Part shown: in pieces, positions 1-64,000 of the stretch
How the letters are laid out: each line of letters opens with the position of its first letter
How positions within the stretch are numbered: position 1 is the first letter of the stretch
Assembly: GCA_040773245.1 (NCBI GenBank)
Contig: JAXGWO010000004.1
Location: 4,290-68,289, forward strand
DNA from: PVC group bacterium
GTDB lineage: Bacteria > Auribacterota > Erginobacteria > Erginobacterales > Erginobacteraceae
Direction: 5' to 3'
Length of the DNA: 64,000 nt
Notes under the pieces: model-generated
What the model was told of the DNA's origin: nothing
What the model saw: the letters and a program-made list of their open reading frames with translations, nothing else
The model's database searches: none
Translations under genes and position numbers: made by a program

Positions 1-786
1 ATTGATGTCGGCCACCGTCATATCCGGGAGGACCCGGGTCGCCGCCACCTCGCCGACCTCCCGGTCGCCGTCAAGGACCCGGAACCGGGTCCCGGAAACC
101 ACCCCGTCACCGCTCCCCCGGTTGATGACCACGAAGTTGTAGTCCGGGTTGACCTTGAGGATGGTGCCCCGGAAAGAGGGAACCGCCTCCCGTCCTTCCT
201 TGACCAGCAGCCCCGGCATCTCGACGGTCCGGGCCGAGGCCAGGCGGTCCTGGAGTTCGCTCTTGTCGGCGAGAAGCTTCTCGATCTGGTCCAGGTAGCG
301 TTTCTGGGCTTCCCGGCTCTCCCGGAACGATTCCCTCAGCTCCGCCAGGGAGGCCTGCTCGGCCTGGAGACGTTCGTCGAGGTCCCGGTTCTGACTCTGG
401 AGGTTCTCCAGCCGGGACTCCAGAAGGATCCGGCCCGACCGCAGTTCGACCACTTCATCCTGGAGCTGACTGCGCCCGGCTTCGGCGAGGCGGAACTGAT
501 CGGCGACGTCGTTGAGCTCCCGGAGCCGGTCGGCGAGGTCCCGTTCCAGGTCCGCCGTCTGCTCCTCGGCCACCCGCCTCGCGCTGGTCTCCTCCTCCAG
601 CCGCCCGGATTGCGAACGGGTCCGGGCGAAGAGCGCGATCACCGCCACCGCCAGCAGGCCGATGATCACGGGGAAGATCAGCCGGGACAGGCCGGCCCGC
701 CCGCCGCCCGCCGGCGGTCCATCGCCGCCGGGGAAAACCTGGTCTGCCGGATTGGTTTCCTGGACCTCGTTCGCTTCGGGAGCCAT
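1..786 (-). CDS. Hypothetical membrane-anchored coiled-coil protein, 3' end truncated by the window edge. The N-terminus has one TM helix followed by a long coiled coil.
   Basis: The reverse-strand ORF starts at the ATG complementary to 784-786, preceded by an AGGAGA RBS. It is absent from the track because it runs off the window. Translation reads MAPEANEV...LIFPVIIGLLAVAVIAL then heptad-rich segments. Confidence 0.55.
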   Translation of the reverse strand, partial: MAPEANEVQETNPADQVFPGGDGPPAGGGRAGLSRLIFPVIIGLLAVAVIALFARTRSQSGRLEEETSARRVAEEQTADLERDLADRLRELNDVADQFRLAEAGRSQLQDEVVELRSGRILLESRLENLQSQNRDLDERLQAEQASLAELRESFRESREAQKRYLDQIEKLLADKSELQDRLASARTVEMPGLLVKEGREAVPSFRGTILKVNPDYNFVVINRGSGDGVVSGTRFRVLDGDREVGEVAATRVLPDMTVADIN

Positions 787-940
787 AGCCTGATCTCCTA
801 TAAATTTTACGGGGAAAAGAATGACGGTATTATCCAACTGCAGTAAGATACTATCCATATCCCGCCCGGTGTCAAGCCGGATGTTGATTTTATCGAATCT
901 TGATTATATTTATCCCGCCCGGCGCGAGGGTGTGACTTTT

Positions 941-2056
941 ATGGAGATTCTGTTCATAGTTTCCCTGGTCTTCATTTTTTACGCCTACCTGGGTTATCCC
1001 CTCCTCCTCCTGGTCCTGACCGCCGGGAAGAGCCCTTGTTTTGCCCCGTCCGGTTCCGTCCGGCCGACGGTCAGCCTCCTGATCCCGGTCTATAACGAGG
1101 AAGCGGTGATCGCCCGGAAGCTGGAAAACACCCTCGCCCTCGATTACCCGGAGGAGCGGCTGGAGATCGTGGTCGCCTCCGACGGTTCGACCGACCGGAC
1201 GGCGGAACTGGTCCGGCCCTTCCTCTCCCCCCGGATCCGCCTGCTGGACTACCCCGAGCACCGGGGGAAGATGAGCGTGATCAACCGGGCGGCGGAGAGA
1301 CTCTCCGGGGAGATCATCGTCTTCACCGACGCCAGCGCCTTCTTCCCCCCGGAAGCCCTCATACTCCTCCTGGCAGGTTTCGCCGATCCGGCGGCGGGGG
1401 CGGTGAGCGGGGCCCTGGTCCTGAGGGAAGAAGCGACGGACGGAGGCGAGCTGACGGTCGACCTCTACTGGCGGCTGGAAAAGCTGATCCGGGAACGGGA
1501 GAGCCGGCTCTACTCCGGCGTCGGCGCCACCGGGGCGATCTACGCCCTGCGCCGGGAGCTCTTCTCCCCCCTTCCCGAGGACACCATCCTCGATGATATG
1601 CTGCTCCCGCTGGAAGCGGTCCGGAGGGGACGGCGGATCCGGTTCGAGAGCCGGGCCCGGGCTTACGAGGAGAGATACACGGATATCCGGTCGGAGTACC
1701 GGCGCAAGGTCCGGACTCTGGCTGGAAATTACCAGGTCTTCGCTCGGGCGCCGTGGCTCTTCCGATCGAAGATCGCCTTCCAGCTGATCTCCCACAAGCT
1801 CTTCCGGCTCCTGGTCCCCTTCGCCCTGGCCGGACTGCTGCTCTCCTCTCTCCTCGGCCCTCCGTTCCTGCGTCCGGTTTTCTCTCTCCAGCTGGTCTTT
1901 TACGGGTTGGCGGCCGCCGGCCTGCTGGTGATCCGCCGGGGACGGGCGCCGGGAAGGTTATTGTCCCTGCCCCTGACCTTCTGCCTCCTTAACGCGGCCG
2001 CCCTGAAGGCGTTTTTCGTCTATTTTTTCGGGCGGCGGAAACCGGCCTGGCGCTGA
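941..2056 (+). CDS. Family 2 glycosyltransferase, a membrane-embedded processive-type enzyme (cellulose/PNAG-synthase-like).
   Basis: N-terminal TM helix, PVYNEE and DGSTD motifs, C-terminal TM helices. The track ORF 821-2056 probably starts at the ATG at 941 (MEILFIV...). Confidence 0.8.
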   Translation: MEILFIVSLVFIFYAYLGYPLLLLVLTAGKSPCFAPSGSVRPTVSLLIPVYNEEAVIARKLENTLALDYPEERLEIVVASDGSTDRTAELVRPFLSPRIRLLDYPEHRGKMSVINRAAERLSGEIIVFTDASAFFPPEALILLLAGFADPAAGAVSGALVLREEATDGGELTVDLYWRLEKLIRERESRLYSGVGATGAIYALRRELFSPLPEDTILDDMLLPLEAVRRGRRIRFESRARAYEERYTDIRSEYRRKVRTLAGNYQVFARAPWLFRSKIAFQLISHKLFRLLVPFALAGLLLSSLLGPPFLRPVFSLQLVFYGLAAAGLLVIRRGRAPGRLLSLPLTFCLLNAAALKAFFVYFFGRRKPAWR

Positions 2057-2189
2057 AAGCCTTTTCGCTGGACTATTCGAAGCGTTTATACTATCAACTT
2101 GTTTCCCGTCCCGGGTTCAACGTCATCTAACCCCGAAGGCGGCAATTCGGCATTCATCGAAGCAAGTCCCTTTCGAGAACGGCCAATCG

Positions 2190-3260
2190 ATGAACGAGTC
2201 ACTGAAGAAAAAACTCTTTCTCTTCCTCCGGCTGGGGATCAGTTTCGGCCTGATCGGCTATATCTTTTGGCGTCTGGCCGGCGAGCACGAACTCGGCGAC
2301 CTGCTCCGCTACTGGTCGGAGATGCGCTGGGGCTGGGTGGCGGGGGCCTTCCTGATCACCTTCGGCCTCCTGGCGGTCGGCTCAATCCGCTGGGGGATGC
2401 TCCTGGCCGCCCGGGGGGTGAAACTGAGCGGGCTGAGTTACTTTATGTACTATATGGTGGGGATGTTCTTCAACAACTTCCTCCCCTCCACGGTGGGGGG
2501 CGACGTGGTCAAGGCCTATTATCTCTCCCGGGCGACCGGGAAGACCGCCGTCGCCTTCATCTCCGTCCTCCTCGACCGTCTGATAGGGATGGGGGGGCTC
2601 TGCGTGGTCGCGCTCGCCTCCTGCCTGATCGGGGGCCGCGCCCTCTGGTCCATCCCCGAGACCCGTCCCTACGCCCTTCCGGTCTTCCTGATCGTGGGCG
2701 GGCTCTCCCTCGCCCTCGGGCTCTTCTTCCTCGTCTCCTTCAACGACCGGGTGATGAACCTGTTCCTCTCCCTCTCCCGCTGGGGGAAGATCGGCGAGAA
2801 GATCCGGGAACTTCACCAGGCGCTCTACCTCTACAAGGGGCAGGCGGGCGTTCTGGTCAGGACCCTCCTCATCTCCGTCGGGATCTGGGTGATGATCATC
2901 ACCGCTTCCTGGATGGTTTCGCTGGCCTTCATCGGGAATATTCCCCGCATCTCCATCGTCTATTTCTTCCTCTTTATGCCCCCGATCTCGGTCATTATGT
3001 CGCTGCCGATCTCCTTCGCCGGCATCGGGACCCGGGAGATGGGCTTCATCATCTTCTTCGGGGCCCTCCAGGGGATCGGCAAGCTTGACGCCCTGGTCAT
3101 CTCCCTGACCTTTTACTTCCTCTACTTAATGGCCTCGCTGATCGGCGGGGTGGTTTACGTATTCAAGGACAGCCTGCGCTTTCACCGCGAGGTCCCGGAT
3201 TTCGATCTCGCCGAAGCGGCCGGCGCGCAGGCAAACGAAGAGGAGCTTACAAGACTATGA
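2190..3260 (+). CDS. Flippase-like / lysylphosphatidylglycerol-synthase-TM-domain family (UPF0104) integral membrane protein.
   Basis: About 8 TM helices and a STVGGDVVKAYYL motif typical of the family. The stop overlaps the next gene's start (ATGA). Confidence 0.7.
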   Translation: MNESLKKKLFLFLRLGISFGLIGYIFWRLAGEHELGDLLRYWSEMRWGWVAGAFLITFGLLAVGSIRWGMLLAARGVKLSGLSYFMYYMVGMFFNNFLPSTVGGDVVKAYYLSRATGKTAVAFISVLLDRLIGMGGLCVVALASCLIGGRALWSIPETRPYALPVFLIVGGLSLALGLFFLVSFNDRVMNLFLSLSRWGKIGEKIRELHQALYLYKGQAGVLVRTLLISVGIWVMIITASWMVSLAFIGNIPRISIVYFFLFMPPISVIMSLPISFAGIGTREMGFIIFFGALQGIGKLDALVISLTFYFLYLMASLIGGVVYVFKDSLRFHREVPDFDLAEAAGAQANEEELTRL

Positions 3261-3994
3261 AAGGAGTCATTCTCGCCGGAGGACTGGGGACCCGCCTGGC
3301 ACCCCTGACCAACATCACCAACAAGCACCTGCTGCCGATCTACGACAAGCCGATGATCTACTACCCGCTCCAGACCCTGGTCAACGCCGGGATCGAGGAC
3401 ATTATGGTGGTGACCGGCGGGAACAACGCCGGAGACTTCCTCCGGCTGCTCGGCAACGGCCGGGCCTTCGGCCTGAAGTGGCTCCGCTACGCCTACCAGG
3501 AAGGGGAAGGGGGGATCGCCGCCGCTCTGGGCCTGGCCGAGCACTTCGCCGAGGGGGAGAAGATCCTGGTGATGCTGGGGGACAACGTGATCGAGAAGGA
3601 CATCATCGGTCCGGTCCGGTCCTTCCGGGAACAGGAGAAAGGGGCCCGGATCCTGCTGAAAGAGGTTCCCAACCCCTCCGACTACGGGGTGGCGGTCCTC
3701 GAGGGGGACCGGGTGAAGACGATCATCGAGAAGCCGAAGGTCCCGCCCACCAACCTGGCGGTGATCGGGATCTATATGTACGACGGCGGGGTCTTCGATC
3801 GGATCAAGAATCTCTCGCCCTCCGCCCGGGGGGAGCTGGAGATCACCGACGTCAACAATATGTATATCGAGGACGGGACGATGGCCTACGACGTCCTCGA
3901 CGGCTGGTGGGCCGACGCCGGCTCGTCGATCGACGGCTGGTTCCGGGTCAACCAGAGGGTGGCCGAGGGGGGGGCGAACCGGGTTTCCGGATGA
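3257..3994 (+). CDS. Short-form sugar-phosphate nucleotidyltransferase, glucose-1-phosphate thymidylyltransferase-like.
   Basis: N-terminal MKGVILAGGLGTRLAPLT...NKHLLPIYDKPMIYYPL nucleotidyltransferase signature. Length 245 aa. Confidence 0.8.
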   Translation: MKGVILAGGLGTRLAPLTNITNKHLLPIYDKPMIYYPLQTLVNAGIEDIMVVTGGNNAGDFLRLLGNGRAFGLKWLRYAYQEGEGGIAAALGLAEHFAEGEKILVMLGDNVIEKDIIGPVRSFREQEKGARILLKEVPNPSDYGVAVLEGDRVKTIIEKPKVPPTNLAVIGIYMYDGGVFDRIKNLSPSARGELEITDVNNMYIEDGTMAYDVLDGWWADAGSSIDGWFRVNQRVAEGGANRVSG

Positions 3995-4040
3995 CCGTTT
4001 CCGGAGGGGAAAAATCCCGAACTGAATAAGGTTATATTCT

Positions 4041-5048
4041 ATGAGCAGAAAAATCCTCGTGACCGGCGGGGCCGGTTTCATCGGCAGCAACTTCATCCAT
4101 TACCTGGTCCGGAATCATCCCGAAGACGAGATCGTCAACCTCGACAAGCTGACCTACGCCGGGAACCTCGACAACCTCAAGGAGGTCGAGGGGAAGGCGA
4201 ACTACCGCTTCGTGAAGGGCGACATCGCCGACCGCGAGCTGGTGGACGGTCTCTTCGGGGAAGGGCTGGACGCGGTGGTCAACTTCGCGGCCGAGACCCA
4301 CGTCGACCGCTCGATCGGCAACCCCGACGATTTCATCCGGACCGATATCTACGGCACCTACACGCTGCTCGAGGCGGCCCGCCGCCGCGGCGCGGGGTGT
4401 TTCGTCCAGATCTCCACCGACGAGGTTTACGGTTCGGTGGAGGAAGGCTTCAGCACCGAGCGCGACCCCCTGATGCCCCGCAACCCCTATGCCGCCTCCA
4501 AGGCCGGCGCCGACCGTCTGGCCTACTCCTACTTCGCCACCTACGGTCTCCCGGTTATCGTCACCCGGGCCTCGAACAACTTCGGCCCCTACCAGTACCC
4601 GGAAAAGGTCATCCCCCTCTTTGTTACCAACGCCCTCGATTCGATCCCCCTGCCGCTCTACGGCGACGGGCTCAACGTCCGCGACTGGCTCTTTGTCGGG
4701 GACCACTGCTCGGCGATCGATCTCCTGATCTCCCGGGGGGTCAGGGGGGAGGTCTACAACATCGGGGGCGGTAACCTCCTCGCCAACCGGGAACTGACCA
4801 CCCGGATCCTGGAGTACCTGGAACTCCCCGAGAGCCTGATCCGCCGGGTGAAGGACCGGGAGGGGCACGACCGGCGCTACGCCCTCGACTCCTCCAAGCT
4901 GAAGGCCCTGGGCTGGAGACCGGAAGCGGACTTCGCCAGCGAACTGAAGGCCACCATCGCCTGGTACCGCGACAACCGCTGGTGGTGGGAGAAGATCAAG
5001 AGCGGCGAGTTCAAGGAGTACTACCGGAAGCAGTACGGCCACCGGTGA
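4041..5048 (+). CDS. rmlB: dTDP-glucose 4,6-dehydratase.
   Basis: VTGGAGFIGSNF Rossmann motif, catalytic YxxxK (YAASKAGAD), 335 aa, typical RmlB. Confidence 0.9.
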   Translation: MSRKILVTGGAGFIGSNFIHYLVRNHPEDEIVNLDKLTYAGNLDNLKEVEGKANYRFVKGDIADRELVDGLFGEGLDAVVNFAAETHVDRSIGNPDDFIRTDIYGTYTLLEAARRRGAGCFVQISTDEVYGSVEEGFSTERDPLMPRNPYAASKAGADRLAYSYFATYGLPVIVTRASNNFGPYQYPEKVIPLFVTNALDSIPLPLYGDGLNVRDWLFVGDHCSAIDLLISRGVRGEVYNIGGGNLLANRELTTRILEYLELPESLIRRVKDREGHDRRYALDSSKLKALGWRPEADFASELKATIAWYRDNRWWWEKIKSGEFKEYYRKQYGHR

Positions 5049-5069
5049 CCGGGGCGGTGGATTCGATGG

Positions 5070-5160
5070 TGATCCCGATCCCGAGTCCGACCCCGATCAA
5101 GCCCGTAATCGTCGAATTCAATTCGGGGTCGGGACCGGTATCGCTATCGGTATCGAAGCC
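5070..5160. repeat. Hexamer-family palindromic repeat array, GATCCC/GGTATC/GCTATC variants.
   Basis: GATCCCGATCCCGAG...GGTATCGCTATCGGTATCGAAG between rmlB and rmlD. Confidence 0.6.
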
Positions 5161-5175
5161 GAATTCCTAATTGTT

Positions 5176-6027
5176 ATGGGCGATGAGCGATCCATTCTGG
5201 TGATCGGCCACCGCGGCCTCCTCGGGAGGGCGTGTCTGGATGTCCTCTCCGGTCGGTTTTCGATCTCCGGGGTCGATCTCGACCGTTGCGATATAACCCG
5301 GCCGGACCGGATCGCGGAGTCCCTGGACGGTTTCCGTCCCCGGTGGGTGATCAACACCGCCGCCGTCACCGACGTCGACGGCTCCGAGGCCGACCCCGAA
5401 CGGGCCTGGGAGGTCAACGCCCGCGGCCCCGGGAACCTGGCCGCGGCCTGCCGCGAGCGGGGGAGCCGGCTTCTCCAGGTCAGCACCGATTTCGTCTTCG
5501 ACGGCCGGAAGGACGAACCTTACCGGGAAGACGATCCCCCGCGCCCGCTCAGCGTTTACGGGGCGAGCAAGCGGGGGGGAGAGGAGGCGGTGGCGGCGGC
5601 CGGGGGAGATTATCTGATCGTCCGGACGTCCTGGCTCTTCGGGCCCGGGGGAAAGAATTTCCCGGACACGATCCTGCGGGCGGCCGGGAGGAACCCCCGG
5701 CTGGAGGTGGTCGCCGACCAGCGGGGGGCGCCCACCTACTCGCGCGACCTGGCCGCGGGGCTGGGAGACCTGATCGAGAAGGACGCCTCCGGGATCGTCC
5801 ACCTCACCAACCGGGGGGACTGCTCCTGGTACGAGTACGCCGTCTTCATCCTCCGGACCGCCGGGATCGATGCCGAGGTCGTCCCGATCTCCAGCGGGAA
5901 ACTGGCCCGCCCGGCTCCCCGTCCCCGCTACTCGGTGCTCTCCCTGGAACGATACCGGGCGATCACCGGGAAGTCCCCCCGCCCCTGGGAGGAAGCCGTG
6001 CGGGAATATTTGGGGAGTGGGGAGTAG
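5176..6027 (+). CDS. rmlD: dTDP-4-dehydrorhamnose reductase.
   Basis: 283 aa. N-terminal ILVIGHRGLLGRA and family-wide similarity (VSTDFVFDG, YGASK). Confidence 0.85.
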   Translation: MGDERSILVIGHRGLLGRACLDVLSGRFSISGVDLDRCDITRPDRIAESLDGFRPRWVINTAAVTDVDGSEADPERAWEVNARGPGNLAAACRERGSRLLQVSTDFVFDGRKDEPYREDDPPRPLSVYGASKRGGEEAVAAAGGDYLIVRTSWLFGPGGKNFPDTILRAAGRNPRLEVVADQRGAPTYSRDLAAGLGDLIEKDASGIVHLTNRGDCSWYEYAVFILRTAGIDAEVVPISSGKLARPAPRPRYSVLSLERYRAITGKSPRPWEEAVREYLGSGE

Positions 6028-6100
6028 GCAGTGGGGAGTGGTCCCGTAACCGATCACCGATTACTGCTTACTGCGCACTGCTTACCGCTCACTGCTCACC
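6012..6100. repeat. Heptamer-family palindromic repeat array: GGGAGT/GGCAGT followed by ACTGCTT/ACTGCGC/ACCGCTC.
   Basis: GGGGAGTGGGGAGTAGGCAGTGGGGAGTGG ... TTACTGCTTACTGCGCACTGCTTACCGCTCACTGCTCACC, overlapping the rmlD stop. Confidence 0.7.
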
Positions 6101-6190
6101 AGCCGTCCCAAAGGATTTTCTTCTCGCCCTGGCCGCCGGCGGGTGTATAATTTCTTGAGAATCATACCCAATCCGGAAAGGAGGGAGACG

Positions 6191-6400
6191 ATGATCGATA
6201 AGGAACTGCTGGAGATACTGGCCTGCCCGGCCTGCAAGTCCGGGCTGCGCTATGACGAGACAAACCAGAAGCTGATCTGTCTCGACGAGAACCGGGAGAC
6301 CCGCGAGTTCAAGCGGGGCGAGCGCTGCGGACTGATCTACTCGATCAAGGACGACATCCCGGTGATGCTGATCGAGGAGGCGGAGAAGCCGGCTGACTGA
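6191..6400 (+). CDS. Trm112/YcaR-like small zinc-finger protein.
   Basis: LLEILACPACKSGL...DIPVML signature. The track ORF 6143-6400 likely starts at the ATG at 6191. Confidence 0.7.
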   Translation: MIDKELLEILACPACKSGLRYDETNQKLICLDENRETREFKRGERCGLIYSIKDDIPVMLIEEAEKPAD

Positions 6401-6448
6401 CAATCTTTTCCGTCCTGGGTAATCTAATACAAGCCGAAGAATGAAATA

Positions 6449-6537
6449 ATCGCTATCGCTATCGGGATCGCTATCGGGATCGAAGATCCGCCCTGCGCCG
6501 GTCGATAGCGATACCGCTAGCGATCCCGATACCGATT
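6449..6537. repeat. Hexamer-family palindromic repeat array.
   Basis: ATCGCTATCGCTATCGGGATCGCTATCGGGATCG ... CGATAGCGATACCGCTAGCGATCCCGATACCGAT, inverted halves around a GC-rich loop. Confidence 0.75.
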
Positions 6538-6569
6538 ATGTCCGGAGCAATTAAGGGGGGGAGGGCGAG

Positions 6570-7025
6570 ATGAAGACCGCGCCAGTTCGAATATTGGTCA
6601 TCCACGGGCCCAACCTGCAGCTGCTGGGCCGGCGGGAGGTGGAGATCTACGGCGCCTTTACCCTGGAGGACATCAACCGCCGGCTGGAGGAGGAAGCCGT
6701 CCGCCTGGGGGTCGAGCTGACGGTGGTCCAGTCCAACCACGAGGGGGAGATCGTCGACCTGATCGGCACGGCGGAAGGCCGGGTTGATGCGATCGTGATC
6801 AACCCGGCCGCCTACACCCATACCAGCGTCGCCATCCGCGACGCCCTGGCCGCGGTCCCGGTCCCGGCGGTGGAGGTCCATCTCTCCAACATCCACCGCC
6901 GGGAGGACTTCCGCCAGCGTTCCCTGGTGGCCCCGGCGGCGGCGGGGCAGATCGCCGGTTTCGGGCCGGAGAGCTACCGGCTGGGGCTGGCCGCCGCGGT
7001 CGGCCTGGTCCGCCGGGAGGGGTAG
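6570..7025 (+). CDS. aroQ: Type II 3-dehydroquinate dehydratase.
   Basis: [16 protein letters not shown]...HLSNIHRRE motifs, 151 aa. Confidence 0.9.
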
Positions 7026-7026
7026 G

Positions 7027-8118
7027 ATGGATTTCGACCACCCCGGGCGGCTGCAGAAGCTCCGCGGCCGGATGGCGGCCTCTTCCCTCGACTCGCTCCT
7101 GGTCTCCGGAAGAGAGAATGTCTATTACTTCTCCGGCTTCACCGGCGGCGAAAGCCTGCTCCTGGTCAAGGAAGAACGGGCCTTCCTGATCACCGACTTC
7201 CGTTACCGGGAACAGGCTCAGGAGGAGCTGGCCCCGGGCTGCGAGCTCCGGTTGCGTTCCGCCTCCGCGGCCGCCGCGGTATCGTCCGTGGCCCGGGAAG
7301 CAAGACTCCGGCGGATCGGGTTCGAGGAGGAACAGCTCAGCTGGGCCGCTCACGGGCGGCTGGAGGCCAAGCTTCCCGGGAAAAGACTCATCCCGGCCGG
7401 GAACCTGATCAGCGGATTGCGGATGGTCAAGGAGCCGGGGGAGATTGACCGGATTCGCGAATCGGCCCGGCGGACCGTCCGGGTCCTCTCCCGGTTTCAG
7501 GGGACGATCAAGCCGGGGAGGACCGAAAAATCCCTCGCCCGCCGGCTGGCGGCGGATTTTTACCGGGCCGGCGGGGAACCGGCTTTCGATCCGATCGTGG
7601 CCGCCTCCGCCCACAGCTCCCACCCTCACGCCGTTCCCTCGGACCGGCGGCTGCGGAGAGGGGAGATCTGCCTGGTCGACCTGGGGGGGAGGTGGGGGCT
7701 CTACAACTGCGACCTGACCAGGACCCTGGCCGGGGGGACCTGCCCCCGCCGGTTCCGGACGGTTTACCGGGCGGTCCTGGCGGCCCAGGAGAAAGCGATC
7801 GGGGCGGTCCGCCCCGGGGTCCGGGCCTCCGAGATCGACCGCCGGGCCCGCGGCTGCCTGAAAGAGAGAGGCCTGGAAGGGTACTTCGGGCACGGTCTCG
7901 GACACGGGGTCGGCCTGGAAGTCCACGAGCGGCCGGCCGTCAACCGCCGCTCCCGGGAGGTCCTGCGGGAGGGGATGGTCTTCACCATCGAGCCGGGGGT
8001 CTATATCCCCGGCTGGGGCGGAGTCCGGATCGAGGACACCGTCCTGGTCACCGCCTCCGGCTGCGAGGTCCTCACCCCGGCCCCGAAAACCCTGGAAAGC
8101 TGCCGGTTGGAGTGGTAG
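7027..8118 (+). CDS. M24-family Xaa-Pro aminopeptidase.
   Basis: Creatinase N-domain plus HGLGHGVGLEVHE metal-binding motif. Confidence 0.85.
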   Translation: MDFDHPGRLQKLRGRMAASSLDSLLVSGRENVYYFSGFTGGESLLLVKEERAFLITDFRYREQAQEELAPGCELRLRSASAAAAVSSVAREARLRRIGFEEEQLSWAAHGRLEAKLPGKRLIPAGNLISGLRMVKEPGEIDRIRESARRTVRVLSRFQGTIKPGRTEKSLARRLAADFYRAGGEPAFDPIVAASAHSSHPHAVPSDRRLRRGEICLVDLGGRWGLYNCDLTRTLAGGTCPRRFRTVYRAVLAAQEKAIGAVRPGVRASEIDRRARGCLKERGLEGYFGHGLGHGVGLEVHERPAVNRRSREVLREGMVFTIEPGVYIPGWGGVRIEDTVLVTASGCEVLTPAPKTLESCRLEW

Positions 8119-8123
8119 AAAGG

Positions 8124-8186
8124 ACAGTGGGCAGTAGGCAGTAGGCAGTGGGCAGTGAATTCTGAATTCTGTATTCTGTATTCTGA
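8124..8186. repeat. Heptamer-family repeat array: GGGCAGT/AGGCAGT x4 then AATTCTG/TATTCTG x4.
   Basis: GTGGGCAGTAGGCAGTAGGCAGTGGGCAGTGAATTCTGAATTCTGTATTCTGTATTCTG between the aminopeptidase and pfk. Confidence 0.75.
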
Positions 8187-8201
8187 CAAGGAGGTCTGAC
8201 A

Positions 8202-9557
8202 ATGGTCAAAAGAATCATCGTCGGGGAGTCGGGAGGGCCGACCCCGGTCATCGACTGGGAAGTCGCCGGGGTGGTGGACGCCGCCCAGAAAGCCGGGGTC
8301 GAGGTTTACGGGATGTTCAACGGCCTGGAGGGGCTGCTCAACGCCAACATCGAGGGGAATATCGTCGATCTCTCGATGATCAACGCGATGTCCTTTACCT
8401 TCACCGGTCCCGGGGCGGGCCTGCGGACCACCCGGATCAAGCCCAAGGCCGAGCAGTACCGGTATATGGCCCGCCACCTGGACGCCCTCGGCATCGACGG
8501 GGTGGTCTACATCGGCGGCAACGACAGCGCCGACCAGCTGCTCGGGTTGACCGCCGAGTGCGAGGTCAAGGCCATCCACGCCATCAAGACGGTGGACAAC
8601 GACCTCCCGGTCACCCACCACTGCCCCGGGTACGGTTCGGCCGCCCTCTACAACGCGATCGCCCTCAAGAACGTCCACAGCGACTTCTCCTCCTACCGGG
8701 TCTGGGGCAATTACCGGGTTGACGGGAAGATCGTCGCCGCCCCCAGCATCATCCCGGTGGTCATCTACCAGGTGATGGGGCGCAAGGCCGGGTGGTTGGC
8801 CCAGGGGACCGCCTTCGCCAAGGTCGACCCCCGGGGCGATCTCCGTCCGGATTATCCGCCGCACATCATCCTCAGCAAAGAGATCCTCTTCGACCCGGAG
8901 GAGTTCCTGGCCGAACTGGAGAGGGTCATCACCAAAAGGAACGAGGCGGTGATCGTGGTCCAGGAGGACCTGACCGACAAGAAGACCGGGAAGGCCCTGG
9001 CCGAGGTTTATTCCGACACGGTGATCACCGATCCCCACGGCAACATCCAGCACGGCCGGGCGGGATCGTTCGCCCCCTGCCTCTTCCTGGCCGGGCTGAT
9101 CAAGAAGGAGCTGAAGATCCCCGGCCTGCTGGGGCAGATCAAGGAGGCCGTCCTCGTCCCCCAGCACATCCAGCGGTCCAACCGGGTCTCCCGGCAGGAC
9201 GCCTGCGAGGCCTATATGGTCGGCTATGCCGCCGTCCGGGCGATGCTCGACGGCGCCGACCGGAAGTCGGTAATCCTGGAGAAGGTCAAGACCCGGGTCA
9301 CCACCGGCCTGACCGACCTGGCCAACATCGCCGCTCGGGAGAGAAAAGTTCCCCTCGAGTACATCGACGGCTACCGGGGCCCGACCCAGGAGTTCATCGA
9401 CGAGTTCATCTACACCATCGGCGGCGCGGGGGCGATCCCCCATTACTCCTACCGGAAGTTCATCAACGTTCCCGTCCCCGAGGCGATCAAGAAAGCGCCG
9501 TACCTTAAGGGAGAGGACGAGTACAAGTGGCCCCTGAAGAGGGACATCATCCAGTAA
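8202..9557 (+). CDS. pfk: 6-phosphofructokinase family protein, likely pyrophosphate-dependent.
   Basis: GGNDS, KTVDNDLP and MGRKAGWLA PFK motifs, 451 aa. Confidence 0.75.
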   Translation: MVKRIIVGESGGPTPVIDWEVAGVVDAAQKAGVEVYGMFNGLEGLLNANIEGNIVDLSMINAMSFTFTGPGAGLRTTRIKPKAEQYRYMARHLDALGIDGVVYIGGNDSADQLLGLTAECEVKAIHAIKTVDNDLPVTHHCPGYGSAALYNAIALKNVHSDFSSYRVWGNYRVDGKIVAAPSIIPVVIYQVMGRKAGWLAQGTAFAKVDPRGDLRPDYPPHIILSKEILFDPEEFLAELERVITKRNEAVIVVQEDLTDKKTGKALAEVYSDTVITDPHGNIQHGRAGSFAPCLFLAGLIKKELKIPGLLGQIKEAVLVPQHIQRSNRVSRQDACEAYMVGYAAVRAMLDGADRKSVILEKVKTRVTTGLTDLANIAARERKVPLEYIDGYRGPTQEFIDEFIYTIGGAGAIPHYSYRKFINVPVPEAIKKAPYLKGEDEYKWPLKRDIIQ

Positions 9558-9575
9558 TTCGGACGGGATCCGACG

Positions 9576-10142
9576 ATGGAAAATAACATTATCGCGGCGC
9601 TGGAAGAGAACCTCCGGCAGGGAGAGAAGCTAAAATCTTTGGCCCCGGCCATCGCCCGGGCGGCCGGGATGATGATCGGCTGTCTCCGTTCCGGGGGGAA
9701 GATCCTGATCTGCGGCAACGGCGGTTCCGCCGCTGATTCCCAGCACATCGCCGCCGAACTGGTCGGAAGGTTCAAGCGGGAACGGAAGGGGCTGGCGGCG
9801 GTCGCCCTGACCACCGACACCTCGATCCTGACCGCCCTGGCCAACGATTACTCCTTCGACGGGGTCTTCCGCCGCCAGGTCGAGGCCCTCGGCCGCCCGG
9901 GCGACCTGCTGCTGCTGCTTTCCACCAGCGGCAACTCCCCCAATCTCTTGCTGGCCGCCCGGGAGGCGAAAGCGGCCGGTTTGGGGACCTGCGCCCTGCT
10001 CGGGAAAGACGGGGGCAAGCTGGCCGGGGAGGTTGACCTCGCCCTGGTCGTCCCATCCTCCGACACCGCCCGGATCCAGGAAGGCCAGGCCCTGATCTAC
10101 CACATCCTCTGCGACCTGGTGGAGGGGGCCTTCGCCGGGTGA
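9576..10142 (+). CDS. gmhA: D-sedoheptulose-7-phosphate isomerase.
   Basis: SIS domain, [17 protein letters not shown] motif, 188 aa. Confidence 0.85.
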
Positions 10143-10633
10143 AGAAGAAGATCACAACCGCGCGGGAACTGCTTCCGATCCTGGAAAAGCGCCGCCGCTC
10201 GGGGAAGAAGATCGTCTTCACCAACGGCTGCTTCGATATCCTCCACGCCGGCCACGTCCGCTACCTCCGGAAGGCCCGGTCGGCGGGGGACCTGCTGGTG
10301 GTCGGCCTGAACAGCGACCGCTCGGTCCGGGGCCTGAAAGGGGAGGGCCGCCCCCTGGTCAGCCAGGAAGAGCGGGCGGAACTGCTGGCCGCCCTGGAGA
10401 TGGTTGACTACGTGGTTATCTTCGACGAGCCCACCCCCCGGGAGCTGATCAAGACCCTCCGTCCCCGGGTCCTGGTCAAGGGCGGTGACTGGAAACGGGA
10501 GGAGATCGCCGGCGCCGAGGAGGTGGAGGCCGACGGGGGCCGGGTCCTGATCGTCCCCCTGGTCCCCGGCCGTTCCACCAGCGGGCTGATCGGAAAGATC
10601 GTCGAGGGAGCCCGCTCCCGGGTGGAGATATGA
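10139..10633 (+). CDS. rfaE2: D-glycero-beta-D-manno-heptose-1-phosphate adenylyltransferase (RfaE/HldE domain II).
   Basis: Cytidylyltransferase-like [18 protein letters not shown] motif. Overlaps gmhA's stop by 4 bp. Confidence 0.85.
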
Positions 10634-11913
10634 CCGCGGTCACCGAGGCGCGCCGAGGCCAACCCATCCCGGGGGTTGAGCTGGCGGCACAGCGGGAGGG
10701 GGTCCGGGCGGAGAAGATCCTGGAGGGTCTGGCCGAGGGGACGATCGTGGTCCCGGCCAATCGGGGTCGGACGGTGAAGAAGCCCTGCGCGATCGGGAAG
10801 GGACTCCGGGTCAAGGTCAACGCCAACCTCGGCACTTCCTCCCAGGCGGTGGACTTCGACCTGGAGCTGGAGAAGGTCCGGGCCGCCGTGGCGGCCGGTG
10901 CCGACACGGTGATGGACCTCTCCACGGGGGGGGATATCAGCGCCCTGAGGGAACTGGTGCTGGAAGCCTCCCCCGTCCCGGTGGGGACCGTCCCCATCTA
11001 CGAGGCGGCGATCCGGGCCGGGGCCGAGAAGGGTTCCATCGCCAGGATGACCGGCGACGAGATGCTGGCCGCCATCGAGCACCAGGCCCGGCAGGGGGTC
11101 GACTATATGACCGTGCACGCCGGGGTCAACCTCCGGACCCTGGAGGCGCTCCGCCGCTCGCCCCGCCTGCTCGGCCCGGTCAGCCGGGGGGGGGCGTTTC
11201 TTTTGGTCTGGATGGCGGTCAACGGGAGCGAGAACCCGCTCTACGAACGCTTCGACGAGGTTCTGGAGATCACCCGGGAGCACGATGTTACCCTCAGCCT
11301 TGGCGACGGCCTGAGGCCGGGCTGCCTGGCCGACTCCACCGACCGCCCCCAGATCCAGGAACTGATCGTCCTCGGAGAGTTGGCCGAGCGCTGCCGGCAG
11401 GCCGGGGTCCAGGTGATGATCGAGGGCCCGGGGCATATCCCGCTGAACCAGATCGCCGAGAACGTCCGGCTGGAAAAATCCCTCTGCCGGGGGGCTCCTT
11501 TCTACGTCCTCGGTCCGCTGGTCACCGACATCGCCCCCGGTTACGACCATATCACCTGCGCCATCGGCGGAGCCCTGGCCGCCTGGCACGGGGCCGACTT
11601 TCTCTGTTACGTCACCCCGGCCGAGCACCTTGGTCTCCCCTCGCCGGAGGATGTCCGCGAGGGGGTGACGGCGACCCGGATCGCCGCTCACGCCGCCGAC
11701 GTCGCCCGCGGACTTCCCTCTGCCCGGGACCGGGACGACCGGATGTCGCGCTGCCGGAAGGCCCGGGACTGGAAGGGCCAGGTCGCCGCCGCCCTTGACC
11801 CCGAAAAGGCGCTCCGCTACCTGGGTGACCTGGAAGGGAAGGAGGATTACTGCACGATGTGCAGCGAGTACTGCGCGATCAAGATTTTGGAACAGAACTT
11901 TCCGGAGAAATAA
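10630..11913 (+). CDS. thiC: Phosphomethylpyrimidine synthase.
   Basis: 427 aa with a C-terminal CTMCSEYC iron-sulfur motif and a conserved ThiC core. Overlaps rfaE2's stop by 4 bp. Confidence 0.9.
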
Positions 11914-11936
11914 TTCTTATCCGTTCCGGGGTTAAT

Positions 11937-12014
11937 TGCTATCGCTATCGGGATCGCTATCGGGATCGGCGGTTAGGCAGTACTTGGATCCCGATAGCGA
12001 TCCCGATAGCGATT
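11937..12014. repeat. Hexamer-family perfect inverted repeat with a heptamer-type motif in the loop.
   Basis: GCTATCGCTATCGGGATCGCTATCGGGATC ... GATCCCGATAGCGATCCCGATAGCGAT, with the loop containing TAGGCAGTA. Confidence 0.8.
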
Positions 12015-12031
12015 TAAATAAGGAGAATGAG

Positions 12032-12931
12032 ATGCCAGTCTTAGTCGTCGGCTCGGTCGCTTTCGATACCGTCACCACCCCCTTCGGCAAGCGGGAGAAG
12101 ATCCTCGGGGGGTCGGCCACCTACTTCTCTTATTCCTGCAGTTTCTTCGCCCCGGTCTGCCTGGTGGCGGTGGTCGGCGAGGATTTCCCGGTTGATTACC
12201 GGCGGTTGCTGGAAGGAAAGGGGGTCAACCTGGAAGGACTCCAGATCGTCCCGGGCAAGACCTTCCACTGGGGAGGCTCCTACCGCTACGATATGAACGA
12301 GGCCGAGACCGAGTTCACCGACCTCAATGTCTTTGAGAATTTCCATCCCCGCCTCCCCCGGTGCTGCCGGGACTGCGAGTACGTGCTCCTGGCCAACATC
12401 GACCCCGATCTCCAGCTCGAGGTTCTGGGGCAGGTGAAGAGACCCCGGCTGGTGGTCGGGGACACGATGAATCTCTGGATCAAACTGAAGCAAGACCGGC
12501 TGCGGGAGGTATTCGGCCGGCTGGATATCCTGATCCTCAACGACGCCGAGGCCCGGCAGTTCACCGGCCGGGTTGCCTTGAAGAGCGCCGCCGCGCAGCT
12601 CCTCGAGCTCGGGCCCCGGGCGGTAGTGATCAAGAAGGGGGAACACGGGGCCCTGCTCTTTTGCCGCGACGGAATGTTCTTCGCCCCTGGATTGCCCCTG
12701 GAGAAGGTGGTCGATCCCACCGGGGCGGGGGACAGTTTCGCCGGCGGTTTTATGGGTTGCCTGGCGAAAACCGGGGAGACGGATTTTCCCGCCTTGAAGA
12801 AAGCGATGATTTACGGTAGCGTGATGGCGTCCTTCAACGTCGAGGATTTCAGCCTGGAACGCTTGAAAAGAGTCAGCCCCGGTGATATAAAGGAACGCTA
12901 TCGCCAGTTTCAAGCACTGGTGGATTTCTGA
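12032..12931 (+). CDS. PfkB/ribokinase-family carbohydrate kinase.
   Basis: DPTGAGDSFAGGF PfkB signature near the C-terminus. The track ORF starts inside the repeat array at 11936; the true start is likely the ATG at 12032 (MPVLVVG). Confidence 0.75.
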   Translation: MPVLVVGSVAFDTVTTPFGKREKILGGSATYFSYSCSFFAPVCLVAVVGEDFPVDYRRLLEGKGVNLEGLQIVPGKTFHWGGSYRYDMNEAETEFTDLNVFENFHPRLPRCCRDCEYVLLANIDPDLQLEVLGQVKRPRLVVGDTMNLWIKLKQDRLREVFGRLDILILNDAEARQFTGRVALKSAAAQLLELGPRAVVIKKGEHGALLFCRDGMFFAPGLPLEKVVDPTGAGDSFAGGFMGCLAKTGETDFPALKKAMIYGSVMASFNVEDFSLERLKRVSPGDIKERYRQFQALVDF

Positions 12932-12938
12932 CTGTCGC

Positions 12939-13010
12939 GCGGGTGTAGCTCAATGGCAGAGCTCCAGCTTCCCAAGCTGGCTACGAGGGTTCGATTCCCT
13001 TCACCCGCTT
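12939..13010 (+). tRNA. tRNA-Gly (anticodon CCC).
   Basis: Cloverleaf folded by hand. Acceptor GCGGGTG/CACCCGC, D-stem GCTC/GAGC, anticodon stem CCAGC/GCTGG with loop TTCCCAA, T-arm GGTTCGATTCC. Confidence 0.8.
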
Positions 13011-13084
13011 ATAAATTCGCTCGTTCCGCTCGCGTCTTGATGGGGCGCGGGCTTCGTCCGTGTTTTGGACTCGGCGAAACCTGA

Positions 13085-13114
13085 ATCGCTGTCGGTATCG
13101 GGATCGGTATCGAA
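13085..13114. repeat. Hexamer-family repeat fragment.
   Basis: CGCTGTCGGTATCGGGATCGGTATCGAAG downstream of tRNA-Gly. Confidence 0.55.
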
Positions 13115-13167
13115 GCCCAGCCGGGGGCGATGACCGGAAAGCCCCCGGCCGGGAGACCGGGGCAAAG

Positions 13168-13698
13168 ATGACGGGGAAAAAACTCTTATGGGCCCCCTGG
13201 CGGATGGGGTATATTAACGGGGAGAAGGAAGACGGCTGCCTCTTCTGCCGGAAGGCCGCAGGGTTGGACGATGTCGCGGATCACGTGGTGGCCCGCGGAC
13301 AGAGGAGTTTTGTCCTCCTCAACCTCTTTCCGTACAACAGCGGCCACCTGATGGTCGCTCCCTACCGGCACACCGGGGATCTGGAGGGTCTCTCCCCGGA
13401 GGAGGCCGCCGATCTGATGGCCCTGGTCGGAAGGTCGGTCGGAGTGCTGAAGCGGTGCCTGCATCCGGAGGGCTTCAATGTCGGGTTCAACCTCGGCCGG
13501 GCCGCCGGGGCCGGGATTGCCGATCACATCCATCTGCATATCGTCCCCCGCTGGTCGGGGGACACGAACTTTATGCCGGTTATCTCCGACACCCGGGTGG
13601 TGCCCCAGGCCCTGGCCGAGACCGGCCGGCTGCTGCGGGAAGCCTTTGCCGAAGAGGAATCAGGTGATCAGCGGGCAAAAGACAAACCGGAAGAATAG
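13168..13698 (+). CDS. HIT-family nucleotide hydrolase/transferase.
   Basis: Histidine triad HIHLHIVPRW. The track ORF begins in the repeat at 13060; the likely start is the ATG at 13168. Confidence 0.75.
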   Translation: MTGKKLLWAPWRMGYINGEKEDGCLFCRKAAGLDDVADHVVARGQRSFVLLNLFPYNSGHLMVAPYRHTGDLEGLSPEEAADLMALVGRSVGVLKRCLHPEGFNVGFNLGRAAGAGIADHIHLHIVPRWSGDTNFMPVISDTRVVPQALAETGRLLREAFAEEESGDQRAKDKPEE

Positions 13699-13720
13699 AT
13701 CTGCCGGGAGGAGAAATGAT

Positions 13721-14287
13721 ATGAGCCGAAAGAGTATTCCCTTTGGAGCCCATCCGGCCGTCCGGGCGGCGGCCGCGGCCGTTGCCTTCGGGCTGCTGCT
13801 GCTGCCCGTCGTCGGAATGGCCGCCGAGGAAAACCCGGAGCCGATCGCCCGGACCCGGGCCATCGGCGAGGGGGGGGACGTGGATGACTTCCTCCTCGAT
13901 GTCGTCCCCGAGTGGCCGGGCTGGAGCCGCCGCTGGTGGACGGACAAGGAACTGTGGGGGAACCAGGGGTATATCATCGGCGGCCCCCGGGCCCGACTGC
14001 GGGAGGAAGGCCTGGTGGAAGCCGGCTTGAGCGAGGATCTTGACGCCCTGCTCGAGTTCCCGCCGGCGCCCGAGCCCCCCCTGGAGAAGGTCGACCTCGA
14101 TCTCGCCGCCCGGAAACCCGCCACCCACCGGGTGGTCAAGGGCGAGTGTCTCTGGTACATCGCCGGGTACGACCATATCTACGGCAACCCCCTTCAGTGG
14201 CCGATCATCTACAAGGCCAATACCGACCGGATCAAGCACCCGGACCTGATCTACCCGGGCCAGGTCTTTATCATCCCCCGCGACTGA
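13721..14287 (+). CDS. Secreted LysM-domain protein.
   Basis: N-terminal signal peptide and a C-terminal LysM domain (VKGECLWYIAGY...LIYPGQVFIIP). It is the in-frame later start of track ORF 13478-14287. Confidence 0.7.
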   Translation: MSRKSIPFGAHPAVRAAAAAVAFGLLLLPVVGMAAEENPEPIARTRAIGEGGDVDDFLLDVVPEWPGWSRRWWTDKELWGNQGYIIGGPRARLREEGLVEAGLSEDLDALLEFPPAPEPPLEKVDLDLAARKPATHRVVKGECLWYIAGYDHIYGNPLQWPIIYKANTDRIKHPDLIYPGQVFIIPRD

Positions 14288-14394
14288 ATCCGCCCCGGCC
14301 GGGGGACGGTGCCGGTTACTCCTCCCGGGCTTTTTCCGGCGGCGGGGAGGGCAAGCCGGGAGAACCGGACCGGCCGCGGCGCCCGTAATTTCAC

Positions 14395-15354
14395 GTGAAG
14401 GCCACCCTGAATCTCCCGTCACCGGAAATGGTCCGGGACCTCTTCGCCCGGGAAGAGAAGAATCTCCGCCTCCTCGAGGAATCCTTCCGGGTCCAGATGG
14501 CGGCCCGGGACAACTTTGTCCGGATCTCCGGCCCCGAGGCCGCCGTGCGGGAGACCGAGAAGCTGCTGCGCGACCTCGCCCGGATCCTGGAGACCGGCGA
14601 GGCGATCACCGACTCGGAGTTCCGGCGGCTGGTCCGGATCTACTCGGGCGGCGGCGGGGCGTCGATCGACGATCTCTACGGGGACAAGATCGAGGTGGAC
14701 TCCCGCCAGGGTTTTGTCCGCCCCCGGACGGTCAACCAGAAGAAGTATGTCGAGGCGATCCGCCGCCACGACCTGACCTTTGCCATCGGCCCGGCCGGGA
14801 CCGGGAAGACCTACCTGGCGATGGCCCTGGCGGTCTCGGCCCTCCTCCAGGGACAGGTCAAGCGGCTGATCCTGACCCGCCCCGCCCTGGAGGCCGGCGA
14901 GAAACTGGGTTTTCTGCCCGGGGACCTCTATCAGAAGATCACCCCTTACCTTCGCCCCCTTTACGACGCCCTCTACGATATGATGGACGGGGAGAGGATC
15001 CGCAAATACGAGGAGGAGGGGGTGATCGAGGTGGCGCCGCTGGCCTTTATGCGGGGCCGGACCCTCAACCACGCCTTCATTATCCTTGACGAGGCCCAGA
15101 ACACCACCCCGGAACAGATGAAGATGTTCCTGACCCGGCTGGGCTTCAATTCCCGGGCGGTGATCACCGGCGACGTCACCCAGGTCGATCTGCCACCCCG
15201 CCAGGTCTCGGGCCTGAAATCGGCCCGTTCGGTATTGAAGGGGATCCCCGAGATTCCCTTCATCCACCTGACCCGGGAAGACGTGATCCGCCACCCCCTG
15301 GTCCAGAAGATCGTCCGGGCCTATGAACGGGAGGAGAAGACGGACGGTCTATGA
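14395..15354 (+). CDS. phoH: PhoH-family ATPase.
   Basis: Walker A GPAGTGKTYLAMA, PhoH core, GTG start. Confidence 0.9.
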   Translation: MKATLNLPSPEMVRDLFAREEKNLRLLEESFRVQMAARDNFVRISGPEAAVRETEKLLRDLARILETGEAITDSEFRRLVRIYSGGGGASIDDLYGDKIEVDSRQGFVRPRTVNQKKYVEAIRRHDLTFAIGPAGTGKTYLAMALAVSALLQGQVKRLILTRPALEAGEKLGFLPGDLYQKITPYLRPLYDALYDMMDGERIRKYEEEGVIEVAPLAFMRGRTLNHAFIILDEAQNTTPEQMKMFLTRLGFNSRAVITGDVTQVDLPPRQVSGLKSARSVLKGIPEIPFIHLTREDVIRHPLVQKIVRAYEREEKTDGL

Positions 15355-17594
15355 TCGGGGCGGCGTCCAGCAAACGATTATTTTCCGGGAAGAAGAGCCG
15401 GAAGAAGAGGAGGAAACGGGGAAGGATCCCGGGGATCCTGGAAGAGGGGTCGTTCGGGCGCTGGTCCCTGGGGGTTGCCGTCTTCGCGGCCAGCGTCCTG
15501 GTCATATCCTGGCGGGGGGTGCCGATCCGGATCCCCACCGTGGGGAGGATATCCGAGCGGGACGTTATCGCCACCTGTGACTTCGCTTTTCCCGACCGGG
15601 CCCGGACCGAGGGGGAGAGAGAGGCGGCGGTCAACCGCCAGCCGGTCGCCTACCGGGTGGACGGTTCCATCCCCGCGGAGAAGATCGCCCGGCTGGAAGA
15701 TCTGCTCCGCCGGTTCTCCCCTCCCGGGCCGCCTCCCCGGGCCGCGGTCCCCGGGGTTGTTTTTTCCCATCCCTCCCGGGTTCTCGCCCGTCTCGGCTCC
15801 GCTTGCTCGCCGCCCGACCTGGCCGAGCAAGCGGTGGTGATCCTGGCCGAAGCCTACCACAAGGGGATCTTGGCCTCGGACGTCAAGAACACCCTGCTCA
15901 ACACCCGCCAGGAGAATATTCTGGTCGGCGACCGGTCGGCGGGAACCGAGGTCCGGTCCCGGATCGCCGATCATCCCGACGAGGGAGCCGCCCGCCGGCG
16001 GGCGGCCGCCGCCCTCCAGGATGTCTTCCCGGCGTCCGGGCCTTTTGCCGGGGAGATAGTCTCCCTGCTGATTGGGCCGAACCTGGTCTTCGATCCGGAG
16101 AAGACCGCCGAACTGCGCGACGCCGCCCGGCGCTCGGTTCCGACGGTGATGACCGATGTCTTCCGGGGCGATAAGATCATCCGGCAGGGAGAGGAGGTGC
16201 GCCCCCTCCACATCCAGAAACTCCGGGCTTACCTGGATGAATTCTACCGGATCCAGCCGCCGATCTCCTTCCTCCGATACACCCTGGGGATCGCCCTCCT
16301 GCTCATCCTGCTCTATCTGGTGACGGCCAGCTTTCTCCACCGGTATCACCGGGCGGTTCTGCGGAGCAATTCCCGTCTGCTGCTGATCTCCACCATAGTT
16401 ATCCTGGTCCTGGTCTTCTCCCGGGGGCTCCGCCAGGCGGCCTGGGTCCTTCCCCCCGGCCTGATGGAAGCCGTCCGCTTCCTCTCGCCGGCGGCCTTCG
16501 GGGCCATTCTGCTCGCCCTGCTGATCGGGGTGCGGCTGGCCCTGTTCTTCACGGTCATCCTCTCCTTCCAGGCCGCCCTGATCCAGGGGGGCGGCGAGGC
16601 TTATCTCCTGGTGGGGATAATCGGGGGGATGACCGCGGTTCTGGGCCTCCGGTTCGCCCGCCGCCGCCGGGATCTGTTCCGGGCCGGAGCGCTCTCGGCC
16701 GGGGCCGGGATCCTGGCCATCGCCGCCCTCGGCCTGGCCGAACAGGCGCCGCCGGGCCTGATCGCCGCCCAGACCCTGGGGGCGGGCGGGGCCGGCATCC
16801 TCTCCGCGCTGGTCGCCCTGGTCGCCCTGGGTCTCTTCGAACCGCTCTTCCGGATCTCCTCCAACATCGGCCTGCTGGAACTCTCCGATCTCAATCACCC
16901 CCTGCTCCGGACCCTGATGGTCCTGGCCCCGGGGACCTACCACCACTCCCTGATGGTGGCCAACCTGGCCGAAGGGGCGGCCGAAGCCGCCGGGGGCAAC
17001 CCCCTCCTGGCCCGGGTCAGTTCCTACTTCCACGACATCGGCAAGACGGTGAAGCCGGAGTACTTCTCGGAGAACGAGGCCCCCGGGGCCAGCCGGCACG
17101 ACGATCTCAGCCCCAGCCTGTCCAGCCTGATCCTGATCGCCCACGTCAAGGAAGGGGCGGCCCTGGCCCGCCGGCACAAGCTCGACCGCCGGATCGTGGC
17201 GATCATCGAGCAGCATCACGGGACCGGGCTGATCTCCTATTTTTACGACCGGGCCGAGCGCGCTCTCCAGCTGAACTTCAAGCTGCTGGAAAAGGAATTC
17301 CGTTACCCCGGGCCCAAGCCCCGCGACCGGGAAGCGGCGATCGTGATGCTGGCCGACGCCGCGGAGGCGGCCTCGGTCGCCCTCGAGCGCCGGACCCCGG
17401 CCCGCCTGAGGGCCCTGGTCAGGGAGATCATCCAGCAGCGCTTCACCGACGGCCAGCTCGACGAGTGCGATTTGACGATGACCCACCTGAAGAAGATCGA
17501 GGAGGCCTTCGTCCGGATCCTCTCCGCCCGCTACCACACCCGGGTCAAGTACCCCGAGGCGAACGGGAAGAAAAGCAAGTCCCGCCAGCGATAA
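15351..17594 (+). CDS. 7TM receptor with intracellular HD hydrolase domain (YqfF-like, 7TMR-HD).
   Basis: Extracellular N-domain, 7 TM helices and an HD domain with the FHDIGK motif. Conserved position between phoH and ybeY. Confidence 0.85.
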   Translation: MIGAASSKRLFSGKKSRKKRRKRGRIPGILEEGSFGRWSLGVAVFAASVLVISWRGVPIRIPTVGRISERDVIATCDFAFPDRARTEGEREAAVNRQPVAYRVDGSIPAEKIARLEDLLRRFSPPGPPPRAAVPGVVFSHPSRVLARLGSACSPPDLAEQAVVILAEAYHKGILASDVKNTLLNTRQENILVGDRSAGTEVRSRIADHPDEGAARRRAAAALQDVFPASGPFAGEIVSLLIGPNLVFDPEKTAELRDAARRSVPTVMTDVFRGDKIIRQGEEVRPLHIQKLRAYLDEFYRIQPPISFLRYTLGIALLLILLYLVTASFLHRYHRAVLRSNSRLLLISTIVILVLVFSRGLRQAAWVLPPGLMEAVRFLSPAAFGAILLALLIGVRLALFFTVILSFQAALIQGGGEAYLLVGIIGGMTAVLGLRFARRRRDLFRAGALSAGAGILAIAALGLAEQAPPGLIAAQTLGAGGAGILSALVALVALGLFEPLFRISSNIGLLELSDLNHPLLRTLMVLAPGTYHHSLMVANLAEGAAEAAGGNPLLARVSSYFHDIGKTVKPEYFSENEAPGASRHDDLSPSLSSLILIAHVKEGAALARRHKLDRRIVAIIEQHHGTGLISYFYDRAERALQLNFKLLEKEFRYPGPKPRDREAAIVMLADAAEAASVALERRTPARLRALVREIIQQRFTDGQLDECDLTMTHLKKIEEAFVRILSARYHTRVKYPEANGKKSKSRQR

Positions 17595-17604
17595 CCGATC
17601 CAAT

Positions 17605-18051
17605 ATGACCGCGATAATCCGTATCAACGACCGCCAGCGGCGGCTGGCTCTCGACCCGGGGCGGGTCGCGGGTCTGGCCCGGTGGGTCCTGGAGCGGGAA
17701 GAGTGCCGGGGAGGGGAGCTGAGCCTTCTCTTCACCAATAACCGGCGGATCCGGGAACTCAACCGGCGATACCTGGGCCGCGACCGCCCGACCGATGTTC
17801 TCGCCTTCCCCCAGGACGGACCCGGCGGCCTGCTGGGCGACGTGGCGGTCTCCACCGAGCGGGTGATCTCGCAGTCCGGGCGGTTCTCCCAGTCCCCGGA
17901 AGGCGAGCTGGCCCTCTGCCTGATCCACGGCATCCTCCATCTTCTTGGCTGGAGAGATGACCCGGAGACCGCCCGGGAAGAGATGCGGCGGCGGGAAGAA
18001 AAACTGATCAAGTCCTGGAAGAGGAGGAAACGATGGTCCCTCACAAAGTGA
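17605..18051 (+). CDS. ybeY: rRNA maturation endoribonuclease YbeY.
   Basis: HGILHLLGWRDD metal-binding motif, 148 aa. Confidence 0.9.
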   Translation: MTAIIRINDRQRRLALDPGRVAGLARWVLEREECRGGELSLLFTNNRRIRELNRRYLGRDRPTDVLAFPQDGPGGLLGDVAVSTERVISQSGRFSQSPEGELALCLIHGILHLLGWRDDPETAREEMRRREEKLIKSWKRRKRWSLTK

Positions 18052-18752
18052 TCGACAGCTTCAACGCCGCGGTCGCCGGGATCGTTCACGTCCTGAAGAC
18101 CCAGCGGAATATGCGGTTCCATTTCCTGGCCGCGGTCGGGGTCCTGATCGCCAGTGTCATCCTGGGGATGGCCTTCGAGGATCTGCTCTTCCTCCTCTCC
18201 GCCATCGTCCTCGTCCTCCTGGCGGAGATGTTCAACACCGCGATCGAGATGGCGGTCGACCTGGCCCAGGACGGCTACCACCCGCTGGCCAAGGCCGCCA
18301 AGGATGTCGGCGCGGGGGCGGTCTTCCTGGTCTCGCTCTACGCCGTTGCCGTCGGTTACCTGGTCTTCTTCACCCGGGGCTACCTGGTTCGGCCGCTGGA
18401 GATCTCCCTGGGGGCGATCCGGAGCTCCCAGTGGGACGTTGCCTTCATCACCCTGGCCGTGGTCTCGATCCTGACCATCATCGTCAAGGTGGTCTCCCGC
18501 CGGGGCACCCCCTTCCGGGGCGGTCTGCCCAGCCTCCACGCCGCCCTGGCCTTCTCCGTCTTCACCCTGTCCGCCCTGCTTCCCGGGACGCCGCTGCTGG
18601 TCGCGGTCCTGGTCTTCGCCCTCGCCTTCCTGGTCTCCCAGTCCCGGATCGCCAGCCGGATCCACACCTTCGCCGAGGTCGTCTCCGGGGCGGCCTGGGG
18701 GTCGGCCCTGACCTTCCTCATCTACAAGCTGATCATCGGCCCTGCCCCCTGA
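18033..18752 (+). CDS. dgkA: Diacylglycerol/undecaprenol kinase DgkA fused to a PAP2-like phosphatase domain.
   Basis: N-terminal half aligns with DgkA (EMFNTAIEMAVD). C-terminal half carries PAP2-like PSLH and SRxxxxxH motifs. Confidence 0.7.
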   Translation: MVPHKVIDSFNAAVAGIVHVLKTQRNMRFHFLAAVGVLIASVILGMAFEDLLFLLSAIVLVLLAEMFNTAIEMAVDLAQDGYHPLAKAAKDVGAGAVFLVSLYAVAVGYLVFFTRGYLVRPLEISLGAIRSSQWDVAFITLAVVSILTIIVKVVSRRGTPFRGGLPSLHAALAFSVFTLSALLPGTPLLVAVLVFALAFLVSQSRIASRIHTFAEVVSGAAWGSALTFLIYKLIIGPAP

Positions 18753-18886
18753 ACCCCTCGCCGGCGGTTTCCCGGTGGAAGCAAATTCCCGTTGGGTAAT
18801 ATTTTCCCCTGCCTTACAATCCCCGGGATAACGGGTTTCACGTCACCGCTGTCAACAGAGCCGGAAGCGGCCGGACGGATGGGGAG

Positions 18887-19636
18887 ATGCCACCGACTAA
18901 AACCAGGGGAATCGTGGTCAGGAGCCGGGACTTCAGCGAGACCAGCCGGCTGGTCAACTTTCTCACCCCGGACTCCGGGCTGGTCCGGACCTTGGCCAAG
19001 GGGGCGCGGCGGCCGTCCAGCGGGCTGAGGGGGAAGCTGGAGGCCCTGAATTACGGCCACCTGGTCTATTATCCCAGCCGCTCGAGCGATCTCCACGTGC
19101 TGGCCCAGTTCGACCTGATCGAGCATTTCCCGGTCTCCGTCTCCACCCTGGAACGGTCGGCGTTCTTTCACTACCTGGCGGAACTCGTCGCGGCGGCCGC
19201 CTTCGGCCCGGAGCTTTCCGGGGGACTCTTCCAGCTTATCCTCCACACCCTCCGCCGGGCGGACCGGCTTGGATCCCTGCCCCAGGCCCGGATCTGGTTC
19301 GAGATCCGCTTCCTCCACCTGCTCGGGGTCCTCCCCCCGCTGGCCTACTGCGCCGCCTGCGGCCGCCCGATGGAGGGAGCGGTGAGGTTCTCCCCGGAGG
19401 AGTCGCGCTGGCTCTGCCCGGACTGCGCCGCCGGCCGCCCGACGGTCGCGGTCGAGCCCGGGGTGATCGCCGCCGTCCGCTACATCCAGGACAACCGCCT
19501 GGAGCGGGCGTTGAACCTCCGGCTCTCCCCCCGCCAGCTGGGGACCATCCGGGGCCTGTTGAGATCTCTCGTTGACAGTTCGGTGGGCAAACAGTTAAAG
19601 TCCCGCCGGTTTCTGGATCAGGTCGTCCGTACCTGA
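18887..19636 (+). CDS. recO: DNA repair protein RecO.
   Basis: RecO N-terminal OB fold and C-terminal zinc finger CAACG...CPDC. Confidence 0.85.
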   Translation: MPPTKTRGIVVRSRDFSETSRLVNFLTPDSGLVRTLAKGARRPSSGLRGKLEALNYGHLVYYPSRSSDLHVLAQFDLIEHFPVSVSTLERSAFFHYLAELVAAAAFGPELSGGLFQLILHTLRRADRLGSLPQARIWFEIRFLHLLGVLPPLAYCAACGRPMEGAVRFSPEESRWLCPDCAAGRPTVAVEPGVIAAVRYIQDNRLERALNLRLSPRQLGTIRGLLRSLVDSSVGKQLKSRRFLDQVVRT

Positions 19637-19678
19637 AGCACCCGGCCGGAAAACTCCCTGAACAGTCAGGTCCCGATA

Positions 19679-20542
19679 ATGGATTTTCAAACCCTGATCC
19701 TCACCCTCGAAGAATACTGGAAGAAGATGGGCTGCCTCCTGGTCCAGCCTTACGATCTCGAAGTCGGGGCGGGGACCTTCGCCCCCGCCACCTTCTTCTC
19801 GGTGCTGGGGCCCGCCGCCGCCCGCACGGCCTACGTTCAGCCGGCCCGCCGCCCGGCCGACGGGCGTTACGGGGAGAACCCCAACCGGCTCTACCAGCAT
19901 CACCAGTATCAGGTGATCCTCAAGCCCGCCCCGGAGGATGTCCAGGAGGTTTATCTGGAGAGTATGCGGGCCCTGGGGATCGACCCGAAGCTCCACGACC
20001 TGAGATTCGTCGAGGACGACTGGGAGTCGCCCACCCTGGGAGCCTCCGGATTGGGTTGGGAGGTCTGGTGCGACGGCCTGGAGGTGACCCAGTTCACCTA
20101 CTTCCAGCAGATGGGCGGGTTCGAACTCGACCCGGTCCCGGTCGAACTGACCTACGGGCTGGAGAGGATCGCGATGTTCCTCCAGGGGGTGGAGAACGTC
20201 TTCGACCTGGAGTGGGCCCCCGGCGTCAGTTACGGCCGGATGCGCAAGCGCCAGGAGTACGAGTTCTCCCGCTACAGCTTCGAGGAAGTCCCGGCGGCAA
20301 GCTATCCGGAACTCTTCCGACGGTTCGAGGAGGAGGGAGCCGCCCTGCAGAAGGCCGGCCTGGTCTTCCCGGCCTACGACTTCGTGCTCAAGTGTTCCCA
20401 CGTCTTCAACCTGCTCGACGCCCGGGGGGCGGTCAGCGTCAGCGAGCGGGCGAATTACATCGCCCGGGTCCGCCGGCTGGCCCGGGGCTGCGCGGCGCTC
20501 TACCTCGGGGGGACCGCCCCGGAAGCGGGAACTGATGGCTGA
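19679..20542 (+). CDS. glyQ: Glycine--tRNA ligase alpha subunit.
   Basis: [14 protein letters not shown]...GAGTF highly conserved GlyQ sequence. Confidence 0.95.
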
Positions 20543-22634
20543 GAAGAAAAATTTTCTCCTGGAGATCGGGACCGAGGAACTCCCCCCGTCCTTCCTCCAT
20601 CCGGCCCTCGTCCAGCTCCAGGCCTGGGCGGAAGATTTCTCCCCCGGGGTGAAGTCCACGGTCCTGGCGACCCCGCGGCGGCTGGTCCTCTTCCTGGAGG
20701 GGCTTCCCCTCCACCGCGAGGAGACGGTCTTCGGGCCCCCCCTCGAACGGGCCCGGGACGAATCCGGCCGCTGGAACCGGCAGGCGGAAGGGTTCGCCCG
20801 CGGGCGGGGAAAGACCGCCGCCGACCTCGGGACCGGAAGCCGCAACGGCCGGGAGTACTGCCTGCTGACCATCCGGCGCCGGATCGAGGCCGACCTGGCG
20901 GCGGAGATCCCGCCGCTGCTCGGCCGCCTGGCCTTCCCCAAGTCTATGCGCTGGATCACCGGTGATCCCTTCCGCTTCGGCCGCCCGGTTCGCTGGCTGC
21001 TCTGCCTCCTCGGAACCCGGGTCGTCCCGGTGGAGGCGGCGGGGCTGCGGGCCGGACGGGAGACCCGGGGGCTGCGGTTCTTCTCCCCCGGCCGTCTTGA
21101 AGTGCCCCGGGCCGACCTGGGGGAGTTCATCGGGCTGCTCCGGAAGAACTTCGTCCTGGTCGATCCCGCCGAGCGGAGGAGGAAGATCGAGGAGGGACTC
21201 CTCCGCCGGATCCGCCGCCGCTCCCCCGGCGCCGGGAGGGAAGGGATCGATTCCGAACTCCTGGCCGAGGTGGCGGGGCTGGTGGAGTTCCCCCGGGTGA
21301 TCCCGGGCGGCTTCGACCCCCGTTTCGCCTCCCTCCCGCCCGAGGTCCTGGTCACGGTGATGAAGGTCCACCAGCGTTACTTCCCGGTCTTCCTCCCCGG
21401 CGGCGAACCGTCGCCGGAATTTCTCCTGGTCGCCAACGGCCCCTTCCGGAGAATCGCGGCGATCCGGAAGAACAACGAGAGGGTGCTGAAAGCCCGGCTG
21501 GACGACGCCGAGTTCTTCTGGCGGGAGGATTTGAAACGAGCGTTAGCCGACCGGGTGAAGGACCTGGAGGGGATCGTCTTCTACCGGGGACTGGGGACCT
21601 ACCGGGACAAGACCCGGCGGCTGGCTTCCCTGGCCGGAACCATCGTGCGGCGGCTGGGAGCTTCTCCCGGCGAGGTGAAGGACGCCGAGCGGGCCGGCTT
21701 CCTCTCCCGGGCCGACCTCACCACCGCGATGGTGAAGGAGTTCACCGATCTCCAGGGGGTGATGGGGCGGGAGTACGCCCGGCTCCAGGGGGAAGGGGAG
21801 GGGGCGGCCCGGGCCCTGGCCGAGCAGTACCTCCCCCGGCGGGCGGATGACGGGTGCCCCCAGTCCCGGCCCGGGGTCGCCCTCGCCCTGGCCGACCGCC
21901 TCGATACCCTGGCCGCCTTCTTCAGCGGCGGGTTTTCGCCTTCCGGCTCTTCGGATCCCTACGGGGTCCGGCGCCAGGCTCTCGGGGTGGTCCGGATCCT
22001 GGTCGAGCGGGATCTCTCCCTCCCGCTCTCCGAACTGGTGGCCGCGGCGGTTTCCGGCCTGGAGATCCCCGGGGGGAAATCCGCCGGCCTGGCCGCCGCG
22101 ATCCTGGACTTCCTCCGGGGCCGCCTGGAAGCTTACCTGGATGACCGGGACTTCCCCGTCGATATGATCCGGGCGGTCTTCGCCTCCGGCTGGGACGACC
22201 TTCCCGACACCGTGAACCGGATCGGGGTTCTGGAAAAGCTGCGGGGGAGCCGGGAGTTGCTGGCGGCGGCCACGGTGGTCGAGCGGACCGCCAACATCGT
22301 CCGCGGGAGCGCCGTGACCGGGGAGGAGGAGTGGCGGGACGGGCCTTCCGTCCCCCCGGAGGAGAAAGCCCTGGCCCGGGCTTGGGCTGAACGGGCGGAA
22401 GAGATCCGCCGTCTGATCGGGGAGCGGAGCTACGCCAAGGCCACCGGGGAGTACGCCCAGACCTTCTCCCGCCGCCTGAGCGATTTCTTCGACCGGGTCC
22501 TGGTCAACGTGGAGGATGAAAAACAGCGGGAGAACCGGATGATCCTGTTAAAAAAGATCAACCGTGTCTATACTGACCGCCTGGCCGACCTCTCCCTCCT
22601 CCAGTTCGAGAGGGGGGAACACATTCTGGATTAA
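20535..22634 (+). CDS. glyS: Glycine--tRNA ligase beta subunit.
   Basis: 699 aa; starts by overlapping glyQ's stop. Typical GlyS domain content. Confidence 0.9.
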
Positions 22635-22818
22635 TTTTCGCCTTCGGCGAAAATCTGAAAAACATTCTGGATTCATAATCTCAGGCGTCGCGGCGGGTAC
22701 GATAGACCGCAAACGCAAGAGTTAAATCCACCAGACCTGCAAATAACCAACCGCTCCGGCGCAGCCGGAGCCAATAACTGTTTTCGCCTCCGGCGAAAAC
22801 AGTCAGGAGGAGCAAAAG

Positions 22819-25578
22819 ATGACCAAGTACGTTTACTTCTTCGGCGGCGGCAAGGCGGAGGGAAACCAGAAGATGAAGGCCCTGCTCGGGGGCAAGGGCG
22901 CCAACCTGGCCGAGATGGCCAACGCCGGCCTTCCCGTCCCCCCCGGATTCACCATCAGCACCGAGGCCTGCAACTACTACTCCGCCCACCGGCACACCTA
23001 CCCGAAGGGCCTGGTCGACCAGATCAAGAAGAACCTGGCCCGGCTGGAGAAACTGATGGGGAAGAAACTGGGCGCGGCCCACGATCCCCTGCTGGTCTCG
23101 GTCCGGTCCGGGGCCGCGGTCTCGATGCCGGGGATGATGGACACCGTCCTCAACCTGGGGATGAACGACCGCTCGGTCCTCGGCTTCATCGAGAAGTCGG
23201 GCCACGAGCGGACCGGCTGGGACAGCTACCGCCGGTTCATCGATATGTTCGGCGACGTGGTGATGGGGCCGGCGACCGGCCTGACCCACCACGATTTCGA
23301 GGTCGAGCTCACCCGGATCAAGAAGAAGCACGGGGCGAAGGTTGACACCGATCTCACCGCCGGGCAGCTCAAGGAGCTGGTCGAGGCTTACAAGAAAGTC
23401 TACCGGAAGAAGGTCAAAAAACCTTTCCCGGAGGACCCGATGGAGCAGCTCCTGCTCTCCGTCAACGCCGTCTTCAATTCCTGGGACTCCGAGCGGGCGG
23501 TCAAGTACCGCCAGCTGAACAAGATCGGCGGGCTGAAGGGTACCGGGGTCAACGTCCAGGCGATGGTCTTCGGGAATATGGGCGAGGACTCCGGGACCGG
23601 GGTCGGCTTCACCCGCAACCCGGCCACCGGGGATAAGGAGCCGATGGGGGAGTACCTGGTCAACGCCCAGGGCGAGGACGTGGTGGCCGGGATCCGCAAC
23701 CCCCACCCGATCGCCGATATGCCGAAGGAGAGGAACCAGGTCTGGAAACGGGTCCACCGGGAACTGACGGCGATTATGCGTAAACTGGAGGAGCATTACC
23801 GCGAGACCCAGGACGTGGAGTTCACCATCCAGGAAGGCAGGCTCTTTATGCTCCAGACCCGGACCGGGAAACGGACCGGGCTGGCGGCGGTCAAGATCGC
23901 TTGCGATATGGTCCGGGAGAAGCTGATCACCCCCCGCGAGGCGGTCAGCCGGATCGAGGGCGATCACCTGGCCCAGCTCCTCTTCCCGATCTTCAGCCCC
24001 CGGGACGAGGAGGCCGCCCGGAAGAAGGGCCTGGATCAGGCCTACGGCCTCCCTGCCGGCCCCGGGGCCGCCGCCGGCAGGGTGGTCTTCACCGCCGCCG
24101 AGGCGGAGAAGATCTTCAACCGCGACCCTTCCTCCCGCCTGATCCTGGTCCGGCACGAGACCAGCCCCGAAGACGTCGGCGGGATGTGGTCGGCCCGGGG
24201 GGTCCTGACCAGCACCGGCGGGATGACCAGCCACGCGGCGGTAGTGGCCCGGGGCTGGGGGAAGTGCTGCGTGGCCGGGGCCGGGGCGGTGACGATCGAT
24301 TACGCCAAGCGGCAGTTCACGATCGGCAAGCTCACCGTCAGGGAGGGGCAGTACATCAGCCTCAACGGTTCGACCGGGGCGATCTTCTGCGATCACCGCC
24401 GGGACGTCGATATCCCGACCACCGCTTCGCCGGTGGTGGCGGCGGTGGTCGACGGGGCGGCCTGGGCGAAGAAACACCCGATCTACCGGATGTACCACCG
24501 GGTCAGTTCCTGGGCGGACGAATTCCGGAAGATGGGGGTGAGGACCAACGCCGACACCCCGGCCGACGCGGCCGCCGCCCGGGCCTTCGGGGCCGAGGGG
24601 ATCGGGCTCTGCCGGACCGAGCATATGTTCTTCGAGAGCGACCGGATCCTGGCCGTCCGGGAGTTCATCCTGGCCGATGACTCGGCCAGCCGCCGGAAGG
24701 CCCTGAGGAAGCTGCTGCCCTACCAGCGCAAGGATTTCCAAGGAATCTTCAAGGCGATGAAGGGCCTGCCGGTCACCATCCGGCTCCTCGATCCGCCGCT
24801 CCACGAGTTCGTCCCCCACGGGGCGAAGGAGCAGGCGGAGGTGGCCCGGGCCCTCCGGGTCCCGCTGAAGAAGGTCCGGGACCGGGTCCTGGCCCTGCGG
24901 GAGATGAACCCGATGCTCGGCCACCGCGGCTGCCGGCTCTCCATCTCCTACCCGGAGCTCTGCCGGATGCAGACCCGGGCGATCATCGAGGCCGCCTGCC
25001 AGGTGGCCGGGAAGGGGATAACCGTCCTGCCGGAGATTATGATTCCCCTGATCGGAACTCCGGAAGAGTTCAATTTCCTCGAGGAGATCATCCGGCAGGT
25101 CGCCGATGAGATCATCCGGGAGAGGCAGGCGAAAGTGAAATACCTGGTGGGGACGATGATCGAGATCCCCCGGGCCTGCCTGGTCGCCGGCGAGATCGCC
25201 CGGCGGGCGGAGTTCTTCAGCTTCGGGACCAACGACCTGACCCAGATGACCTTCGGTTACAGCCGCGACGACGCCGGGGTCTTTCTCCCCGATTACCTGG
25301 AGAAGAAGATCCTCCCCTCCGACCCGTTCGGGGCCCTGGACCAGGTCGGGGTCGGCCGCCTGGTCGAGCTGGGGATCCAGGAGGGCCGTTCCGTCCGCAA
25401 GGCCCTCAAGGTCGGGATCTGCGGCGAGCACGGCGGCGAGCCGAGCTCGGTGAAATTCTGCTACCGGGCGGGGATGAACTACGTCAGCTGCTCCCCCTAC
25501 CGGGTTCCGATCGCCCGCCTGGCCGCGGCGCAGGAAGCGATCGCGGAGGAGGAGAACAAGAAGGCGAAAACCAAGTAA
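22819..25578 (+). CDS. ppdK: Pyruvate, phosphate dikinase.
   Basis: 919 aa. N-terminal GGKGANLAEM, phosphohistidine domain GGMTSHAAVVARGWG and a PEP-utilising C-domain. Confidence 0.95.
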   Translation: MTKYVYFFGGGKAEGNQKMKALLGGKGANLAEMANAGLPVPPGFTISTEACNYYSAHRHTYPKGLVDQIKKNLARLEKLMGKKLGAAHDPLLVSVRSGAAVSMPGMMDTVLNLGMNDRSVLGFIEKSGHERTGWDSYRRFIDMFGDVVMGPATGLTHHDFEVELTRIKKKHGAKVDTDLTAGQLKELVEAYKKVYRKKVKKPFPEDPMEQLLLSVNAVFNSWDSERAVKYRQLNKIGGLKGTGVNVQAMVFGNMGEDSGTGVGFTRNPATGDKEPMGEYLVNAQGEDVVAGIRNPHPIADMPKERNQVWKRVHRELTAIMRKLEEHYRETQDVEFTIQEGRLFMLQTRTGKRTGLAAVKIACDMVREKLITPREAVSRIEGDHLAQLLFPIFSPRDEEAARKKGLDQAYGLPAGPGAAAGRVVFTAAEAEKIFNRDPSSRLILVRHETSPEDVGGMWSARGVLTSTGGMTSHAAVVARGWGKCCVAGAGAVTIDYAKRQFTIGKLTVREGQYISLNGSTGAIFCDHRRDVDIPTTASPVVAAVVDGAAWAKKHPIYRMYHRVSSWADEFRKMGVRTNADTPADAAAARAFGAEGIGLCRTEHMFFESDRILAVREFILADDSASRRKALRKLLPYQRKDFQGIFKAMKGLPVTIRLLDPPLHEFVPHGAKEQAEVARALRVPLKKVRDRVLALREMNPMLGHRGCRLSISYPELCRMQTRAIIEAACQVAGKGITVLPEIMIPLIGTPEEFNFLEEIIRQVADEIIRERQAKVKYLVGTMIEIPRACLVAGEIARRAEFFSFGTNDLTQMTFGYSRDDAGVFLPDYLEKKILPSDPFGALDQVGVGRLVELGIQEGRSVRKALKVGICGEHGGEPSSVKFCYRAGMNYVSCSPYRVPIARLAAAQEAIAEEENKKAKTK

Positions 25579-25660
25579 TCATCCACCCCAACCCGTACTC
25601 GCCCTTGTACTTGAGTCCCAGCGGGGGCTTTCGAGTACGAGTTGGAAGCACGATCATCGT

Positions 25661-26530
25661 ATGGCATCTTCACCATCCCAAGACCAGAAGGGTAAGATCC
25701 TCGACCGGCAGATCCAGGCGCTGAAGATCTACCTCCGGGAGATCGGGGAGTTCCCTCTCCTGACCCTGGAGGAGGAGAAGAAACTGGCCGCCCGCCTAAC
25801 CGAGGGCGACGAGGAGGCCCGCAAGGAGCTGATCCGTTCCAACCTGCGCCTGGTGGTGAAGATCGCCAAGAAATACGAGCACCTGGGGCTGCCCCTGCTC
25901 GATTTGATCGAGGAGGGCAACCTCGGCCTGATGAAGGGGGTCGAGCGGTACAACAGCGCCAAGGGCGCCAAGCTCAGCACTTACGCCGCCTGGTGGATCA
26001 AGCAGTCGATTATGCGGGCCCTGGCCAACAAGGGGAAGATGATCCGGATCCCGGTGTATATGCAGGAGAAGGTCAACACCTACCGGAAAAAGGTGGAGAA
26101 ACTCGGGCAGAAGTTCGGCCGCACCCCGACCGAGGGGGAGATCGCCGAGAATCTGGGGATGACCCGGGAGGAGATCGACCACCTGGCCAAGGTGGCCCAG
26201 ATCCCCAGCTCGCTCGATGCCTCGATCGACCGGGACGGGGTGAGCAAGCTAGCCGACCTGGTCCAGGATAACGACTTGGTCCCTCCCGACCAGGCCGTCG
26301 ATACCGCCGATCTTCACCGGGACCTCCTGGAGCTGATCGAGGAACTCCCGGGTCGGGAGAAGGCGATTCTCAAGGTCAGGTTCGGATTGGAGGGCAAGAC
26401 CCCCCGGACCCTCTCGGCGATCGGGGAGAAGTTCGGAATCAGCCGGGAACGGGTCAGGCAGATCATCAACCAGGCGACCCGGAGACTGCACCAGGTCATC
26501 CAGGAACGCAATCTGGATATGAACGAATAA
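25661..26530 (+). CDS. Sigma-70 family RNA polymerase sigma factor, compact RpoD/RpoS-like with regions 2-4.
   Basis: Region 2 IRSNLRLVVKIAKKY...YAAWWIKQ and a region 4 HTH at the C-terminus. 289 aa. Confidence 0.85.
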   Translation: MASSPSQDQKGKILDRQIQALKIYLREIGEFPLLTLEEEKKLAARLTEGDEEARKELIRSNLRLVVKIAKKYEHLGLPLLDLIEEGNLGLMKGVERYNSAKGAKLSTYAAWWIKQSIMRALANKGKMIRIPVYMQEKVNTYRKKVEKLGQKFGRTPTEGEIAENLGMTREEIDHLAKVAQIPSSLDASIDRDGVSKLADLVQDNDLVPPDQAVDTADLHRDLLELIEELPGREKAILKVRFGLEGKTPRTLSAIGEKFGISRERVRQIINQATRRLHQVIQERNLDMNE

Positions 26531-26576
26531 AGCGAAGCGCCGGCCAACCCGGTTGATTTCGCAAGGAGGAAAGCCG

Positions 26577-27098
26577 ATGAGCATAGCGGATTTAACCAAG
26601 GCCATCCGGGATATCCCCGACTTCCCGGCCCCGGGGGTGATCTTCAAGGATATCACCACCCTGCTCAAGGAAGGGAAACTCTTCCGGGAAGCGGTCGATC
26701 TGATGGCCGGGGAGTTTATCGGGAAGAAGATCGACCTGGTGGTCTGCGTGGAGGCCCGGGGATTCATCTTCGGTTCCGCCCTGGCCTACAAGCTGGGGGC
26801 GGGGGTGGTCCCGGTCCGGAAGGAAGGGAAACTTCCCCACCGGACCCGGAAGATCGGCTATGCCCTGGAGTACGGGACGGCCACGGTGGAGATCCACGAG
26901 GACGCCATCGCCAAAGGCCGCCGGGTCCTGATCGTTGACGACCTCCTCGCCACCGGGGGGACCCTGGCGGCGGCGGTCGACCTGGTCCGGGGTCTGGGGG
27001 GCCAGGTCGAAGCGGTCGCGGTGCTGATCGAGCTCGATTTTCTCCAGGGGCGGGAGAAACTGAAAGACGTCCCGATCTTCTCCCTGATCCATTATTAA
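26577..27098 (+). CDS. apt: Adenine phosphoribosyltransferase.
   Basis: PRPP-binding LIVDDLLATGGT motif. ATG at 26577 (MSIADL). Confidence 0.9.
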   Translation: MSIADLTKAIRDIPDFPAPGVIFKDITTLLKEGKLFREAVDLMAGEFIGKKIDLVVCVEARGFIFGSALAYKLGAGVVPVRKEGKLPHRTRKIGYALEYGTATVEIHEDAIAKGRRVLIVDDLLATGGTLAAAVDLVRGLGGQVEAVAVLIELDFLQGREKLKDVPIFSLIHY

Positions 27099-27130
27099 TC
27101 CCCATCGTCTCGGGATTCATCATAATCTCT

Positions 27131-27160
27131 ACCGGGATCGCTATCGCTATCGGGATCGAA
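27131..27160. repeat. Hexamer-family repeat fragment.
   Basis: ACCGGGATCGCTATCGCTATCGGGATCGAAC between apt and the phosphomutase. Confidence 0.6.
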
Positions 27161-27211
27161 CGGTTTCTGACCCCCGCGGCCTTCCGCCGCGGGTGAATGA
27201 GTTCAAAAGCT

Positions 27212-28546
27212 ATGGGGATCTTCAAAGCCTACGATGTTAGGGGGGTGGTCCCCGAGGACTTCAACGAGGAGATCGCCTGCCGGGTCGGCAACGCTTTCGC
27301 CCGCTTCCTCCAGGCGAAAACCATCGTGGTCGGGCGGGATATGCGGCTCAGTTCGCCGGAGATCGCCGCCGCCGCCCGGCGGGGGATCCGGGATGCCGGC
27401 GCGGACGTGGTCGATATCGGGCTCTGCTCGACCCCCGCGCTCTACTTCGCCGACGGAAAGGGGGGGTACAGCGGGGCCCTGATGGTGACCGCTTCCCACA
27501 ACCCCGCCCGTTACAACGGGCTGAAGTTCTGCCGTGAGGATGCCATCCCCCTGAGCTACGAGACGGGGATCGGGGAGATCGAGGAGATCTTCCGCCGGGG
27601 GGAGGTCTTCCGGGCCCCGCGGGCCGGAAAAGAGAGCGCGGACGACATCACCGGGCGGTACCTGGAACACGTCCTGAGTTTTTCCCAGTACATCCGCCCC
27701 CTGACCGTCGCCGTTGACGGGGGCAACGGGATGGCGGGAAAGTACCTGCCCCTGCTCTTCGAGCGGCTGCCCTGCCGGCTGGTCCCGCTCTACCTCGAGC
27801 CGGACGGCCGCTTCCCCCACCACGAGGCCGACCCGCTCAAGGAGGAGAACCTGGCCGATCTCAAACGGCTGGTGGTGGCCAATGGCGCCGACCTGGGGGC
27901 GGCCTTCGACGGCGACGGCGACCGGATCGCCTTCGTCGACGAGACGGGGCGGACCATCTCCAACGACCTGACCACCGCCCTGATCGCCCGGGAGACCCTG
28001 GAGCGCCGCCCCGGCTCGACCGTGATCTACGACCTGAGGTCCTCCCAGGTCGTCCCCGAGGAGATCGAGCGGGCGGGGGGGAAGGCCCTGGAGTCCCGGG
28101 TCGGCCACTCCTACATCAAGGCCCTGATGCGGGAGGAGGACGCGGTCTTCGCCGGGGAGCTCTCCGGCCACTACTACTTCCGGGCCAACTTCTTCGCCGA
28201 CAACGCCGAGATCGCCCTGGTCAAGATGCTCAACCTGCTCAGCTCCCGCTCCGAGCCGCTCTCGAAGATCGTCGCGCCGCTGCGGAGATACTCCGCCACC
28301 GGGGAGATCAACTTCCCCGTTGACGACCCGGACGGGAAGATCGAGGCCCTGGCCGAGGAGTTCTCCGACGGGGAAGTTTATTTTCTCGACGGGGTCTCGG
28401 TCCGCTGGCCCGGCCGCTGGTTCAACGTCCGCAAGTCGAACACCGAGCCGCTGCTCCGCCTCAACCTGGAGGCCCCCACCGCGGCCGAGCGGGACGCGCT
28501 GCGGGAGAAGGTGGAGCGGGTGATCAGGGGAGGGAGTGGGCAGTAG
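27212..28546 (+). CDS. Phosphomannomutase/phosphoglucomutase-family enzyme.
   Basis: Active-site TASHNPARYNG loop and four alpha-D-phosphohexomutase domains. Confidence 0.85.
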   Translation: MGIFKAYDVRGVVPEDFNEEIACRVGNAFARFLQAKTIVVGRDMRLSSPEIAAAARRGIRDAGADVVDIGLCSTPALYFADGKGGYSGALMVTASHNPARYNGLKFCREDAIPLSYETGIGEIEEIFRRGEVFRAPRAGKESADDITGRYLEHVLSFSQYIRPLTVAVDGGNGMAGKYLPLLFERLPCRLVPLYLEPDGRFPHHEADPLKEENLADLKRLVVANGADLGAAFDGDGDRIAFVDETGRTISNDLTTALIARETLERRPGSTVIYDLRSSQVVPEEIERAGGKALESRVGHSYIKALMREEDAVFAGELSGHYYFRANFFADNAEIALVKMLNLLSSRSEPLSKIVAPLRRYSATGEINFPVDDPDGKIEALAEEFSDGEVYFLDGVSVRWPGRWFNVRKSNTEPLLRLNLEAPTAAERDALREKVERVIRGGSGQ

Positions 28547-28576
28547 GCAGTGGGCAGTGGGCAACAGGCAGTTATG
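28532..28576. repeat. Heptamer-family repeat array, GGGCAGT x5.
   Basis: GGGAGTGGGCAGTAGGCAGTGGGCAGTGGGCAACAGGCAGT spanning the phosphomutase stop and uppP start. Confidence 0.7.
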
Positions 28577-29383
28577 ACGGCGATAGAAGCGATCATACTC
28601 GGGGTGGTCCAGGGGCTGACCGAGTTCCTCCCCGTCTCCAGTTCCGGCCACCTGGTCCTGGCCGAGCGGCTGCTCGGGGTGACCGGGGAGAACCTCCGCT
28701 TCATCGTCGCCGTCCACCTGGGGACCCTGCTGGCGGTGCTGGCCGTCTATCGGGCCCAGGCTGCCCGTCTGCTGGCGGGAGCCTTCTCCGGGCGGATCCG
28801 CCGGGTCAACGGCCGGTGGCGTTTCTCCAATCCCGACACCCGGCTCTTCCTCCTCCTGGCCGTCGCCACCGTCCCGGCGGTGCTCTTCGGTTTGCTGGCC
28901 GGTGGGTGGATCAGGGAGGCCTTCGCCCAACCCCGGGTGGTCGGTCTGGCCCTGCTGGTAACCGGGGCTGTTCTCTTCGGCCTGAGGTTCGCCGGGGACC
29001 GGGCGGGACAACCGACATTTCTCCGGTCCCTCATCGTCGGAATTGCCCAGGCGCTGGCGATCTTCCCCGGGGTCTCCCGCTCGGGTGTGACCATCTCGGC
29101 GGGGATCTACTCCGGGATCGAGCGGACCCGGGCCGCCGACTTCTCCTTCCTCCTCTCGATCCCAATCATCCTCGGCGCCGGGCTCTATGAACTGAGGGGG
29201 GTGGCCGGCGAAGGGATCCCCCGCACCGAGGTTGTGACCCTGCTGGCCGGCGTGCTGACCGCTGCCCTCTCGGGATACCTGGCGATTAAATTTCTCCTCC
29301 GGGTGATCAAGAAGAGGGGACTCCATTACTTCGCCTGGTACTGCTGGCTGGCCGGTCTGGCCATCCTGCTGTTGATCCGGTAG
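28574..29383 (+). CDS. uppP: Undecaprenyl-diphosphatase.
   Basis: GLTEFLPVSSSGHL motif. Start ATG at 28574, just past the heptamer repeat array. Confidence 0.9.
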   Translation: MTAIEAIILGVVQGLTEFLPVSSSGHLVLAERLLGVTGENLRFIVAVHLGTLLAVLAVYRAQAARLLAGAFSGRIRRVNGRWRFSNPDTRLFLLLAVATVPAVLFGLLAGGWIREAFAQPRVVGLALLVTGAVLFGLRFAGDRAGQPTFLRSLIVGIAQALAIFPGVSRSGVTISAGIYSGIERTRAADFSFLLSIPIILGAGLYELRGVAGEGIPRTEVVTLLAGVLTAALSGYLAIKFLLRVIKKRGLHYFAWYCWLAGLAILLLIR

Positions 29384-29402
29384 CGCGGGGACCGGAACGC
29401 TG

Positions 29403-30284
29403 ATGAGAGAACATCCCCGGCCGTTGTTGGAAGCTTCCCTCCCGGGAGTCCCGCTCTTCGACCGGGGCAAGGTCCGGGACGTCTTCGCCGCCGGGAACGA
29501 CGTCCTGGTCGTGACCACCGACCGGGTCTTCCTCTTCGAGCAGGTCTGGCCGCAGGGGCTGGCCGGGAAGGGGGAGGTGCTGACCGCCCTGACGCTCCGC
29601 ACCTTCGAGGAGGTCCGCGGCCTGGTCCCCAACTATGTCGTCACCTCCCGGATCGAGGAGTATCCGGAGCCGTTCAACCGCTTCCCCGAAATTCTCTCCG
29701 GCCGGAGTTACCTTACCGCCAAGGTCGATCCGATCCGGGTGGAGTGCGTGATCCGGGGTTACCTCTATGGCCAGGCCTGGAAGGCCTACGAGGAGGGTGA
29801 CCGCTCCTGGCTCCCCGCCATCCCCTCGGGTCTGAGCCTGGCGGAGGAACTCCCCCGGCCCGTCTTCACCCCGGCCCGGAAGAACCGGCAGGGGGACGAC
29901 GAGAACCTCGGCCGGGACGGCCTGGTTGAGATGCTGGGGGAGGGGAGGGCGGACGAACTGAAAAGCCTCTCCCTGGCGATTTACGGCCGGATGCGGGAGG
30001 TCTTCGCCCGGTCCGGTTTCATCCTCGCCGACAGCAAGTTCGAGTTCGGGGAGAAGGACGGCCGGCTGCTGCTGATCAACGAGGCCTGCACCCCCGACTC
30101 CTCCCGGATCTGGAAGGCAGCCCGCCACCGCCCCGGCCGGGCCCAGGACCCCTGGGACAAGGAGATCCTCCAGGATTACCTGACGGCCGGAAGATGGTCG
30201 CCGGGCGATCCCTTCATACCCCTCCCTGCAGGCTTGCTCTCTGAAGCCGTCCGCCGCTTCCGGGAACTCCTGGTCGGCATCTGA
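29403..30284 (+). CDS. purC: Phosphoribosylaminoimidazole-succinocarboxamide synthase.
   Basis: SAICAR synthetase motifs GKVRDVF, ECVIRGYLYG and LADSKFEFG. Confidence 0.8.
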   Translation: MREHPRPLLEASLPGVPLFDRGKVRDVFAAGNDVLVVTTDRVFLFEQVWPQGLAGKGEVLTALTLRTFEEVRGLVPNYVVTSRIEEYPEPFNRFPEILSGRSYLTAKVDPIRVECVIRGYLYGQAWKAYEEGDRSWLPAIPSGLSLAEELPRPVFTPARKNRQGDDENLGRDGLVEMLGEGRADELKSLSLAIYGRMREVFARSGFILADSKFEFGEKDGRLLLINEACTPDSSRIWKAARHRPGRAQDPWDKEILQDYLTAGRWSPGDPFIPLPAGLLSEAVRRFRELLVGI

Positions 30285-30338
30285 CCGGCGGGCCAGGACT
30301 CCCAGTCTCTGCCCGGAACTTATTTGCTCTTATTACCG

Positions 30339-31433
30339 CTACGGATGATTGGTCGAGTCAGGGTCTACAGAGCTGCAATTAATCCAATTATTTGTACAGC
30401 CGGTTGCATATGAACTTGAGACATACCAACACTCGTTGAAACCGCTTGCGGTAGTAGAGTTCCCATCTACTCGGCAGCTGCTCAGAAAGTCACACTGATA
30501 GAATCCATTTGTCGTACAGTTATAGGCATAACAGGAGGAAGTGTTGCTGCAAACCTGTAAGCCCGAGGTGGTGCAGCCACTCGCATAGCAGGAAGAGAGG
30601 TTGTGGCATCTGAGAAAGCCGTAGGAGCATCCGTCGGCCGAGCAGCCGACCAGGCGGGAGGTGAGGTTGGAATCCACGCCCCGAAAACCGGCGTTGGCGG
30701 CGGTCCGGACCACGCAGTTGACGAAGCTCACGAACTCGGCGTCGGCGGTGTAGTGGAATCCGGAGTAGAGGCTGTTCACCGAGCGGCAGTTCTGGAGTGT
30801 CGCGTACGAGTTGGTCAGGTAAACCGTCCCGATACTCGAAGCGGTGCTCCCGCCGCCGTCGAAACGCAGGTTCTCCAGGTGGCAGTTCGGCCCCGTGACC
30901 GCGAAGTAGTAACCGTCCGCCGAGAACTGGATGATCGAGGAGTTGCTCTCCCCGACCACGTGCTTGATGTTGATGGGGACAGTGATCACCTGGCTCACGG
31001 GGTAGGTCCCGGCGGGGATGAAGACGCTGTTGTAGGTGGTGTTCTGCAGCGCTGCCACCAGGTCGGCGCCGTCGTCGGCCTTCACCACGTAGTCGTAAAG
31101 CCGCTGGCCCCCGCCGCCGCCGGTCAGGGCGGTGTCTCCCGAACTCCCGAAGTAGATCCGACTCACCCCGCGGATCGTCCAGAGGCCGGTCGTCGGCCGG
31201 AAGACCCCGATCTCGGCGACACCGTCGCCGGTGTAGTCCCCGGCGGCGGGGGTGTCCCCGAAGGTGCCGAAGTAGACCCGGGTCAAACCCCGGACCACCC
31301 AGAGCCCGGTCGAGGGCCGGAAGACGGCGATGTCGTCCCGGGAGTCGCCGTCGAAGTCGGCGGCGGGCACCGGGCCGGTCCCGGCCAGCAGGACCAGGGC
31401 CAGTACGGCGATGATGGCGGTTATCGTCCTCAT
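30339..31433 (-). CDS. Secreted protein with duplicated FG-GAP-like N-terminal repeats and a Cys-rich parallel beta-helix-like C-terminal region.
   Basis: Signal peptide; two copies of VFRPxTGLWxxRGxxRxYFGxxGD; C-terminal repeats such as CYASGCTTSGLQVC and CYAYNCTTNGFYQC. Markedly lower GC than neighbours. Confidence 0.7.
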   Translation of the reverse strand: MRTITAIIAVLALVLLAGTGPVPAADFDGDSRDDIAVFRPSTGLWVVRGLTRVYFGTFGDTPAAGDYTGDGVAEIGVFRPTTGLWTIRGVSRIYFGSSGDTALTGGGGGQRLYDYVVKADDGADLVAALQNTTYNSVFIPAGTYPVSQVITVPINIKHVVGESNSSIIQFSADGYYFAVTGPNCHLENLRFDGGGSTASSIGTVYLTNSYATLQNCRSVNSLYSGFHYTADAEFVSFVNCVVRTAANAGFRGVDSNLTSRLVGCSADGCSYGFLRCHNLSSCYASGCTTSGLQVCSNTSSCYAYNCTTNGFYQCDFLSSCRVDGNSTTASGFNECWYVSSSYATGCTNNWINCSSVDPDSTNHP

Positions 31434-31517
31434 CCTCTCTTCCTCCTTCCCGCCCGCCGGGTCTCCCGGGAGCGGATTGCGGTTAAGGGGAACGTATACC
31501 CCGGAAGCATCTTCCCC

Positions 31518-31649
31518 TCAGTTGCAGGAATGGCCGTGGCCCGGGAAGCCGCGGATGAAATCGTCGCCGTTGTATTCGTTGACGCGGGGCTGCACCCGGC
31601 CGGCGGCGAGAAGAAAGGGAATAACGACGGCAGCCAGTATCTGCATCAT
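31518..31649 (-). CDS. Small secreted peptide of 43 aa: signal peptide plus a Gly/His/Cys-containing tail.
   Basis: Strong RBS GGGAGGAGGGAAAT before the ATG. Hydrophobic N-terminus, then RVQPRVNEYNGDDFIRGFPGHGHSCN. Confidence 0.4.
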   Translation of the reverse strand: MMQILAAVVIPFLLAAGRVQPRVNEYNGDDFIRGFPGHGHSCN

Positions 31650-31738
31650 ATTTCCCTCCTCCCGACGCCAGGGCGACGGGAAAGTTAACGGGAGCAAATC
31701 AGTGGATGGGTTCTTGACTGCCCGAGCTATGTAAACCA

Positions 31739-32872
31739 CTAGCAAAAATTCTGCAAGAATTTTTGGTAGATCCGGTACTTCTTGTAGAGGGTGCCGCCCA
31801 TCATCTCGGCGGCGCGGATGACCAGGAGGTTGTCCTCCAGCAGCCAGGAGATCTCGGAGTCGACGTAGCCGAGGTCGCGGGTGGTCCGGGCCGACTCCAG
31901 GTAGAGCATACCGTCCAGCCCCTTCCTCCGGTACTCCTCCTCGATCCCGGCCATCATCAGCCGGACGGCGTCAATTTTTTTCCGCCCGAGGAGGAAACGG
32001 ATGATCCCGAGCGGACCCATCCTCCCGTTCATCTTCCTGATCACCTGGTTGTAGTCGGGGAGGACCAGGTAGAAGCCGACCGGCTTCCCCCGGTACTCGG
32101 CGAAGAAGACCAGCTCGGGTACGACCAGGGGTTTGAGCTCCCTGGCCATCGCCGCGATCTCGGCCCCGGTGATGGGGACGAAACCCCAGTTCTCCGCCCA
32201 GGCCGAGTTGTAGATCTCCCGGACGAGCTTGAGCTCGTTGTGGAAGTCGTCCATCCGGATGTTCCGGATGGCCAGCCCCTTCTCCTGGAGGACGGCCGAG
32301 AGCCTCTCCAGCCGGGGGTTCATCTCCCTCGGCACCGGGATCCGGTAGGCGAGCAGGTCCTTGGCCTTTGCCAGTCCGGCGTCCGCCATCAGGCCGTGGT
32401 AGTAGGGAAGGTTGTAGGGCATCATAAAGCGGGGCGGGGAGTCGTAGCCCTCGAGGAGAAGCCCGCAGATCCCGTTGGTGGAGGGGTTGAGGGGACCGAT
32501 CATCCTCTCCAGTCCCCGGGACCGCAGCCAATCTTCGGCGGATTTGAAGAGGGCCCGGGCCGCTTCCCGGTCGTCGAAACACTCGAAGTAACCGAAGTAA
32601 CCGGTCTTCTCCCGGTGGTACTCTATGTAATCCCGGTCCGCGATCGCCGCGATCCGTCCCGCCGGTTTCCCATCGCGGAGGGCAAGGAAGAGCGCCCGCT
32701 CGGCGTGTTCCCAGAAGGGGTGGCGGCCGGGGGTGAGGGTCTTGCGGTCCTCCCGGAGCAAGGGAGGGACCCAGTGGGGATTTCCCCGGTAGACCGCCCA
32801 GGGAAAGGTGAGAAACCGCTTCCGGTCCCGGCGGGTGGTGACTTCTTTAACCTGGAGAACGGGGGTTCCCAT
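31739..32872 (-). CDS. BioF2-like/FemAB-like GNAT-superfamily N-acyltransferase; candidate lipid N-acyltransferase.
   Basis: 377 aa. The C-terminal acyltransferase fold resembles GNAT proteins found beside alpha-oxoamine synthases. Confidence 0.7.
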   Translation of the reverse strand: MGTPVLQVKEVTTRRDRKRFLTFPWAVYRGNPHWVPPLLREDRKTLTPGRHPFWEHAERALFLALRDGKPAGRIAAIADRDYIEYHREKTGYFGYFECFDDREAARALFKSAEDWLRSRGLERMIGPLNPSTNGICGLLLEGYDSPPRFMMPYNLPYYHGLMADAGLAKAKDLLAYRIPVPREMNPRLERLSAVLQEKGLAIRNIRMDDFHNELKLVREIYNSAWAENWGFVPITGAEIAAMARELKPLVVPELVFFAEYRGKPVGFYLVLPDYNQVIRKMNGRMGPLGIIRFLLGRKKIDAVRLMMAGIEEEYRRKGLDGMLYLESARTTRDLGYVDSEISWLLEDNLLVIRAAEMMGGTLYKKYRIYQKFLQNFC

Positions 32873-32915
32873 CCGGGGTATCCTGTCGCCGGTTGCCGCT
32901 CAAGGGGAGTTCGAT

Positions 32916-32990
32916 TGCGATAGCGATACCGATAGCGATCCCGACCGGTTGCCTCTGTCCTACTCCCCACTCCCCACTGCCCACTCCCTA
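32916..32990. repeat. Adjacent hexamer-family and heptamer-family arrays (composite locus).
   Basis: GCGATAGCGATACCGATAGCGATCCCGACC followed by CTGTCCTACTCCCCACTCCCCACTGCCCACTCCC, between the SPT-like and GNAT genes. Confidence 0.7.
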
Positions 32991-34181
32991 TATAATCCCC
33001 AGCTTCTTCCCCACCTTCGCGAAAGTCTCGAGGGCGAAGTCGAGCTGCTCGTCGGTGTGGGTGGCCATAAAGCTGGTCCGGATCAGGGTCTGCTCCGGGG
33101 GGACGGCCGGGGGGACGACCGGGTTGACGAAGATCCCGGCGTCGAAGAGGAGCTTGCGCATCAGGAAGGCCTTCTCCAGGTCGCCGATGAAGATGGGGAT
33201 GATCGGGGTCTCGCTATCACCCGTGTGGAACCCCGCGGCCTTGAAACCCTGGAGCATCTTGTGGGTGATGTCCCAGAGCCGGAAACGGCGCTCCGGTTCC
33301 CCCTCGACGATGTCGAGACAGGCCGTCACCGTCGCCACCGCCGACGGGGGGAGGCTGGCGGAGAAGATCAGGGACCGGGCGAAGTGCTTGAGGTAGTGGA
33401 TCACCGACTCGGTTCCGGCCACGCAGCCCCCGATCGAGGCCAGCGACTTGCTGAAGGTGATCATAATCAGGTCGACCTCGTCCTCGAGGCCGAAATGCTC
33501 GGCCGTTCCCCGCCCGGTCTTGCCCAGCACCCCGACCGAGTGGGCGTCGTCGACCAGGACCCGGGCGTTGTATTCCCGGGCCAGCTCGACGATCCGGGGG
33601 AGGGGGGCGATGTCCCCTTCCATACTGAAGATCCCGTCGATGACGATCAGCTTGCCGTTCTCCCCGCAGCGGGAGAGGACCCGCTCGAGATCGTCCATAT
33701 CGCCGTGGGTGAACTTCTTGATCTTGCCGAAAGAGAGCCTGGTGCCGTCGATGATGCTGGCGTGGTCGAGGCGGTCGATCAGGACGGTGTCGTTCTTGCC
33801 GACCAGGGCGGAGATCGCACCCAGGTTGGCCTGGAAGCCGGTGGAGAAGACCAGGGCCGCCTCTTTCCGGAAGAAGGCGGCCAGCCGTTCCTCCAGCTGC
33901 CGGTGGATGTCGAGGGTGCCGTTGAGGAAGCGGGAGCCGGCGCAACCGGTCCCGTACTTCTCCAGGGCGGCGATGGCCGCCTCCTTGACCTTCGGATGGC
34001 AGGTCAGCCCCAGGTAGCTGTTGGAGCCGAGCATCAGGATCTTCCGGCCCTCGATCATCACCTCGGTCTCCTGGGCCGAGGCGATCTCGGTGAAGTAGGG
34101 GTAGAGCCCCGCGGCCATAATTTCCCGGGCCCGGGTGAATTCGTCGCACTTGGTGAAGAGATCAGCCATTGAATTATTCAC
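32988..34181 (-). CDS. PLP-dependent alpha-oxoamine synthase, serine palmitoyltransferase / 8-amino-7-oxononanoate synthase family.
   Basis: PLP lysine in TFSKSLAS, glycine-rich GSNSYLGL and HS/DDAHS motifs. 397 aa. Confidence 0.85.
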
Positions 34182-34224
34182 TCCCTGTGAAGAGGTCTTT
34201 TCCCGGTTGCCCGGGCAACCGGGG

Positions 34225-35208
34225 TCAGAGCCAACCGGCCTCCCGGTACCATTCGATAGTCTTCCGCAGGCCTTCCGGAAGTTGGTAACGGGGGGAAAAT
34301 CCCAGTTCGGTCCGGGCCCGGGTTATGTCGCAAACCCAGTACTTATGGCTCATCTCCCGGACTTTGTCCAGATAAAATGCCGCCGGGGAGCGGGGGAGGA
34401 GCCCGGCCACGAACCGGATGGCCGCACTCCCGGCCGTCCAGGGCACCTTGAATCGGCCGGTCCGTTTCCCCAGGTTGTCGCGCAGCAGATCGAACGTGTC
34501 TTCCCAGGTGTAGACGTTCCCGTCGGCCAGGAAATAGGTGGCCGGCTCTTCCCCCGTCCTGGCCGCCGCCAGGAGAATCCCCTCGACAACGTCCCGGACG
34601 TGGACCGCGGAGAAGGTCGAGCCCCGGCCTCCCGGCTGGAATCTCCAGCCCCGGCCGGCCATCCGGATCAGCTGGAGGGTCTCCCGGTCTCCCGGCCCGT
34701 AAACGGCCGCCGGTCTCAGGATGGTTACCGCGAAACTGTCCCGGAAACGGCCGGCCTCCTCCTCCGCCGCCAGCTTGCTCTCCCCGTAAAGGCTGACCGG
34801 ATGGGGGGCTTCCTCCTCCCGCCGGGGACGGCCGTCGGGACTGGGGCCGGCGGCGGAGAGACTGGAGACGAAAATAAACCGTTTGACCTGGCGGGTTTCC
34901 CGGGCCGCTTCCAGGAGGTTCCCGGTCCCTTCGAGGTTGGCCGCCAGGAACTCCCTTCGGCTCCGCCCCCGGACGCGGCCCGCCAGGTGGAATACCGTGT
35001 CCATCCCCTCCAGGGCGTCCCGCAGGGAAGCCCGGTCCCCCAGCTCCCCGATCGCCACCTCCACGCCTTCCCGGGGGAGGCGTTCCCGGGAACTGGCCGC
35101 GCGGAGCAGGCAGCGGACCTGCCAGCCCCGGCTCCGGAGACTTCCGGCCAGATGGCTGCCGATAAACCCGCTGGCCCCCGTGATCAGGGCCAATTTTTCC
35201 TCGCCCAT
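34225..35208 (-). CDS. NAD-dependent epimerase/dehydratase-family (extended SDR) reductase.
   Basis: [12 protein letters not shown] Rossmann motif and YGESK catalytic dyad. 327 aa. Confidence 0.85.
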
Positions 35209-35379
35209 ATCGGTAACACCTCCGCCCGGCTGTCTGATTGCCGGGAGAATACGAAAGTAGTATAAAGACCGGTCCGGGGCAAGGCAAAAGGGGTTTGCCG
35301 TTATCCGGTCCGGGCGGGATTCTCTCTTGCCGCCGCCGGGGGGATGTAATATTGTCTTTCCGGGTGGCAGACTGCCTCT

Positions 35380-36021
35380 ATGAAGACGATCCTCCTGATC
35401 CTGCTGGCCGGCCTGGTCGGCCAGACCGAGTACATCGAGGTTTCCGGCGACCGCCTGGGCCGGGACCCGGCCCAGTACATCGGGGTCCCGATCAAGCTCA
35501 AGTGCCGGTTCCTCAAAGAGGACTCGACCTGGCTCAACGACGCCGACGTCCCCCGGCCCTCGGGCCGGTACGCGGGTTTCTTCGTCGAGGCCGAAAACCG
35601 GATCTTCGCCCAGCTCTTCTTCCCCCGGGAGCAGGCGGCCCAGCTGCAGAGATTTGAGCGGGGCGACCGGCTGATCATCTACGGGAAGGTCTTCAGCGCG
35701 CGGTTCAACTTTCCCTGGATCGACGTGGAGAAGATTACCGAGGGCTGGGTGATCGGCGAGGAACCGGAGCCGGTCCGGGAGGAGCGGGTCCGGGTGGCCA
35801 AGGAGTACGAGGACTTCGTCACCGCCCGCCGGCGGATCCTGGAGGAGCTGGAGCTGGACGATGTCCGGGATATCTACATCCGGCAGGAAGCGCTGATCAA
35901 GCTCCTGACCGAGAAGGGGATCTTCACCGCCGACGAGCTTGACCGGGAACTCCTGCTCCGGAAGGTCCGGCCGACCCCGGTCCCCTACATCGACCTGATC
36001 CTCGATCCGGAGAAGAGGTGA
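35380..36021 (+). CDS. Hypothetical protein with an N-terminal signal-like hydrophobic segment.
   Basis: 213-aa ORF with stop/start overlap to xdhC. No family recognised. Confidence 0.5.
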   Translation: MKTILLILLAGLVGQTEYIEVSGDRLGRDPAQYIGVPIKLKCRFLKEDSTWLNDADVPRPSGRYAGFFVEAENRIFAQLFFPREQAAQLQRFERGDRLIIYGKVFSARFNFPWIDVEKITEGWVIGEEPEPVREERVRVAKEYEDFVTARRRILEELELDDVRDIYIRQEALIKLLTEKGIFTADELDRELLLRKVRPTPVPYIDLILDPEKR

Positions 36022-36836
36022 GCGGGATGGACGGGGACGTCTTCAGCTTCATCGAGGAGAGGAAACGGTCGGGAGAGGGTGTGGTCCTGGCCACCGTGGT
36101 CAGGAGCCGGGGGTCGGCGCCGGTCCCCGCGGGGACCAGGATGGCGGTAACCGCCGGGGGAACTTGCGGCACCGTGGGCGGCGGTCCCCTGGAGGCGAGG
36201 GTGATTTCGGCCTCCCGGGAGGCCCTCGCCGCCGGAAAGCCGCGGCTCCTGAGCTTTCGTCTCGACGGGGAGGAAGCGGCCGGGCTGGGGATGCTCTGCG
36301 GCGGGGAGCAGGAGATCTTCCTCGACGTGGTCAACCCGGTTGCCGGGCTGCTGATCTTCGGCGGGGGACACGTCGGCCGGGCCCTGGCCCGGGTGGCGGC
36401 GGCGGCCGGGTTCCCCTCCACCGTGATCGACGACCGGGAGGAGTTCGCCGATCCCTCCCGCCTGCCGGCGGGCTGCCGGGCGGTCCGGCTCGATTTCGCC
36501 GGCGACTGGGGCGGTCTGCCGATCACCGCCGACTCCCTGATCGTCATCGTCACCCGGGGACATAAGTTCGACCGGATCTGCCTGGAGAAGTCCCTGGCCA
36601 CCCCGGCCCGCTACATCGGGATGATCGGCTCCCGGAAAAAGGTGGCCGCCGCCCTGGCCGAACTGGCGGCGGCGGGGGTTCCGGCCGGGGAAGACCGGCG
36701 GGTCTACGCTCCGGTGGGGCTCGACCTTGGCGGACGAACCCCGGAAGAAATCGCGGTCAGCATCCTGGCCGAGGTCATCGCCGTCCTCCGAGGGGGGGCC
36801 GGGGGTCACCTGCGGGGGGAACCAGGAAAACCCTGA
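36018..36836 (+). CDS. xdhC: XdhC/CoxI-family molybdoenzyme maturation protein.
   Basis: N-terminal XdhC_CoxI domain (VLATVVRSRGSAPVPAGTRMAV) and a C-terminal Rossmann-like domain (LLIFGGGHVGRALA). Confidence 0.85.
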   Translation: MSGMDGDVFSFIEERKRSGEGVVLATVVRSRGSAPVPAGTRMAVTAGGTCGTVGGGPLEARVISASREALAAGKPRLLSFRLDGEEAAGLGMLCGGEQEIFLDVVNPVAGLLIFGGGHVGRALARVAAAAGFPSTVIDDREEFADPSRLPAGCRAVRLDFAGDWGGLPITADSLIVIVTRGHKFDRICLEKSLATPARYIGMIGSRKKVAAALAELAAAGVPAGEDRRVYAPVGLDLGGRTPEEIAVSILAEVIAVLRGGAGGHLRGEPGKP

Positions 36837-36918
36837 TTGCCGGTTTCAACGTTCACCATCGTTTCCGGTCATTCCCGGAGCCTGTTTCCGGGCCGGCAAT
36901 CATAATCCCCGAAACCAG

Positions 36919-37599
36919 GTGAAACCACCGCCCAGATCGGTTTACGCGGTTGTCCTGGCGGCCGGGGAGTCCCGCCGCTGCGCCCCCCGCAACAAGCTCT
37001 TCCTCCCCTGGAATGGTTCGACCATCCTGGAGGCGGTGGTCTCCGCGGTCCTGGCCTCCCCGGTGGCGGGGACGGCGGTGGTCGTCGGGCATCAGGCTGA
37101 AAGGGTCACCAGGTTCCTGGAGAAGTTACCCTGCCGGGCGGTTCTCAACCCGGACTATCGGACGGGGATGGGATCATCTCTGGTCGCCGGACTTGACTCC
37201 TGGCTGGCTCTCCCGGATTTGCCCGCCCAGGCCGGCTTCCTGATCGTCCTCGGCGACCAGCCCTTCATCTCCCCCGGGATCATCGCGCAGGTGGTCGCGG
37301 CTTACCGGGGTTCGGCGGCGGAGATCGTCGTCCCGGTCTTCCGGGGCCGCCGGGGCCATCCCCCGATCTTTCACCGGAACCTGGCCGGGGAGATCCGGGA
37401 AGTCGCCGGCCGGTACGGTGCCCGCGAACTCTTCCGCCGTCATCCGGAGAAGATCCTCCCGGTGGAGGCGGGAGGCGGGGAGATCCTCCTCGACATTGAT
37501 ACCTGGGAGAGTTACCGGCGGCTGGCGCCGCCGGTATCGGTTGACCGGCCCGGGTTCAAATCTTCCCCCCGTCCGCGCGGTCTTCGGCCGGAACGGTGA
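36919..37599 (+). CDS. MobA-like nucleotidyltransferase, probably molybdenum cofactor cytidylyltransferase MocA.
   Basis: AVVLAAGESRR...LGDQPFI motifs. The track ORF begins at 36727, but that N-terminus is low-complexity overlap with xdhC. A GTG at 36919 is the likely start. Confidence 0.65.
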   Translation: MKPPPRSVYAVVLAAGESRRCAPRNKLFLPWNGSTILEAVVSAVLASPVAGTAVVVGHQAERVTRFLEKLPCRAVLNPDYRTGMGSSLVAGLDSWLALPDLPAQAGFLIVLGDQPFISPGIIAQVVAAYRGSAAEIVVPVFRGRRGHPPIFHRNLAGEIREVAGRYGARELFRRHPEKILPVEAGGGEILLDIDTWESYRRLAPPVSVDRPGFKSSPRPRGLRPER

Positions 37600-39301
37600 A
37601 GGTGATTTTCTCGCCCATCCGGGGAGTGTGAAAGCGGATGCCGGGGAGTTCCCGGCGGTAGTAGTCGGACAGGAGGGGGGCGTTTTCGGGGTCGGTGTGG
37701 ACGATCAGGACATCCCGGAGACCATCGATCCCGGAGAGGAAGTCCCGGATCTGGTCCGGGGTGCCGTGCCCGCTGAAAGAGCCCATCCGGGCGATTTCGG
37801 ACCGGACCGGGTAGACCTGGCCGTCGATGGTCACCGAGGCGGCGGGCCGGCGGGTGACAATGTTCCCCCGGGGGACGGCGCGCCGCCCGGACCCGGTCTC
37901 CAGGAGGAGGACGGCCGCGTTCTCCCCCTCCACCGTCCCCCGCAGGGCGGTACCGTCCTTCAGGACCAGTTCCTCGATCTCCCCCAGGCGGGTGAGCTGC
38001 CCGCCCACCGTCGCCGGCGACTGGTAGCCGACGAAGATGAAGACGGTCCGGGGGTCCCCGACCCACTTCTTCACGAACTCCTTGGCGAAGCCGGCGTCGG
38101 CCATCCCGGAGGAACAGGAGGCGATCTCCCCATAGCCGACGTCCTCGTCATCCCGCTGAGGTATCACGGCGATATCATCGAAAGGACCCACCGCGGCGTA
38201 ATCAGCGGCGAAGAAGGGGGCGAGTTGCTCGTCGCGGAAGGCGGTCGAGTAGATGCGGTTGATCTCCTCGATGCTGGGGCTGAAGACCTTGACCTTCCGG
38301 CCCTCCGGGATCACGCCTTCCCGGATCCCCCGGGAAACCTCGTGGATGACCTGCTGGGCGCGGTCGAGGACGAACGAAGGGATAATGACCCGCTTCCCTT
38401 CCCGGACCTTCTCCCCGACGAAGCGGCGGAATTCCTCCCGGGGTTCCCGGCTCTGCTCCTCCGGTCCGTAGGTCCCCTCGATGATCGCCCAGGCGGCGCG
38501 GTCGACCCGGTCCTGTTTCCTCAGGAAAGGGGAAAGACCACTGCCGTAATCCCCGGTAAAGAGCAGGGCCGCCCCGGTCTGGGGGTTGCGGATCCGGGCC
38601 ATCAGCGAACCAGGGAGGTGGGGAGTGTGGAAGAATTCGGCGGTCAGGCGGTCGGTGATCCGGTAACTCCGTCCCGGCCGGACCAGCTCGACCATCTTCA
38701 GTACCTCCTCGATCTCCATCCGGGCGCAGTTCCGGCACATATAGAACCCCCGGTCTTCCAGTTCCGGCCGGGAGCAGGTGACGGTAGCCTGATCCCGGAT
38801 CCGGTCCCCCCAGGAACAGTCCGGGAAGAGGTGGGCGATGGTGTTTCTTCCCTGGCGCCCTTCTCTCCGCTGGGTGGTCCGGGAGTAATAAAATCTCTCC
38901 CGGCCGAAATCCGAGTGCCGGGCCGATATCGCCAGCATCACCGGCATCAGTTCCCGGCTGGGCGGCGAGCAGTAGATCTTCCCCCGGAACCCCTTCTTCA
39001 CCAGTTCCGGGATTCTCCCCGCGTGGTCGGCGTGGATGTGGCTGAGGATGATCGCCGGGATGCGGTCCAGCAACTCTCCGGGAAAGTCGGGGGCCTCTTC
39101 CCCGTCCCGTCCCGCGAACTGTCCTGCGTCGAGGATCAACAGGTCACCATCAAAGGAGACCAGGTGGAGCGATCCGGTCACGACCCGCCCGGCTCCGTAA
39201 CTGGTGTATTCGAGGACGGAGGCCGGCGGGGTCCGCTCCGCGGAGACGGCGATCAAGGGAAACAGCAGGAACGGGAAGAGCAGACGGCGGAAAATTTTCA
39301 T
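37556..39301 (-). CDS. Secreted metallo-beta-lactamase-fold beta-CASP family hydrolase, probably a nuclease, with an inserted Cys4 zinc-ribbon.
   Basis: Signal peptide MKIFRRLLFPFLLFPLIAVSA, HxHxDH motif (HIHADHAG), beta-CASP region, and an inserted C-x2-C...C-x2-C cluster. Start taken at the internal ATG complementary to 39299-39301. Confidence 0.75.
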   Translation of the reverse strand: MKIFRRLLFPFLLFPLIAVSAERTPPASVLEYTSYGAGRVVTGSLHLVSFDGDLLILDAGQFAGRDGEEAPDFPGELLDRIPAIILSHIHADHAGRIPELVKKGFRGKIYCSPPSRELMPVMLAISARHSDFGRERFYYSRTTQRREGRQGRNTIAHLFPDCSWGDRIRDQATVTCSRPELEDRGFYMCRNCARMEIEEVLKMVELVRPGRSYRITDRLTAEFFHTPHLPGSLMARIRNPQTGAALLFTGDYGSGLSPFLRKQDRVDRAAWAIIEGTYGPEEQSREPREEFRRFVGEKVREGKRVIIPSFVLDRAQQVIHEVSRGIREGVIPEGRKVKVFSPSIEEINRIYSTAFRDEQLAPFFAADYAAVGPFDDIAVIPQRDDEDVGYGEIASCSSGMADAGFAKEFVKKWVGDPRTVFIFVGYQSPATVGGQLTRLGEIEELVLKDGTALRGTVEGENAAVLLLETGSGRRAVPRGNIVTRRPAASVTIDGQVYPVRSEIARMGSFSGHGTPDQIRDFLSGIDGLRDVLIVHTDPENAPLLSDYYRRELPGIRFHTPRMGEKITFTVPAEDRADGGKI

Positions 39302-39374
39302 ATGTTTCACTCCAAGTGCGGAGTCAACATAACATAGGGACAACGGCGCCGGGAAAATAAATCCGGCGGCCCGG

Positions 39375-39405
39375 GTTGACAAGCTCCGGGAGGTTGCTAT
39401 ATGAT
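39375..39405 (+). promoter_or_regulatory. Sigma-70-type promoter for tRNA-Val and the downstream genes.
   Basis: TTGACA at 39375-39380, a 17-bp spacer, then TATATG/TATGAT. Located about 15 nt upstream of the tRNA 5' end. Confidence 0.5.
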
Positions 39406-39422
39406 GGACCGGCTTCAAGATC

Positions 39423-39495
39423 GGGCGATTAGCTCAGCGGGAGAGCACCTGGATCACAACCAGGGGGTCACTGGTTCAATCCCAGTATCGCCCAT
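39423..39495 (+). tRNA. tRNA-Val (anticodon CAC).
   Basis: GGGCGATTAGCTCAGCGGGAGAGC D-arm, anticodon stem CCTGG/CCAGG with loop ATCACAA, T-arm GGTTCAATCC, acceptor GGGCGAT/ATCGCCC. Confidence 0.8.
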
Positions 39496-39514
39496 AATCA
39501 GGGGACAAGCATCG

Positions 39515-40228
39515 ATGAGGGAAGAGATCAAGGCGCTGCTGGAGATCCAGGACCTGGATATGGAGATCCGGGAACTGAAGGCTCGCTCCCGGGCGATCGA
39601 AGAGGGCCTCGCTGCCATCCGCGCCGATATCGAGCGGGACGAGCGGTCGATCAGGGAGGAGAAGGAGAAGAGTCTCTCCGCCCGGGTCCGCAGCAAGGAA
39701 CTGGAACTGGAGGTCGAAGAGAAGAAGAGCCAGATCGTCAAATACGAAGGACAGCTCTTCAAGGTCAAGAACAACAAGGAGTACACCGATCTGATCCACG
39801 AGATCGAGGGTTTCAAGGCCGACATCAGGGTGCTGGAAGACCGGATACTGGGGCTGATGGAAGAGGGGGAAGGGGAGCGGAACCTGATGGAAGAAGCCCA
39901 GTCCAACCTGGAGCGGGACCGCCAGCATTACCGGGAAGAAGAGGAAAAGGCCGGGGGGGAAACGAGCCGGATTGAGAGCTCGGTCAGGGAGAAAGAACGG
40001 CTTCGTACGGAAAAGGCGGAGAGGATCAATCCGGAACTGAGGGAACGTTACGAGATCATCTTCGCCCGGAAGCCCGACCGGGCGGTGACGCCGGTCCGTA
40101 GCGGTGTCTGCACCGGGTGCAATATGGAGCTGACCGCCCAGGTTCTCAATGACCTGGCCCGGGAAGAGATGGTCTGCCACTGTGAAAACTGCGGGCGCTT
40201 TATTTTCTTTCCCGAGGAGGAAGCTTAA
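39515..40228 (+). CDS. Zinc-ribbon coiled-coil protein (COG1579-like).
   Basis: Long coiled coil followed by C-terminal CTGCNMEL...CHCENCGRFIF Cys4. The track ORF 39401 starts inside the tRNA; ATG at 39515. Confidence 0.75.
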   Translation: MREEIKALLEIQDLDMEIRELKARSRAIEEGLAAIRADIERDERSIREEKEKSLSARVRSKELELEVEEKKSQIVKYEGQLFKVKNNKEYTDLIHEIEGFKADIRVLEDRILGLMEEGEGERNLMEEAQSNLERDRQHYREEEEKAGGETSRIESSVREKERLRTEKAERINPELRERYEIIFARKPDRAVTPVRSGVCTGCNMELTAQVLNDLAREEMVCHCENCGRFIFFPEEEA

Positions 40229-40283
40229 ACGGGATTTCCGGGATCCCCGGACGCGCGGGACCCGGCATATTTTTCATCGGCAG

Positions 40284-40688
40284 AACGGGGAGAGGTAGAT
40301 GGTCGCCTCCCGCCGCCGCCTTAAGGCGAAGGCGGGGGGAGGAAAGTCCGAACTCCGCAGGGCAGGGCGCCCCGAGAAGATCGGGGGCCCCGGGGGGGAG
40401 ACCCCCCGGGGACGGAAAGTGCCGCAGAAAACAGACCGCCGATGGTCCCGATCCCCGGATCGGGGCACAGGCAAGGGTGAAAAGGTGCGGTAAGAGCGCA
40501 CCGCCCGGCGCGTGAGCGCCGGGGCAGGGCAAACCCCGCCCGGAGCAAGGCCAAATAGGGGCCGAGGTGCTGCCCGCACCGTTCGAGGCCCGGGTAGGCC
40601 GCACTGAGCCCGAGGGCAACCGAGGGCCGAGATAGATGACCATCGCCCCTTAAAGGGGGACAGAATTCGGCTTATTCCTCTCCCCGTC
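40284..40688 (+). ncRNA. rnpB: RNase P RNA, bacterial type A.
   Basis: Universally conserved rnpB blocks are all present: GGAAAGTCCGAACTCC...CAGGGCAGG, GGAAAGTGCCGCAGAAAACAGACCGCC, GGTAAGAGCGCACC, GGGCAAACCCCGCCCGGAGCAAGGCCAAATAGGGG, AGATAGATGA and the P4 3' strand ACAGAATTCGGCTTA. P1 pairs ACGGGGAGAGG with CCTCTCCCCGT. Confidence 0.85.
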
Positions 40689-40709
40689 CTGCCGATCTTT
40701 TCCCTGCCG

Positions 40710-40743
40710 CCCGGCCGGTTTTCCGGCCGGGAATTTTTTTTTC
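40710..40743 (+). terminator. Rho-independent terminator downstream of rnpB.
   Basis: GC hairpin CCCGGCCGG-tttt-CCGGCCGGG followed by a T9 tract. Confidence 0.7.
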
Positions 40744-40906
40744 TGCAAAAATTTCCCCACCGCTCTCTCTACCGGCCGCCCCGCTTTCCGGTCCGCCGCT
40801 CGTCGCAGCTCTTTGCCCGGCAATGGATAAAGATCGAGCGCCGCCGGCGCCGGTTTCGCCTCCCGCCGCCCCCCGCGAGAAAAATCAAAAAATATTGATT
40901 TTCCTG

Positions 40907-40936
40907 TTGACAGGTTTCCGCCGGCGGTCCTATATT
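40907..40936 (+). promoter_or_regulatory. Sigma-70 promoter of the mraZ/dcw operon.
   Basis: TTGACA, an 18-bp spacer, then TATATT. Located about 80 nt upstream of mraZ. Confidence 0.6.
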
Positions 40937-40944
40937 GTAGCCGA

Positions 40945-40974
40945 GTGGTGAATAGTGGGTAATTGTGGTGAATA
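40945..40974 (+). promoter_or_regulatory. Putative MraZ operator: three direct GTGG(T/G) repeats at 10-bp spacing.
   Basis: GTGGTGaata GTGGGTaatt GTGGTGaata lies immediately downstream of the -10, matching the known MraZ binding-repeat architecture. Confidence 0.55.
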
Positions 40975-41014
40975 ACCTGTTCGGAGCAGGCGTCAGCGGA
41001 AGGAGCTGAAGACA

Positions 41015-41437
41015 ATGTTCCTGGGCGAGTACCGGCATACCATTGACAGCAAGGGCCGCGTCTTCATCCCGGCCCGGTTCCGGGAACACGAGAACCAGAG
41101 GTTCTTCGTCAACCGGGGGCTGGACGGCTGCCTGGGGGTCTATAACGAGGAGGGGTGGGCGGCTCAGCAGACCAAGATCAACTCGATGGATATGCTGAAG
41201 AAGGCCGCCCGGGACTTCAAGCGGCTCTATTTCGCCAAGGCCGGGGAGGCGGTCTGCGACCGGCAGGGGCGGATCAACCTCCCCGGGCCGCTGCTGGAAG
41301 AAGCCGGTCTCCAGCGGGAAGTGGTGGTGGTCGGGGTCTCCGATCATATCGAAATCTGGGACGCGGCGCGCTGGGACGAGTACCAGCGGGAAGCCGGCAC
41401 CCGTTACGAGGCAATCGCCGAAAACCTGGCGGAATAA
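41015..41437 (+). CDS. mraZ: Transcriptional regulator MraZ.
   Basis: MFLGEYRHTIDSKGRVFIP and a second DxxxR repeat. 140 aa. Confidence 0.9.
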   Translation: MFLGEYRHTIDSKGRVFIPARFREHENQRFFVNRGLDGCLGVYNEEGWAAQQTKINSMDMLKKAARDFKRLYFAKAGEAVCDRQGRINLPGPLLEEAGLQREVVVVGVSDHIEIWDAARWDEYQREAGTRYEAIAENLAE

Positions 41438-41559
41438 AAGAGAGGGGAGATTGATGAAAAACAGTTCCCGGACCTTGATCGACCTGTTGAGCATGAACAA
41501 GAGCCTGAAGCCGGCCCGGAGATTGAGCGTAAGGTTGAGAGTCCCGAAGAAGAAACGTC

Positions 41560-42462
41560 GTGGCAACGACCGGTAGCCGTCCGGCGTCCGGCCACCTCCC
41601 GGTGATGGCCTCCGAGGTGGCGGAGTACCTCGATCCGCGGCCGGGAAAGATCATTCTCGACTGCACGCTGGGGGAGGGCGGGCACGCGGCCCGGCTGCTC
41701 CCCCGGCTGGTTCCGGGAGGGGTTCTGGTCGGGATGGACCGGGACGGATCGGTCCTGGAGGCCGCCCGGCGGAAGCTGGCCGGATACGGGGAGGCGGTCA
41801 GGATCTTACAAGCCAATTACGCGGACCTGCGGGAGGTGCTGGAGAAGGCGGGGATCGCTGCGGCGGACGGGGTTCTCTTCGACCTCGGGGTCAACTCCGC
41901 CCAGCTCGACAACCCGGCGCGCGGTTTCAGTTTCCTCCAGGACGGTCCTCTGGATATGCGGATGGACGCCGAAAGCGGTCGGCCGGCGGCCGACCTGGTG
42001 AACAAGCTGGGCCGGCGGGAACTGGAATGGCTGATCCGCCAGTACGGGGAAGAGCGGTTCGCCGGCCGGATCAGCCGCCGGATCGTGGAGGAGCGGGAGA
42101 AGTCCCCGATCCGGACCACCGGACGCCTGGCCCGGATCGTGGCCGGGGCGGTCCGGGGCCGGGGGAAGATCCACCCGGCGACCCGGACCTTCCAGGCCCT
42201 GAGGCTGGCGGTCAATGAGGAACTGGAGAACCTGGGCCGGGCCCTGGAGCGGGTCCTGGAGATACTTCGGCCGCAGGGAAGGATTTGCCTGATCGCCTTC
42301 CATTCCCTGGAGGACCGGATGGTGAAACATTCCTTCCGGCGCTGGGCGGGCGAGGGCCGGGTCCGGATCCTGACCGCCAAGCCGGTCCGTCCGGGAGAGG
42401 AAGAGATCAGCCGCAACCCCCGGGCCCGTTCGGCCCGGCTGCGGGCGGCGGAAAGACTGTGA
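41560..42462 (+). CDS. rsmH: 16S rRNA (cytosine1402-N4)-methyltransferase.
   Basis: HLPVMASEV...DCTLGEGGH SAM-binding motif. The start may be a later Met. Confidence 0.9.
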   Translation: MATTGSRPASGHLPVMASEVAEYLDPRPGKIILDCTLGEGGHAARLLPRLVPGGVLVGMDRDGSVLEAARRKLAGYGEAVRILQANYADLREVLEKAGIAAADGVLFDLGVNSAQLDNPARGFSFLQDGPLDMRMDAESGRPAADLVNKLGRRELEWLIRQYGEERFAGRISRRIVEEREKSPIRTTGRLARIVAGAVRGRGKIHPATRTFQALRLAVNEELENLGRALERVLEILRPQGRICLIAFHSLEDRMVKHSFRRWAGEGRVRILTAKPVRPGEEEISRNPRARSARLRAAERL

Positions 42463-42538
42463 GTGCCCGGGAGCGGCGGCGCTCCCGTTCGCTGTTGTCG
42501 CCGGGCGGTCGGCAACCCCGCCGCCAGGGAGGTAGCTG

Positions 42539-42928
42539 ATGAACGAGAATAATTTCGCCTGCCCCGGGCGGCTGGAGATCGGCCGCCTCTGTATCCAGGG
42601 TCTCTGGACCGCGCTGCTGGGCGGGGTCCTGCTCGGGATGTCCTACCTCTGGATTTACTCGCAGGTCATCCAGACCAGCAACGCCCTGGAAATTCACGAA
42701 AACCGCGCCGCCTACCTGGCGGATCGGGCCCTGACCCTGCAGAGCCAGCTGGAAGCGCTGCAGTCGCCCCACTCCATCGCCCGGATGCTGCGGGACCGGG
42801 AGATCGCCCTGGCCGACCCCGATCCCCGCCAGATCGTCCGGGTGCGGCGGGAGGAGTTCCCGGAGGTTTCGCGTCCGCCCCGCGCGGCCGCGCCCGGGGA
42901 CCTGGTTATCCTGAGCATCGCCCGGTAA
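42539..42928 (+). CDS. ftsL: Cell division protein FtsL-like, bitopic with a coiled coil.
   Basis: Single TM helix plus coiled coil, 129 aa, at the conserved position between rsmH and ftsI. Confidence 0.7.
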   Translation: MNENNFACPGRLEIGRLCIQGLWTALLGGVLLGMSYLWIYSQVIQTSNALEIHENRAAYLADRALTLQSQLEALQSPHSIARMLRDREIALADPDPRQIVRVRREEFPEVSRPPRAAAPGDLVILSIAR

Positions 42929-43042
42929 GCTTGTCCTCCCCCGGCCGGCCGGGGGAGGGAAACCGCTGACGGCCCCCGGGTGACCCGGGGGCGGTGAAGA
43001 TTCACGCCGGAAGGGATTAACGCCAGGGATCCTCCCGATTAG

Positions 43043-44755
43043 ATGCATGACGGAATTTATAAGAAAAGATCCCGGACCGTCTTCGGTGTATTTTTGATTT
43101 TTTCCTTCCTCCTCCTCACCCGGCTCTTCGGGCTCCAGTGCCTCCAGCATTCCCGCTACCGCCTCCAGGCCCGGGACCAGCAGCAGAGCACCCACTACCT
43201 CCCCCCCCGCCGCGGGGTGATCTATGACTGCCGGGGGAATATGCTGGCCGCCAGCATCCCCTCCTTCTCCCTCTACGCCGTCCCCCGCGAGGTCCCCCCC
43301 GAGCGGGTCGGCGAGATCGCGGAGCTCCTGGCCCCGGTGGTCGGGCAGGAGCCGGAGACCATCCGCGCCCGGCTCACCGGCGACCGGTGGTTCGCCTGGC
43401 TGAAACGCCACCTGGAGGATGCGGAGGTCGAACGGATCCGGCAGCTCGCCCTCCCCGGGATCGCGCTCCGGGAGGACCGGCGGCGGGTTTATCCGAAGGG
43501 GATCCTGCTCAGCCAGGTGCTGGGGTTCACCGATCCCGACGGCAACGGACTGGAGGGGCTGGAGGCGAAGTTCGACCGGCAGCTCAAGGGTAGGCCCGGC
43601 TGGCTGCTGACCGAGAGGGATGGTGCGCGGCGGGAGGTGACCTGGCACCGTTCCCACTCCCTCGATCCGATCGACGGCTGCAACATCCACCTGACGGTGG
43701 ACGAGGTCATCCAGTCGATCGCCGAGGAGGCGGTGGAAGGGGTCTATCACCGTTACGGGGCGGGCTGGGCCCTGGTCCTGGTGATGGAGCCGGCGACCGG
43801 AAAGATCCTGGCCCTGGCCAACCGCCCTACCTTCGACCCCAACTTCTACGCCCGCTCCACCGCCGAGCAGAGGCGCAACCGGGCGATCACCGACCCGATC
43901 GAGCCCGGCTCGACCTTCAAGGTCTTCCCCGCCGCCGCCGCCCTGGAAGCCGGGCTGGTCGCCCCCGAGACCGAGTTCTACTGCGAGGACGGAGCCTACT
44001 GGATCGGGGGACGGCTGCTGAGGGACAGCAGCCCTCACGGCATCCTCCGTTTCGAGGAGATACTACATAAATCCAGCAACATCGGGATGGCCAAGGTGGG
44101 GGCGATGATGGGGGCGGAGAAGCTCCACCGGTCCCTGGTCCGGTTCGGGATCGGGCGTTCCTACGGGTTTGAGCTTCCCGGCGAGTCGCCGGGGGTGCTC
44201 CGCCCCCCCCGGGAATGGTCCGCGCTCTCGCTGCGGTCCATCACGATGGGGCACGAGGTCTCGATGACCGCCCTCGGACTTCTCACCGCCTTCTCCGCCC
44301 TCGGCAACGGCGGGGTGCTGGTCCAGCCCCGGATCGTCGACCGGGTGGAGACCCCCGCCGGCGAGGTCATCCACCGCTACCCGGTGAAAGAACGGGGCCG
44401 GGTGGTCTCGGAGAGGACCGCCCGCCAGATGCTGGATATCCTGAGCCGGGTGGCGACCGAGGCCGGGACCGCGCGGCGGGCCGCCATCGAAGGTTTCACG
44501 GTGGCGGGGAAGACGGGGACCGCCCAGAAACTTTCCCCGGAGGGGGGGTATTCCCACGATCTTCACCGGGCGCTGTTTATGGGGCTGATCCCGGCCGAAC
44601 GGCCGCAGCTGGCGATCTTGGTGGTGGTCGACGAGCCGCGTCCGGAGTATTACGGTGGGGTGGTGGCGGCCCCCGTCTTCCGGGAAGTCGGGGAGAGGAT
44701 CATCCGCTACCTGGACCTGGCCGCGGCTTCGGCGGACCGGGGGGCCCGATCGTGA
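43043..44755 (+). CDS. ftsI: Penicillin-binding protein transpeptidase FtsI (PBP3).
   Basis: N-terminal TM helix, dimerisation domain, STFK (GSTFKVF), SSN and KTGT motifs. Confidence 0.9.
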   Translation: MHDGIYKKRSRTVFGVFLIFSFLLLTRLFGLQCLQHSRYRLQARDQQQSTHYLPPRRGVIYDCRGNMLAASIPSFSLYAVPREVPPERVGEIAELLAPVVGQEPETIRARLTGDRWFAWLKRHLEDAEVERIRQLALPGIALREDRRRVYPKGILLSQVLGFTDPDGNGLEGLEAKFDRQLKGRPGWLLTERDGARREVTWHRSHSLDPIDGCNIHLTVDEVIQSIAEEAVEGVYHRYGAGWALVLVMEPATGKILALANRPTFDPNFYARSTAEQRRNRAITDPIEPGSTFKVFPAAAALEAGLVAPETEFYCEDGAYWIGGRLLRDSSPHGILRFEEILHKSSNIGMAKVGAMMGAEKLHRSLVRFGIGRSYGFELPGESPGVLRPPREWSALSLRSITMGHEVSMTALGLLTAFSALGNGGVLVQPRIVDRVETPAGEVIHRYPVKERGRVVSERTARQMLDILSRVATEAGTARRAAIEGFTVAGKTGTAQKLSPEGGYSHDLHRALFMGLIPAERPQLAILVVVDEPRPEYYGGVVAAPVFREVGERIIRYLDLAAASADRGARS

Positions 44756-46248
44756 AACTGGCCCGGCTGATCAAGGATCTGGAGCCGGTCGAAACCCGGG
44801 GCAATCTCGGGGTCGAGGTGACCGGTCTCGCCGCCGACTCCCGGCGGGTCTCTCCGGGCGATCTCTTCGTCGCCGTCCCCGGCGCCCGCCGCAACGGGCT
44901 GGAGTTCCTCTTTGAGGCCCGCGACCGGGGCGCGGTGGGGGTGGTGGCGGCCGAGTTCCCTTCCGCCGCCAACGGCAACCTGGTTCAGGTGAAGGTGGAG
45001 GACCCCCGCCGGGCCCTGGGCCTGCTGGCCAACCGGTTCTTCGACTACCCGGCCGCCGGCCTGAAACTGATCGGGGTGACCGGGACCAACGGCAAGACCA
45101 CCGTCTCCATCCTCGCCCGGGCGGTGCTGGAGGAGGCCGGGATACCGACCGGTCTGCTGGGCACCATCTACTACGGGATCGGCCAGCGGCAGATCCCCTC
45201 CAGCCTGACCACGCCGGAACCTCCCCGCCTCCAGGAACTCCTGGCGGAGATGAAGCGGGCGGAGGTCACCCACGCCATTCTCGAGGTCTCCTCCCACGCC
45301 GTCGCCCAGGAACGGCTGGCCGGGATCGAGTTCTCCACCGGTGTCTTCACCAACCTCTCCCGGGAACACCTGGATTTCCACCGGACGATCGACGAGTACC
45401 GGGCCGCCAAGCTCCGGTTCTTCTCCTCCCTCCACCGGGGTTCCCCGGCCCCGGAGGAGAAGACGGTGATCGTCAACATCGACGATCCCCTGTCGGAGAA
45501 GATTCTCCACCGTCTCCCGGTCCCGGCGGTCACCTACGGCTTCTCCCCCCGGGCCGACCTCGCCGCCTCCCGGCTGGCCCCGACCCGGACCGGCACCCGG
45601 TTCACGGTCCGCTGGCGGGACGGACTCATCCCGGTCCGGATAAATCTGCCCGGCCGGCACAACGTCCTCAACGCCCTGGCGGTCTTCGCCCTGGGGCGGA
45701 GCGAGGGGGTCGCCCCGGAGGCGATCGCGCGGACCCTGGAGAATCACCCGGGGATACCCGGCCGCCTGGAACGGGTCGAGACCGGGCGGGGCTTCGATCT
45801 CTTCGTCGATTACGCCCACACCCCGGACGGCCTGGAGAACGTTCTCCCGGCTCTCCGCCGCCTGTACAGGAAGCGGTTGATCCTGGTCTTCGGCTGCGGA
45901 GGGGACCGCGACCCCGGGAAGCGTCCCCTGATGGGGAAGGCGGCCGCCCGCTGGGCGGACCGAGTCATCATCACCTCGGACAACCCGCGCTCGGAAAACC
46001 CCGGCGGGATCATCGCGCAGATCAAGGCCGGGATCCCCCGGGGGTCGCGGGGGGTGAAGGCGATCGAGGACCGGAGGGAGGCGATCGCCGAGGCCTGCCG
46101 GACGGCCCGGCCCGGCGACGCCGTCCTGATCGCCGGGAAGGGGCACGAGCGGGAGCAGATCTTCGCCGACCGGGTCATCCCCTTCGACGACCGGGAGGCC
46201 GTTCGGAAGATCCTGGCCGAACTGCCGAAGAAATATGCCGGGAAGTGA
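44752..46248 (+). CDS. murE: UDP-N-acetylmuramoyl-L-alanyl-D-glutamate--2,6-diaminopimelate ligase.
   Basis: Mur ligase domains, GVTGTNGKTT P-loop. The GTG start overlaps ftsI's stop; track ORF 44215-46248 has a spurious 5' extension. Confidence 0.9.
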   Translation: MKLARLIKDLEPVETRGNLGVEVTGLAADSRRVSPGDLFVAVPGARRNGLEFLFEARDRGAVGVVAAEFPSAANGNLVQVKVEDPRRALGLLANRFFDYPAAGLKLIGVTGTNGKTTVSILARAVLEEAGIPTGLLGTIYYGIGQRQIPSSLTTPEPPRLQELLAEMKRAEVTHAILEVSSHAVAQERLAGIEFSTGVFTNLSREHLDFHRTIDEYRAAKLRFFSSLHRGSPAPEEKTVIVNIDDPLSEKILHRLPVPAVTYGFSPRADLAASRLAPTRTGTRFTVRWRDGLIPVRINLPGRHNVLNALAVFALGRSEGVAPEAIARTLENHPGIPGRLERVETGRGFDLFVDYAHTPDGLENVLPALRRLYRKRLILVFGCGGDRDPGKRPLMGKAAARWADRVIITSDNPRSENPGGIIAQIKAGIPRGSRGVKAIEDRREAIAEACRTARPGDAVLIAGKGHEREQIFADRVIPFDDREAVRKILAELPKKYAGK

Positions 46249-46254
46249 ACGATT

Positions 46255-47706
46255 ATGGAATCGCAGCGGATCAGGACCATCGCCGGCTGGACGAAGGGCA
46301 ATCTGGAGCGGGGCGACCCGGAAGGGACGGCGTCCGGGGTCGCCATCGACAGCCGGACCATCCGTCCCGGGGAGATCTTCCTCGCCCTGGCGGGAGGGAG
46401 GTATGACGGTCACGACTACGCCGCCGCCGCCCTCGATTCCGGGGCGGCCGGGGTGATCCTCTCCCGACCGGCGGCGGAGATCGAGCGGCGGGAGGGAGAG
46501 TTCGCCCTGATCCGGGTCGGGGCCGGACTCCCGGCGCTGGCCGGTCTGGCCCGGGGTTACCGGAGACTGTTCAGCCCGGCGGCCATCGCCGTCACCGGGA
46601 GCAACGGGAAGACCACGACCAAGAACCTGATCGGGCTCTTCCTGGGGGAGGATAGGGCGACCCTGACCGCCCCCGCCAGCTACAACAACCTGATCGGCGT
46701 CTCCCTGACCATCCTCCGGCTCTCCGGGACGGACCGGGCGGCGGTCTTCGAGCTGGGCACCAACCATCCCGGGGAGATCGGGGAACTGGCCCGCCTCTGC
46801 CGTCCCTCGCGGGCGGTGATCACCAATATCGGCCCCGCCCACCTCGGCCGTTTCGGCAGCCTGGAGGCGGTCGCCGCCGAGAAGGGGCAGGTGCTGGAGG
46901 CCCTGGAAGGAGAGAAGACAACCTTCCTCAACACCGACGATCCGCGGGCGGCGGCCCTGGCCGGCCGGGCCCCCGGGGAGGTGATCGGTTTCGGTCTGGA
47001 GCCGCCGGCCCGGGTCCGCGCCCTGGATATCCGCCGCCGCCCCGGCGGGGTCAGTTTCCGGGCCACCCTCCGGGGAGGCGAACTTCCGATCGAGGCCCCG
47101 CTGCCCGGGCGGCACAATATCCTCAACCTGCTGGCCGCCCTGGCGGTTGGGGATCACTTCGGGGTCGATCCCGAGGCGATGCGCCAGGCGGCGCTGAAGG
47201 CCGCCCTTCCCCCCGGACGGATGGAGAGAATCAGGCTGGGTGGGGCGGAGGTCATCAACGACGCCTACAACGCCAACCCGGTCTCGATGACGGCGGCCCT
47301 GGCGGCCTGGCTGGAGATGGACTGCCCGGGAAGAAGGATCCTGGTCAGCGGGGATATGAACGAACTGGGCGATTTCTCCGAAGCCGCCCATCGGGAATGG
47401 GGAGAGCGGTTGTCCGGATCGGGGCTCGACACCCTGATTTTTCTCGGTCCCCTCTCCCGGGCGGCGGCCGAAGCCGCCCGGGCCACCGGCGGGACCGTCC
47501 GGGTGGAGACCGTCGATGACTGCCGGGAAGCGGCGGAGATTTTAAATGCCATCGTCCGTCCCGGGGACAGCGTCCTGCTCAAGGGCTCGCGGAAGATGGG
47601 GCTGGAGGAGATCGTGGAGATACTGAGAAGTCAGAAGTCGGAGGTCAGAAGTCAGAATACAGAATACAGAATTCAGAAGGGGGAGCCGGGGGCCGGGTCA
47701 TTCTGA
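46255..47706 (+). CDS. murF: UDP-N-acetylmuramoyl-tripeptide--D-alanyl-D-alanine ligase.
   Basis: GSNGKTTTKNLI P-loop and Mur ligase domains. The C-terminal approximately 25 aa read into the heptamer repeat array. Confidence 0.9.
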   Translation: MESQRIRTIAGWTKGNLERGDPEGTASGVAIDSRTIRPGEIFLALAGGRYDGHDYAAAALDSGAAGVILSRPAAEIERREGEFALIRVGAGLPALAGLARGYRRLFSPAAIAVTGSNGKTTTKNLIGLFLGEDRATLTAPASYNNLIGVSLTILRLSGTDRAAVFELGTNHPGEIGELARLCRPSRAVITNIGPAHLGRFGSLEAVAAEKGQVLEALEGEKTTFLNTDDPRAAALAGRAPGEVIGFGLEPPARVRALDIRRRPGGVSFRATLRGGELPIEAPLPGRHNILNLLAALAVGDHFGVDPEAMRQAALKAALPPGRMERIRLGGAEVINDAYNANPVSMTAALAAWLEMDCPGRRILVSGDMNELGDFSEAAHREWGERLSGSGLDTLIFLGPLSRAAAEAARATGGTVRVETVDDCREAAEILNAIVRPGDSVLLKGSRKMGLEEIVEILRSQKSEVRSQNTEYRIQKGEPGAGSF

Positions 47707-47745
47707 CTTCTGAATTCTGTATTCTGAATTCTATATTTCAACAAG
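47621..47745. repeat. Heptamer-family palindromic array: CAGAAGT/CAGAATA x8, inverted as ACTTCTG/TATTCTG.
   Basis: AGAAGTCAGAAGTCGGAGGTCAGAAGTCAGAATACAGAATACAGAATTCAGAAG ... CATTCTGACTTCTGAATTCTGTATTCTGAATTCTA between murF and mraY. Confidence 0.8.
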
Positions 47746-47755
47746 GACTTTAACT

Positions 47756-48862
47756 ATGTTCTACCACATCTTCTACCCGCTCCGCGATCTCTGGTTCGGC
47801 TTCAATATCTTCCGCTACATCACCTTCCGGTCGGCCGCGGCGGCCCTGACCGCCTTCCTGATCAGCGTGATCTTCGGTCCCGCCCTGATCCGGAAGCTGC
47901 GGGAGCTGAAGGTCGGGGAGAAGGTCCGGAACGGGAAGTGCTATGAAGAACTCTACCGCCGCCACAAGGACAAGGAGGGGACCCCGACGATGGGCGGGCT
48001 GATCATCATCCTGGCGGTGATGGCGGCCACGGTTCTCTGGGCCCGCCTGGAGACGACCCAGGTGATCATCATCGTGATCTCCTCCCTCTGGCTGGGAACC
48101 ATCGGTTTCATCGACGATTGGATCAAGCTGAAGCGGCTCGGCCGGCGGGGGCTGCGGGGCCGGGTCAAGCTGGCCGGGCAGGTGGTCCTCGGGCTGGCGA
48201 TCGGTCTCTTTCTCACCTACCATCCCGAGACTTCCGCTTACGCCGGTCACCTCTGGGTCCCCTTCTACAAGCACGCCGTCCTGGAGAACATCGGCCTCTT
48301 CTCCATCCCCCTGGTCATCCTGGTCCTGGTCGGTTCGACCAACGCCGTCAACCTGACCGACGGCCTCGACGGCCTGGCCGTCGGCTGCCTGGCGATCGCC
48401 GCCCTCGCCTTCGCGGCGCTGGCCTACCTGATCGGCCACATCGAGTTCGCCGCCTACCTCCAGGTACCCTACATCCCGGGGGCCGGGGAACTGACGGTCT
48501 TCTGCGCCGCCCTGGGTGGCGCCGGCCTCGGCTTCCTCTGGTTCAACGCCTACCCGGCCGAGATCTTTATGGGCGACACCGGGGCCCTGGCCTGCGGGGG
48601 AGCGATCGGAACGGTGGCGGTGCTCCTGAAGAAGGAACTCTTCCTCCTCCTGATCGGGGGGGTCTTCGTGGTCGAGGCCCTCTCGGTGATCCTCCAGGTG
48701 GCCAGCTTCCGCCTCCGGGGCGGGAAGCGGATCTTCCTGATGGCCCCGCTCCACCATCACTTCCAGATCAAGAACATCCCGGAGAACAAGATCACCGTCC
48801 GCCTCTGGATCTGCGCGGTGATCTGCGCCCTGATCGGACTGGGGGCGCTGAAGATGCGATGA
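47756..48862 (+). CDS. mraY: Phospho-N-acetylmuramoyl-pentapeptide transferase.
   Basis: 10-TM MraY with conserved DD and HHH motifs (NAVNLTDGLDGLA). Confidence 0.95.
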   Translation: MFYHIFYPLRDLWFGFNIFRYITFRSAAAALTAFLISVIFGPALIRKLRELKVGEKVRNGKCYEELYRRHKDKEGTPTMGGLIIILAVMAATVLWARLETTQVIIIVISSLWLGTIGFIDDWIKLKRLGRRGLRGRVKLAGQVVLGLAIGLFLTYHPETSAYAGHLWVPFYKHAVLENIGLFSIPLVILVLVGSTNAVNLTDGLDGLAVGCLAIAALAFAALAYLIGHIEFAAYLQVPYIPGAGELTVFCAALGGAGLGFLWFNAYPAEIFMGDTGALACGGAIGTVAVLLKKELFLLLIGGVFVVEALSVILQVASFRLRGGKRIFLMAPLHHHFQIKNIPENKITVRLWICAVICALIGLGALKMR

Positions 48863-50232
48863 AAATCGGGGATGCCGCCATAATCGGACTGGGCCGAAGC
48901 GGCGAGGCGGCGGCGGAACTGCTCCTGGAGAGGGGGGCCGCAGTGACCGTCTTCGACGACCGGGCCGGGCCCGCCCAGCAGGAGAGAGCCGTCCGGCTGA
49001 AGGAGAAGGGAGCGGTTCTTCACCTGGGAGCGGAGTCGGGGAAGGGGTGGGGCGGCTTCCGGACGGTGATCGCCAGCCCCGGGGTCCCCCCCGGCCATCC
49101 GCTGCTGGCCCGGGCGCGGCGGGAAAAGGTCCCGGTCATCTCCGAGGTCGAACTGGCCGGCCGCTTCCTGAAAGGACGGCTGATCGCGGTCACCGGGACC
49201 AACGGCAAGACGACCACGGTCAGCCTGCTGGTCGAGATCTTCCGCCGGGCGGGGGCGAAGGCCGCGGCGGCGGGCAATATCGGCTACCCGCTCTGCCGGC
49301 TGGTCCGCGAAGGCAATGATTGCGCGGTGGTGGTGGCGGAGATCAGTTCCTTCCAGCTGGAACAGGTCGAAACCTTCCGGCCGGGGAGCGCGGTCTTTCT
49401 CAACCTGGCGCCCGATCATCTCGACCGCTACCCGGGGATGAAGGAGTACGGGGAGGCGAAGCTGAAGATCTTCGCCCGCCAGGGGAGGGGGGATCGGGCG
49501 ATCTACCCCGAGTCCCTGGCCGCTTTCGTGGAGCGGACCCTGCCCCCCGGCGTGGAGAAGGTAACCTGGGGCGGGAAACGGGGAACGGTACGGTTCGAGC
49601 GGGGTGAACTTCGTTACTATTCCCCCGGCGGCGGGGGAACGATCTGCCGCGAAGAAGATATCGCGGGCCGGGGCGCGGCCTTCCGCGAGAACGTCCTGGC
49701 CGCCGCCGCCGTCGCCCTCCGGGAAGGGGTGGCGGCGGGGGATATCGCCGCCGTCCTGGGGACCTTTGCCGGCATCCCCCACCGGCTGGAGTACGTCGCC
49801 GGGGCGGCGGGGGTGGAGTTCTACAACGACTCCAAGGCCACCAACCCGGCGGCGGTGGCCGCGGCCCTGGAGTCTTTCTCCCGTCCGGTCATCTGGCTGG
49901 CCGGGGGGAGCGACAAGAGTCTCGACTTCTCCCCCCTGGGGCCGCTTCTGCCGGGACGGGTGAAGCGGGCGATTCTCCTGGGAGAGACCCGGGAGAAGCT
50001 GCGTTCCCTGGCGGAGGGGAGAGTAGCCTTCCAGGTTGTCTCCAGTCTCCCGGAGGCGGTCGGCGCGGCCTGGCAGGCAGCCGCCCCGGGGGACGTGGTC
50101 CTTCTCTCCCCCGGGTGCGCCAGTTTCGATATGTTCCCCGACTACCGGGCCCGGGGGGAGCTCTTCAAATCCCTGGTCGGGGAACTGGTGTCCCGGGCCG
50201 GAAAGGCCCAACGGAGTCAATGTCCCCGGTAA
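48859..50232 (+). CDS. murD: UDP-N-acetylmuramoylalanine--D-glutamate ligase.
   Basis: N-terminal Rossmann GLGRSGEAAA and GTNGKTTT P-loop. ATG overlaps mraY's stop. Track ORF 48118-50232 has a spurious 5' extension. Confidence 0.9.
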   Translation: MKIGDAAIIGLGRSGEAAAELLLERGAAVTVFDDRAGPAQQERAVRLKEKGAVLHLGAESGKGWGGFRTVIASPGVPPGHPLLARARREKVPVISEVELAGRFLKGRLIAVTGTNGKTTTVSLLVEIFRRAGAKAAAAGNIGYPLCRLVREGNDCAVVVAEISSFQLEQVETFRPGSAVFLNLAPDHLDRYPGMKEYGEAKLKIFARQGRGDRAIYPESLAAFVERTLPPGVEKVTWGGKRGTVRFERGELRYYSPGGGGTICREEDIAGRGAAFRENVLAAAAVALREGVAAGDIAAVLGTFAGIPHRLEYVAGAAGVEFYNDSKATNPAAVAAALESFSRPVIWLAGGSDKSLDFSPLGPLLPGRVKRAILLGETREKLRSLAEGRVAFQVVSSLPEAVGAAWQAAAPGDVVLLSPGCASFDMFPDYRARGELFKSLVGELVSRAGKAQRSQCPR

Positions 50233-50253
50233 AACCGGGCTGATTTATCCGGG

Positions 50254-50356
50254 GTCGGTATCGCTATCGGGATCGGAATCGAAGGTGTTCGCGGTTCGAT
50301 AGCGATAGCGATAGCGATACCGATACCGATAGCGATAGCGATTCCGATAGCGATTG
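50254..50356. repeat. Hexamer-family palindromic array, the largest in the window with about 15 units.
   Basis: GGTATCGCTATCGGGATCGGAATCGAAG ... CGATAGCGATAGCGATAGCGATACCGATACCGATAGCGATAGCGATTCCGATAGCGATTG between murD and the LysM lipoprotein. Confidence 0.8.
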
Positions 50357-50395
50357 TTGATGGGAACAATACCCCCAAGGGGGGAGGAGGGAGAG

Positions 50396-50830
50396 ATGAT
50401 GAATAAGACCAGGATGGTATTTTACGGATCGCTGGGAGCCCTGGTGTCGGTGCTGATCTGGAGTTTTATCGGCGGCTGCCACACTTCTTCCCGGCCGCTG
50501 CCCCCGGTGCCTCCGGCCGAAGAACCGGCCCCCGAAGAGATCGCCCCGCCGGCCCCGGTCAGCCAGGAGACCCTGATCGAGGAGGGGATCACGGCCGGCG
50601 ACCAACCACCGGTTGCGGCCGAACCTCCGCCGGCCCCGAAGGAAGCGCCGGCGGCCGAAGCGGTCGAAGCCCCAGCGCCGGCTCCTTCCCGGACCCACAC
50701 GGTGGCCAAGGGCGATACCCTCTGGGGGATCAGCAAGCAGTACGGGGTGACCACGAAAGCGATCGAAGAGGCGAACAAACTCGCGGATCCCGACCGCCTC
50801 TCGGTGGGGCAGCAGCTGGTCATCCCCTGA
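50396..50830 (+). CDS. LysM-domain lipoprotein with a Pro/Ala-rich linker, inserted in the dcw cluster.
   Basis: Signal peptide with a lipobox-like FIGGC, a PAPEE-rich low-complexity linker and a C-terminal LysM (HTVAKGDTLWGISKQYGV...VGQQLVIP). GGAGG RBS. Confidence 0.7.
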   Translation: MMNKTRMVFYGSLGALVSVLIWSFIGGCHTSSRPLPPVPPAEEPAPEEIAPPAPVSQETLIEEGITAGDQPPVAAEPPPAPKEAPAAEAVEAPAPAPSRTHTVAKGDTLWGISKQYGVTTKAIEEANKLADPDRLSVGQQLVIP

Positions 50831-50858
50831 ACCCCGGGATGAAGAGACGGACGGAGAT

Positions 50859-52055
50859 TTGATGCGCGCCGCAATCCAGACCGGGAGCGAAAGCTGGCGG
50901 CCCGGCAATCATCTGCCGCTGATCCTGATCTCCCTGGTGGCCGGCCTGATCGGGCTCGGCCTGCTGATGATCTACAGCTCTTCCGCCGTCTATTCCCTCG
51001 ACACCTACGGCGACCGCTACTTCATCATCCGGCGCCAGCTGCTCTGGCTGGGGGCGGGACTGGCCGCCGCCGTCGCCGCCGCCCGGATCGATTACCGCCG
51101 GCTCCAGGGGAAGAGCCGGCTGCTGCTCCTGGCCGGGGTCGTTCTCCTGGCGGCGGTCTTCGTCCCCGGCTTGGGCCGGAGCGGGGGCGGCGCCCGGCGC
51201 TGGCTGGCGGCGGGGGTGATCAGTTTCCAGCCCGCCGAACTGGTGAAGTACCTGGTGGTCATCTATCTGGCCGACCTCCTCTCCCGCCGCCAGCGGGAGA
51301 TAACCCGCTTCGGCACCGGTTTTCTCCCCCCGCTGGCGGTGATCGGGCTGCTCAGCGGCCTGGTGCTGATCCAGCCCGACCTGGGGACCGCCCTCTCCAT
51401 CGCCGCCATCGGCCTGCTCCTGCTCTATCTCGGCGGGGCCCGGCCGGCCCATCTCGGAGCCCTCTGCCTTACGGCCCTCCCGGTGCTGGCGGTGATGGTG
51501 GTCCGGGTCGGTTACCGGATGCGGAGGATCCTGGCCTTCGTCGATCCCTGGGCCGATCCCCGGGGGGCCGGTTTCCAGATCATCCAGTCGCTGATCGCGC
51601 TGGGCTCGGGCGGTCCGACCGGACTGGGACTGGGCGAGAGCCGGCAGAAGCTCTTCTACCTCCCGGCGGCGACCACCGACTTCATCTTTTCCATCCTTGG
51701 CGAGGAACTGGGTTTCCTCGGCAGCGCCCTGACCGTCGCTCTCACGGCGGGGATACTGATAACCGGTTTCCGGATCGCCGGCCGTTCGAGCGATCTCTTC
51801 GGGCAGCTCCTGGCCCGGGGAGTGACCGCGATGCTGGTTCTCCAGGCTTTGATCAATATGGGGGTCTCCTGCGGGATGCTTCCGACCAAGGGGCTGCCTT
51901 TCCCCTTCATCAGTTACGGCGGCTCCAACCTTTTGGCCAGCTGCCTGGCGGTGGGGCTGCTGATCTCCGTCGCCGTTCACTCCGACAACGAATGCCGCCG
52001 GCGGGGCCGCCGGCAGGCGATCCGTCTCTTTCAACCAAGGACCGGGGGACAGTGA
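50859..52055 (+). CDS. ftsW: SEDS-family peptidoglycan glycosyltransferase FtsW.
   Basis: 10-TM SEDS protein; track ORF 50859-52055. Start is TTG at 50859 or ATG at 50862. Confidence 0.9.
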   Translation: MMRAAIQTGSESWRPGNHLPLILISLVAGLIGLGLLMIYSSSAVYSLDTYGDRYFIIRRQLLWLGAGLAAAVAAARIDYRRLQGKSRLLLLAGVVLLAAVFVPGLGRSGGGARRWLAAGVISFQPAELVKYLVVIYLADLLSRRQREITRFGTGFLPPLAVIGLLSGLVLIQPDLGTALSIAAIGLLLLYLGGARPAHLGALCLTALPVLAVMVVRVGYRMRRILAFVDPWADPRGAGFQIIQSLIALGSGGPTGLGLGESRQKLFYLPAATTDFIFSILGEELGFLGSALTVALTAGILITGFRIAGRSSDLFGQLLARGVTAMLVLQALINMGVSCGMLPTKGLPFPFISYGGSNLLASCLAVGLLISVAVHSDNECRRRGRRQAIRLFQPRTGGQ

Positions 52056-52234
52056 TGAAAGACCACGAGCTCTGCCCGTACTTCGAAACCTGCCTGATCA
52101 GCAACCTCCTCAAGACCATCGATGTCCCGGAGGTCCTGCGCTACTGCGCCGGCAATTATCAAAACTGTCGCTACCTTCCGCGGTCGGCCCGGAGCCGGCC
52201 GTTCGCGGATAAACGGGAGCCCGCCAAGGTATGA
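52055..52234 (+). CDS. Small four-cysteine protein of 59 aa, translationally coupled between ftsW and murG.
   Basis: ATG at 52055 overlaps the ftsW stop; its stop overlaps the murG ATG (ATGA). Sequence MKDHELCPYFETCLISNLLKTIDVPEVLRYCAGNYQNCRYL. Confidence 0.5.
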   Translation: MKDHELCPYFETCLISNLLKTIDVPEVLRYCAGNYQNCRYLPRSARSRPFADKREPAKV

Positions 52235-53346
52235 GACTGGCCCTGGCCGGAGGCGGCACCGGGGGACACCTGGCCCCGGCCATCGCGCTCCTCGAAGAAC
52301 TGGGGAACCGGGGGGGAGTTCCCGGGGGCCTCGTCCTGACCTCCGGCCCGCCCGCCGCCGCGCTGGAGCGGTCCGCCCCCGGCAGCCGGGTCGTCTCCAT
52401 CGACTCCGCCCCCCTCGTCCTGAGCCGTCCCTGGCGGCTCCCGGCCCGGCTGCTGAGGATCCGGCGGGGGTACCGCCGGTCGCTCGCGGCCCTGCGGAAG
52501 TTCCGGCCCGACCTGGTGATCGGGTTGGGGGGATACGTCTCCGCCCCCCCTCTCCTGGCCGCCCGGCGGCTGAAGATCCCGGCGGTCTGCCACGAGCAGA
52601 ACCGGGTGCCGGGCCGGGCCAACCGTCTTCTGGCCCGGGGCCCGGTCCGGGTTATCTCCGCCTTCCCCCTGCTCCCGGGGAGGATCGACCCCGCCCGGGT
52701 GACCTGCCTGGGTGCGCCGGTCCGCCGGGCGGCGCTGGCCCCGGCCCCGGAGGGGACCGCCGGGGCCTGGGGCCTGGAACCGGGGAGGTTCACCCTCCTG
52801 GTCCTCGGGGGGAGCCGGGGGGCGAGGGCGATCAACCGGCTGCTGGAGACGTCGGCCGGCGCGCTGGCCGGTCCCTGCCCGCCGGAGCAAGTCCAGGTTA
52901 TCCACTGCGCCGGCGCGGAGGACTCCGAACGGCTGCAGCGGGCTTACCGGGTGGCGGGGCTGGCGGCCGCCGTCTTCCCCGGCCTGGAGGAGATCGGCTG
53001 GGCTTACTCCCTGGCCGACCTGGCGGTGAGCCGGGCCGGGGGGGCGACCCTGAGCGAGCTGGCCGCCTGGGGGCTGCCCTCCCTCCTCATCCCCTATCCC
53101 TTCGCCACCGAGAACCACCAGATGGAGAACGCTCTCTATTTCCGGGCGGCGGGGGCCGCGGTGGTCTTCCCGGAAGGGGAGATCGGCGCACCGGTTCTGG
53201 CCCGGGAGATTTTCCGGATCCGCTCCGACGGGGAACTCCGCCGGAAGATGTCCGCCGCAGCCCGGAGTCTGCATCGCCCCGCCGCGGCGGAAAAGATCAT
53301 CGATTGCCTGGAGAAAATGCTGGAGGAGTATGATCAACCGCGATGA
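52231..53346 (+). CDS. murG: Undecaprenyldiphospho-muramoylpentapeptide beta-N-acetylglucosaminyltransferase.
   Basis: LAGGGTGGHLAPAIAL motif and GT28 fold. Confidence 0.9.
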   Translation: MRLALAGGGTGGHLAPAIALLEELGNRGGVPGGLVLTSGPPAAALERSAPGSRVVSIDSAPLVLSRPWRLPARLLRIRRGYRRSLAALRKFRPDLVIGLGGYVSAPPLLAARRLKIPAVCHEQNRVPGRANRLLARGPVRVISAFPLLPGRIDPARVTCLGAPVRRAALAPAPEGTAGAWGLEPGRFTLLVLGGSRGARAINRLLETSAGALAGPCPPEQVQVIHCAGAEDSERLQRAYRVAGLAAAVFPGLEEIGWAYSLADLAVSRAGGATLSELAAWGLPSLLIPYPFATENHQMENALYFRAAGAAVVFPEGEIGAPVLAREIFRIRSDGELRRKMSAAARSLHRPAAAEKIIDCLEKMLEEYDQPR

Positions 53347-54766
53347 CAGGATGCTGCTCTTCGGCCGGCCCGACGTCGTCTCCGTCCACCTGGTCGGGGC
53401 CGGCGGAGCCGGGATGAACGTCCTGGCTCGGATCCTGCTCACGCTCGGTTTGGAGGTCAGCGGATCCGACGTCCGGCTCACCCCGGTGACCGAGCGGCTG
53501 GCCCGCCGGGGGGCACGGATCGTCCCCGGGCACCGGGACAGTCTCCCCGGGCGGCCCGACCTGGTGGTTTACTCCTCCGCGGTCGCCGCCGACAACCCGG
53601 AACTCGCCCGGGCCCGGCAACTGGGGATCCCGATCCTCCACCGGTCGCAGGTCCTGGCCGGCCTGACCCGCCTGAAGCCTTCGGTGGCGATCGCCGGAAG
53701 CCACGGGAAGACCACCACCGCCGCCCTGATCGCCTGGATCCTGGTCTCCGCCGGCCGCCGGCCCTCCCTGGCCCTGGGCGGGGAGGCGATCGGCCTGGAA
53801 GACCACCCCGGCTGGGACGAGGGCGGTCTCCTGGTGGCGGAGGCGGACGAGAGCGACGGTTCGCTGGAGCGTCTCTCCCCCCGGGCGGAGGTGATCACCG
53901 GGCTCGACCTCGACCACGTCGATTACTATTCCAGCTGGGAGAAGCTGATCCTGACCTTTTCCCGGTTCACCGAGCGCCTTCCCCGCGACGGGCTGCTGGT
54001 GGTGAACGAGAGCACTCCCCATCTCCACCGCCTGATCCGGGGCGGCTTCCGGGTGGTCTCCTACGGGCTCGGGGAGGGGGCGAACCTGCGCGGCCGGGTG
54101 GTCTCCCTCGACGCCGAGGGGAGCCGCTTTACGGTCTGGCGGGGCGGCTGGCAGCTGGGGGAGGCGCGGCTGCCCCAGCTCGGCCTCTGCGGGGTGGTCA
54201 ACGGCCTGGGGGCGATCGCCTTCTGCCGGGAGGCGGGGGTCTCCTTCGAGGAGATCGCCCGGGGGCTGGAGACCTTCCCGGGCGTGAGGCGGAGGCTGGA
54301 GATCAGGTCCCGCCGCCCGTTCCTCCTGGTCGAGGATTACGCCCATCACCCGGTCGAGATCGCCGCCGCATTGGCGGCGGTCCGCTCGGCGAACCCGGTC
54401 CGGATCTGGTGCGTCTTCCAACCCCACCGCTACAGCCGGACCCGGCACTTCGCCCGGGCCCTGGCCGAGTCCCTGCTGGGTGCGGACCGGATTATCCTGG
54501 CCGACCTCTACCCGGCCTTTGAGCAGCCGTTGCCGGGGGTGAGTTCCCGGCTCATTCTCGAGACCCTCAACCAGCGGGGGCGGGCCGACGCCCGGCTGCT
54601 GGAAAAGCCGGCCATCCGTTCACTTCTCGAACGGGAGGCCGCCCCGGGCGACGCGGTGGTGATTATGGGGGCGGGTGATATCGGCTCCCTGGCCGGGGAA
54701 CTGGCGCGGTCCGGGGCCGGCTCCCCGTCCTCCCTTCCGGGGGCTGGAGAAGAAGTTGAAGAATAA
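53330..54766 (+). CDS. murC: UDP-N-acetylmuramate--L-alanine ligase.
   Basis: GAGMNVLARIL Rossmann, GSHGKTTT P-loop and Mur ligase domains. Confidence 0.9.
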   Translation: MINRDDRMLLFGRPDVVSVHLVGAGGAGMNVLARILLTLGLEVSGSDVRLTPVTERLARRGARIVPGHRDSLPGRPDLVVYSSAVAADNPELARARQLGIPILHRSQVLAGLTRLKPSVAIAGSHGKTTTAALIAWILVSAGRRPSLALGGEAIGLEDHPGWDEGGLLVAEADESDGSLERLSPRAEVITGLDLDHVDYYSSWEKLILTFSRFTERLPRDGLLVVNESTPHLHRLIRGGFRVVSYGLGEGANLRGRVVSLDAEGSRFTVWRGGWQLGEARLPQLGLCGVVNGLGAIAFCREAGVSFEEIARGLETFPGVRRRLEIRSRRPFLLVEDYAHHPVEIAAALAAVRSANPVRIWCVFQPHRYSRTRHFARALAESLLGADRIILADLYPAFEQPLPGVSSRLILETLNQRGRADARLLEKPAIRSLLEREAAPGDAVVIMGAGDIGSLAGELARSGAGSPSSLPGAGEEVEE

Positions 54767-55736
54767 GGCAGCAACAGGGTCAAGGCCCGATTCTCTCCCG
54801 GATCCCGGCGCGGTCGGGCTGGTCGGGGTTCTCCTCGGCGGACCCTCGGCCGAGCGGGAGATCTCCCTGAAATCGGGCCGGGCGGTCTCCCGGGCCCTCC
54901 GGGAGGCCGGGTACTCCGTGGTGGAGATCGGGGAGGAGGGGGATATCGGGGCCGGGATCAGGTCGCATCCCCTGGCCGCGGCCTTCATCTCCCTCCACGG
55001 CCGGTTCGGGGAGGACGGGACGGTCCAGGGGATGCTGGAGGAGATGAATATCCCCTATACCGGTTCGGGGGTGGAGGCCAGCCGCCGGGCGATGAACAAG
55101 GCCGCCGCCCGCCGGCTGTTCGAGCGGGCGGGTCTTCCGGTCCCGCCGGGCCGGGTTTACGGCCCCGGATCCGGCCCCCGGAACTCTCCCTTTCCGCTTC
55201 CGGTGGTGGTGAAGCCGGCCCGGGAAGGATCAAGCATCGGTCTCAGCCTGGCCCGGACCCCGGACGAGTTCCGGGCGGCGGTCGCCCGGGCCCGGGAGCA
55301 CGACCGGGAGATCCTGGTCGAAGAGTACATCCCGGGGCGGGAACTGACGGTCGGGGTGCTCGACGACCGGCCGCTCCCCCTGGTCGGGATCCGGCCGGGA
55401 AACCAATTCTTCGATTTCGAGGCCAAGTACGTCCCGGGAAAATCCCGGTTTGAAGTCCCGGCGCATCTCCCCGACCCTCAGTACCGGGAGATCCAGAGAC
55501 TGGGCCTGGCGGCCCACCGGGTTCTGGGTTGCTTTTCCTACTCCCGGGCGGATATCATCCTCGGACCCGGCGGCCGGCCCTTTCTCCTGGAGGTGAACAC
55601 GATCCCCGGTTTCACCGCGACCAGCCTCCTGCCCCAGGCGGCGGCCGCCGCCGGCATCGACTTCACCAGCCTCTGCCGCCGCCTGCTGGCGGCGGCCCTG
55701 ACCCGGGGGAACTACCGCGGCCGAAGGGACAAATGA
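54756..55736 (+). CDS. ddl: D-alanine--D-alanine ligase.
   Basis: ATP-grasp with GEDGTVQG and EVNTIPG motifs. The start is uncertain (TTG at 54756 assumed); track ORF 54675 begins inside murC. Confidence 0.8.
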   Translation: MKNKAATGSRPDSLPDPGAVGLVGVLLGGPSAEREISLKSGRAVSRALREAGYSVVEIGEEGDIGAGIRSHPLAAAFISLHGRFGEDGTVQGMLEEMNIPYTGSGVEASRRAMNKAAARRLFERAGLPVPPGRVYGPGSGPRNSPFPLPVVVKPAREGSSIGLSLARTPDEFRAAVARAREHDREILVEEYIPGRELTVGVLDDRPLPLVGIRPGNQFFDFEAKYVPGKSRFEVPAHLPDPQYREIQRLGLAAHRVLGCFSYSRADIILGPGGRPFLLEVNTIPGFTATSLLPQAAAAAGIDFTSLCRRLLAAALTRGNYRGRRDK

Positions 55737-55903
55737 ACCGCGGATTTAGCGGATGGGGCGGATTAGAGAAAAGCATTCCGTTCCAGCTTCTTAGTCCGCG
55801 ACATCTGAAGATTTTGGAAAAAAACTCAACTGTTGATTAAAAATCAGAAACAATCCGCTTAATCCTCATAATCCGCGGTTAAATATCCTCAAGGAGGGAG
55901 AAG

Positions 55904-56740
55904 ATGAAGTGGCTGATCCTGAGCAGCAAGGTAACCCGGCCCCCCCGGCGGCTGCGGGCCGCCGCCCCGGCCCGCCGGCGGCGGAAGAAGGACCCGGTCC
56001 CGGATCGGGGCTCCGTCTCCCGGCCGCGATCGGCCGGCGGTGCGGTCCTGGTCCTGATCCTACTGGCCGCGCTGGTGGGGGGGCTCTGGTGGTACTTCCG
56101 CCACTCGGAACTCTTCACGGTCGAGGAGATCGAGGTTGTCAACTCCCACGTCTACTCCCCCGAGGAGATCATCGAGATGGCCGGGATCGAGACCGGGGGG
56201 AATATATTCCCGCTGGATTCCGCTGCCGCCCGGGAGGCGATTATCCGGCACCAGGATTTCCGCGAAGCCCACGTCCGGAAGATCTTTCCTTCCACCGTTC
56301 GGATCGAGGTGATGGAACGGGAGCCCCGGGCCCGGGTCATCTTCGGTCAATACTACACCATCGACGAAGAGGGGGTGGTGCTCGGTCCCAAGAAGTCGTC
56401 CTCGGAGCGGAACCTCCCCGCGATCCGCGGGCTGAAGCTGGTGAACAAATCGAACGATCTCTATCCTCCGGAGAAGCGGGCCGCCTCGCTGGAGCTGCTG
56501 AAGGAACTGGAACGGCTGGAGATCGAGAACCTGATCCGGATCGAGGAGATCAGCGTCGATTTTTCCGACCGGATTGAATTGAAGGCGGAAGGCAGGCTGG
56601 ACATCACCCTGGGGCCGGAAAGTTACGGCGAGCAGCTGCTGAGATTGAAAGCGGTCCTGGAGAAACTGGGGCCGGACCTTGCCCGCGCCCCCCAGATCGA
56701 TCTCCGTTACTCCAAGGTCCCGGTGCGATTCCGGGATTGA
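55904..56740 (+). CDS. ftsQ: Cell division protein FtsQ.
   Basis: Basic N-terminus, single TM helix and a POTRA domain (FTVEEIEVVNSHVYSPEEI). Confidence 0.8.
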   Translation: MKWLILSSKVTRPPRRLRAAAPARRRRKKDPVPDRGSVSRPRSAGGAVLVLILLAALVGGLWWYFRHSELFTVEEIEVVNSHVYSPEEIIEMAGIETGGNIFPLDSAAAREAIIRHQDFREAHVRKIFPSTVRIEVMEREPRARVIFGQYYTIDEEGVVLGPKKSSSERNLPAIRGLKLVNKSNDLYPPEKRAASLELLKELERLEIENLIRIEEISVDFSDRIELKAEGRLDITLGPESYGEQLLRLKAVLEKLGPDLARAPQIDLRYSKVPVRFRD

Positions 56741-56776
56741 ATAATAATCCGCATAATCCGCGGTTGCCTAATTAAG

Positions 56777-58003
56777 ATGAGCAAGAAAGGGGAGATTGTC
56801 GCCGGTCTCGACGTGGGGACGACCAAGATCTGTCTCCTGGTCGGCGAACGGACGGGGGAGGATGAAGTGCGCATCCTCGGCGTGGGCAGTCAGCCCTCGT
56901 TCGGGATGCGGAAGGGAGAGGTGGTGAACGTGGAGCGGACCGTGGAGTCGATCCGCAAGGCTCTCGAACAGGCCGAGGACACCTGCGGGATGAAGATCGA
57001 TTCGGCCTACGTCGGGATCGCCGGGGGCCACGTGGAAAGTTATAACCGCCGGGCGATCCTGCCGATCGTCAACCCCGCGGCCGGCGTCAGCCGGAAGGAT
57101 ATGTCCGCCGCGGTGGAGGCGGCCGGCCGGATCTCGCTTCCCCCGGACCGGGAGATTATCCACGTCCTGGCCCAGGACTACTCGGTCGATGACCGGACGG
57201 GGATCATCGAACCGGAGGGGATCCAGGGTTCGCGGCTGGAGGCCAACGTCCACCTGGTGACCGCGCGGACGCCGGCGGTGGAGGATATCCTCAACTGCGT
57301 CCGGCAGGCCGGCCTGGGAGTGGCGGAGATTATGCTCCAGCAGCTGGCCTCCAGCCTGGCGGTGATGACGGACGAGGAGCAGGAGTCGGGGGCGATCCTG
57401 ATCGATATCGGGGGGGGCACCACCGACTACGTCTTCTTCCGCAACAACATAGTCCGCCACACCCGGGTTCTCCCGGTGGGCGGAGACCACGTGACCAACG
57501 ACATCAGCCTGGGGATGAAGCTGCGGATCCCCCAGGCCGAGGAGTTGAAGAAGAGATCCGCCTCGGCCCTCTCCGCCCGGGTGGGGGAGGACGAGCAGCT
57601 CTCCCTCCCCGCGGCCCTGGTCCGTTCGTCCGGCGGGCCGTCGCGGAAGACCCTCTGCCGGATCGTCGAGCTGAGACTCGCCGAACTCTTCCAGCTGATC
57701 CGCCGGGATCTGGAAAAGGCCGAACTCTTCCAGAACATCGGCAGCGGGATCGTCCTGACCGGGGGAGGGGCCCTGCTCGGGGATATCGCGCTGCTGGCGG
57801 AGCGGGAAACGGAGCTCCCGGTGCGGCTCGGCCTCCCCCACGGCTTCTGCGGCCTGAGGGAGGTGATCGACAGCCCGGTTTTCGCGACCGCGGCGGGCCT
57901 GGTCAAGTACGGCCTGAATTGCGGGCAGACCCGCTCGACCCGGCCGCCCGGCCGGGGGAGCGTCTTCGGCGTACTCCGGCGGTGGCTGGATCGTTATTTT
58001 TAA
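56777..58003 (+). CDS. ftsA: Cell division protein FtsA.
   Basis: Actin-like ATPase, GLDVGTTKICLLVG phosphate-1 motif, 408 aa. Confidence 0.9.
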   Translation: MSKKGEIVAGLDVGTTKICLLVGERTGEDEVRILGVGSQPSFGMRKGEVVNVERTVESIRKALEQAEDTCGMKIDSAYVGIAGGHVESYNRRAILPIVNPAAGVSRKDMSAAVEAAGRISLPPDREIIHVLAQDYSVDDRTGIIEPEGIQGSRLEANVHLVTARTPAVEDILNCVRQAGLGVAEIMLQQLASSLAVMTDEEQESGAILIDIGGGTTDYVFFRNNIVRHTRVLPVGGDHVTNDISLGMKLRIPQAEELKKRSASALSARVGEDEQLSLPAALVRSSGGPSRKTLCRIVELRLAELFQLIRRDLEKAELFQNIGSGIVLTGGGALLGDIALLAERETELPVRLGLPHGFCGLREVIDSPVFATAAGLVKYGLNCGQTRSTRPPGRGSVFGVLRRWLDRYF

Positions 58004-58027
58004 CTGTGATCAGCGTCGGGAGGGATT

Positions 58028-59188
58028 ATGAGCAAGCAGGAGGAACCAGGCAAGTTAGCCCTCTGGGGGGTCGGCGATCAGGGGATCCGGGTCATCTCCT
58101 CCCTGCCGGAAGAGGTCCGGCGGCGGGTCCGGCCGGCGGCGGTCGACTCCGACCTCCAGTCCCTGATCTGCGGGCCGACCGTGCAGAAGATCAGGATCGG
58201 GTCCAAGTCCGGCCCCGCCAACGGTCCGGGCGGGGATCCGGAAAAACTGCTGAAGGCATTCCGGGAGAGCGAGGAGAAGATCCGGGAGAAACTCTCCGAG
58301 GCCCAGATCCTGCTCGTGGTCGGCGGACTCGGGGGAGGGGTGGGGAGCGTCCTGATCCCCGCCCTCTGCCGCTGCGCCCGGCAGCGCAAGATCATCACCC
58401 TTGTCTTCGCCACCCGCCCTTTTGCCTTTGAGGGGAAGAAGAGAAGCCGGATCTACCAGCAGGCGAGAAAGGAGATCGAGGAGAGCGGGGTCGGGATGGC
58501 CTGTTTCTCCCTCGACCGGCTGGTCGGCCGGATCGAGGAAGAAATACCCCACCAGGAGGTCTTCCATCGCTGCGACCGGATCCTGAGGGACGCGGTGGAG
58601 TGCGCCGTCGCCTACCTCTTGTCCCCGCCCGACCAGGGCGGCGATCGGTCCTCCCTGGGGGACGTTTTCGCCGCCTCCGGGGAGGCGGTGATGGGCGTGG
58701 AAGAGGCGGCCGGGCCGGAGGAATTGGTGAAGTCGGCCAAGGCGGCGCTTTCCTCCCTGTCGCTCTCCGCCGCCGAACTGGCCGGGGTCCGGGGGGTGCT
58801 GGTCCAGATCGACGGACCGGAAGCGATCCCCTTCCGCCGGGTGCAGGAGGCGATCGGTTCGATCTCCCGGCTGCTCGGCGAAGAGACCGACCTGCTTTAC
58901 ACCGTCACCCGGCGGGAAGAGCCCGGGTGGAAGATCAGTTTCCGCCTTTTGGCCGGGGGGATCGCCTCCGGCCCGCCCCGCGGCGCGGGCTCCCCGATCC
59001 CGGTGACCCTGAACCGCGACGGCCACCGCCCCCGGCAGGAGAAGATGGATTTCGACAAGTTCACCCGGGGAGTGTTCGCCCCGACCGAGCCGACCTCCCG
59101 GGACGGCGAGGACCTGGATATCCCGACCTTCATCCGGCAGGGCGTCCAGCTGGAAGGGGAAGGAAAAGACGCCCGGTCGGTGCCATGA
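58028..59188 (+). CDS. ftsZ: Divergent FtsZ homologue with degenerate GTP-binding and catalytic motifs but a conserved C-terminal peptide.
   Basis: Aligns along its length with FtsZ (AVDSDLQSL, TRPFAFEGKKR, GVRGVLVQI, C-terminal DLDIPTFIR). The G1 box reads GVGDQGIRV instead of GVGGGGGNA, and the T4 loop reads GGLGGGVGS instead of GGGTGTG. Confidence 0.8.
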   Translation: MSKQEEPGKLALWGVGDQGIRVISSLPEEVRRRVRPAAVDSDLQSLICGPTVQKIRIGSKSGPANGPGGDPEKLLKAFRESEEKIREKLSEAQILLVVGGLGGGVGSVLIPALCRCARQRKIITLVFATRPFAFEGKKRSRIYQQARKEIEESGVGMACFSLDRLVGRIEEEIPHQEVFHRCDRILRDAVECAVAYLLSPPDQGGDRSSLGDVFAASGEAVMGVEEAAGPEELVKSAKAALSSLSLSAAELAGVRGVLVQIDGPEAIPFRRVQEAIGSISRLLGEETDLLYTVTRREEPGWKISFRLLAGGIASGPPRGAGSPIPVTLNRDGHRPRQEKMDFDKFTRGVFAPTEPTSRDGEDLDIPTFIRQGVQLEGEGKDARSVP

Positions 59189-59904
59189 TCCTGGTCAAAG
59201 CCGGCAAGATCCTGCTCGGGATTCTCCTCCTCCCGGCCTGCGTGGCGGCCACGGCGGCCTTCGGCCGGGAAGTCTTCCCGGTCCTCTTCCGGGAGATCTG
59301 GTTTCTCGCCGGCCTGTTCGCCTACCTGCTCCTCCTGGGAATCTTCCAGCAGCCGATCCGGACCTACATCTTCGGCCACGAGCTGACCCACGTCCTCTGG
59401 GTCTGGCTCTTCGGCGGGCAGGTCAAGGGTTTCAAGGCGGCGGCGCGGGGGGGCGAGGTGAGGACCACCCGCTCGAATTTCCTGATCTTCCTCTCCCCCT
59501 ATTTCTTCCCGCTCTACAGCGCCCTGGCGATCGGGATCTACCTCCTCCTCGGCCTGATCTGGGAGCTGCCCCCGGCGTCGCGCGGCTACCTGAGTTTCGC
59601 CCTCGGCTTCACCTGGGCCTTCCACCTGACCCTGACCATCTACGTGATCATCCAGGGGCAGCCCGACATCTGGGCGGCGGGACGGGTCTTCTCCTTCCCC
59701 TTCATCTACCTGGTGAACGTGGTGATCCTGGCCGCCCTGATCATCTTCGTCACCCCGCGATCCCCCACCCGCTTTTTCTTCGCCTCGCTCTGGGAACAGA
59801 CCCGCGAAGATTACCTCTCGATCTGGAACGATGGGCCCCAGTTCTGCCGCCGGCACTACCAGCTCTTCCGGGACAAGGCTTCCGCATTCCTGGCCGGAAG
59901 CTGA
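59185..59904 (+). CDS. Polytopic membrane protein with an intramembrane HExxH motif; putative zinc metalloprotease, DUF3267/M50-like.
   Basis: ATG overlaps the ftsZ stop. About 6 TM helices and FGHELTHVLW within a TM segment. Confidence 0.65.
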   Translation: MILVKAGKILLGILLLPACVAATAAFGREVFPVLFREIWFLAGLFAYLLLLGIFQQPIRTYIFGHELTHVLWVWLFGGQVKGFKAAARGGEVRTTRSNFLIFLSPYFFPLYSALAIGIYLLLGLIWELPPASRGYLSFALGFTWAFHLTLTIYVIIQGQPDIWAAGRVFSFPFIYLVNVVILAALIIFVTPRSPTRFFFASLWEQTREDYLSIWNDGPQFCRRHYQLFRDKASAFLAGS

Positions 59905-60036
59905 ACCGCCGTCCCTTCCCCGGCGATGATTCCCGGGAAAATACTATCTCCGGGGGACGGTCTTCTCTTATAATCCCTCTTCCACCGGCCTGATCCCCGG
60001 CCGGGGACAGGAAATTATATTCAGGAGGAAGAAGAT

Positions 60037-60540
60037 ATGAAGATCAAGTCGATGGCGGTTGTTGCCGCTCTGGGAGCGGTTCTCTTCGTTCCCGTCCCCC
60101 GGGCGGAAGGGCGGGACCTGGTTTCCATCCGGAGGGTCCGGACCATACCCAACCCGGCCCCGGATAAGGTGCCGGGGGAAGAAGTCCTGGAGGTGACCTT
60201 CTCGCTCGATACCCCGGGTTGGGCGGGAGGGATGGGCTGGTGCCTGAAGTACTACGGCCCGGATAAGGGACTGCGGGGAGAGGAGACGGAGGCCTACATC
60301 GATCCGGCGAGGAACCCGATGTCCCGGATCCGCGATCGCCGCTTCAAGGGCCAGACCGTCTTCACCCTGCTCTTCCCCCTGCGGGAAGGAGCGGAATACA
60401 CGGTCCTGCTTCTGGGCAACGTAATCAGCAGTTCGGTCATCCTCCATCCCTACACCGCCCTGCTGGAGGATTTCAACGTTCCGACCGGCGAACTGAACGC
60501 CGCCCTCGCCCGCTCCCGCCTGACCGTGCTGGAGAACTGA
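60037..60540 (+). CDS. Hypothetical secreted protein.
   Basis: Signal peptide MKIKSMAVVAALGAVLFVPVPRA and a GGAGG RBS. No family recognised. Confidence 0.55.
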   Translation: MKIKSMAVVAALGAVLFVPVPRAEGRDLVSIRRVRTIPNPAPDKVPGEEVLEVTFSLDTPGWAGGMGWCLKYYGPDKGLRGEETEAYIDPARNPMSRIRDRRFKGQTVFTLLFPLREGAEYTVLLLGNVISSSVILHPYTALLEDFNVPTGELNAALARSRLTVLEN

Positions 60541-60583
60541 CCGGCTTTTTCCGACGGGATGACGGGATCTCAAGGATTTTTTT

Positions 60584-60750
60584 GACAGGATAACAGGGTA
60601 AACAGATATTTTAGACAGGATAACAGGATCAACTGGATTGTTTTAGGGAAGTTGGGATTGAGTCTTTAGTTGTGTGGCAATCATAGGTTTGGCGCGGAAT
60701 CTCTATTCCCCATTCCCCAAACACCATCCTGTCAATCCTGTTATCCTGTC
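60584..60750. repeat. Low-GC element bounded by GACAGGATAACAGG repeats: two direct copies plus one inverted copy.
   Basis: GACAGGATAACAGG at 60584-60597 and 60614-60627; CCTGTTATCCTGTC at 60737-60750. The interior is about 40% GC. Confidence 0.6.
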
Positions 60751-60814
60751 TAAAAAGGGGGTGAGGTAGGGGGAATATATAGAAATTCCCGACTATCTGC
60801 TCACAGAGAAGAGC

Positions 60815-62668
60815 ATGAATTTTATCGAAGAGATCGGAAACCGGATCCTGGTCGGGGACGGGGCGATGGGGACCTACCTCCTCGCCCGGGGGGTCTCTCC
60901 CGGCCAGAATTTCGAGGCTCTCTGTCTGACCGACCCGGAGCTGATCCGGAGCGTCCACCGGGAGTACGTGGCCGCCGGGGCCGACCTAATCGAGACCAAC
61001 ACCTTCGGGGCCAACCGGATCCGTCTCCGCCCGGCCGGTTACGGGCGCCAGGCGGCCAGGATCAACCGGGAGGCGGCCCAACTCGCCCGGTCGGCCGCCG
61101 GGGACGCGGTCCTGGTCGCCGGGGCGGTGGGGATGATCCCGGCTCCGGACCGGGAACCGCCCGCCCCGGGCGGTCCCGCCGGGGAGGAACTGCTGGAGGC
61201 CTACCGGGAGCAGATCGCGGCCCTGGCCGAGGGCGGGGTGGACCTGATCATCCTGGAGACTTTCGAGGAGTGGGAGAACCTCTCCCTTGCCCTCCGGGCG
61301 GCCCGGGAAGCTTCGCCGCTCCCGGTGGTCGCCCAGATGGCCCATTCCAACCGGGGGATCTCCATCTTCGGGGCCACGGCCGAGGAGTGCTGCCGCCGGG
61401 CGCTGGATTCCGGGGCGGCGGTCTTCGGCAGCAACTGCGGCGGGGGCTTCGCTTCGGTGGAGGCGGTCCTGCGGGGGGCGGCCCGGGTGGAGGGAGCGAC
61501 CCTTTCGGCCTTCCCCAACGCCGGGGTCCCGGAGCTGGTCCAGGGGAGGATAATCTATCCCTCCGGTCCGGATTACTTCGCCGGCAAGTGCCGGGAGCTG
61601 ATCGATCTCGGCGCCCGGCTGATCGGCGGCTGCTGCGGTACCAGCCCCCGCCACATCCGCGCCCTGCGCCGGACCCTTGACGGGAGGGTTTCCCCGCCGG
61701 TTCGGCCCCGTCCGCGGCTCGCCGCCGCCCCGGCGCCGGCCCTCCGGCTTTCGGTCGAGGGGGGATTCCTCGCCGGACTGCGGGGAGACCGTCTCCCGAT
61801 CATCGTCGAGATCGATCCCCCGACGGCTCCTGACCTGGAAAAGGTGGTGGAGGGGGCGGTGGCGGTGAAGAACGCCGGGGCGGACGCGGTCTCGATGGCC
61901 GAGAACCCCCTGGCCGCCCTCCGGGTCTCGCCGGTCTCCGCCGGGGCCGAGGTCCGTCGCCGGGCGGGGATCCAGGTCATACCCCACCTGACCGCGCGGG
62001 ATCACAGCGTCCTCGGTCTCCAGTCGCTTTTGCTGGGGGCGGCGGTCTCCGGGCTGGAGGCGGTCCTGGCGGTGACCGGCGACCCGGCGGGGAAGGGGGA
62101 CGGGACCGGGGAACGGGGGGTCTTCGCCGTCAACAGCGTCCACCTGGCCGGCCTGGCCGACCAGCTCAACCGGGGCCACCTCCTCTCGGGGCAGGACCTG
62201 GCCCGGCCGACCGACCTCTCGATCGGGGTGGCCTTCAACGCCAACGCCGCCAACCTCCCGGCCGAGGCCGACCGGCTGCGGAAGAAGGCGGCGGCCGGCG
62301 CCCGCTTCGCGATGACCCAGCCGGTCTTCTCCGCCGCCCGGGCGCGGGAAGTGATCGCCGCCGGCGAGGGGATCGGGGTCAGGATCTTCATCGGGGTCTA
62401 TCCCCTCCTCTCGCTGAGAAACGCCGACTTTATGGCCAACGAGGTCCCCGGGATTACCATCCCGGGGGAGGTCCGGAAACGGCTGGAAGATTCCGGAGAC
62501 CGGGCCGCCCAGCGCCGGGCCGGTTTGGAGATTGCCTGGGAACTGATCGAGGAGGTCCGGGTGGAGATCGACGGACTCTACCTGGTCAGCCCCCTCAACA
62601 TCTGGTCCCTCCCCCGGGAACTGGTCCGGAGGGTCCGGGCCGCGGAAAAAACTAAAAGCCTTGACTGA
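60815..62668 (+). CDS. Bifunctional homocysteine S-methyltransferase / 5,10-methylenetetrahydrofolate reductase.
   Basis: N-terminal Hcy-binding pterin-type barrel (VGDGAMGT, Cys ligands GSNCGGG...GGCCGT) and a C-terminal MetF-like domain. Confidence 0.85.
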   Translation: MNFIEEIGNRILVGDGAMGTYLLARGVSPGQNFEALCLTDPELIRSVHREYVAAGADLIETNTFGANRIRLRPAGYGRQAARINREAAQLARSAAGDAVLVAGAVGMIPAPDREPPAPGGPAGEELLEAYREQIAALAEGGVDLIILETFEEWENLSLALRAAREASPLPVVAQMAHSNRGISIFGATAEECCRRALDSGAAVFGSNCGGGFASVEAVLRGAARVEGATLSAFPNAGVPELVQGRIIYPSGPDYFAGKCRELIDLGARLIGGCCGTSPRHIRALRRTLDGRVSPPVRPRPRLAAAPAPALRLSVEGGFLAGLRGDRLPIIVEIDPPTAPDLEKVVEGAVAVKNAGADAVSMAENPLAALRVSPVSAGAEVRRRAGIQVIPHLTARDHSVLGLQSLLLGAAVSGLEAVLAVTGDPAGKGDGTGERGVFAVNSVHLAGLADQLNRGHLLSGQDLARPTDLSIGVAFNANAANLPAEADRLRKKAAAGARFAMTQPVFSAARAREVIAAGEGIGVRIFIGVYPLLSLRNADFMANEVPGITIPGEVRKRLEDSGDRAAQRRAGLEIAWELIEEVRVEIDGLYLVSPLNIWSLPRELVRRVRAAEKTKSLD

Positions 62669-62802
62669 GCTCGAGAGCGTAGTAGTATGGCGAAGTGGGA
62701 AGTGCCTAAAGTTCAAAGTTCGAAGTTATCCAATCCCCGCTGCCGCCCATCTGGCTCGGGTGGAAGCAATCAGCAAAACCAACACCCAAAGGGAGGAAAT
62801 TA

Positions 62803-63810
<1,008 letters not shown>

Positions 63811-63863
63811 GAAGTTGTCCCCGGCGTCCTTTGGGTCCTTTGGTTGTTAAACACTGAAAGCCT

Positions 63864-64000
63864 ATGAAAAAGCTCGGCATCCAGGATCTGGATTTAAAGG
63901 GCAAGCGCGCCCTCATCCGCGTCGACTTCAACGTGCCGCTCGACGGGACGGGGAAGATCACCGACGACACCCGGATCCGGGCGGCCCTGCCCACCATCCG
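63864..64000 (+). CDS. pgk: Phosphoglycerate kinase, N-terminal fragment truncated by the window end.
   Basis: [26 protein letters not shown] conserved Pgk N-terminus. Confidence 0.8.

Follow-up and report, generated by a model that had tools for sequence, protein, structure and literature searches.

Five loci with arrays of tandem heptanucleotides were distinguished in the window, the 64,000-nucleotide stretch of DNA analysed here, each at a junction between housekeeping genes of a candidate Auribacterota-like PVC bacterium. The arrays may be read, with a probability of about 0.6, as STRR-type heptanucleotide long simple-sequence repeats that are vertically inherited, grow by slippage and act, if at all, on the operon mRNA. 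Heptamer arrays with this placement are already published, and the present ones constitute a further example, in a candidate Auribacterota-like lineage. The known hosts of bacterial heptamer arrays, a kind of repeat described with the STRRs in 1990, are thereby extended to this PVC bacterium.

The arrays belong to two families, with the units RGGSAGT (A-type) and CAGAAKW (B-type), and are sited between operon genes at all five of the loci listed in the preliminary description (Table 1). Dimers of RGGSAGT give 13 matches in the window versus 0.46 expected, a number reached in 0/100 shuffles, while dimers of CAGAAKW give 12 matches versus 0.07 expected, and TRF recovers the same arrays with 3.9 to 7.7 units each. 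The copy between murF and mraY, which had been estimated at about 16 units, counts 8 + 5 = 13. Being head-to-tail repeats of a unit in the 1- to 11-nt range and longer than expected by chance, the arrays have the properties of long simple-sequence repeats. Single units outside the arrays showed no enrichment, so no dispersed seed motifs were found. No Rfam family matched any array, and a literature search on the exact unit strings returned vector and primer sequences only. The arrays are not assembly artefacts, since the murF-mraY array sequence is identical in two other runs and related genomes obtained in other studies have arrays at these junctions too. The preliminary description held that arrays both invariant and rare would speak against its proposal; they are invariant in 9–11 assemblies of the species, but they are not rare, as all short-unit arrays combined cover ~18 % of the intergenic bases (spacers make up ~6.6 % of the window; hand-curated gene map). 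The proposed link between the heptamers and a family of hexamer repeats is borne out as physical linkage, with a heptamer and a hexamer array adjoining near 32916-32990 and with TAGGCAGTA in the loop of the hexamer palindrome at 11937.

Table 1. Heptamer arrays and associated features, in positions of the window
Feature	Positions	Strand	Units or content	Relation to genes and other features
Locus 1, rmlD/trm112: A-type left arm	6012..6039	+	GGGGAGT GGGGAGT AGGCAGT GGGGAGT	Stop TAG of rmlD-like gene (6025-6027) made at unit junction within the arm
Locus 1: hairpin loop	6040..6062	+	Unique, 23 nt	
Locus 1: right arm, diverged	6063..6100	+	ACTGCTT ACTGCGC ACTGCTT ACCGCTC ACTGCTC ACC	Pairing with left arm partly G-U
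Locus 2, M24 peptidase/PFK: A-type array	8122..8156	+	5 units: GGACAGT GGGCAGT AGGCAGT AGGCAGT GGGCAGT	Begins 3 nt after M24 peptidase stop codon (8116-8118)
Locus 2: inverse B-type array	8157..8186	+	GAATTCT x2, GTATTCT x2, GA	Inverse of B-type family, not complementary to adjoining A-type array; ends 1 nt ahead of AAGGAGG ribosome-binding site of PFK gene (ATG 8202)
Locus 3, glmM/uppP: A-type single arm	28531..28572	+	6 units	Occupies entire spacer; glmM stop TAG (28544-28546) inside; uppP ATG (28574) 1 nt beyond its end; overlapped by canonical G4 motif 28518-28540
Locus 4, aminotransferase/GNAT: A-type single arm	32955..32989	-	AGGGAGT GGGCAGT GGGGAGT GGGGAGT AGGACAG	On the sense strand of the surrounding minus-strand genes; aminotransferase stop TAG (32990-32988) overlaps first unit; contains canonical G4 motif
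Hexamer array	32912..32944	-	ATCGCT / CGATAG family	Same spacer as locus 4 array
Locus 5, murF/mraY: B-type left arm	47625..47680	+	8 units: GAGAAGT CAGAAGT CGGAGGT CAGAAGT CAGAATA CAGAATA CAGAATT CAGAAGG	Translated as C-terminal tail of MurF
Locus 5: hairpin loop	47681..47698	+	Small inner CCGG...CCGG stem	
Locus 5: B-type right arm	47699..47733	+	5 units: CATTCTG ACTTCTG AATTCTG TATTCTG AATTCTA	murF stop TGA (47704-47706) within the arm; mraY ATG at 47756
Lone A-type unit	11974..11982	+	T-AGGCAGT-A	In loop of hexamer hairpin 11938-12013
Possible third heptamer family	62703..62727	+	3 units: TAAAGTT CAAAGTT CGAAGTT	In spacer ahead of gene starting 62803

All five arrays lie in spacers between co-directional genes and extend from the upstream stop codon to just short of the next ribosome-binding site. 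The purine-rich form is found on the sense strand and begins at the upstream stop codon or at most 3 nt from it, while the pyrimidine-rich form ends just ahead of the next ribosome-binding site. The four A-type arrays all run on the sense strand and begin 0 to 3 nt from the stop, in agreement with the placement that Rehm et al. (2015) described for G-rich heptamers. This includes the minus-strand locus, where the orientation of the array is inverted along with that of the genes. In three of the four, the array itself supplies the stop codon, as ...T|AGG....

Two of the five loci can fold. At 6012-6100, four G-rich units, the loop and five ACTGCTY-type units form a hairpin of -43.9 kcal/mol (z -3.0), compared with -32.0 kcal/mol for the antisense RNA, while the fold of 47625-47733 reaches -50.9 kcal/mol (z -6.6). 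No hairpin is predicted for 8122-8186 (z 0.04) or for the single arms at 28531-28572 (z +2.75) and 32955-32989 (minus strand; z -0.09). The statement that each array is followed by its inverted complement thus holds for the first two loci and fails for the other three, and the term palindromic applies to 2/5 loci only. The sense RNA is the more stable in 5/6 hairpins of the window and in 10/15 hairpins from other phyla. Since neither proportion is significant, the attempt to distinguish RNA-level from DNA-level structure by sense and antisense folding was dropped; the excess hints at structure in the RNA, and strand-biased mutation could explain it. When the murF-mraY sequences of relatives were compared by eye, the variable positions of the B-type units (two per unit) showed no covariation between the arms, a finding that speaks against a perfect stem being under strong selection. 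Of the two roles that had been suggested for the hairpins, an effect on mRNA stability is plausible. Termination is not supported, as no array resembles an intrinsic terminator: a terminator scan of 5000-13000 and 46000-51000 flagged no array, and by eye the array tails lack T-runs.

The nearest named relative of the organism is Ca. Euphemobacter frigidus (Ca. Auribacterota, PVC group), and a metagenome scan with MraY yielded only two close relatives among 80 loci. In relatives these junctions are occupied by arrays of the same unit types, but with different unit numbers and sequences, so that the arrays are old, inheritance is vertical and change is slow and stepwise. The array types at the glmM-uppP, aminotransferase-GNAT, hpt-glmM and murD-lysM junctions are retained in at least one relative. 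Across relatives, every stage is found at the murF-mraY junction, from no array or one arm, through a palindrome that lacks a loop and has GAATTC at its centre, to hairpins both short and long. Within the species, the protein tails encoded by arrays are identical on 9 and 11 contigs, and the copy-number variation between strains for which a check had been proposed is not seen in the 9–11 assemblies. Divergence from the relatives is moderate, with 71–79 % identity at 4-fold sites and ordinary spacers aligning at 74–90 %, so that conservation of position is expected by descent. It was therefore rejected as proof of selection, given that synonymous sites differ by only ~25 % and ordinary spacers still align.

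Under the slippage reading, the arrays would grow and shrink in place through replication slippage, an inverted arm could arise where a short palindrome, for instance GAATTC, allows fold-back (snap-back) copying, and growth would halt on reaching a coding sequence or ribosome-binding site. The arrays are presumed to be transcribed within the operon mRNA, where two-arm loci would form a long RNA stem to be melted by the terminating ribosome; the most likely effect would thus be to alter the translation of the upstream gene, or the stability of the mRNA, to a modest degree, comparable to the effect of REP elements up to 15 nt from a stop codon. Single arms may be unstructured or G4-prone. Any effect on the operon mRNA would probably be exerted through stop-proximal structure or 3'-end protection. 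Slippage alone does not account for the repeated use of a few unit families at numerous junctions within a genome. The value of the window lies in its compact comparative set, where among relatives one junction ranges from empty through single-armed and loop-less to a long hairpin, in its array-supplied stop codons, and in an essential MurF of which the C-terminus has been replaced by array-coded residues. These cases are suited to testing growth by slippage and fold-back as well as stop-proximal structure, and alone reveal no new mechanism. In practical terms, such arrays break short-read assemblies and mislead the calling of starts and stops in MAG annotation.

The units of the cyanobacterial STRRs are CCCCAGT, TTGGTCA and CAACAGT, and the CAGT ending of the A-type unit is common to STRR1 and STRR3. 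Like the window arrays, the STRRs are tandem heptanucleotides in many dispersed, non-coding copies between genes, with several unit families per genome, and five dispersed heptamer loci in 64 kb, all in spacers, have the STRR structure. However, the RGGSAGT and CAGAAKW units, in a candidate PVC lineage and not a heterocystous cyanobacterium, fall outside the strict STRR definition, and they coexist with hexamer and nonamer arrays that are built in the same way. The STRRs were described as tandem heptanucleotide repeats by Mazel et al. (1990), as cited in PMC4692102. The quadruplex-forming GGGAATC and GGGGA(C/T)T heptamers of Xanthomonas and Nostoc (Rehm et al. 2015, PMC4692102) have their G-rich strand in sense orientation within 50 nt past a stop codon or in antisense just ahead of a start, are frequently arranged as convergent inverted pairs, are under-represented between divergent genes, have housekeeping neighbours and occupy the same junctions in related species with changes in length. 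The window arrays share with them the G-rich heptamers, positional rule, inverted pairs, scarcity between divergent genes, housekeeping neighbours and occupation of the same junctions in relatives with changes in length, but differ in their units, in that only half of the A-type arrays contain four G3 tracts, and in the lack of G tracts in the B-type. As a kind of element the arrays are not novel, the same positional rule having been published for heptamers (PMC4692102, PMC4679880; Mazel 1990, as cited there). The TAACTGA direct repeats are intergenic heptamers of marine Beggiatoaceae, some Cyanobacteria and Bacteroidetes which change in 7-nt steps between close strains (MacGregor 2015, PMC4679880). 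Their reverse complement reads TATCAGT, with the CAGT ending of the A-type unit, and their ACTG-type strand is found directly upstream of start codons, like the right arms in the window. Most TAACTGA arrays consist of one arm and take the place of the Shine-Dalgarno sequence, whereas the window arrays leave ribosome-binding sites intact and in their main form come after the stop codon.

For long simple-sequence repeats with units of 5 to 11 nt, of which heptamers are the commonest, polymerase slippage has been proposed as the source (Mrázek, Guo and Shah 2007, as reported in PMC4679880). Like the window arrays they are longer than expected by chance with heptamers foremost (period 7 is also dominant in our own counts), but they form a descriptive class that implies no positional or hairpin architecture. 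The REP/BIME elements of enterobacteria and pseudomonads, whose roles in mRNA stability are known, resemble the window arrays in that they are extragenic within operons, can form hairpins and often lie near stop codons. A REP is, however, a single conserved imperfect palindrome of ~20–40 nt with a GTAG or CGTC head that is mobilised by RAYT, a Y1 transposase whose gene is usually flanked by REPs, whereas the window copies are tandem units with unique loops that have only the 7-nt unit in common, differ in arm length and loop and lack a palindrome in 3/5 cases. Nor do they resemble MITEs, as the loops are unique, the flanks share no sequence and relatives are occupied at orthologous sites. REP elements at most 15 nt from a stop codon stall ribosomes (Liang 2015, as cited in PMC12306157).

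It is possible, though unlikely, that the arrays serve as serial binding sites of a putative sequence-specific protein for single-stranded RNA or DNA, each unit being bound by one domain (cold-shock domain, S1 or similar), and would together define a post-transcriptional regulon of operon junctions. Each family combines a fixed core with free positions (CAGAA + NN, NN + GCAGT), and a few families are reused across many junctions. At 8122-8186 and in L212 (A-type plus GTCCTTTNN) adjoining arrays are not complementary to each other, which suggests that pairing is not what is kept. Binding of Csp, S1 or CsrA has furthermore been proposed for the TAACTGA repeats, CspB binding one heptamer per protein (PMC4679880). 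However, at least six unit families, with periods of 6, 7 and 9, coexist in the clade and would require several readers, unit sequences drift among the relatives, and permuted control heptamers likewise form arrays in other genomes. Quite unlikely, too, is the broader notion that the few unit families found again and again at operon junctions, with their fixed cores (GCAGT, CAGAA) and free positions, represent a cis-code, each unit of which would be recognised by one domain of a single-strand nucleic-acid binding protein, or which would be the product of a putative repeat-propagating activity. It draws on the non-complementary neighbours, on the cores retained in relatives and on the failure of slippage alone to explain families common to different loci; if it were true, the arrays would determine how strongly adjacent cistrons are expressed relative to each other throughout a whole lineage.

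That the A-type arrays are G-quadruplex elements, on DNA or RNA, like the GGGNATC repeats of Xanthomonas and Nostoc, appears improbable. The GGGCAGT and GGGGAGT units do give G3-N4 spacing, canonical G4 motifs overlap the arrays at loci 3 and 4, and the arrays, with 4–6 units each, follow the published positional rule (PMC4692102). Four G3 tracts with loops of at most 7 nt, which define a G4 motif, are nevertheless present in only two of the four A-type arrays, being absent at 6012-6039 and 8122-8156, the AGGCAGT units frequent in the window contain GG only, and most of the 19 G4 motifs in this GC-rich window lie outside arrays. As G4 formation is impossible for the B-type and hexamer families, which are identically placed, quadruplex formation was rejected as the unifying property. 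Spread by transposition, as non-autonomous REP/RAYT-like or MITE-like elements, is very improbable. The family is dispersed over extragenic sites, and a GTRG occurs at each RGGCAGT junction, which we take to recall the GTAG head of REPs; in one relative a Y1_Tnp gene is found 10 kb from the murF-mraY array. That gene is, however, flanked by its own unrelated inverted repeats with no heptamers alongside, and tblastn detected no Y1 transposase in the 64-kb window, so that, as far as the window shows, the RAYT/REP link was rejected. Loops and flanks are unique to each array, relatives have arrays at the orthologous junctions and the species assemblies show no variation, and the footprint of a mobile element or association with a transposase raised in the preliminary description thus finds no counterpart in the window. 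Scarcely tenable is the view of the arrays as intrinsic terminators or attenuators, or as phase-variable contingency repeats switching neighbouring genes: two loci have strong stems and phase variation classically acts on tandem repeats, but 3/5 loci do not fold, no array is followed by a T-run or was flagged in the two stretches scanned, the arrays lie inside essential operons (e.g. dcw) with housekeeping rather than surface or virulence genes as neighbours, and unit-number variants are absent from 9–11 contigs (a limited sampling), the DNA being identical in two other runs.

Beyond the clade, period 7 predominates among the short-period arrays of other genomes, in many of which AGGCAGT is the dominant unit. 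The occurrence of NGGCAGT in many phyla was considered as a sign of a shared specific mechanism and rejected, because permuted controls also form arrays (5 and 53 versus 91 in viral loci) and many other units are arrayed in the same loci. A common AGT ending was likewise discarded: it occurs in 35/89 bystander arrays compared with a rough chance estimate of ~22 %, and a good many of them belong, as diverged arms, to the arrays that had been selected. Among 120 loci from other phyla, for which the gene calls are rough, the G-rich arm comes after a stop codon of its own orientation in 53 (median distance ~6 nt; offsets of -1, -8, -15 and -22 place the stop inside the array) and in 27 it precedes a start on the opposite strand. 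Many of these loci have an ACTGCC arm on the downstream side of the G-rich one; on the upstream side it occurs in one case only.

As dispersed tandem repeats, the heptamer arrays occupy the stretch between a stop codon and the next ribosome-binding site; they are polar with transcription and change slowly. The tandem heptamers claimed in the preliminary description are present at all five loci. Dimers of the A-type unit RGGSAGT (13 observed vs 0.46 expected) and the B-type unit CAGAAKW (12 vs 0.07) occur in the window in numbers reached by no shuffle, and TRF recovers the same arrays. No Rfam family matches any array, the only matches in the window being RNase P RNA and two tRNAs. The window (~66 % G+C) includes the dcw cell-division cluster, and the best named relatives of its MurF (59 %) and GlmM (73 %) are those of Candidatus Euphemobacter frigidus (Ca. 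Auribacterota, PVC group). An identical sequence, array included, occurs in two Logan assemblies from other runs.

Short-unit arrays and RNA genes located in the window
Feature	Coordinates	Composition	Flanking genes or position
A-type hairpin locus	6012-6039; 6063-6100	four G-rich units; 23-nt loop; five diverged ACTGCTY-type units	rmlD-like, trm112-like
Mixed array	8122-8156; 8157-8186	five RGGCAGT units, directly followed by four GWATTCT units	M24 peptidase, phosphofructokinase
A-type array	28531-28572	six RGGCAGT-type units	glmM, uppP
A-type array (minus strand)	32955-32989	four to five units	aminotransferase, GNAT (minus strand); adjoins hexamer array 32912-32944
B-type hairpin locus	47625-47680; 47699-47733	eight CAGAAKW units; loop; five inverted units	murF, mraY
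Hexamer hairpins	5055-5160; 6449-6536; 11938-12013; 50255-50354	ATCGCT/CGATAG	
Hexamer single arms	13075-13112; 27133-27158; 32912-32944	ATCGCT/CGATAG	
YRAAGTT array	62703-62727	three units, TAAAGTT CAAAGTT CGAAGTT	in spacer
Nonamer array (GTCCTTTNN family)	63826-63843	two units, (GTCCTTTGG)x2	upstream of pgk-like gene
Nonamer repeats	55852-55876; 56744-56761	ATAATCCGC	on both sides of ftsQ
RNase P RNA	40286-40690	class A, 233 bits	
Two tRNA genes	12939-13009; 39423-39494		

All heptamer arrays of the window sit in spacers separating co-directional housekeeping genes. On a hand-curated gene map, spacers make up ~6.6 % of the window, with ~18 % of spacer bases belonging to short-unit arrays of all kinds. 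The G-rich A-type arrays lie on the sense strand at every window locus, including the one with minus-strand genes, and start 0-3 nt from the stop codon, which in three of the four is a TAG made at a unit junction (...T/AGG...; 6025-6027, 28544-28546 and 32990-32988). The MurF frame (46255-47706) crosses the left arm and loop and ends at a right-arm TGA (47704-47706), and thus the last 20-odd MurF residues (…RSQKSEVRSQNTEYRIQKGEPGAGSF) are array-coded. The arrays stop just before the next ribosome-binding site, for example at 8186, with AAGGAGG following at 8188-8194, and none of them has a terminator-like T tail, by a terminator scan of 5000-13000 and 46000-51000 and by eye. RNA folding distinguished real hairpins at 6012-6100 (-43.9 kcal/mol; z -3.0) and 47625-47733 (-50.9 kcal/mol; z -6.6), with none at 8122-8186 (z 0.04), 28531-28572 (z +2.75) or 32955-32989 (z -0.09). 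The term palindromic family, applied to all five loci, is thus right for those two only, and the murF-mraY array, put at about 16 units, has thirteen.

Among loci from related genomes (L-numbers), the murF-mraY junction has no array in L125, L126 and L211. L208 has one eight-unit arm without an inverted partner, L209 a palindrome that lacks a loop and has GAATTC at its centre, and L210 a short hairpin; the window and L123 have long hairpins. MurF orthologues (71-79 % identity) carry translated B-type heptamers as their C-terminal tails (RSQETESRIQEPE and RIQNPESRSQK, for example); the array-coded tail is missing from two orthologues and differs among those having one. The glmM-uppP junction contains A-type units in the window and L212 and a drifted form (AAGCGGT/GAGCAGT) in L213, and the aminotransferase junction has 4, 5-6 and 9 A-type units across these three genomes. 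The window shares its hexamer arrays at hpt-glmM and murD-lysM with at least one relative, with another hexamer family (CTCGTA) at hpt-glmM in L213. At two L212 junctions, (GTCCTTTNN)4 (about 11357-11392 and 16672-16707) comes after the A-type array and is incapable of pairing with it, paralleling the mixed array at 8122-8186. In the more distant relative L128 (MraY 73 %), two near-identical nonamer hairpins, (CACGAAGRA)3-loop-(TTCTTCGTG)3, lie at 2084-2177 and 3830-3926, one of them at murF-mraY, and (GGGGAGT)3 is located three nt past the mraY stop. The recurrence of array types at the same junctions with shifting unit numbers indicates that the arrays are vertically inherited; they change by whole units and unit drift, and arms can be gained, lost or swapped. 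Within the species no array variation was seen, RmlD and MurF with array-coded tails forming single-member clusters (9 and 11 contigs, respectively). At four-fold sites, glmM and mraY share 71-79 % identity with their counterparts in two relatives (42-44 % by chance), and ordinary spacers can still be aligned (74-90 %); arrays at the same junctions are thus expected from descent alone, and positional conservation is rejected as proof of selection.

A scan for (GGCAGTR)2GGCAGT, using one genome per species, returned at least 120 loci. Hosts among the matches listed include Planctomycetota, Acidobacteriota, Bacteroidota, Chloroflexota and Mesorhizobium, and these matches have the same anatomy of stop codon, G-rich arm, loop (sometimes with an inner stem) and ACTGCC arm. 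By rough gene calls on the matches listed, 53 of the G-rich arms come after a co-oriented stop, at a median of about 6 nt (with offsets of -1, -8, -15 and -22), and 27 lie upstream of a start on the opposite strand; the ACTGCC arm precedes the G-rich arm in one listed case only. Among viral contigs, 91 loci have the A-type pattern, compared to 5 and 53 with two permuted controls, and the same loci carry arrays of many further units, seven being the favoured short period. Given these controls and the many other units, breadth across phyla is rejected as a sign of one specific mechanism.

The arrays are a real feature, ordinary in kind: intergenic heptanucleotide repeats of a known class in a new lineage. 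The cyanobacterial STRR are heptamer arrays (Mazel 1990, as cited in PMC4692102), and heptamers are described as the most frequent class among long simple-sequence repeats, for which an origin by polymerase slippage is proposed (Mrázek 2007, as cited in PMC4679880). TAACTGA repeats are known from Beggiatoaceae, cyanobacteria and Bacteroidetes (PMC4679880). GGGAATC / GGGGA(C/T)T repeats of Xanthomonas and Nostoc form 70-75 inverted pairs per genome, share 83 % of sites between two species with altered lengths, lie beside housekeeping genes and have no known function (PMC4692102); their positional rule is the same as that of the window's arrays. No bacterial context for the window's exact unit strings was found in the searched literature. 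STRR insertions are reported in cyanobacterial RNase P genes, whereas TRF detects no tandem array within the RNase P gene of the window.

No tie of the arrays to any mobile gene was found. They would grow in place by slippage, bounded by coding sequence and ribosome-binding site, and the second arm may be added by fold-back copying at a short palindrome, the strongest hint of this being L209's GAATTC-centred palindrome, which has no loop. As presumed parts of operon mRNA, two-armed arrays would present a stem to be melted by the terminating ribosome; REPs located no more than 15 nt from a stop codon are known to reduce upstream translation (Liang 2015, as cited in PMC12306157). Predicted sense RNA folds more stably than antisense in 5/6 window hairpins and 10/15 elsewhere, which is at most suggestive of an RNA-level effect. 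The rival that the units are putative protein-binding sites is kept open by this weak bias, by the lack of covariation between arms at variable positions of B-type units, by non-pairing arrays standing side by side, and by a G4 reading that suits two arrays only and is rejected as a general one. Single units outside arrays are not enriched, and slippage on its own does not account for the recurrence of few unit families at many junctions. The arrays offer useful comparative material and no new mechanism.

Other hexamer, nonamer and heptamer units build arrays of the same architecture in the window. In the hexamer family, ATCGCT/ATCGGG pairs with CGATAG/CGATCC and fills spacers as the heptamers do, with the arm order of 5055-5160 reversed relative to the other hairpins. 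The loop of 11938-12013 does contain TAGGCAGTA (11974-11982), and the proposed heptamer-hexamer link is real in architecture and placement, sequence not being common to both. The hexamer unit seems frequent enough genome-wide to break assemblies, since two independent short-read contigs (L001 and L002) end at 50326-50337, inside the array 50297-50354. The YRAAGTT units may represent a third heptamer family. The downstream ATAATCCGC set begins 3 nt past the ftsQ stop and lies 15 nt ahead of the ftsA start, with no clear Shine-Dalgarno sequence visible there. CTCGTA/GAGTAC hairpins are clear at different junctions in L212 (8095-8160) and L213 (9865-9985), and just a decayed stem in the window (25579-25660). 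Two elements absent from the window are a low-GC Y1_Tnp gene in L123 (150-1088), upstream of that genome's dcw cluster and between inverted repeats (ggggtcggacctacg…), and the dispersed GAATATCCAATATCCAA(C)AAGG (L128, about 5150-5185; L212, about 5300-5320 and 9095-9190; L213, about 14710-14800). Direct and inverted GACAGGATAACAGG-type 8-mers, unrelated in sequence to the arrays, cluster at 60560-60760 within a 274-nt spacer and may serve as protein-binding sites. Within the glyS-ppdK spacer, two copies of the small hairpin TTTTCGCC(T/-)TC(-/C)GGCGAAAA are separated by ~140 nt (22635-22818). Furthermore, a 120-bp tandem duplication (two copies, 73 % match; 31131-31366) lies inside the minus-strand gene 30339-31433, orthologues of which have faint FG-GAP matches.

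Follow-up and report, generated by a model that had tools for sequence, protein, structure and literature searches.

Organisation of the locus

The segment at 30300-31700 of the window (the whole 64-kb stretch of DNA that was analysed) carries on its minus strand a gene for a secreted 364-aa protein, with an N-terminal pair of FG-GAP-type repeats and a C-terminal parallel beta-helix, and upstream of it a 43-aa ORF (Table 1). The 364-aa protein has an identical database entry, and independent contigs carry the same gene call. Against its orthologues the gene body has a dN/dS of 0.18-0.21.

Table 1. Features of the segment and the evidence on which each was placed
Feature	Position in window	Strand	Basis
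43-aa ORF, apparent head-to-tail remnant of an upstream tandem paralogue	31518..31649	-	blastn against L007
RBS GGGAGGAGGG of the 43-aa ORF, apparently inherited from the lost paralogue	31654..31663	-	sequence
Putative deletion junction, microhomology of the type CTCGCCGCCGGCCG	31597..31610	-	two blastn alignments overlap at query 191-204
Gene of the secreted 364-aa FG-GAP/beta-helix protein, including its stop codon	30339..31433	-	ORF
RBS GGAAGGAGG of the 364-aa gene	31442..31450	-	sequence; conserved in L007, L005 and L009
Signal peptide, aa 1-25, MRTITAIIAVLALVLLAGTGPVPA/AD	31359..31433	-	sequence; model helix at residues 2-17
Two FG-GAP-type repeats, aa 26-100	31134..31358	-	Pfam, DNA repeat D1, model
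Gly-rich linker DTALTGGGGG, aa 101-110	31104..31133	-	pLDDT drops to 61; G106-G109 nearly invariant
Right-handed parallel beta-helix, aa 111-356	30366..31103	-	AlphaFold2, Foldseek, family profile
Mosaic 3' patch, codons ~290-364 and 3' UTR	30296..30569	-	GC3, DNA and amino acid identity, pS

Base composition and genomic context

The earlier note had taken the whole segment for a low-GC islet. Two real dips in GC are present, to be set against a window mean of 0.662 (SD 0.05 in 300-nt windows): one at 30201-30700, with a minimum of 0.483, and one at about 31550-31850, with a GC of 0.56. The core between them, however, has a GC of 0.69-0.74, above the window average. The second dip is ordinary AT-rich intergenic and 5' UTR DNA together with the end, likewise AT-rich, of the acyltransferase gene upstream. 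The first is a genuine codon-usage anomaly: GC3 falls to 0.45-0.47 in codons 290-364, but codons 1-300 are host-like (0.80-0.96). Relative to 64-codon windows of 46 likely genes in the window (GC3 0.885 +/- 0.069), the last ~75 codons lie more than 6 SD under the mean, and the resulting 3' patch of ~275 bp is the sole compositionally foreign section of the segment. The only other low-GC3 outlier, at 44215-44755, is an artefact, an out-of-frame ORF extension across a penicillin-binding-protein gene. RNA folding z-scores for hairpins in the UTRs are not significant.

The 364-aa gene is found at the same position in three related genomes (L005, L007 and L009), where the orthologous protein is 60-76% identical and the shared gene order is epimerase, Spt-like, GNAT, one or two FG-GAP/beta-helix genes, SAICAR synthase (convergent) and BacA. 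Scanned against metagenomes, the gene body returned one orthologous locus (P0002 = L005/L006) and two distant loci only. The tRNA genes are all distant from the locus, the closest being at 12939 and 39423, and a search for direct repeats flanking the locus found none. Since the gene lies in the same place in three relatives and has host-like GC3 in its first 300 codons, it is not an acquired islet; to judge from its sequence and surroundings it is vertically inherited, at a conserved position on the chromosome.

An acquired low-GC islet, in which an adhesin-like gene would cooperate with a cognate small secreted peptide, could in theory explain the GC dips at either end of the segment, the strong RBSs and hydrophobic N-termini of both ORFs and the calling of the small ORF as a gene on independent contigs. 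Such an origin is nevertheless highly improbable, given the gene order kept in relatives, the above-average GC and host-like GC3 of the gene core, and a small ORF that is absent as such from L005, L007 and L009 and that along its whole length is homologous to the start and the end of a 371-aa paralogue. The marks of a genomic island (absence from relatives, atypical composition throughout, and flanking tRNA, integrase or repeats) are not seen at this locus.

Origin of the 43-aa ORF

At the position of the 43-aa ORF, two of the relatives have a gene of 368-371 aa (L005 and L007) and the third, L009, has no called gene. Blastn aligns the 5' part of the region to L007 1264-1465 (85% identical) and the 3' part to L007 2430-2665 (81%), and both flanking intergenic regions also align to the flanks of the L007 paralogue (81-85% DNA identity). 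In L007 and L005 the intact paralogue is preceded by the same 5' UTR, RBS and start codon. Where the two alignments overlap there is an imperfect microhomology of 14 nt, and sequences of the same CTCGCCGCCGGCCG type lie in the intact paralogue at both ends of the ~978 bp that are missing here. The alignments identify the 43-aa ORF as an apparent deletion scar of a neighbouring paralogue. An in-frame deletion of ~978 bp between the ~14-nt microhomologies would have removed almost the whole of the upstream tandem copy and joined the promoter-proximal UTR, the RBS and the first 18 codons to the last 25 codons and the stop codon, creating the 43-aa ORF. Four independent assemblies show exactly this arrangement.

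That the ORF lies upstream on the minus strand and has a strong RBS is as first described; the N-terminus that it encodes is hydrophobic. The proposal that it specifies a cognate small secreted peptide is not supported: the product consists of the head and tail of the deleted paralogue, it forms a singleton cluster without a homologue as a small protein, and the signal-peptide cleavage region (TPA/AD of the parent) was lost at the junction. Neither conservation as a small ORF nor co-occurrence with a partner, as expected of a precursor or small secreted peptide, was found.

A different possibility is that the fusion, although born by deletion, now encodes an expressed micropeptide with a function in the membrane or as a secreted product. 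The reading frame survived the deletion and the strong translation signals are intact. From the parent the ORF keeps the promoter-proximal UTR with the RBS and start codon, the hydrophobic segment and the ...HSCN tail, and the arrangement is fixed across all sampled contigs. However, one random deletion in three stays in frame, the dN/dS of the 25 C-terminal remnant codons is about 1.05 (a tiny sample), the signal-peptidase region of the parent is gone and there is no independent occurrence elsewhere. A present function for the micropeptide is thus a distinctly long shot, and a simple deletion scar is the preferred reading.

The low-GC 3' patch

On entering the 3' patch, DNA identity to the orthologues passes from about 90% to unalignable, and amino acid identity is 43-49% in the patch compared with 90.6% in the middle of the protein. 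Synonymous divergence from the orthologues (pS) is 0.22-0.26 in the gene body but reaches saturation in the patch (0.80-0.87). The divergence continues across the 3' UTR, and the patch encodes one more 22-aa coil than the closest orthologues have. The protein ends in a DSTNxP tail that is common only to it and to P0002-P0004. The 3' ends of the orthologues show a milder GC3 dip (0.72-0.74), so an intrinsic property of the gene end could contribute to the composition of the patch. Members of the family are known in genomes of ~51% GC, with a GC3 of 0.49-0.64.

The patch fits a recombined-in, diverged allele of lower GC. Homologous recombination would have exchanged the 3' end of the surviving gene, its last ~75 codons together with the 3' UTR, leaving a tract with a GC3 of 0.45, saturated synonymous divergence and one added coil. 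The incoming allele would have belonged to the same orthologue group, because the derived ...DSTNxP tail is shared, and would have been far more diverged and of lower GC. Searches for a donor gave no close match: the best identity was 49% when 1.84 billion cluster representatives were searched exhaustively with HMMER, and at most 49-51% once JGI metagenomes and the top 120 homologues were added to these. A JGI metagenome scan and searches of phage proteins and phage DNA found no donor. The best HMMER match in the donor search, P0121, is a spurious one to a Cys-repeat (HRM-domain) protein. Within the 64-kb window there is no second copy of 30250-30700, the best chance matches being 20 nt or shorter, nor is there any sign of silent cassettes or dedicated recombination machinery.

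The patch could alternatively have diverged in place, through local AT-biased fast mutation of the helix tip with no imported DNA, the cause being a diversity-generating retroelement or other targeted hypermutation, or else relaxed selection. The empty donor searches, the tail common to the orthologues and their own mild 3' dip in GC3 would all suit such a process. Against it, the saturated synonymous sites lie beside 179 adjoining codons of low pS, which means that selection on the protein cannot be the cause. Divergence in place also sits poorly with the span of the change, which takes in the 3' UTR and the 22-aa coil indel, and with the comparison of L007 and L005, whose C-terminal pS is only 0.37, far below saturation (gene body 0.19). 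A diversity-generating retroelement target was rejected, the 64-kb window holding no copy of a template repeat. Divergence in place is therefore considered rather unlikely, and import of an allele by recombination is favoured.

The source is a metagenome-assembled genome and the family is multi-copy and tandem, a situation prone to assembler mis-joins, so that the patch, the deletion or both might be suspected of being assembly artefacts, produced by a chimeric join to another organism's homologue or by collapse of tandem paralogues. This is barely credible, however. Four contigs, each assembled from a different sequencing run, match the window at 99.975-100% identity across 8 kb that include both features. 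The patch is bordered on both sides by DNA syntenic with the relatives, and a chimera would for this reason require two switches inside 300 bp. The imperfect 14-nt microhomology at the deletion junction is, moreover, far below the usual k-mers of metagenome assembly.

The locus, then, quite probably consists of one intact family member, an in-frame deleted tandem paralogue and a recombined-in 3' patch, all within a setting of vertical inheritance. For genome scanning the lesson is that a GC dip combined with a small ORF behind a strong RBS can mimic an acquired gene-and-peptide pair; here, recombination within the gene and the scar of a deletion would account for the islet-like appearance.

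Architecture of the 364-aa protein

The identification of a signal peptide followed by two FG-GAP repeats is borne out by the sequence and by Pfam. The signal peptide is of the Sec/SPase I type, without a lipobox Cys, and the residues A25-D26 at its end are invariant in 86 homologues. The Pfam FG-GAP model (PF01839) matches aa 24-42 with 29.7 bits, above its cut-off of 22.1, and it also matches 84 of the 86 homologues, in which the FG-GAP pair is the most conserved section. Each repeat has a D-x-D/N-G-D-x-x-x-D/E loop and an invariant Trp; the loops themselves, D26-F-D-G-D-S-R-D-D34 and D66-Y-T-G-D-G-V-A-E74, are nearly invariant. In the DNA the two units form a 119-nt direct repeat, D1, of 71% identity (31128-31366). 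Over nucleotides 180-330, in the FG-GAP region, the gene is slightly nearer to the L007 upstream paralogue than to the orthologue, a signal too weak for a claim of gene conversion.

The AlphaFold2 model (pLDDT 92.2 overall) has two 4-stranded blades followed by a beta-helix with an N-cap helix at 122-129 and then about 9 coils. The pLDDT is 95-99 across aa 120-356, a three-stranded right-handed coil fold. The proposed parallel beta-helix of Cys-framed coils is thereby upheld, as it is by Foldseek and by the period of 18-21 aa at which coils such as CYASGCTTSGLQVC and CYAYNCTTNGFYQC recur. The coil register is [N/S]C-x4-(C)-x3-GF-x2-C, and the narrow C-terminal coils are filled by ladders of Cys, Phe, Ser and Asn. 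Pfam matches of the 364-aa protein to Beta_helix and Pect-lyase models are weak: PF13229 gives 18.9 bits against a cut-off of 25.9 and PF12708 gives 16.9 bits against one of 27, both under threshold, with better scores in relatives (best E-value 7.3e-10).

Regularly spaced Cys can suggest a helix stapled by disulfides, as the earlier note had it. In that form the idea is not supported, since the mature Cys count ranges from 10 to 22 across the family and is odd in 38 of the 86 members, rather than even and conserved as expected of disulfide stapling. The odd counts imply that the Cys columns act as core ladders and not as obligate disulfide pairs. Among disulfide-braced beta-helices, the antifreeze protein of Tenebrio molitor has Cys in pairs on 12-aa coils. 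The resemblance to it lies in the short coils and in the regularly spaced Cys that face a narrow helix core; the 364-aa protein differs in having three Cys columns per coil instead of a pair and coils of 18-24 aa, there is no sequence similarity, and an odd Cys count is common in its family.

A lineage-restricted secreted family

A homologue search with the 364-aa protein gave 1644 matches. Among the species representatives searched, a set that does not include the genome of the window itself, full-length members are confined to MAGs that belong to the PVC group or are unclassified. There are several members per MAG, in tandem arrays of 2-3, and the same lineage also encodes proteins with long runs of FG-GAP repeats (L017 and L019). 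The family is large, lineage-restricted and tandemly amplified, and comes from uncultured PVC-group bacteria; across it the N-terminal module is conserved and the helix surface is variable. The 364-aa gene is an ordinary member.

The locus documents a family of secreted proteins that is abundant, tandem and uncharacterised, from PVC-group bacteria of which little is known. Its members unite an FG-GAP module and a Cys-laddered beta-helix, and copy turnover and tip exchange appear to be ongoing in it. The family touches no major open question, and is a reasonable entry to the cell-surface biology of these uncultured organisms.

Fold relatives and possible function

Foldseek places the model among pectate-lyase-like folds in the PDB with a probability of 1.0, its matches being beta-helix enzymes, adhesins and tailspikes. 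Named relatives of this PbH1 type are the Klebsiella phage K64-1 depolymerase S2-4 (9k4a), phi29 gp12 (3gq7), AlgE4, GH87, PL6 and the PfbA adhesin. The family profile finds 9k4a at 1e-11 and gp12 at 4e-9, with the 'N-C-x8-10-G-F/I' coil motif aligned to the repeats of both, and Pfam Pect-lyase_RHGA_epim matches 48 of the 86 family members. The differences are considerable, however. Identity to the PbH1 structures is only 9-16%, with TM-scores of 0.3-0.48; the 364-aa protein itself stays under the Pfam cut-offs for Beta_helix and Pect-lyase; the acidic residues ahead of GF/GI in the 9k4a and gp12 repeats are not conserved; and the C-terminal coils, with their three Cys columns, are narrower than usual (18-21 aa). 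In place of a virion-binding or CBM domain there is an N-terminal FG-GAP pair. The phage records searched contain no homologue, and a viral origin was rejected, as IMG/VR contigs match the FG-GAP module only.

The FG-GAP module shares its D-x-D/N-G-D-x-x-x-D loops with FG-GAP/VCBS propellers of the integrin alpha type (PF01839), each repeat being modelled as a 4-stranded blade, and NCBI names the relatives 'VCBS repeat-containing protein'. A closed propeller takes about seven repeats, whereas only two are present, so the module cannot form a canonical propeller on its own chain. Probably able to bind Ca2+, as its loops suggest, the pair would after export give a constant attachment or oligomerisation function. 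The beta-helix, with its conserved core and variable surface, would present a variable face that binds or possibly cleaves glycans, and the C-terminal coils would form its distal tip.

In mosaic receptor-binding genes of phages and in polymorphic families of surface proteins, C-terminal tips are exchanged by recombination. The family resembles these systems by analogy, in that a conserved N-terminal anchor is combined with an exchanged, diverged C-terminal tip, and tandem arrays show gene gain and loss; it differs from them in that a single exchange event is documented. It is conceivable, if unlikely, that the distal C-terminal coils are modularly exchanged between lineages of different GC, with the joint placed in-register inside a coil, that copies are born and die in tandem, and that the nearly invariant FG-GAP pair builds a tailspike-like multimer at the surface of the cell. 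If so, a recent tip swap and a recent loss of a copy are both on view at this one locus.

The 364-aa protein has no NCBIfam match, no experimentally studied homologue and no informative operon partner, and its function is probably extracellular glycan binding or cleavage, a role to which only inference from fold and sequence points. Binding would be preferred over a fixed catalytic site, the acidic residues that enzymes carry before GF/GI not being conserved. The conserved positions of the helix are Cys, Gly-Phe, Ser and Asn, and enzyme-like 'DDG' positions are not conserved. Of two acidic residues that stack with one coil between their positions, E162 is conserved in 83% of members and E187 in 87%. 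The pair might make up a catalytic or metal site, and an enzyme would then be the likelier reading.

The gene and its inheritance

The earlier note had described this segment as a low-GC islet of horizontally acquired cargo. Two dips in GC are indeed present, at 30201-30700 (minimum 0.483) and about 31550-31850 (0.56), against a window mean of 0.662, but the core between them lies at 0.69-0.74, so that the term fits the dips and not the core. A plus-strand ORF at 30603..31688 is an antisense shadow, usual for a high-GC gene, since it is the minus frame that has the GC3 of 0.8-0.96.

The gene was not acquired as an islet. Its codons 1-300 have a host-like GC3 (0.80-0.96; adjacent genes 0.85-0.92), and neither tRNA genes close by nor flanking direct repeats were found. 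It sits in an order common to the window and relatives (contigs L005-L010): XdhC, an epimerase-family reductase, a Spt-like aminotransferase, a 377-aa GNAT-like protein, one or two FG-GAP/beta-helix genes, the convergent SAICAR synthase, BacA, phosphoglucomutase and a sigma-70 factor. The product shares 75% amino acid identity with that of L005/L006, 76% with L007/L008 and 60% with L009/L010 (a 'PVC group bacterium' MAG), and contigs from several sequencing runs encode an identical protein. Compared with its orthologues in L007 and L005, the body of the gene has a dN/dS of 0.18-0.21 and is thus under purifying selection.

Features of the locus and of the main gene product
Feature	Position	Strand	Details
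Main gene	30339..31433	minus	ORF, 364 aa
43-aa ORF	31518..31649	minus	preceded by GGGAGGAGGG
GNAT-like acyltransferase (bCerS-like)	31739-32872	minus	377 aa
Serine-palmitoyltransferase-like enzyme	32988-34181	minus	NF047600, 594.8 bits vs cut-off 640
NAD-dependent epimerase-family reductase (CerR-like)	34225-35208	minus	
SAICAR synthase	29403-30284		293 aa; convergent
DNA direct repeat (both FG-GAP units)	31128-31366		119 nt, 71% identity
AT-rich inverted repeat	31739-31769		14-nt arms, 93% complementary, 3-nt loop
Hexamer repeats, Spt-like/GNAT-like spacer	32905-32945		GATCGCTATCGGTATCGCTATCGCAATCG
Protein segment	aa 111-281		90.6% identity to homologues P0002/P0003
Protein segment	aa 282-364		43-49% identity to P0002/P0003
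Signal helix	residues 2-17		AlphaFold2 model
Two four-stranded blades	36-65, 74-94		AlphaFold2 model
Flexible Gly linker			AlphaFold2 model, pLDDT 61
Capping helix	122-129		AlphaFold2 model
Beta-helix	up to residue 356		AlphaFold2 model, about nine coils, pLDDT 95-99

A divergent 3' end

GC3 falls to 0.46 in codons 301-364, the sole true outlier among 2736 sliding 64-codon windows from 46 likely genes (mean 0.885, SD 0.069); a second apparent outlier, at 44215-44755, comes from an ORF extended out of frame. Identity at the DNA level with the orthologues of L007 and L005 stays near 90% as far as roughly 30570-30590 and beyond that collapses, across the stop codon and 3' UTR, up to the SAICAR gene. 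Synonymous differences reach a proportion of 0.80-0.87 (saturated) in this patch versus 0.22-0.26 in the preceding 179 codons, and only 0.37 between the L007 and L005 orthologues over the same C-terminal region. Selection on the protein could not produce such saturation, and it points to an origin of the patch in a lineage that is much older or differs in composition. The window protein also has one extra 22-aa coil, missing from its three closest orthologues.

The patch probably arose when a diverged allele of lower GC recombined homologously into the gene, with an in-register join inside coil 281-299. The tail ...DSTNxP, in which Thr replaces the family's terminal Cys, is common only to the homologues P0002-P0004, which places the source of the incoming segment in the same orthologue group. 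Lower-GC donors plausibly exist, since genomes of ~51% GC (L053, L054) harbour family members with GC3 of 0.49-0.64; no donor was found among homologues, cluster representatives, JGI metagenomes or in phage protein and DNA searches. Because the orthologues too have a dip in GC3 at this end, though a milder one (0.72-0.74), we infer the recombination step and do not take it as observed. A DGR-type mechanism is not supported, as no template repeat lies in the window.

The neighbouring SAICAR synthase varies in C-terminal length, with 314 aa in L005 (7029-7973) and 291 aa in L009, and the L005 copy runs over the end of the beta-helix gene. The patch may thus reach as far as the 3' end of the SAICAR gene, or a little way inside it.

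The 43-aa ORF

An ORF of 43 aa with a strong RBS does lie upstream, as the earlier note reported, but its reading as a small secreted partner of the larger protein does not survive comparison with L005 and L007. There the gap between the GNAT gene and the orthologue of the main gene is filled by a full-length second paralogue (368 and 371 aa). The 313-nt spacer of the window aligns with L007 in two blocks. One (85% identity to L007 1264-1465) runs from the GNAT gene end through the 5' UTR and RBS to about codon 18; the other (81% to 2430-2665) covers the final ~25 codons with their stop, the intergenic stretch downstream and the beginning of the gene that follows. They overlap in a ~14-nt microhomology (window 31597-31610), which the intact gene carries at each of the two sites. 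The head of the ORF, MMQILAAVVIPFLLAAGR, aligns with MMQILAAVLLLFLLATGR of the paralogue, and its tail, ...VNEYNGDDFIRGFPGHGHSCN*, with ...VNAYNGCDYFYGPDVVGHQNSCN*. As judged from these DNA and protein matches, the ORF is a scar left in frame by the loss of about 978 bp (326 codons). Such an origin explains the 'very strong RBS', the hydrophobic N-terminus and the GHGHSC tail; the usual family C-terminus is ...SC[DN]. Assembly collapse is ruled out by four independently assembled contigs that are 99.975-100% identical over 8 kb. Nor does the ORF behave as a precursor peptide: as a small protein, its product stands alone in a set of 15 billion sequences, where it forms a singleton. The cleavage-site region of the parent was lost at the junction, and dN/dS is about 1.05 in the tail (25 codons only).

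Between L007 and L005, the upstream paralogue (L007 1413-2528, L005 4834-5940), which is the copy lost from the window, evolves much faster than the downstream copy (dN/dS about 0.74 versus 0.18-0.46 in segments of the downstream gene). Nucleotides 180-330 of the window gene (31104-31253, in the FG-GAP region) match the upstream paralogue of L007 slightly better (47-53/60) than the orthologue (42-46/60), which hints at past gene conversion between tandem copies.

Structure and likely role of the protein

The earlier description of a secreted protein with two FG-GAP repeats and Cys-framed coils is borne out; its interpretation is largely replaced. An N-terminal Sec-type signal peptide (MRTITAIIAVLALVLLAGTGPVPA|AD), marking the protein as exported, is followed by the two repeats (Pfam FG-GAP, 29.7 bits vs cut-off 22.1), a GGGGG linker and a coil series of register [N/S]C-x4-(C)-x3-GF-x2-C, whose period narrows from 24 aa to 18-21 aa. 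AlphaFold2, run with 86 homologues, predicts with pLDDT 92.2 and pTM 0.79 the parallel beta-helix that had been proposed. The disulfide stapling proposed with it is not supported: mature Cys counts of 10-22 are odd in 38 of the 86 members, which argues for Cys ladders in place of a fully stapled helix. Among the 86, almost no variation is seen in the FG-GAP pair or in the helix N-cap. In the helix, the conserved columns (Cys, Gly-Phe, Ser, Asn) are ladder or core positions and the surface is variable; the sole candidate functional residues are E162 (83%) and E187 (87%), one coil apart.

Foldseek groups the model with generic pectate-lyase-like folds (E 1e-5 to 1e-3, identity 9-15%, TM-scores 0.3-0.47), including GH87 glucanase, AlgE4 epimerase, PfbA adhesin, the Sf6 and CBA120 tailspikes, phi29 gp12 and PL6 lyases, and the hits in a viral structure library are tailspikes and 'pectate lyase superfamily' proteins. 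Through a repeated 'nC-x9-GF' coil motif, the profile of the family hits the Klebsiella phage K64-1 depolymerase (1e-11) and phi29 gp12 (4e-9); however, the aligned enzymes have acidic residues ahead of GF/GI, where the family lacks conservation. Pfam finds FG-GAP in 84/86 members, Pect-lyase_RHGA_epim in 48/86 and Beta_helix in 25/86, and NCBIfam gives no match. In fold, and probably in working, the protein resembles PbH1 beta-helix proteins; single-sequence Pfam beta-helix thresholds are not reached, and the FG-GAP repeats are bona fide but fewer than the number that defines a propeller. The protein is best filed as an uncharacterised lineage-specific family assembled from known modules.

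The FG-GAP pair has loops of the DxDxDGxxD type, which in integrin-type repeats bind Ca2+. It may have a constant anchoring or oligomerisation role, and the inability of two blades to close a propeller alone would fit oligomerisation. The beta-helix would then offer a variable glycan-binding, possibly glycan-cleaving, surface. Should the overall explanation of the locus hold, the chances of a binding or adhesion role are roughly even, an enzymatic role is appreciably less probable, and some other role takes what remains. The outcome is mainly a clean account of the GC and ORF anomaly, and it also documents tandem amplification, paralogue loss and intragenic mosaicism at the recombined tip in an unstudied surface-protein family.

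Family distribution and neighbouring sequences

Detectable relatives number 1644, with full-length members confined to MAGs that bear the label 'PVC group bacterium', 'bacterium' or 'uncultured bacterium' and none in phage records or viral contigs. Genomes hold several members, often in tandem arrays of 2-3 beside multi-repeat FG-GAP proteins. The FG-GAP unit alone is common to many other secreted proteins of Auribacterota and Erginobacter MAGs (C39-like peptidases, EEP nucleases, metallophosphatases, GH26, Lcl-like proteins) and occurs in Acidobacteriota proteins. Other MAGs have 2-3 members in tandem (L013, L015) or about 1.4 kb apart (L014), and in L017 and L019 a member is found amid genes in which the FG-GAP unit recurs in long runs, a layout that suggests dedicated surface-protein gene clusters. 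The Cys-framed coil also ends much larger proteins (P0123, P0124, P0127 and P0159; 655-1095 aa) and thus seems to serve as a helix-end module that can be reused outside the family.

A GC-rich hairpin ends at or just before the GGAGG ribosome-binding site of every FG-GAP/beta-helix gene examined (window 31449-31476; L007 ~2569-2596; L005 ~4799-4830 and ~5969-5987; L009 just before 6001); stem sequences vary between genes and genomes, and folding z-scores are not significant. The AT-rich inverted repeat across the GNAT-like stop codon adds to the second GC dip, and L005 and L007 have comparable AT-rich sequence at this position. The three co-oriented genes directly upstream (31739-35208) look like a bacterial ceramide-synthesis set by comparison with the spt/bcerS/cerR scheme (PMC11087976). 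L005 and L009 show synteny for all three, and on the short L007 contig just the GNAT-like gene is seen. Hexamer repeats occupy the Spt-like/GNAT-like spacer, and in L009 the spacer before the beta-helix gene (5757-6001) is packed with GGTTAC/GTAACC-type hexamers in both orientations.

Follow-up and report, generated by a model that had tools for sequence, protein, structure and literature searches.

Gene sets that combine a serine palmitoyltransferase (Spt), a bacterial ceramide synthase (bCerS) and the ceramide reductase CerR have already been reported from 38-40 phyla (PMC11334938). In Caulobacter crescentus the pathway genes are those for Spt (CC_1162/CCNA_01220), bCerS (CC_1154/CCNA_01212) and CerR (CC_1164/CCNA_01222), with CC_1154 and CC_1162-1165 shown to be genetically necessary for dihydroceramide (PMC9386255, PMC11324152). 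The clusters of Sphingomonas and E. coli (cerR-acp-spt, lptF/lptG, yghO) have been equated with these Caulobacter genes (PMC9386255, PMC11324152), E. coli YghO being the orthologue of CC_1154 (PMC9386255). The CerR of Caulobacter has been reported to be periplasmic and associated with the inner membrane (PMC11087976), and within the Bacteroidota spt, bcerS and cerR are reported to be unclustered (PMC11334938).

A further set of such genes is found in a 64-kb stretch of DNA (the window, 64,000 nucleotides) from an uncultured PVC-group bacterium that is related to Candidatus Auribacterota. The first-pass annotation had proposed three co-oriented genes on the minus strand at 31739-35208 and this arrangement is borne out, with open reading frames for an extended SDR (327 aa, 34225-35208), an alpha-oxoamine synthase (AOS, 32988-34169) and a tandem-GNAT acyltransferase (31739-32872) that has the expected 377 aa. 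Pfam places Epimerase and 3Beta_HSD on the SDR, Aminotran_1_2 on the AOS and, weakly, Acetyltransf_1 on the GNAT. The AOS had been described as a protein of 397 aa with a TFSKS lysine motif; the motif is there, whilst the length of 397 aa is only obtained from a GTG at 34181, and an ATG at 34169 that gives 393 aa is the more likely start because GGGAG lies 12 nt before it and the public gene call also begins there. Elsewhere in the window, the open reading frame at 44215-46248 is probably not a real gene and has no recorded genomic context.

The three genes, here named cerR, spt and bcerS, probably form one transcription unit. A consensus scan, which is a pattern match only, gives a Sigma-70-like promoter candidate (TTGCCT-17-TATACT, 35259-35287, minus strand) some 50 nt before the SDR gene begins, and no terminator pattern was found in the spacers between the three genes. 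The SDR-Spt spacer of 55 nt holds a GC-rich hairpin on the minus strand with a perfect 9-bp stem (34202-34223, MFE -25.7 kcal/mol, z -2.2), this hairpin is without a U tract and is possibly an mRNA stability element. The Spt-bCerS spacer is longer, at 115 nt, and a scan of its sequence finds micro-tandem arrays, CGATAG repeated 4.7 times and ACTCCCC repeated 3.9 times (32912-32988, no strand assigned). An FG-GAP gene and a 42-aa open reading frame downstream were considered as parts of the operon and dropped, being found in two and none, respectively, of five relatives.

The AOS is predicted to be a serine palmitoyltransferase of the Bacteroidota/Sphingobacterium (delta-proteobacterial) type. 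It carries Pfam Aminotran_1_2 (5e-57), and the best NCBIfam model is NF047600 (SerpalmtaseCFB), 175 bits ahead of TIGR01825, KBL and BioF, with the KBL and BioF models at 404 and 402 bits being about 190 below the Spt model. The best PDB match is the Spt of S. multivorum, at 470 bits and 57% identity over the whole protein, compared with 312 bits for a KBL/BioF-type enzyme. When aligned to 8GUH, the residues N52, G80, S81, F83, H138, S185, D210, H213, T241, S243, K244, A274 and R367 are all Spt-like; these include the PLP lysine K244 of TFSKS, T241, the triad His138/Asp210/His213 and the substrate-site residues Asn52, Gly80, Ser81, Ser243 and Arg367, which are identical in S. multivorum Spt (the roles of the residues follow PMC10196870 and PMC9304779). 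Positions 243 and 274 are glycine and asparagine in Kbl and glycine and threonine in BioF, whereas the AOS has S243 and A274. A neighbour-joining tree (385 columns, 100 bootstraps), in which Kbl and BioF were the only outgroups and SulA/CapB, CqsA and HemA were left out, splits Kbl and BioF from the rest with 99% bootstrap and gives 100% to a group that holds the AOS and S. multivorum Spt. A KBL or BioF identity is rejected on the profile scores, on residues 243 and 274 and on the tree, and the membership of the Spt family that the first-pass annotation had suggested, with a comparison against KBL and BioF as its check, is upheld by the NCBIfam and PDB scores and by both splits of the tree.

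Spt is not the only AOS that begins a lipid pathway of this form. Were this a sulfonolipid (capnine) pathway, the AOS would act as a cysteate acyltransferase (SulA/CapB), with the SDR as dehydrocapnine reductase and the GNAT as N-acylase, and the first-pass annotation had regarded a capnine-like product as a comparable alternative. The capnine route follows the same three-step logic with overlapping enzyme families (PMC9304779), and cysteate acyltransferases are among the PDB matches of the AOS, although these score 237-261 bits against the 470 of Spt. The position of SulA Lys281, which has been proposed as a marker of SulA versus Spt (PMC9304779), is taken in the AOS by an alanine (A274), as it is in Spt, and a cysteate synthase was not noticed among the Pfam-annotated neighbours. 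From the alanine and the lower PDB scores capnine is disfavoured and must be considered very improbable.

The same chemistry could also be used with another amino acid or for another product, for example with alanine to make a 1-deoxy-ceramide, or for some other N-acylated amino-ketone lipid. It is known that S. multivorum Spt also accepts alanine and glycine, if with low efficiency (PMC10196870), and that anoxic waters are rich in 1-deoxyceramides which have been attributed to anaerobic bacteria with Spt-like genes (PMC11334938). The score of the AOS against NF047600, at 594.8 bits, is also slightly below the curated equivalog cut-off of 640. Against this, at 57% identity the serine and PLP contacts are the same as those of S. 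multivorum Spt with the sole exception of Met271, a main-chain contact which is replaced by isoleucine, and another amino acid or product is thus thought improbable, with serine remaining the expected substrate.

The GNAT is predicted to be a bCerS of the YghO/CC_1154 family, as homology, shared invariant residues, an AlphaFold fold and the linkage to Spt all suggest. The references used for comparison are the E. coli yghO cluster and loci of Sphingomonas, Roseomonas and Streptomyces, all from a plasmid collection, which are tied to the Caulobacter locus tags through published work (PMC9386255, PMC11324152). The protein is 35% identical to E. coli YghO over 375 aa (E 2e-69) and, again as a full-length match, 33% identical to the bCerS of Sphingomonas (E 1e-76), the gene of which lies beside lptF/lptG, with identities of 44% and 42% to the homologues of Streptomyces and Roseomonas. 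Every one of the four references retains 25 of the 42 family-invariant positions in the GNAT, the same 25 throughout, and the motifs HWVPPL, GRIxA, NxAWxxNWGFxP, LPDxN and SWxLExN are common to the GNAT and the bCerS references. The bCerS class that had been put forward for this gene is therefore well matched by full-length homologues. As a member of this family the protein would be expected to use a fatty acyl thioester for the N-acylation of 3-KDS or of the sphingoid base.

The further label of the first-pass annotation, a "BioF2-like" acyltransferase, does not hold, and neither does a FemAB-type identity. PF13480 has no match on the GNAT in Pfam and is found on only 1 of 120 among the homologues listed. 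The AlphaFold model (pLDDT 92.5) has a two-GNAT-domain fold, for which Foldseek finds MshD and clavulanate ORF-type tandem GNATs as the closest folds (E 1e-12 to 1e-14, TM 0.56-0.63), with FemX and FemA far behind these CoA-dependent enzymes in 27th and 36th place (TM 0.36-0.39). The FemAB identity is rejected on Pfam and the fold search together. The solved tandem GNATs, which are the mycothiol synthase MshD, the clavulanate-pathway protein 2WPW, the glucosamine N-acetyltransferase 5KF1 and MAB_4324, share the fold of the window GNAT with a sequence identity of just 12-16%. These solved enzymes carry out acetyl transfer to small polar amines, and to our knowledge no bCerS structure has been solved. 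Within NCBIfam no family is matched by the window GNAT or by three reference bCerS proteins, and no curated model for bCerS or CerR was found there.

The SDR appears to be CerR-like, an NDUFA9-like extended SDR that in ceramide synthesis would reduce the 3-keto group at the expense of NAD(P)H, as the first-pass annotation had supposed of its class. It carries Pfam Epimerase (2.7e-37) and over its full length is 30% identical to the protein in the CerR position in Sphingomonas, 29.5% to the epimerase of the E. coli cluster and 37% to the SDR of the Streptomyces operon, with E values of 1e-28 to 1e-36 in tblastn and of 7e-33 to 8e-55 in pairwise BLASTP. Against these references it scores 107-130 bits, compared with 41 or fewer for the other SDRs of the 64-kb window. 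The motifs TGxxGxxG, YxxxK, VYGPGD and a C-terminal HxxW are common to it and the references. In the SDR the first of them reads TGASGFIG (residues 10-17) and the catalytic YxxxK reads Y-G-E-S-K, both of which align with the references, and the SDR and the reference CerR proteins share an identical sub-threshold NCBIfam profile. The N-terminus runs directly into the Rossmann motif, without a signal-peptide-like segment; since the reference proteins begin likewise, the location of the SDR in the cell is left undecided by the sequence alone.

It might be supposed that the synthase is a housekeeping enzyme of the KBL/BioF type, the SDR a sugar-nucleotide epimerase and the GNAT a generic acetyltransferase, and that the three have come to lie together by chance and share no common pathway. 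The automatic annotations are indeed generic ("aminotransferase class I/II", "NAD-dependent epimerase/dehydratase", "GNAT N-acetyltransferase") and the genes that flank the trio are housekeeping genes. Against such a chance adjacency are the distance of the AOS from KBL and BioF in profile score and at residues 243 and 274, the match of all three proteins to experimentally defined sphingolipid clusters and the recurrence of the trio as a module in many phyla. Out of 74 informative loci from about ten phyla, 54 have spt immediately upstream of the GNAT gene and on its strand, and in 39 of these 54 a CerR-like SDR is adjacent. The taxa include WOR-3, Ignavibacteria, Calditrichota, Brocadiaceae, Elusimicrobia, Actinomycetota and Bacteroidota, the last with the cultured Rufibacter roseolus, and the Spt-bCerS spacers in other loci are often only 3-10 nt or the reading frames overlap. 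Five related PVC-group MAGs keep the three-gene order together with conserved flanks, and among the 80 loci retrieved the co-directional order SDR-Spt-GNAT is found only in these five relatives. Because the homologues of all three open reading frames are highly significant and the AOS and GNAT genes are neighbours so often, they are taken to be real genes that are linked other than by chance, and an accidental grouping is considered most unlikely. Membership of the GNAT family alone is not proof of substrate, as in 16 loci no Spt was found within 10 kb of the GNAT.

A tblastn search of the 64-kb window (E<=1e-3) found no dedicated ACP or acyl-ACP synthetase, with the ACPs of E. coli and Sphingomonas and the E. 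coli fatty acyl-AMP ligase as queries, and at the same threshold found no LptF2/G2, DAG-kinase-like protein or CDP-alcohol transferase. At the scope of the window the trio does not seem to be a rhodobacterial, AcpR/AasR-dependent Spt system. As the Spt is of the Bacteroidota/delta type and the window holds neither AcpR nor AasR, acyl-CoA or a housekeeping acyl-ACP is the likely acyl donor.

It is very probable that cerR-spt-bcerS provides for dihydroceramide, the backbone of bacterial sphingolipids, with the substrates and the lipid product deduced from the likeness to known enzymes. Spt, with PLP held on the TFSKS lysine, would join L-serine to a long-chain acyl thioester, releasing CO2, and so give 3-ketodihydrosphingosine. 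The tandem-GNAT bCerS would then add a second fatty acyl thioester to the amine, which gives an oxidised ceramide, and the extended-SDR CerR would use NAD(P)H to reduce the 3-keto group. This order, acylation before reduction, is modelled on Caulobacter; the alternative, eukaryote-like order of reduction before acylation would lead to an identical product. The first-pass annotation's reading of a ceramide-like lipid pathway is thus in agreement with the Spt, bCerS and CerR references for all three proteins.

A more unusual version of the pathway may be imagined, in which all three enzymes are cytoplasmic and the ceramide is finished inside the cell, with a topology or order unlike that of Caulobacter. 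This is suggested by a CerR without an export signal and by the lack of Lpt paralogues, AcpR and AasR nearby. The product might even be an unusual 1-deoxy or sulfur-bearing ceramide with a role in the outer membrane of an anaerobic PVC lineage, like those that have been seen in euxinic waters. This version is regarded as rather unlikely and the dihydroceramide pathway set out above is preferred.

The trio had been thought an unusual find in this lineage, it is less so than assumed given the 38-40 phyla from which such gene sets are known (PMC11334938). Auribacterota are not named in the main text or supplement of that study outside its large data tables, where a listing is possible. The operon is a clear but ordinary further example of a published pathway, and the current picture is unchanged, as both the pathway and its broad phylogenetic spread have already been published. 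What it does add is an Auribacterota-like PVC lineage, a candidate phylum with no cultured representative, to the probable bacterial sphingolipid producers, and a compact operon of three genes that stands by itself and would lend itself well to the heterologous reconstitution of a Bacteroidota-type pathway without AcpR or AasR.

Compared with the systems of Caulobacter, E. coli B and Sphingomonas (spt, yghO, epi), the window trio has the same three enzyme families with the same signature motifs, and compared with the orthologues of E. coli and Sphingomonas its GNAT is 33-35% identical, its SDR about 30% and its Spt 39-43%. It differs in being a single co-directional operon, whereas the Caulobacter-type genes are spread over several operons, and in having no AcpR, AasR, LptF2/G2 or head-group genes nearby. 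The window SDR shows no export signal, whilst the CerR of Caulobacter is reported as periplasmic (PMC11087976), and the window Spt belongs to the Bacteroidota/delta subgroup, whilst those of Caulobacter, E. coli and Sphingomonas belong to the other. Within its own subgroup it is like the Spt of S. multivorum (PDB 3A2B, 8GUH), a soluble homodimer-type AOS of about 395 aa with the same PLP-, serine- and carboxylate-binding residues. Despite the unclustered genes reported for the Bacteroidota, Rufibacter roseolus nonetheless carries Spt-GNAT-SDR. Ding et al. (2024, PMC11334938) describe the same co-localisation of a Spt-like AOS with bCerS and CerR in MAGs of 38 phyla from the Black Sea, and the hosts of these gene sets, which are uncultured, largely anaerobic and include PVC phyla, are of a like type to the bacterium from which the window comes.

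The operon at 31739-35208 very probably encodes ceramide synthesis by Spt, bCerS and CerR, the remaining doubt lying with the substrate and product, which are predicted. The three consecutive minus-strand ORFs described in the first-pass annotation are borne out by reading frames and Pfam families: an SDR (34225-35208, 327 aa; Epimerase/3Beta_HSD/NAD_binding families), an alpha-oxoamine synthase (AOS; 32988-34181; Aminotran_1_2, 5e-57) and a GNAT protein (31739-32872, 377 aa) with a weak Acetyltransf_1 match in its N-terminal half. The AOS does carry the TFSKS lysine motif, and the length of 397 aa attributed to it holds for an ORF counted from GTG, but the start is most likely the ATG at 34169 (393 aa), which has GGGAG 12 nt 5' of the codon and is the start used by public gene calls on identical contigs. 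The label 'BioF2-like' (PF13480) is not applicable to the GNAT of the window.

A pattern match to a sigma-70-like site (TTGCCT-17-TATACT, 35287-35259, minus strand) lies ~50 nt 5' of the SDR gene, whose start is served by a GGAGG ribosome-binding site. The 55 nt SDR-Spt spacer holds a perfect 9-bp, GC-rich hairpin without a U tract (34202-34223, minus strand; z -2.2), and the 115 nt Spt-bCerS spacer two micro-tandem arrays (CGATAG x4.7 and ACTCCCC x3.9, 32912-32988). No terminator-like pattern was found in the spacers of the trio; the only such matches fall within the genes for the SDR and Spt, one on the opposite strand, and their number is below chance expectation. We infer that the trio is co-transcribed.

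In NCBIfam the AOS scores highest with NF047600, the 'serine palmitoyltransferase' model of Cytophaga-Flavobacterium-Bacteroides type; its 594.8 bits fall below the curated cut-off of 640 but lead TIGR01825 by 175 bits and the KBL (404) and BioF (402) models by ~190. Its best PDB matches are the Sphingobacterium multivorum Spt structures 8GUH and 3A2B (470 bits), followed by a Thermus-type KBL/BioF enzyme (312), Sphingomonas Spt (~295-300) and E. coli KBL (270), with the cysteate acyltransferases at 237-261 bits. Aligned to 8GUH with few gaps (57% identity), and with residue roles taken from PMC10196870 for S. multivorum Spt and PMC9304779 for SulA, the AOS retains Asn52, Gly80, Ser81, Phe83, His138, Ser185, Asp210, His213, Thr241, Ser243, Lys244 and Arg367. 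Position 274 is Ala, where the equivalent in the sulfonolipid enzyme SulA is the diagnostic Lys281; positions 243/274 are Gly/Asn in E. coli Kbl and Gly/Thr in BioF. Neighbour joining on 385 columns (100 bootstraps), with only Kbl and BioF as outgroups, splits these two from all Spt-like sequences with 99% support and places the AOS in a 100% group with S. multivorum Spt and GNAT-linked synthases of many phyla, leaving Kbl, BioF, rhodobacterial Spt and the Streptomyces homologue outside. Profiles, residues and tree thus put the AOS on the Spt side, and clustering with BioF or KBL is clearly not what was found, though outgroups were few; by its sequence the AOS is a predicted Spt.

The GNAT has at least 1,791 relatives in the protein search, mostly unnamed or 'GNAT family N-acetyltransferase' among the matches listed. 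NCBIfam has no model that is matched by it or by the reference bCerS proteins, and the links to references come from tblastn of annotated plasmid and chromid records. It is 44% identical to a Streptomyces GNAT inside a Spt-GNAT-epimerase operon and 41% to a Roseomonas gene that has LptF/LptG paralogues and a nucleotidyltransferase on either side, with DAG-kinase-like and CDP-alcohol transferase genes near. The match to a Sphingomonas parapaucimobilis N-acetyltransferase runs end to end (33%, E 1e-76), in a region that also contains NAD(P)H-binding protein-ACP-Spt and lptF-lptG, and E. coli YghO (35%) is encoded divergently from fatty-acyl-AMP ligase-epimerase-ACP-Spt and adjoins lptG/lptF paralogues. 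Orthologues required for dihydroceramide have been listed as 'aca: CC_1154, yghO ECD_02850, Swit_3908...' and 'epi: CC_1164, ECD_02852...' (PMC9386255), and CC_1154 and CC_1164 are named cerS and cerR (PMC11324152), which makes the reference proteins of this comparison literature-defined orthologues of the Caulobacter enzymes. An alignment of 50 window-type homologues has 42 invariant positions; all four references keep 25 of these, the motifs HWVPPL, GRIxA, NxAWxxNWGFxP, LPDxN and SWxLExN included. The AlphaFold2 model has two GNAT domains (mean pLDDT 92.5, pTM 0.90), and among solved folds it comes closest to tandem GNATs, namely the clavulanate-pathway protein 2WPW, glucosamine N-acetyltransferase 5KF1, MAB_4324 and MshD; FemX/FemA are much more distant, which argues against a FemAB relation. 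The proposed kinship with bCerS is upheld by full-length homology to the YghO/CC_1154 family (33-44% identity), and the GNAT is, as judged by homology, a putative bCerS/YghO-family protein.

The SDR can be aligned from end to end with the cluster reductases of Streptomyces (37% identity, E 8e-55), Sphingomonas (30%, E 7e-33) and E. coli (29.5%), in agreement with the CerR assignment first suggested, and shares with them TGxxGxxG, YxxxK, RPxxVYGPGDxE and a C-terminal HxxW. Two further SDR-like ORFs in the window score just 32-41 bits against the CerR references. The sub-threshold NCBIfam pattern is alike in the SDR and three references, with HpnA, OleD and SdmB within the top four of each. By these comparisons the SDR is CerR-like. 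Caulobacter CerR is periplasmic by report, whereas the window SDR begins directly with the nucleotide-binding motif, as do the reference proteins.

Linkage was followed in 80 retrieved genome loci with GNAT relatives, 6 of which had too little upstream flank. In 54 of the 74 informative loci a Spt-like AOS lies directly upstream of the GNAT on the same strand, at spacings from overlapping reading frames up to 232 nt. A CerR-like SDR is divergent and just upstream of spt in 33 of these 54 (Ignavibacteria, Melioribacteraceae, Calditrichota, Brocadiaceae and others), the SDR-Spt-GNAT order of the window occurs in five, all PVC-group relatives, and Rufibacter roseolus has Spt-GNAT-SDR. In 16 loci from Aminicenantes, Anaerolineae/Chloroflexia, Verrucomicrobiia and 'Eubacteriales' MAGs (L043, L045, L048-L050, L054, L058, L060, L062, L069-L072, L074, L076, L080 and similar) the GNAT has no Spt-like gene within 10 kb; there the pathway genes may be unlinked, as in some lineages (PMC11334938), with which these loci agree, or the GNAT may act on another amine substrate.

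In E. coli PN43 (locus L088, 3528-9125) the sphingolipid-type segment comprises spt, an acyl carrier protein, epimerase/CerR, fatty acyl-AMP ligase and divergent yghO; of 5426 complete E. coli genomes, 4068 contain at least 80% of it, and the RefSeq name of the AOS is now 'spt'. The Spt-bCerS-CerR operon of a Streptomyces sp. NBC_01001 linear plasmid (L085, 5766-10292) has overlapping start/stop codons and is followed by a condensation-domain protein, an arrangement suggestive of additional acylation or tailoring in that actinomycete. On Roseomonas mucosa plasmid p1-AD2 (L087, 1805-10916) the bCerS homologue is mis-annotated 'dATP pyrophosphohydrolase' and neighbours LptF/LptG paralogues, a sterol-desaturase-family protein, a nucleotidyltransferase, a DAG-kinase-family protein and a CDP-alcohol phosphatidyltransferase, a layout resembling the Caulobacter ceramide-phosphoglycerate gene region.

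Within the 64-kb window, tblastn gave no match to references for AcpR, AasR (fatty acyl-AMP ligase), LptF2/G2, DAG-kinase-like ceramide kinase, CDP-alcohol transferase, nucleotidyltransferase, desaturase or the Streptomyces condensation-domain protein. These absences are consistent with the Bacteroidota/delta-type Spt subgroup, whose members have no tie to AcpR/AasR (PMC9386255); acyl-CoA or housekeeping acyl-ACP are candidate acyl donors. The evidence best supports the published bacterial ceramide route. Spt would condense a long-chain acyl thioester with serine, yielding 3-ketodihydrosphingosine, bCerS would N-acylate this, and dihydroceramide would arise when CerR reduces the 3-keto group; these steps follow the sequence put forward for Caulobacter (PMC11087976). 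A eukaryote-like reaction order may apply instead (PMC11324152, PMC9278070).

The operon has a GC content of 0.62-0.66, inside the range of the window, and is flanked on one side by plus-strand housekeeping genes (purC, uppP/bacA, glmM, a sigma-70 factor, PPDK) and on the other, also on the plus strand, by a signal-peptide protein without Pfam match, XdhC, a MobA-like protein and RNase J. The entire neighbourhood is syntenic across five related MAGs, so the operon is a stable part of the clade's chromosomes and not an island. The gene at 35380-36021 (plus strand), divergent from the operon, encodes a 213-aa protein whose N-terminus is signal-like and which matches no Pfam family; it keeps its position in these MAG loci (L005-L009; 67-85% identity). 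Between bCerS and an FG-GAP gene lies a 42-aa minus-strand ORF (MQILAAVVIPFLLAAG...HGHSCN, 31518-31646) that has a GGAGG-type ribosome-binding site; public assemblies include it in their gene calls, but tblastn gives no match for it across the five loci. The secreted FG-GAP protein (30339-31433, minus strand) combines its repeats with a signal peptide and a Cys-, Ser- and Thr-rich right-handed beta-helix region; its gene, downstream of bCerS on the same strand, is found in only two of the five loci (L008, L009) and so probably stands outside the lipid operon. Rfam scans place class A bacterial RNase P RNA at 40286-40690 (233.5 bits) and tRNA genes at 12939-13009 and 39423-39494, all on the plus strand.

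Several Logan metagenome assemblies contain the locus in identical form, and among the matches listed the closest genome records for the GNAT are 'PVC group bacterium' MAGs (75-84% identity), then Candidatus Aureabacteria and Ca. Euphemobacter frigidus (~70%), Euphemobacter belonging to Ca. Auribacterota of the PVC group. The three-enzyme pathway rests on genetics and biochemistry in Caulobacter, and homologous gene sets were reported first from nine phyla and later, in Black Sea MAGs, from 38, Planctomycetota and Verrucomicrobiota included (PMC11334938). Auribacterota are not named in the parts of the text and supplement of that paper that we consulted, nor are sphingolipids mentioned in one genomic study of Auribacterota, so that the lineage may be a new host of a known ceramide pathway. 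The system itself is already known, and its gene order is a minor variation here.

Follow-up and report, generated by a model that had tools for sequence, protein, structure and literature searches.

The window, i.e. the whole stretch of 64,000 nucleotides that was analysed, contains a complete dcw cluster, which runs in the order mraZ, rsmH, an FtsL-like ORF, ftsI, murE, murF, mraY, murD, a gene for a small LysM protein, ftsW, a further small ORF, murG, murC, ddl, ftsQ, ftsA and ftsZ (Table 1). An earlier reading made from the letters of the DNA (here called the sequence-only reading) had noticed a 144-aa ORF between murD and ftsW, and had described the murD-ftsW junction as almost universally free of genes. 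The ORF is real, and both of the genes flanking it were identified by their Pfam domains. The description of the junction also holds in our sample, where murD and ftsW are at most 123 nt apart in 48 of the 53 evaluable loci outside the clade that carries the LysM gene (the median gap over 64 loci, clade loci included, is 15.5 nt). The ftsW gene probably starts at the ATG at position 50862 to give a protein of 397 aa; P0208, also of 397 aa, is 100% identical to the window FtsW. The small ORF that follows ftsW is conserved, with C7, P8, C13, L19, Y30, C31, C38 and Y40 invariant in 11 loci, and gave no match in Pfam, NCBIfam or the PDB. It is found in nearly all of the loci that have the LysM gene and is missing in Ancaeobacter (L091); it is possibly a second clade-specific addition to the dcw cluster.

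Table 1. Features of the LysM gene, its product and the surrounding dcw cluster (positions are those of the window).
Feature	Position	Strand	Remarks
mraZ	41015		dcw cluster
rsmH	41560		dcw cluster
129-aa ORF, weakly FtsL-like	42539		between rsmH and ftsI
ftsI	43043		dcw cluster
murE			between ftsI and murF
murF	46255		dcw cluster
mraY	47756		dcw cluster
murD	48862..50232	+	Pfam Mur_ligase_M, Mur_ligase_C, MurD-like_N; 5' neighbour of the LysM gene
Hexamer-repeat hairpin	50245..50356	+	(CTATCG-like)n left arm, (CGATAG)n right arm; murD-LysM spacer
GGAGG Shine-Dalgarno-like site	50383..50387	+	within purine run 50380-50395; read from the sequence
LysM-protein gene	50396..50830	+	144 aa; 143 aa if started at 50399
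Hydrophobic helix ending IGGC	50414..50479	+	residues 7-28; putative membrane anchor, TM or lipid
Acidic motif E-T-L-I-E-E-G-I	50567..50590	+	residues 58-65, within the disordered linker
LysM peptidoglycan-binding domain	50696..50827	+	residues 101-144
ftsW	50859..52055	+	Pfam FTSW_RODA_SPOVE, 363 bits; 28-31 nt 3' of the LysM gene
59-aa 4-Cys ORF	52055..52234	+	between ftsW and murG; conserved
murG	52231..53346	+	Pfam Glyco_transf_28, Glyco_tran_28_C
murC	53330		dcw cluster, 3' part
ddl	54675		dcw cluster, 3' part
ftsQ	55904		dcw cluster, 3' part
ftsA	56777		dcw cluster, 3' part
ftsZ	58028		dcw cluster, 3' part

The GGAGG site is spaced 8 nt from the ATG at 50396 and 11 nt from the ATG at 50399. 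Homologues start at the second Met (MNK or MSK...), which corresponds to the ATG at 50399 of the window gene, and the true start may be this one, with a product of 143 aa. A search for the exact database record of the window protein did not find it, and a 99% identical protein of 143 aa is recorded. There is also a GGAG-rich stretch 5' of the LysM gene in two of the relatives (L001 and L003). The GC3 of the gene is 0.78, compared with 0.85-0.92 for its neighbours. Two minus-strand ORFs, at 50264-50908 and 50422-50874, were ruled out as genes by the conservation of the plus-strand frame, in which the linker indels comprise whole codons. A spurious or decaying ORF, produced by a repeat-rich spacer, might be suspected from the repeat array that precedes the gene and from the high GC content, which generates many chance ORFs in all frames, but the conservation data already refute this explanation: full-length homologues occur in 17 loci or more, the Pfam domain scores far over its threshold, the indels comprise whole codons and a ribosome-binding site is present. 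The LysM gene is real and under purifying selection.

The sequence-only reading had made its proposal depend on the ORF being conserved, and conservation was found. A protein search returned about 25 full-length homologues of 134-157 aa and 39-99% identity, and the records carried no organism names other than Ca. Erginobacter occultus and 'PVC group bacterium'. When only the N-terminal 65 residues served as the query, five further members came to light, more distant ones and each with a LysM domain, bringing the total to about 30. The only database name of the family is 'LysM peptidoglycan-binding domain-containing protein'. When the profile of the full-length family alignment was used for searching, all of the matches listed (at least 150) were long proteins with multiple LysM repeats, and a metagenome scan with the N-terminal alignment yielded at least three loci, all of them consistent with the synteny.

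We compared dcw synteny, as the sequence-only reading had proposed, across 17 distinct loci (the window, L001/L088, L003/L011, L005-L010, L085, L086/87, L089, L090 and L092-L095). murD lies directly 5' of the LysM gene in all 17, and ftsW lies directly 3' in the 16 in which the contig continues (the contig of L090 ends inside the LysM gene), i.e. the murD-LysM-ftsW order is kept in all readable contexts. The relatives that keep the gene in place have FtsW proteins 53-85% identical and MurD proteins 47-74% identical to those of the window, so that across the loci identity extends down to 53% for FtsW and 47% for MurD. In L094 and L095 the LysM gene overlaps both murD and ftsW by 4 nt, and in L092 and L093 it overlaps murD; these codon overlaps imply translational coupling, and there is no space in which a separate promoter of the gene could lie. 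The idea that the protein is a peptidoglycan-binding factor co-expressed with FtsW, which was put forward from the DNA letters, is strengthened by the strict synteny in the 17 loci and by the start/stop overlaps in some of them, while remaining a prediction.

To delimit the clade we used a scan with an FtsW query in which each species was represented by one genome. The LysM gene was present in all 7 representatives with at least 68% FtsW identity, and it was missing from each of the 53 loci of other phyla that could be evaluated. It is also absent from Ca. Ancaeobacter aquaticus, a member of another class of Auribacterota with an FtsW 50% identical to that of the window, where murD and ftsW are 43 nt apart. 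The LysM gene is an ancient, clade-defining addition to the dcw cluster, and the depth of the synteny rules out a recent insertion or a foreign origin.

The C-terminal LysM domain named in the sequence-only reading was readily recovered. A Pfam LysM (PF01476) search, the HMM run that had been suggested as a check, gave 63.6 bits (cutoff 20.9; E-value 1.6e-17) with profile positions 1-43 of 43 covered. The AlphaFold2 model made from the family alignment has the beta-alpha-alpha-beta fold of LysM domains (E99-102, H109-116, H120-127, E140-143) with pLDDT values of 87-91, and LysM chains in the PDB align to the LysM region only. The identity of the domain suggests that the protein binds peptidoglycan. 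The Pro/Ala/Glu-rich linker of the sequence-only reading is likewise present; it occupies residues 28-98 and is predicted to be disordered, with pLDDT values of 43-56. Within this linker is a conserved acidic motif, of which E62 and E63 are invariant in a 26-sequence alignment. A motif of the form [LM][IV]EEG[I] is recognisable in 37 of the 38 family members, including the distant L092, L094 and L095, and is degenerate in more distant members (L093). In the AlphaFold2 monomer model the motif is unstructured (pLDDT ∼50). The protein has three conserved modules, i.e. an anchor ending in GGC, the [LM][IV]EEGI motif and the LysM domain, joined by variable disordered linkers.

The N-terminus has K4 and R6 followed by a hydrophobic stretch of 21 residues that ends in I-G-G-C28; AlphaFold2 places a helix at residues 3-27, and the cytoplasmic tail amounts to only about 6 residues. 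This region had been taken for a lipoprotein-type signal peptide, which it may be. In favour of this, a permissive lipobox rule in the style of PROSITE PS51257 is satisfied in 36 of the 38 family members, including the most distant, and the Cys is kept in the most divergent members, L092-L095. However, the strict lipobox [LVI][ASTVI][GAS]C is satisfied in none of the 38, position -2 being Gly or Cys; the +1 Cys is not invariant, since P0027 and L010 (one subclade, two independent assemblies) have Tyr there with the helix intact; and the supposed signal peptide is the best-conserved part of the protein in the core family. Signal peptides usually evolve fast. Column conservation in the 26-sequence alignment is highest, at 0.89, for the segment made up of the helix plus CHT (residues 7-30), compared with 0.81 for the acidic motif (residues 57-66), 0.77 for the LysM domain (residues 99-144) and 0.34-0.49 for the linkers. 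In the deep sub-family formed by L092, L094 and L095 the helix reads ...VL[IL]WHFICGC, and in L093, the most distant member, the helix has diverged more than the LysM domain with W...IGGC kept.

Synonymous-codon identity is 0.47 in the helix and 0.49 in the LysM block. Because these values are equivalent, the helix is constrained as protein and not as RNA or DNA, and an RNA element or other nucleotide-level constraint was ruled out as the source of the N-terminal conservation. The conservation pattern fits a retained TM anchor better than a cleaved signal peptide. The helix may thus both anchor the protein in the membrane and serve some further function, and lipidation is possible.

The combination of a membrane anchor with a LysM domain has its closest precedent in YneA of Bacillus subtilis, an SOS-induced division inhibitor whose TM helix binds TM7 of FtsW and whose block of septal synthesis depends on peptidoglycan binding through LysM (PMC13396833). 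Both are small proteins with one N-terminal TM helix and an extracytoplasmic LysM domain; in addition, the helix of the window protein is its most constrained part in the core family, and its gene abuts ftsW. The two also differ. Against a cutoff of 60, the NCBIfam YneA model (NF010723) gives 27.6 bits, and the alignment covers residues 99-144 only; the window protein has a disordered linker of ∼70 residues, an acidic motif and a lipobox-like Cys. Furthermore, yneA lies next to lexA and is under SOS control, whereas the LysM gene is a constitutive gene of the dcw operon, and YneA is found in Bacillota, whereas the LysM protein belongs to a presumably diderm PVC-group lineage. The LysM protein is not a member of the YneA family.

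[quoted passage not shown] The likeness is one of architecture only: an anchor, a short peptide within a disordered linker and a C-terminal glycan-binding domain. The LysM protein differs from FtsN in having LysM in place of SPOR (there was no SPOR or FtsN match in Pfam or NCBIfam), in its cytoplasmic tail, which at ∼6 residues is too short for an FtsA-binding region, and in being encoded in the dcw cluster, of which ftsN is not a gene. The EEGI motif is, we assume, unrelated in sequence to the essential domain of FtsN. FtsN is reported to act on FtsWI-FtsQLB (PMC9525312, 10.1101/2024.05.13.594014).

NlpD, ActS and DipM, envelope (lipo)proteins with roles in division, rely on LysM to target peptidoglycan or the septum, and they share weak similarity with the window protein in the LysM region. 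Their models align to this region only, with 14-25 bits against cutoffs of 311-900. Unlike them, the window protein lacks a LytM/Peptidase_M23 domain, has a single LysM, is much smaller and has a different position with respect to the dcw cluster. Finally, SidA and DidA (Caulobacter) and SosA (S. aureus) are reportedly small single-pass proteins that act late on the FtsW/FtsI/FtsN module. They resemble the LysM protein in being small single-pass membrane proteins; in contrast to it they have no peptidoglycan-binding domain, are damage-induced and are not dcw-encoded.

We looked for changes in FtsW that accompany the LysM gene by setting 45 FtsW sequences from the clade against 72 from loci that lack the gene, and found ten clade-specific positions. 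A270 (window numbering) is Ala in 100% of the clade sequences, and 78% of the others have Glu at this position. Its counterpart in E. coli FtsW is E293, in the stretch LPEAHTD297F of ECL4. Two residues further on, T272 replaces the usual His, so that the motif next to the catalytic Asp changes from LPE-x-H-TDF to LPA-[AS]-[TS]-TDF. Ancaeobacter, which has no LysM gene, keeps the canonical LPEAHTDF. N357 and M325 are also clade-specific, and presumably lie near the same cavity, as placed by alignment to the E. coli FtsW sequence. Several of the differences fall at the cytoplasmic ends of TM3 and TM4, as segmented by eye. None of the ten positions is in TM7, the helix bound by YneA, a result that speaks neither for nor against a YneA-like contact on TM7. 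In E. coli the ECL4 stretch matters for the formation of the FtsW-FtsI complex and for its activation: the complex is disrupted when HA is inserted between E293 and A294, the E289G allele is activating, and H295A and T296A are tolerated (PMC8765783). The ECL4 change in the clade correlates with the LysM gene and may be plain phylogenetic signal.

We propose, with a probability of about 0.42, that the LysM protein serves the septal synthase FtsW-FtsI as an accessory factor, one that is co-expressed with it constitutively and is peculiar to this lineage, the link to FtsW being drawn from gene position and from analogy. The N-terminal helix would remain a signal-anchor of the cytoplasmic membrane, perhaps with a lipid on Cys28 as well, and would pack on the membrane-embedded portion of the FtsW complex, much as the YneA TM helix binds FtsW. 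The flexible linker of ∼70 residues would allow the LysM domain to reach and hold septal glycan strands, and the EEGI motif would dock on a periplasmic partner e.g. FtsQLB, a hydrolase or the pedestal of FtsI. In this way the synthase would be linked to peptidoglycan that already exists or is being made; the protein may stimulate, tether or brake FtsW. The synteny, the codon overlaps, the conserved helix and acidic motif, the precedent of YneA and the ECL4 change in FtsW all argue for such a role, whereas the absence of YneA homology outside the LysM domain, the lack of substitutions in TM7, the divergence of the helix and of the acidic motif in the more distant members (L093) and the retention of the Cys in 36 of 38 members argue against it.

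The last of these points is the basis of the alternative that we consider best placed, albeit unlikely: that the protein is a genuine lipoprotein, cleaved by LspA at Cys28, which tethers peptidoglycan to the inner or outer membrane in a general way and makes no specific contact with FtsW. Its location in the dcw cluster would then merely ensure co-expression with wall synthesis, and it could be likened to the LysM part of NlpD. Because the lipobox-like Cys is kept so widely, down to L092-L095, a cleaved and lipidated form, possibly in the outer membrane, is plausible. The positive n-region, the h-region and the G-G-C or C-G-C at residues 27-28 agree with the permissive lipobox rule in 36 of the 38 members, and a long disordered linker followed by a peptidoglycan-binding domain is typical of tethering lipoproteins. 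Such a protein is, on the other hand, less easily reconciled with the failure of the strict lipobox throughout the family, with the members that have Tyr for Cys and keep the helix, and with a supposedly cleaved peptide that is the best-conserved segment of the core family at the protein level; the conserved EEGI motif moreover implies a specific partner. If the protein were only a generic tether of this kind, its value would be modest and mainly annotational.

An extension of the accessory-factor proposal, which we regard as quite improbable, is that the LysM protein forms a dedicated third subunit of FtsW-FtsI that replaces FtsN, with its helix lying against FtsW in the membrane, its LysM domain gripping glycan strands, the EE pair acting at the co-changed ECL4/FtsI pedestal and the 4-Cys mini-protein serving as a cytoplasmic partner. 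Were this true, the protein would address a SEDS polymerase in the manner of YneA, but with a positive effect and from a gene within the operon.

It is likewise improbable, in our view, that the protein controls or recruits a hydrolase of septal peptidoglycan, be it an amidase or a lytic transglycosylase, with the EEGI peptide taking the place of a LytM domain. A short conserved motif in a disordered linker would suit a partner-docking peptide, the LysM region has weak, sub-threshold similarity to ActS, DipM, NlpD and MepM, and there is a precedent in DipM, which reportedly is targeted to the septum by its LysM domains and controls several autolysins (PMC10336132). Yet the protein has no Peptidase_M23/LytM domain, no hydrolase gene adjoins the LysM gene, and the matches to named families are confined to the LysM region and lie far under the cutoffs.

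A brake of the YneA type seems about as improbable. Here the helix would sit on FtsW and the LysM domain would capture nascent glycan, with the inhibitor made constitutively and division tuned by its level or by proteolysis. The protein has the two modules of YneA, a TM helix and an extracytoplasmic LysM, both of which YneA needs to act on its target FtsW (PMC13396833), and its gene adjoins ftsW. However, this gene belongs to the dcw operon, overlaps its neighbours in some genomes with no room for a damage-inducible promoter, and is preceded in the window by a murD-LysM spacer whose plus strand yielded no sigma-70-like promoter. YneA has nothing that corresponds to the 70-residue linker or to the acidic motif, its NCBIfam model is not matched, and a constitutive stoichiometric inhibitor of an essential enzyme would be hard to rationalise.

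A literature search turned up no earlier account of LysM genes, either within a dcw cluster or from Auribacterota, and the paper describing these Auribacterota makes no mention of LysM, peptidoglycan or FtsW. A membrane-anchored LysM protein that acts at the divisome is a known kind of protein; what is new is the fixed position in the dcw cluster, the acidic motif and the restriction to one clade. The dcw cluster is among the most conserved of bacterial gene arrangements, and fixed lineage-specific additions beside FtsW therefore point to lineage-specific control of the SEDS enzyme. The family would be the first case of a TM plus LysM architecture built into the division operon, in an uncultured phylum of the PVC group whose division machinery is little explored, and it offers a testable pair, in which the LysM protein, through its conserved helix and EEGI motif, is set against the cognate FtsW, whose ECL4 is altered.

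The sequence-only reading had placed the largest hexamer array of the window ahead of the LysM gene, and the CGATAG array at 50297-50354 (9.7 copies, TRF score 88) is indeed the top-scoring period-6 array of the window; a second TRF array, of the CTATCG type, lies at 50255-50281 and pairs with the first, so that the two make up a long hairpin in the murD-LysM spacer. Folded as RNA, the hairpin has an energy of -57.6 kcal/mol (z = -5.7) and the whole spacer one of -72.1 kcal/mol (z = -5.2). An Rfam scan of the window detected only RNase P RNA and two tRNAs, and nothing at the spacer. From the flanking repeat it had been supposed that the gene was inserted recently, a suggestion that fails: the gene is fixed across relatives with 53-85% FtsW identity, and the array is absent from most of them, L001 having a short remnant of it at this place. 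Because most relatives that have the gene lack the array, the array is a property of the intergenic DNA of this genome, is uninformative about the age of the gene and is not required to account for it. It is also not an insertion scar, but one of a dispersed family of hairpins. Further spacers contain hexamer arrays, which frequently form inverted pairs (5138-5155, 6449-6536, 11938-12013, 13092-13112, 27135-27158 and 32912-32944), so that the repeat family occupies at least seven intergenic sites of the window, and its 12-mer has 16 matches against 0.15 expected. Hairpins built on heptamers are present too, e.g. in the murF-mraY spacer at 47626-47737 (z = -6.6).

We compared FtsW from the LysM-bearing lineage (45 sequences) with FtsW encoded at loci lacking the LysM gene (72 sequences). 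Beside the catalytic Asp, the clade proteins read LPA-[AS]-[TS]-TDF, whereas the widespread form is LPE-x-H-TDF; the Ala of LPA occurs throughout the clade (100%), and at this position 78% of other phyla have Glu. Clade-specific residues were also found in TM3 and TM4, at what our own segmentation places as their cytoplasmic ends.

Nearly all of the loci with the LysM gene also have a small ORF that overlaps both ftsW and murG by a few bases and encodes a protein with four cysteines in the pattern CP-x4-C ... YC-x6-C-x-Y, in which C7, P8, C13, L19, Y30, C31, C38 and Y40 are invariant. The ORF was not found in the Ca. Euphemobacter locus (L008), nor in that of Ca. Ancaeobacter (L091), which belongs to another Auribacterota class and itself lacks the LysM gene. 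Its product has no TM segment and gave no match in Pfam, NCBIfam or PDB. This protein may be a metal-binding cytoplasmic partner within the same clade-specific FtsW module as the LysM protein.

Two relatives have expanded spacers flanking the LysM gene: in L005, 540 nt (2975-3514) separate it from murD, and in L009, 300 nt (3652-3953) separate it from ftsW, with no evident ORF inside either. In L005 the N-terminus of the LysM ORF was lengthened by 19 residues by a gene caller (database protein P0009). The ORF at the usual ftsL position had no match in Pfam; its sole match was a sub-threshold one to FtsL_Actino (22 bits vs a cutoff of 55). The RNase P RNA gene lies ~325 nt upstream of mraZ.

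Features located in this analysis (unprefixed positions, window; L-prefixed, loci of relatives)
Feature	Position	Strand	Remark
4-Cys ORF	52055-52234	+	ftsW-murG junction; conserved, 56-59 aa across loci
4-Cys ORF, relatives	L001 7648-7827; L003 7652-7828; L092 4597-4767; L093 4766-4942; L094 4166-4336; L095 4172-4351
FtsW clade-specific stretch	about 51666-51674		residues 270-272
FtsW, further clade-specific positions			residues 86-93, 131-145, 325, 357
129-aa ORF	42539-42928	+	between rsmH and ftsI (usual ftsL position)
RNase P RNA	40286-40690	+	bacterial class A, 233 bits
tRNA genes (2)	12939-13009; 39423-39494	+
Hexamer arrays	5138-5155; 6449-6536; 11938-12013; 13092-13112; 27135-27158; 32912-32944; 50255-50356
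Heptamer arrays	47626-47737; 6011-6100; 8125-8186; 28531-28572; 32962-33018		first in murF-mraY spacer

The hexamer arrays form a dispersed intergenic family in which (CTATCG)n pairs with (CGATAG)n to give long near-perfect hairpins, e.g. at 11930-12020 (-57.2 kcal/mol, z = -9.3); a 12-mer of the family had 16 matches where 0.15 were expected. Possible identities for these hairpins are REP-like elements, RNA-stability elements or attenuators. Other intergenic spacers of the window are filled by tandem arrays of differing heptamers (AGAAGTC, ATTCTGA, TGGGGAG, ACTGCTC, CAGTGGG, AGGCAGT and ACTCCCC), which we take to resemble the STRR heptamer repeats of cyanobacteria. The murF-mraY array folds into a hairpin (z = -6.6). 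Because the murF ORF extends at its 3' end into this array, the C-terminus of MurF is repeat-encoded.
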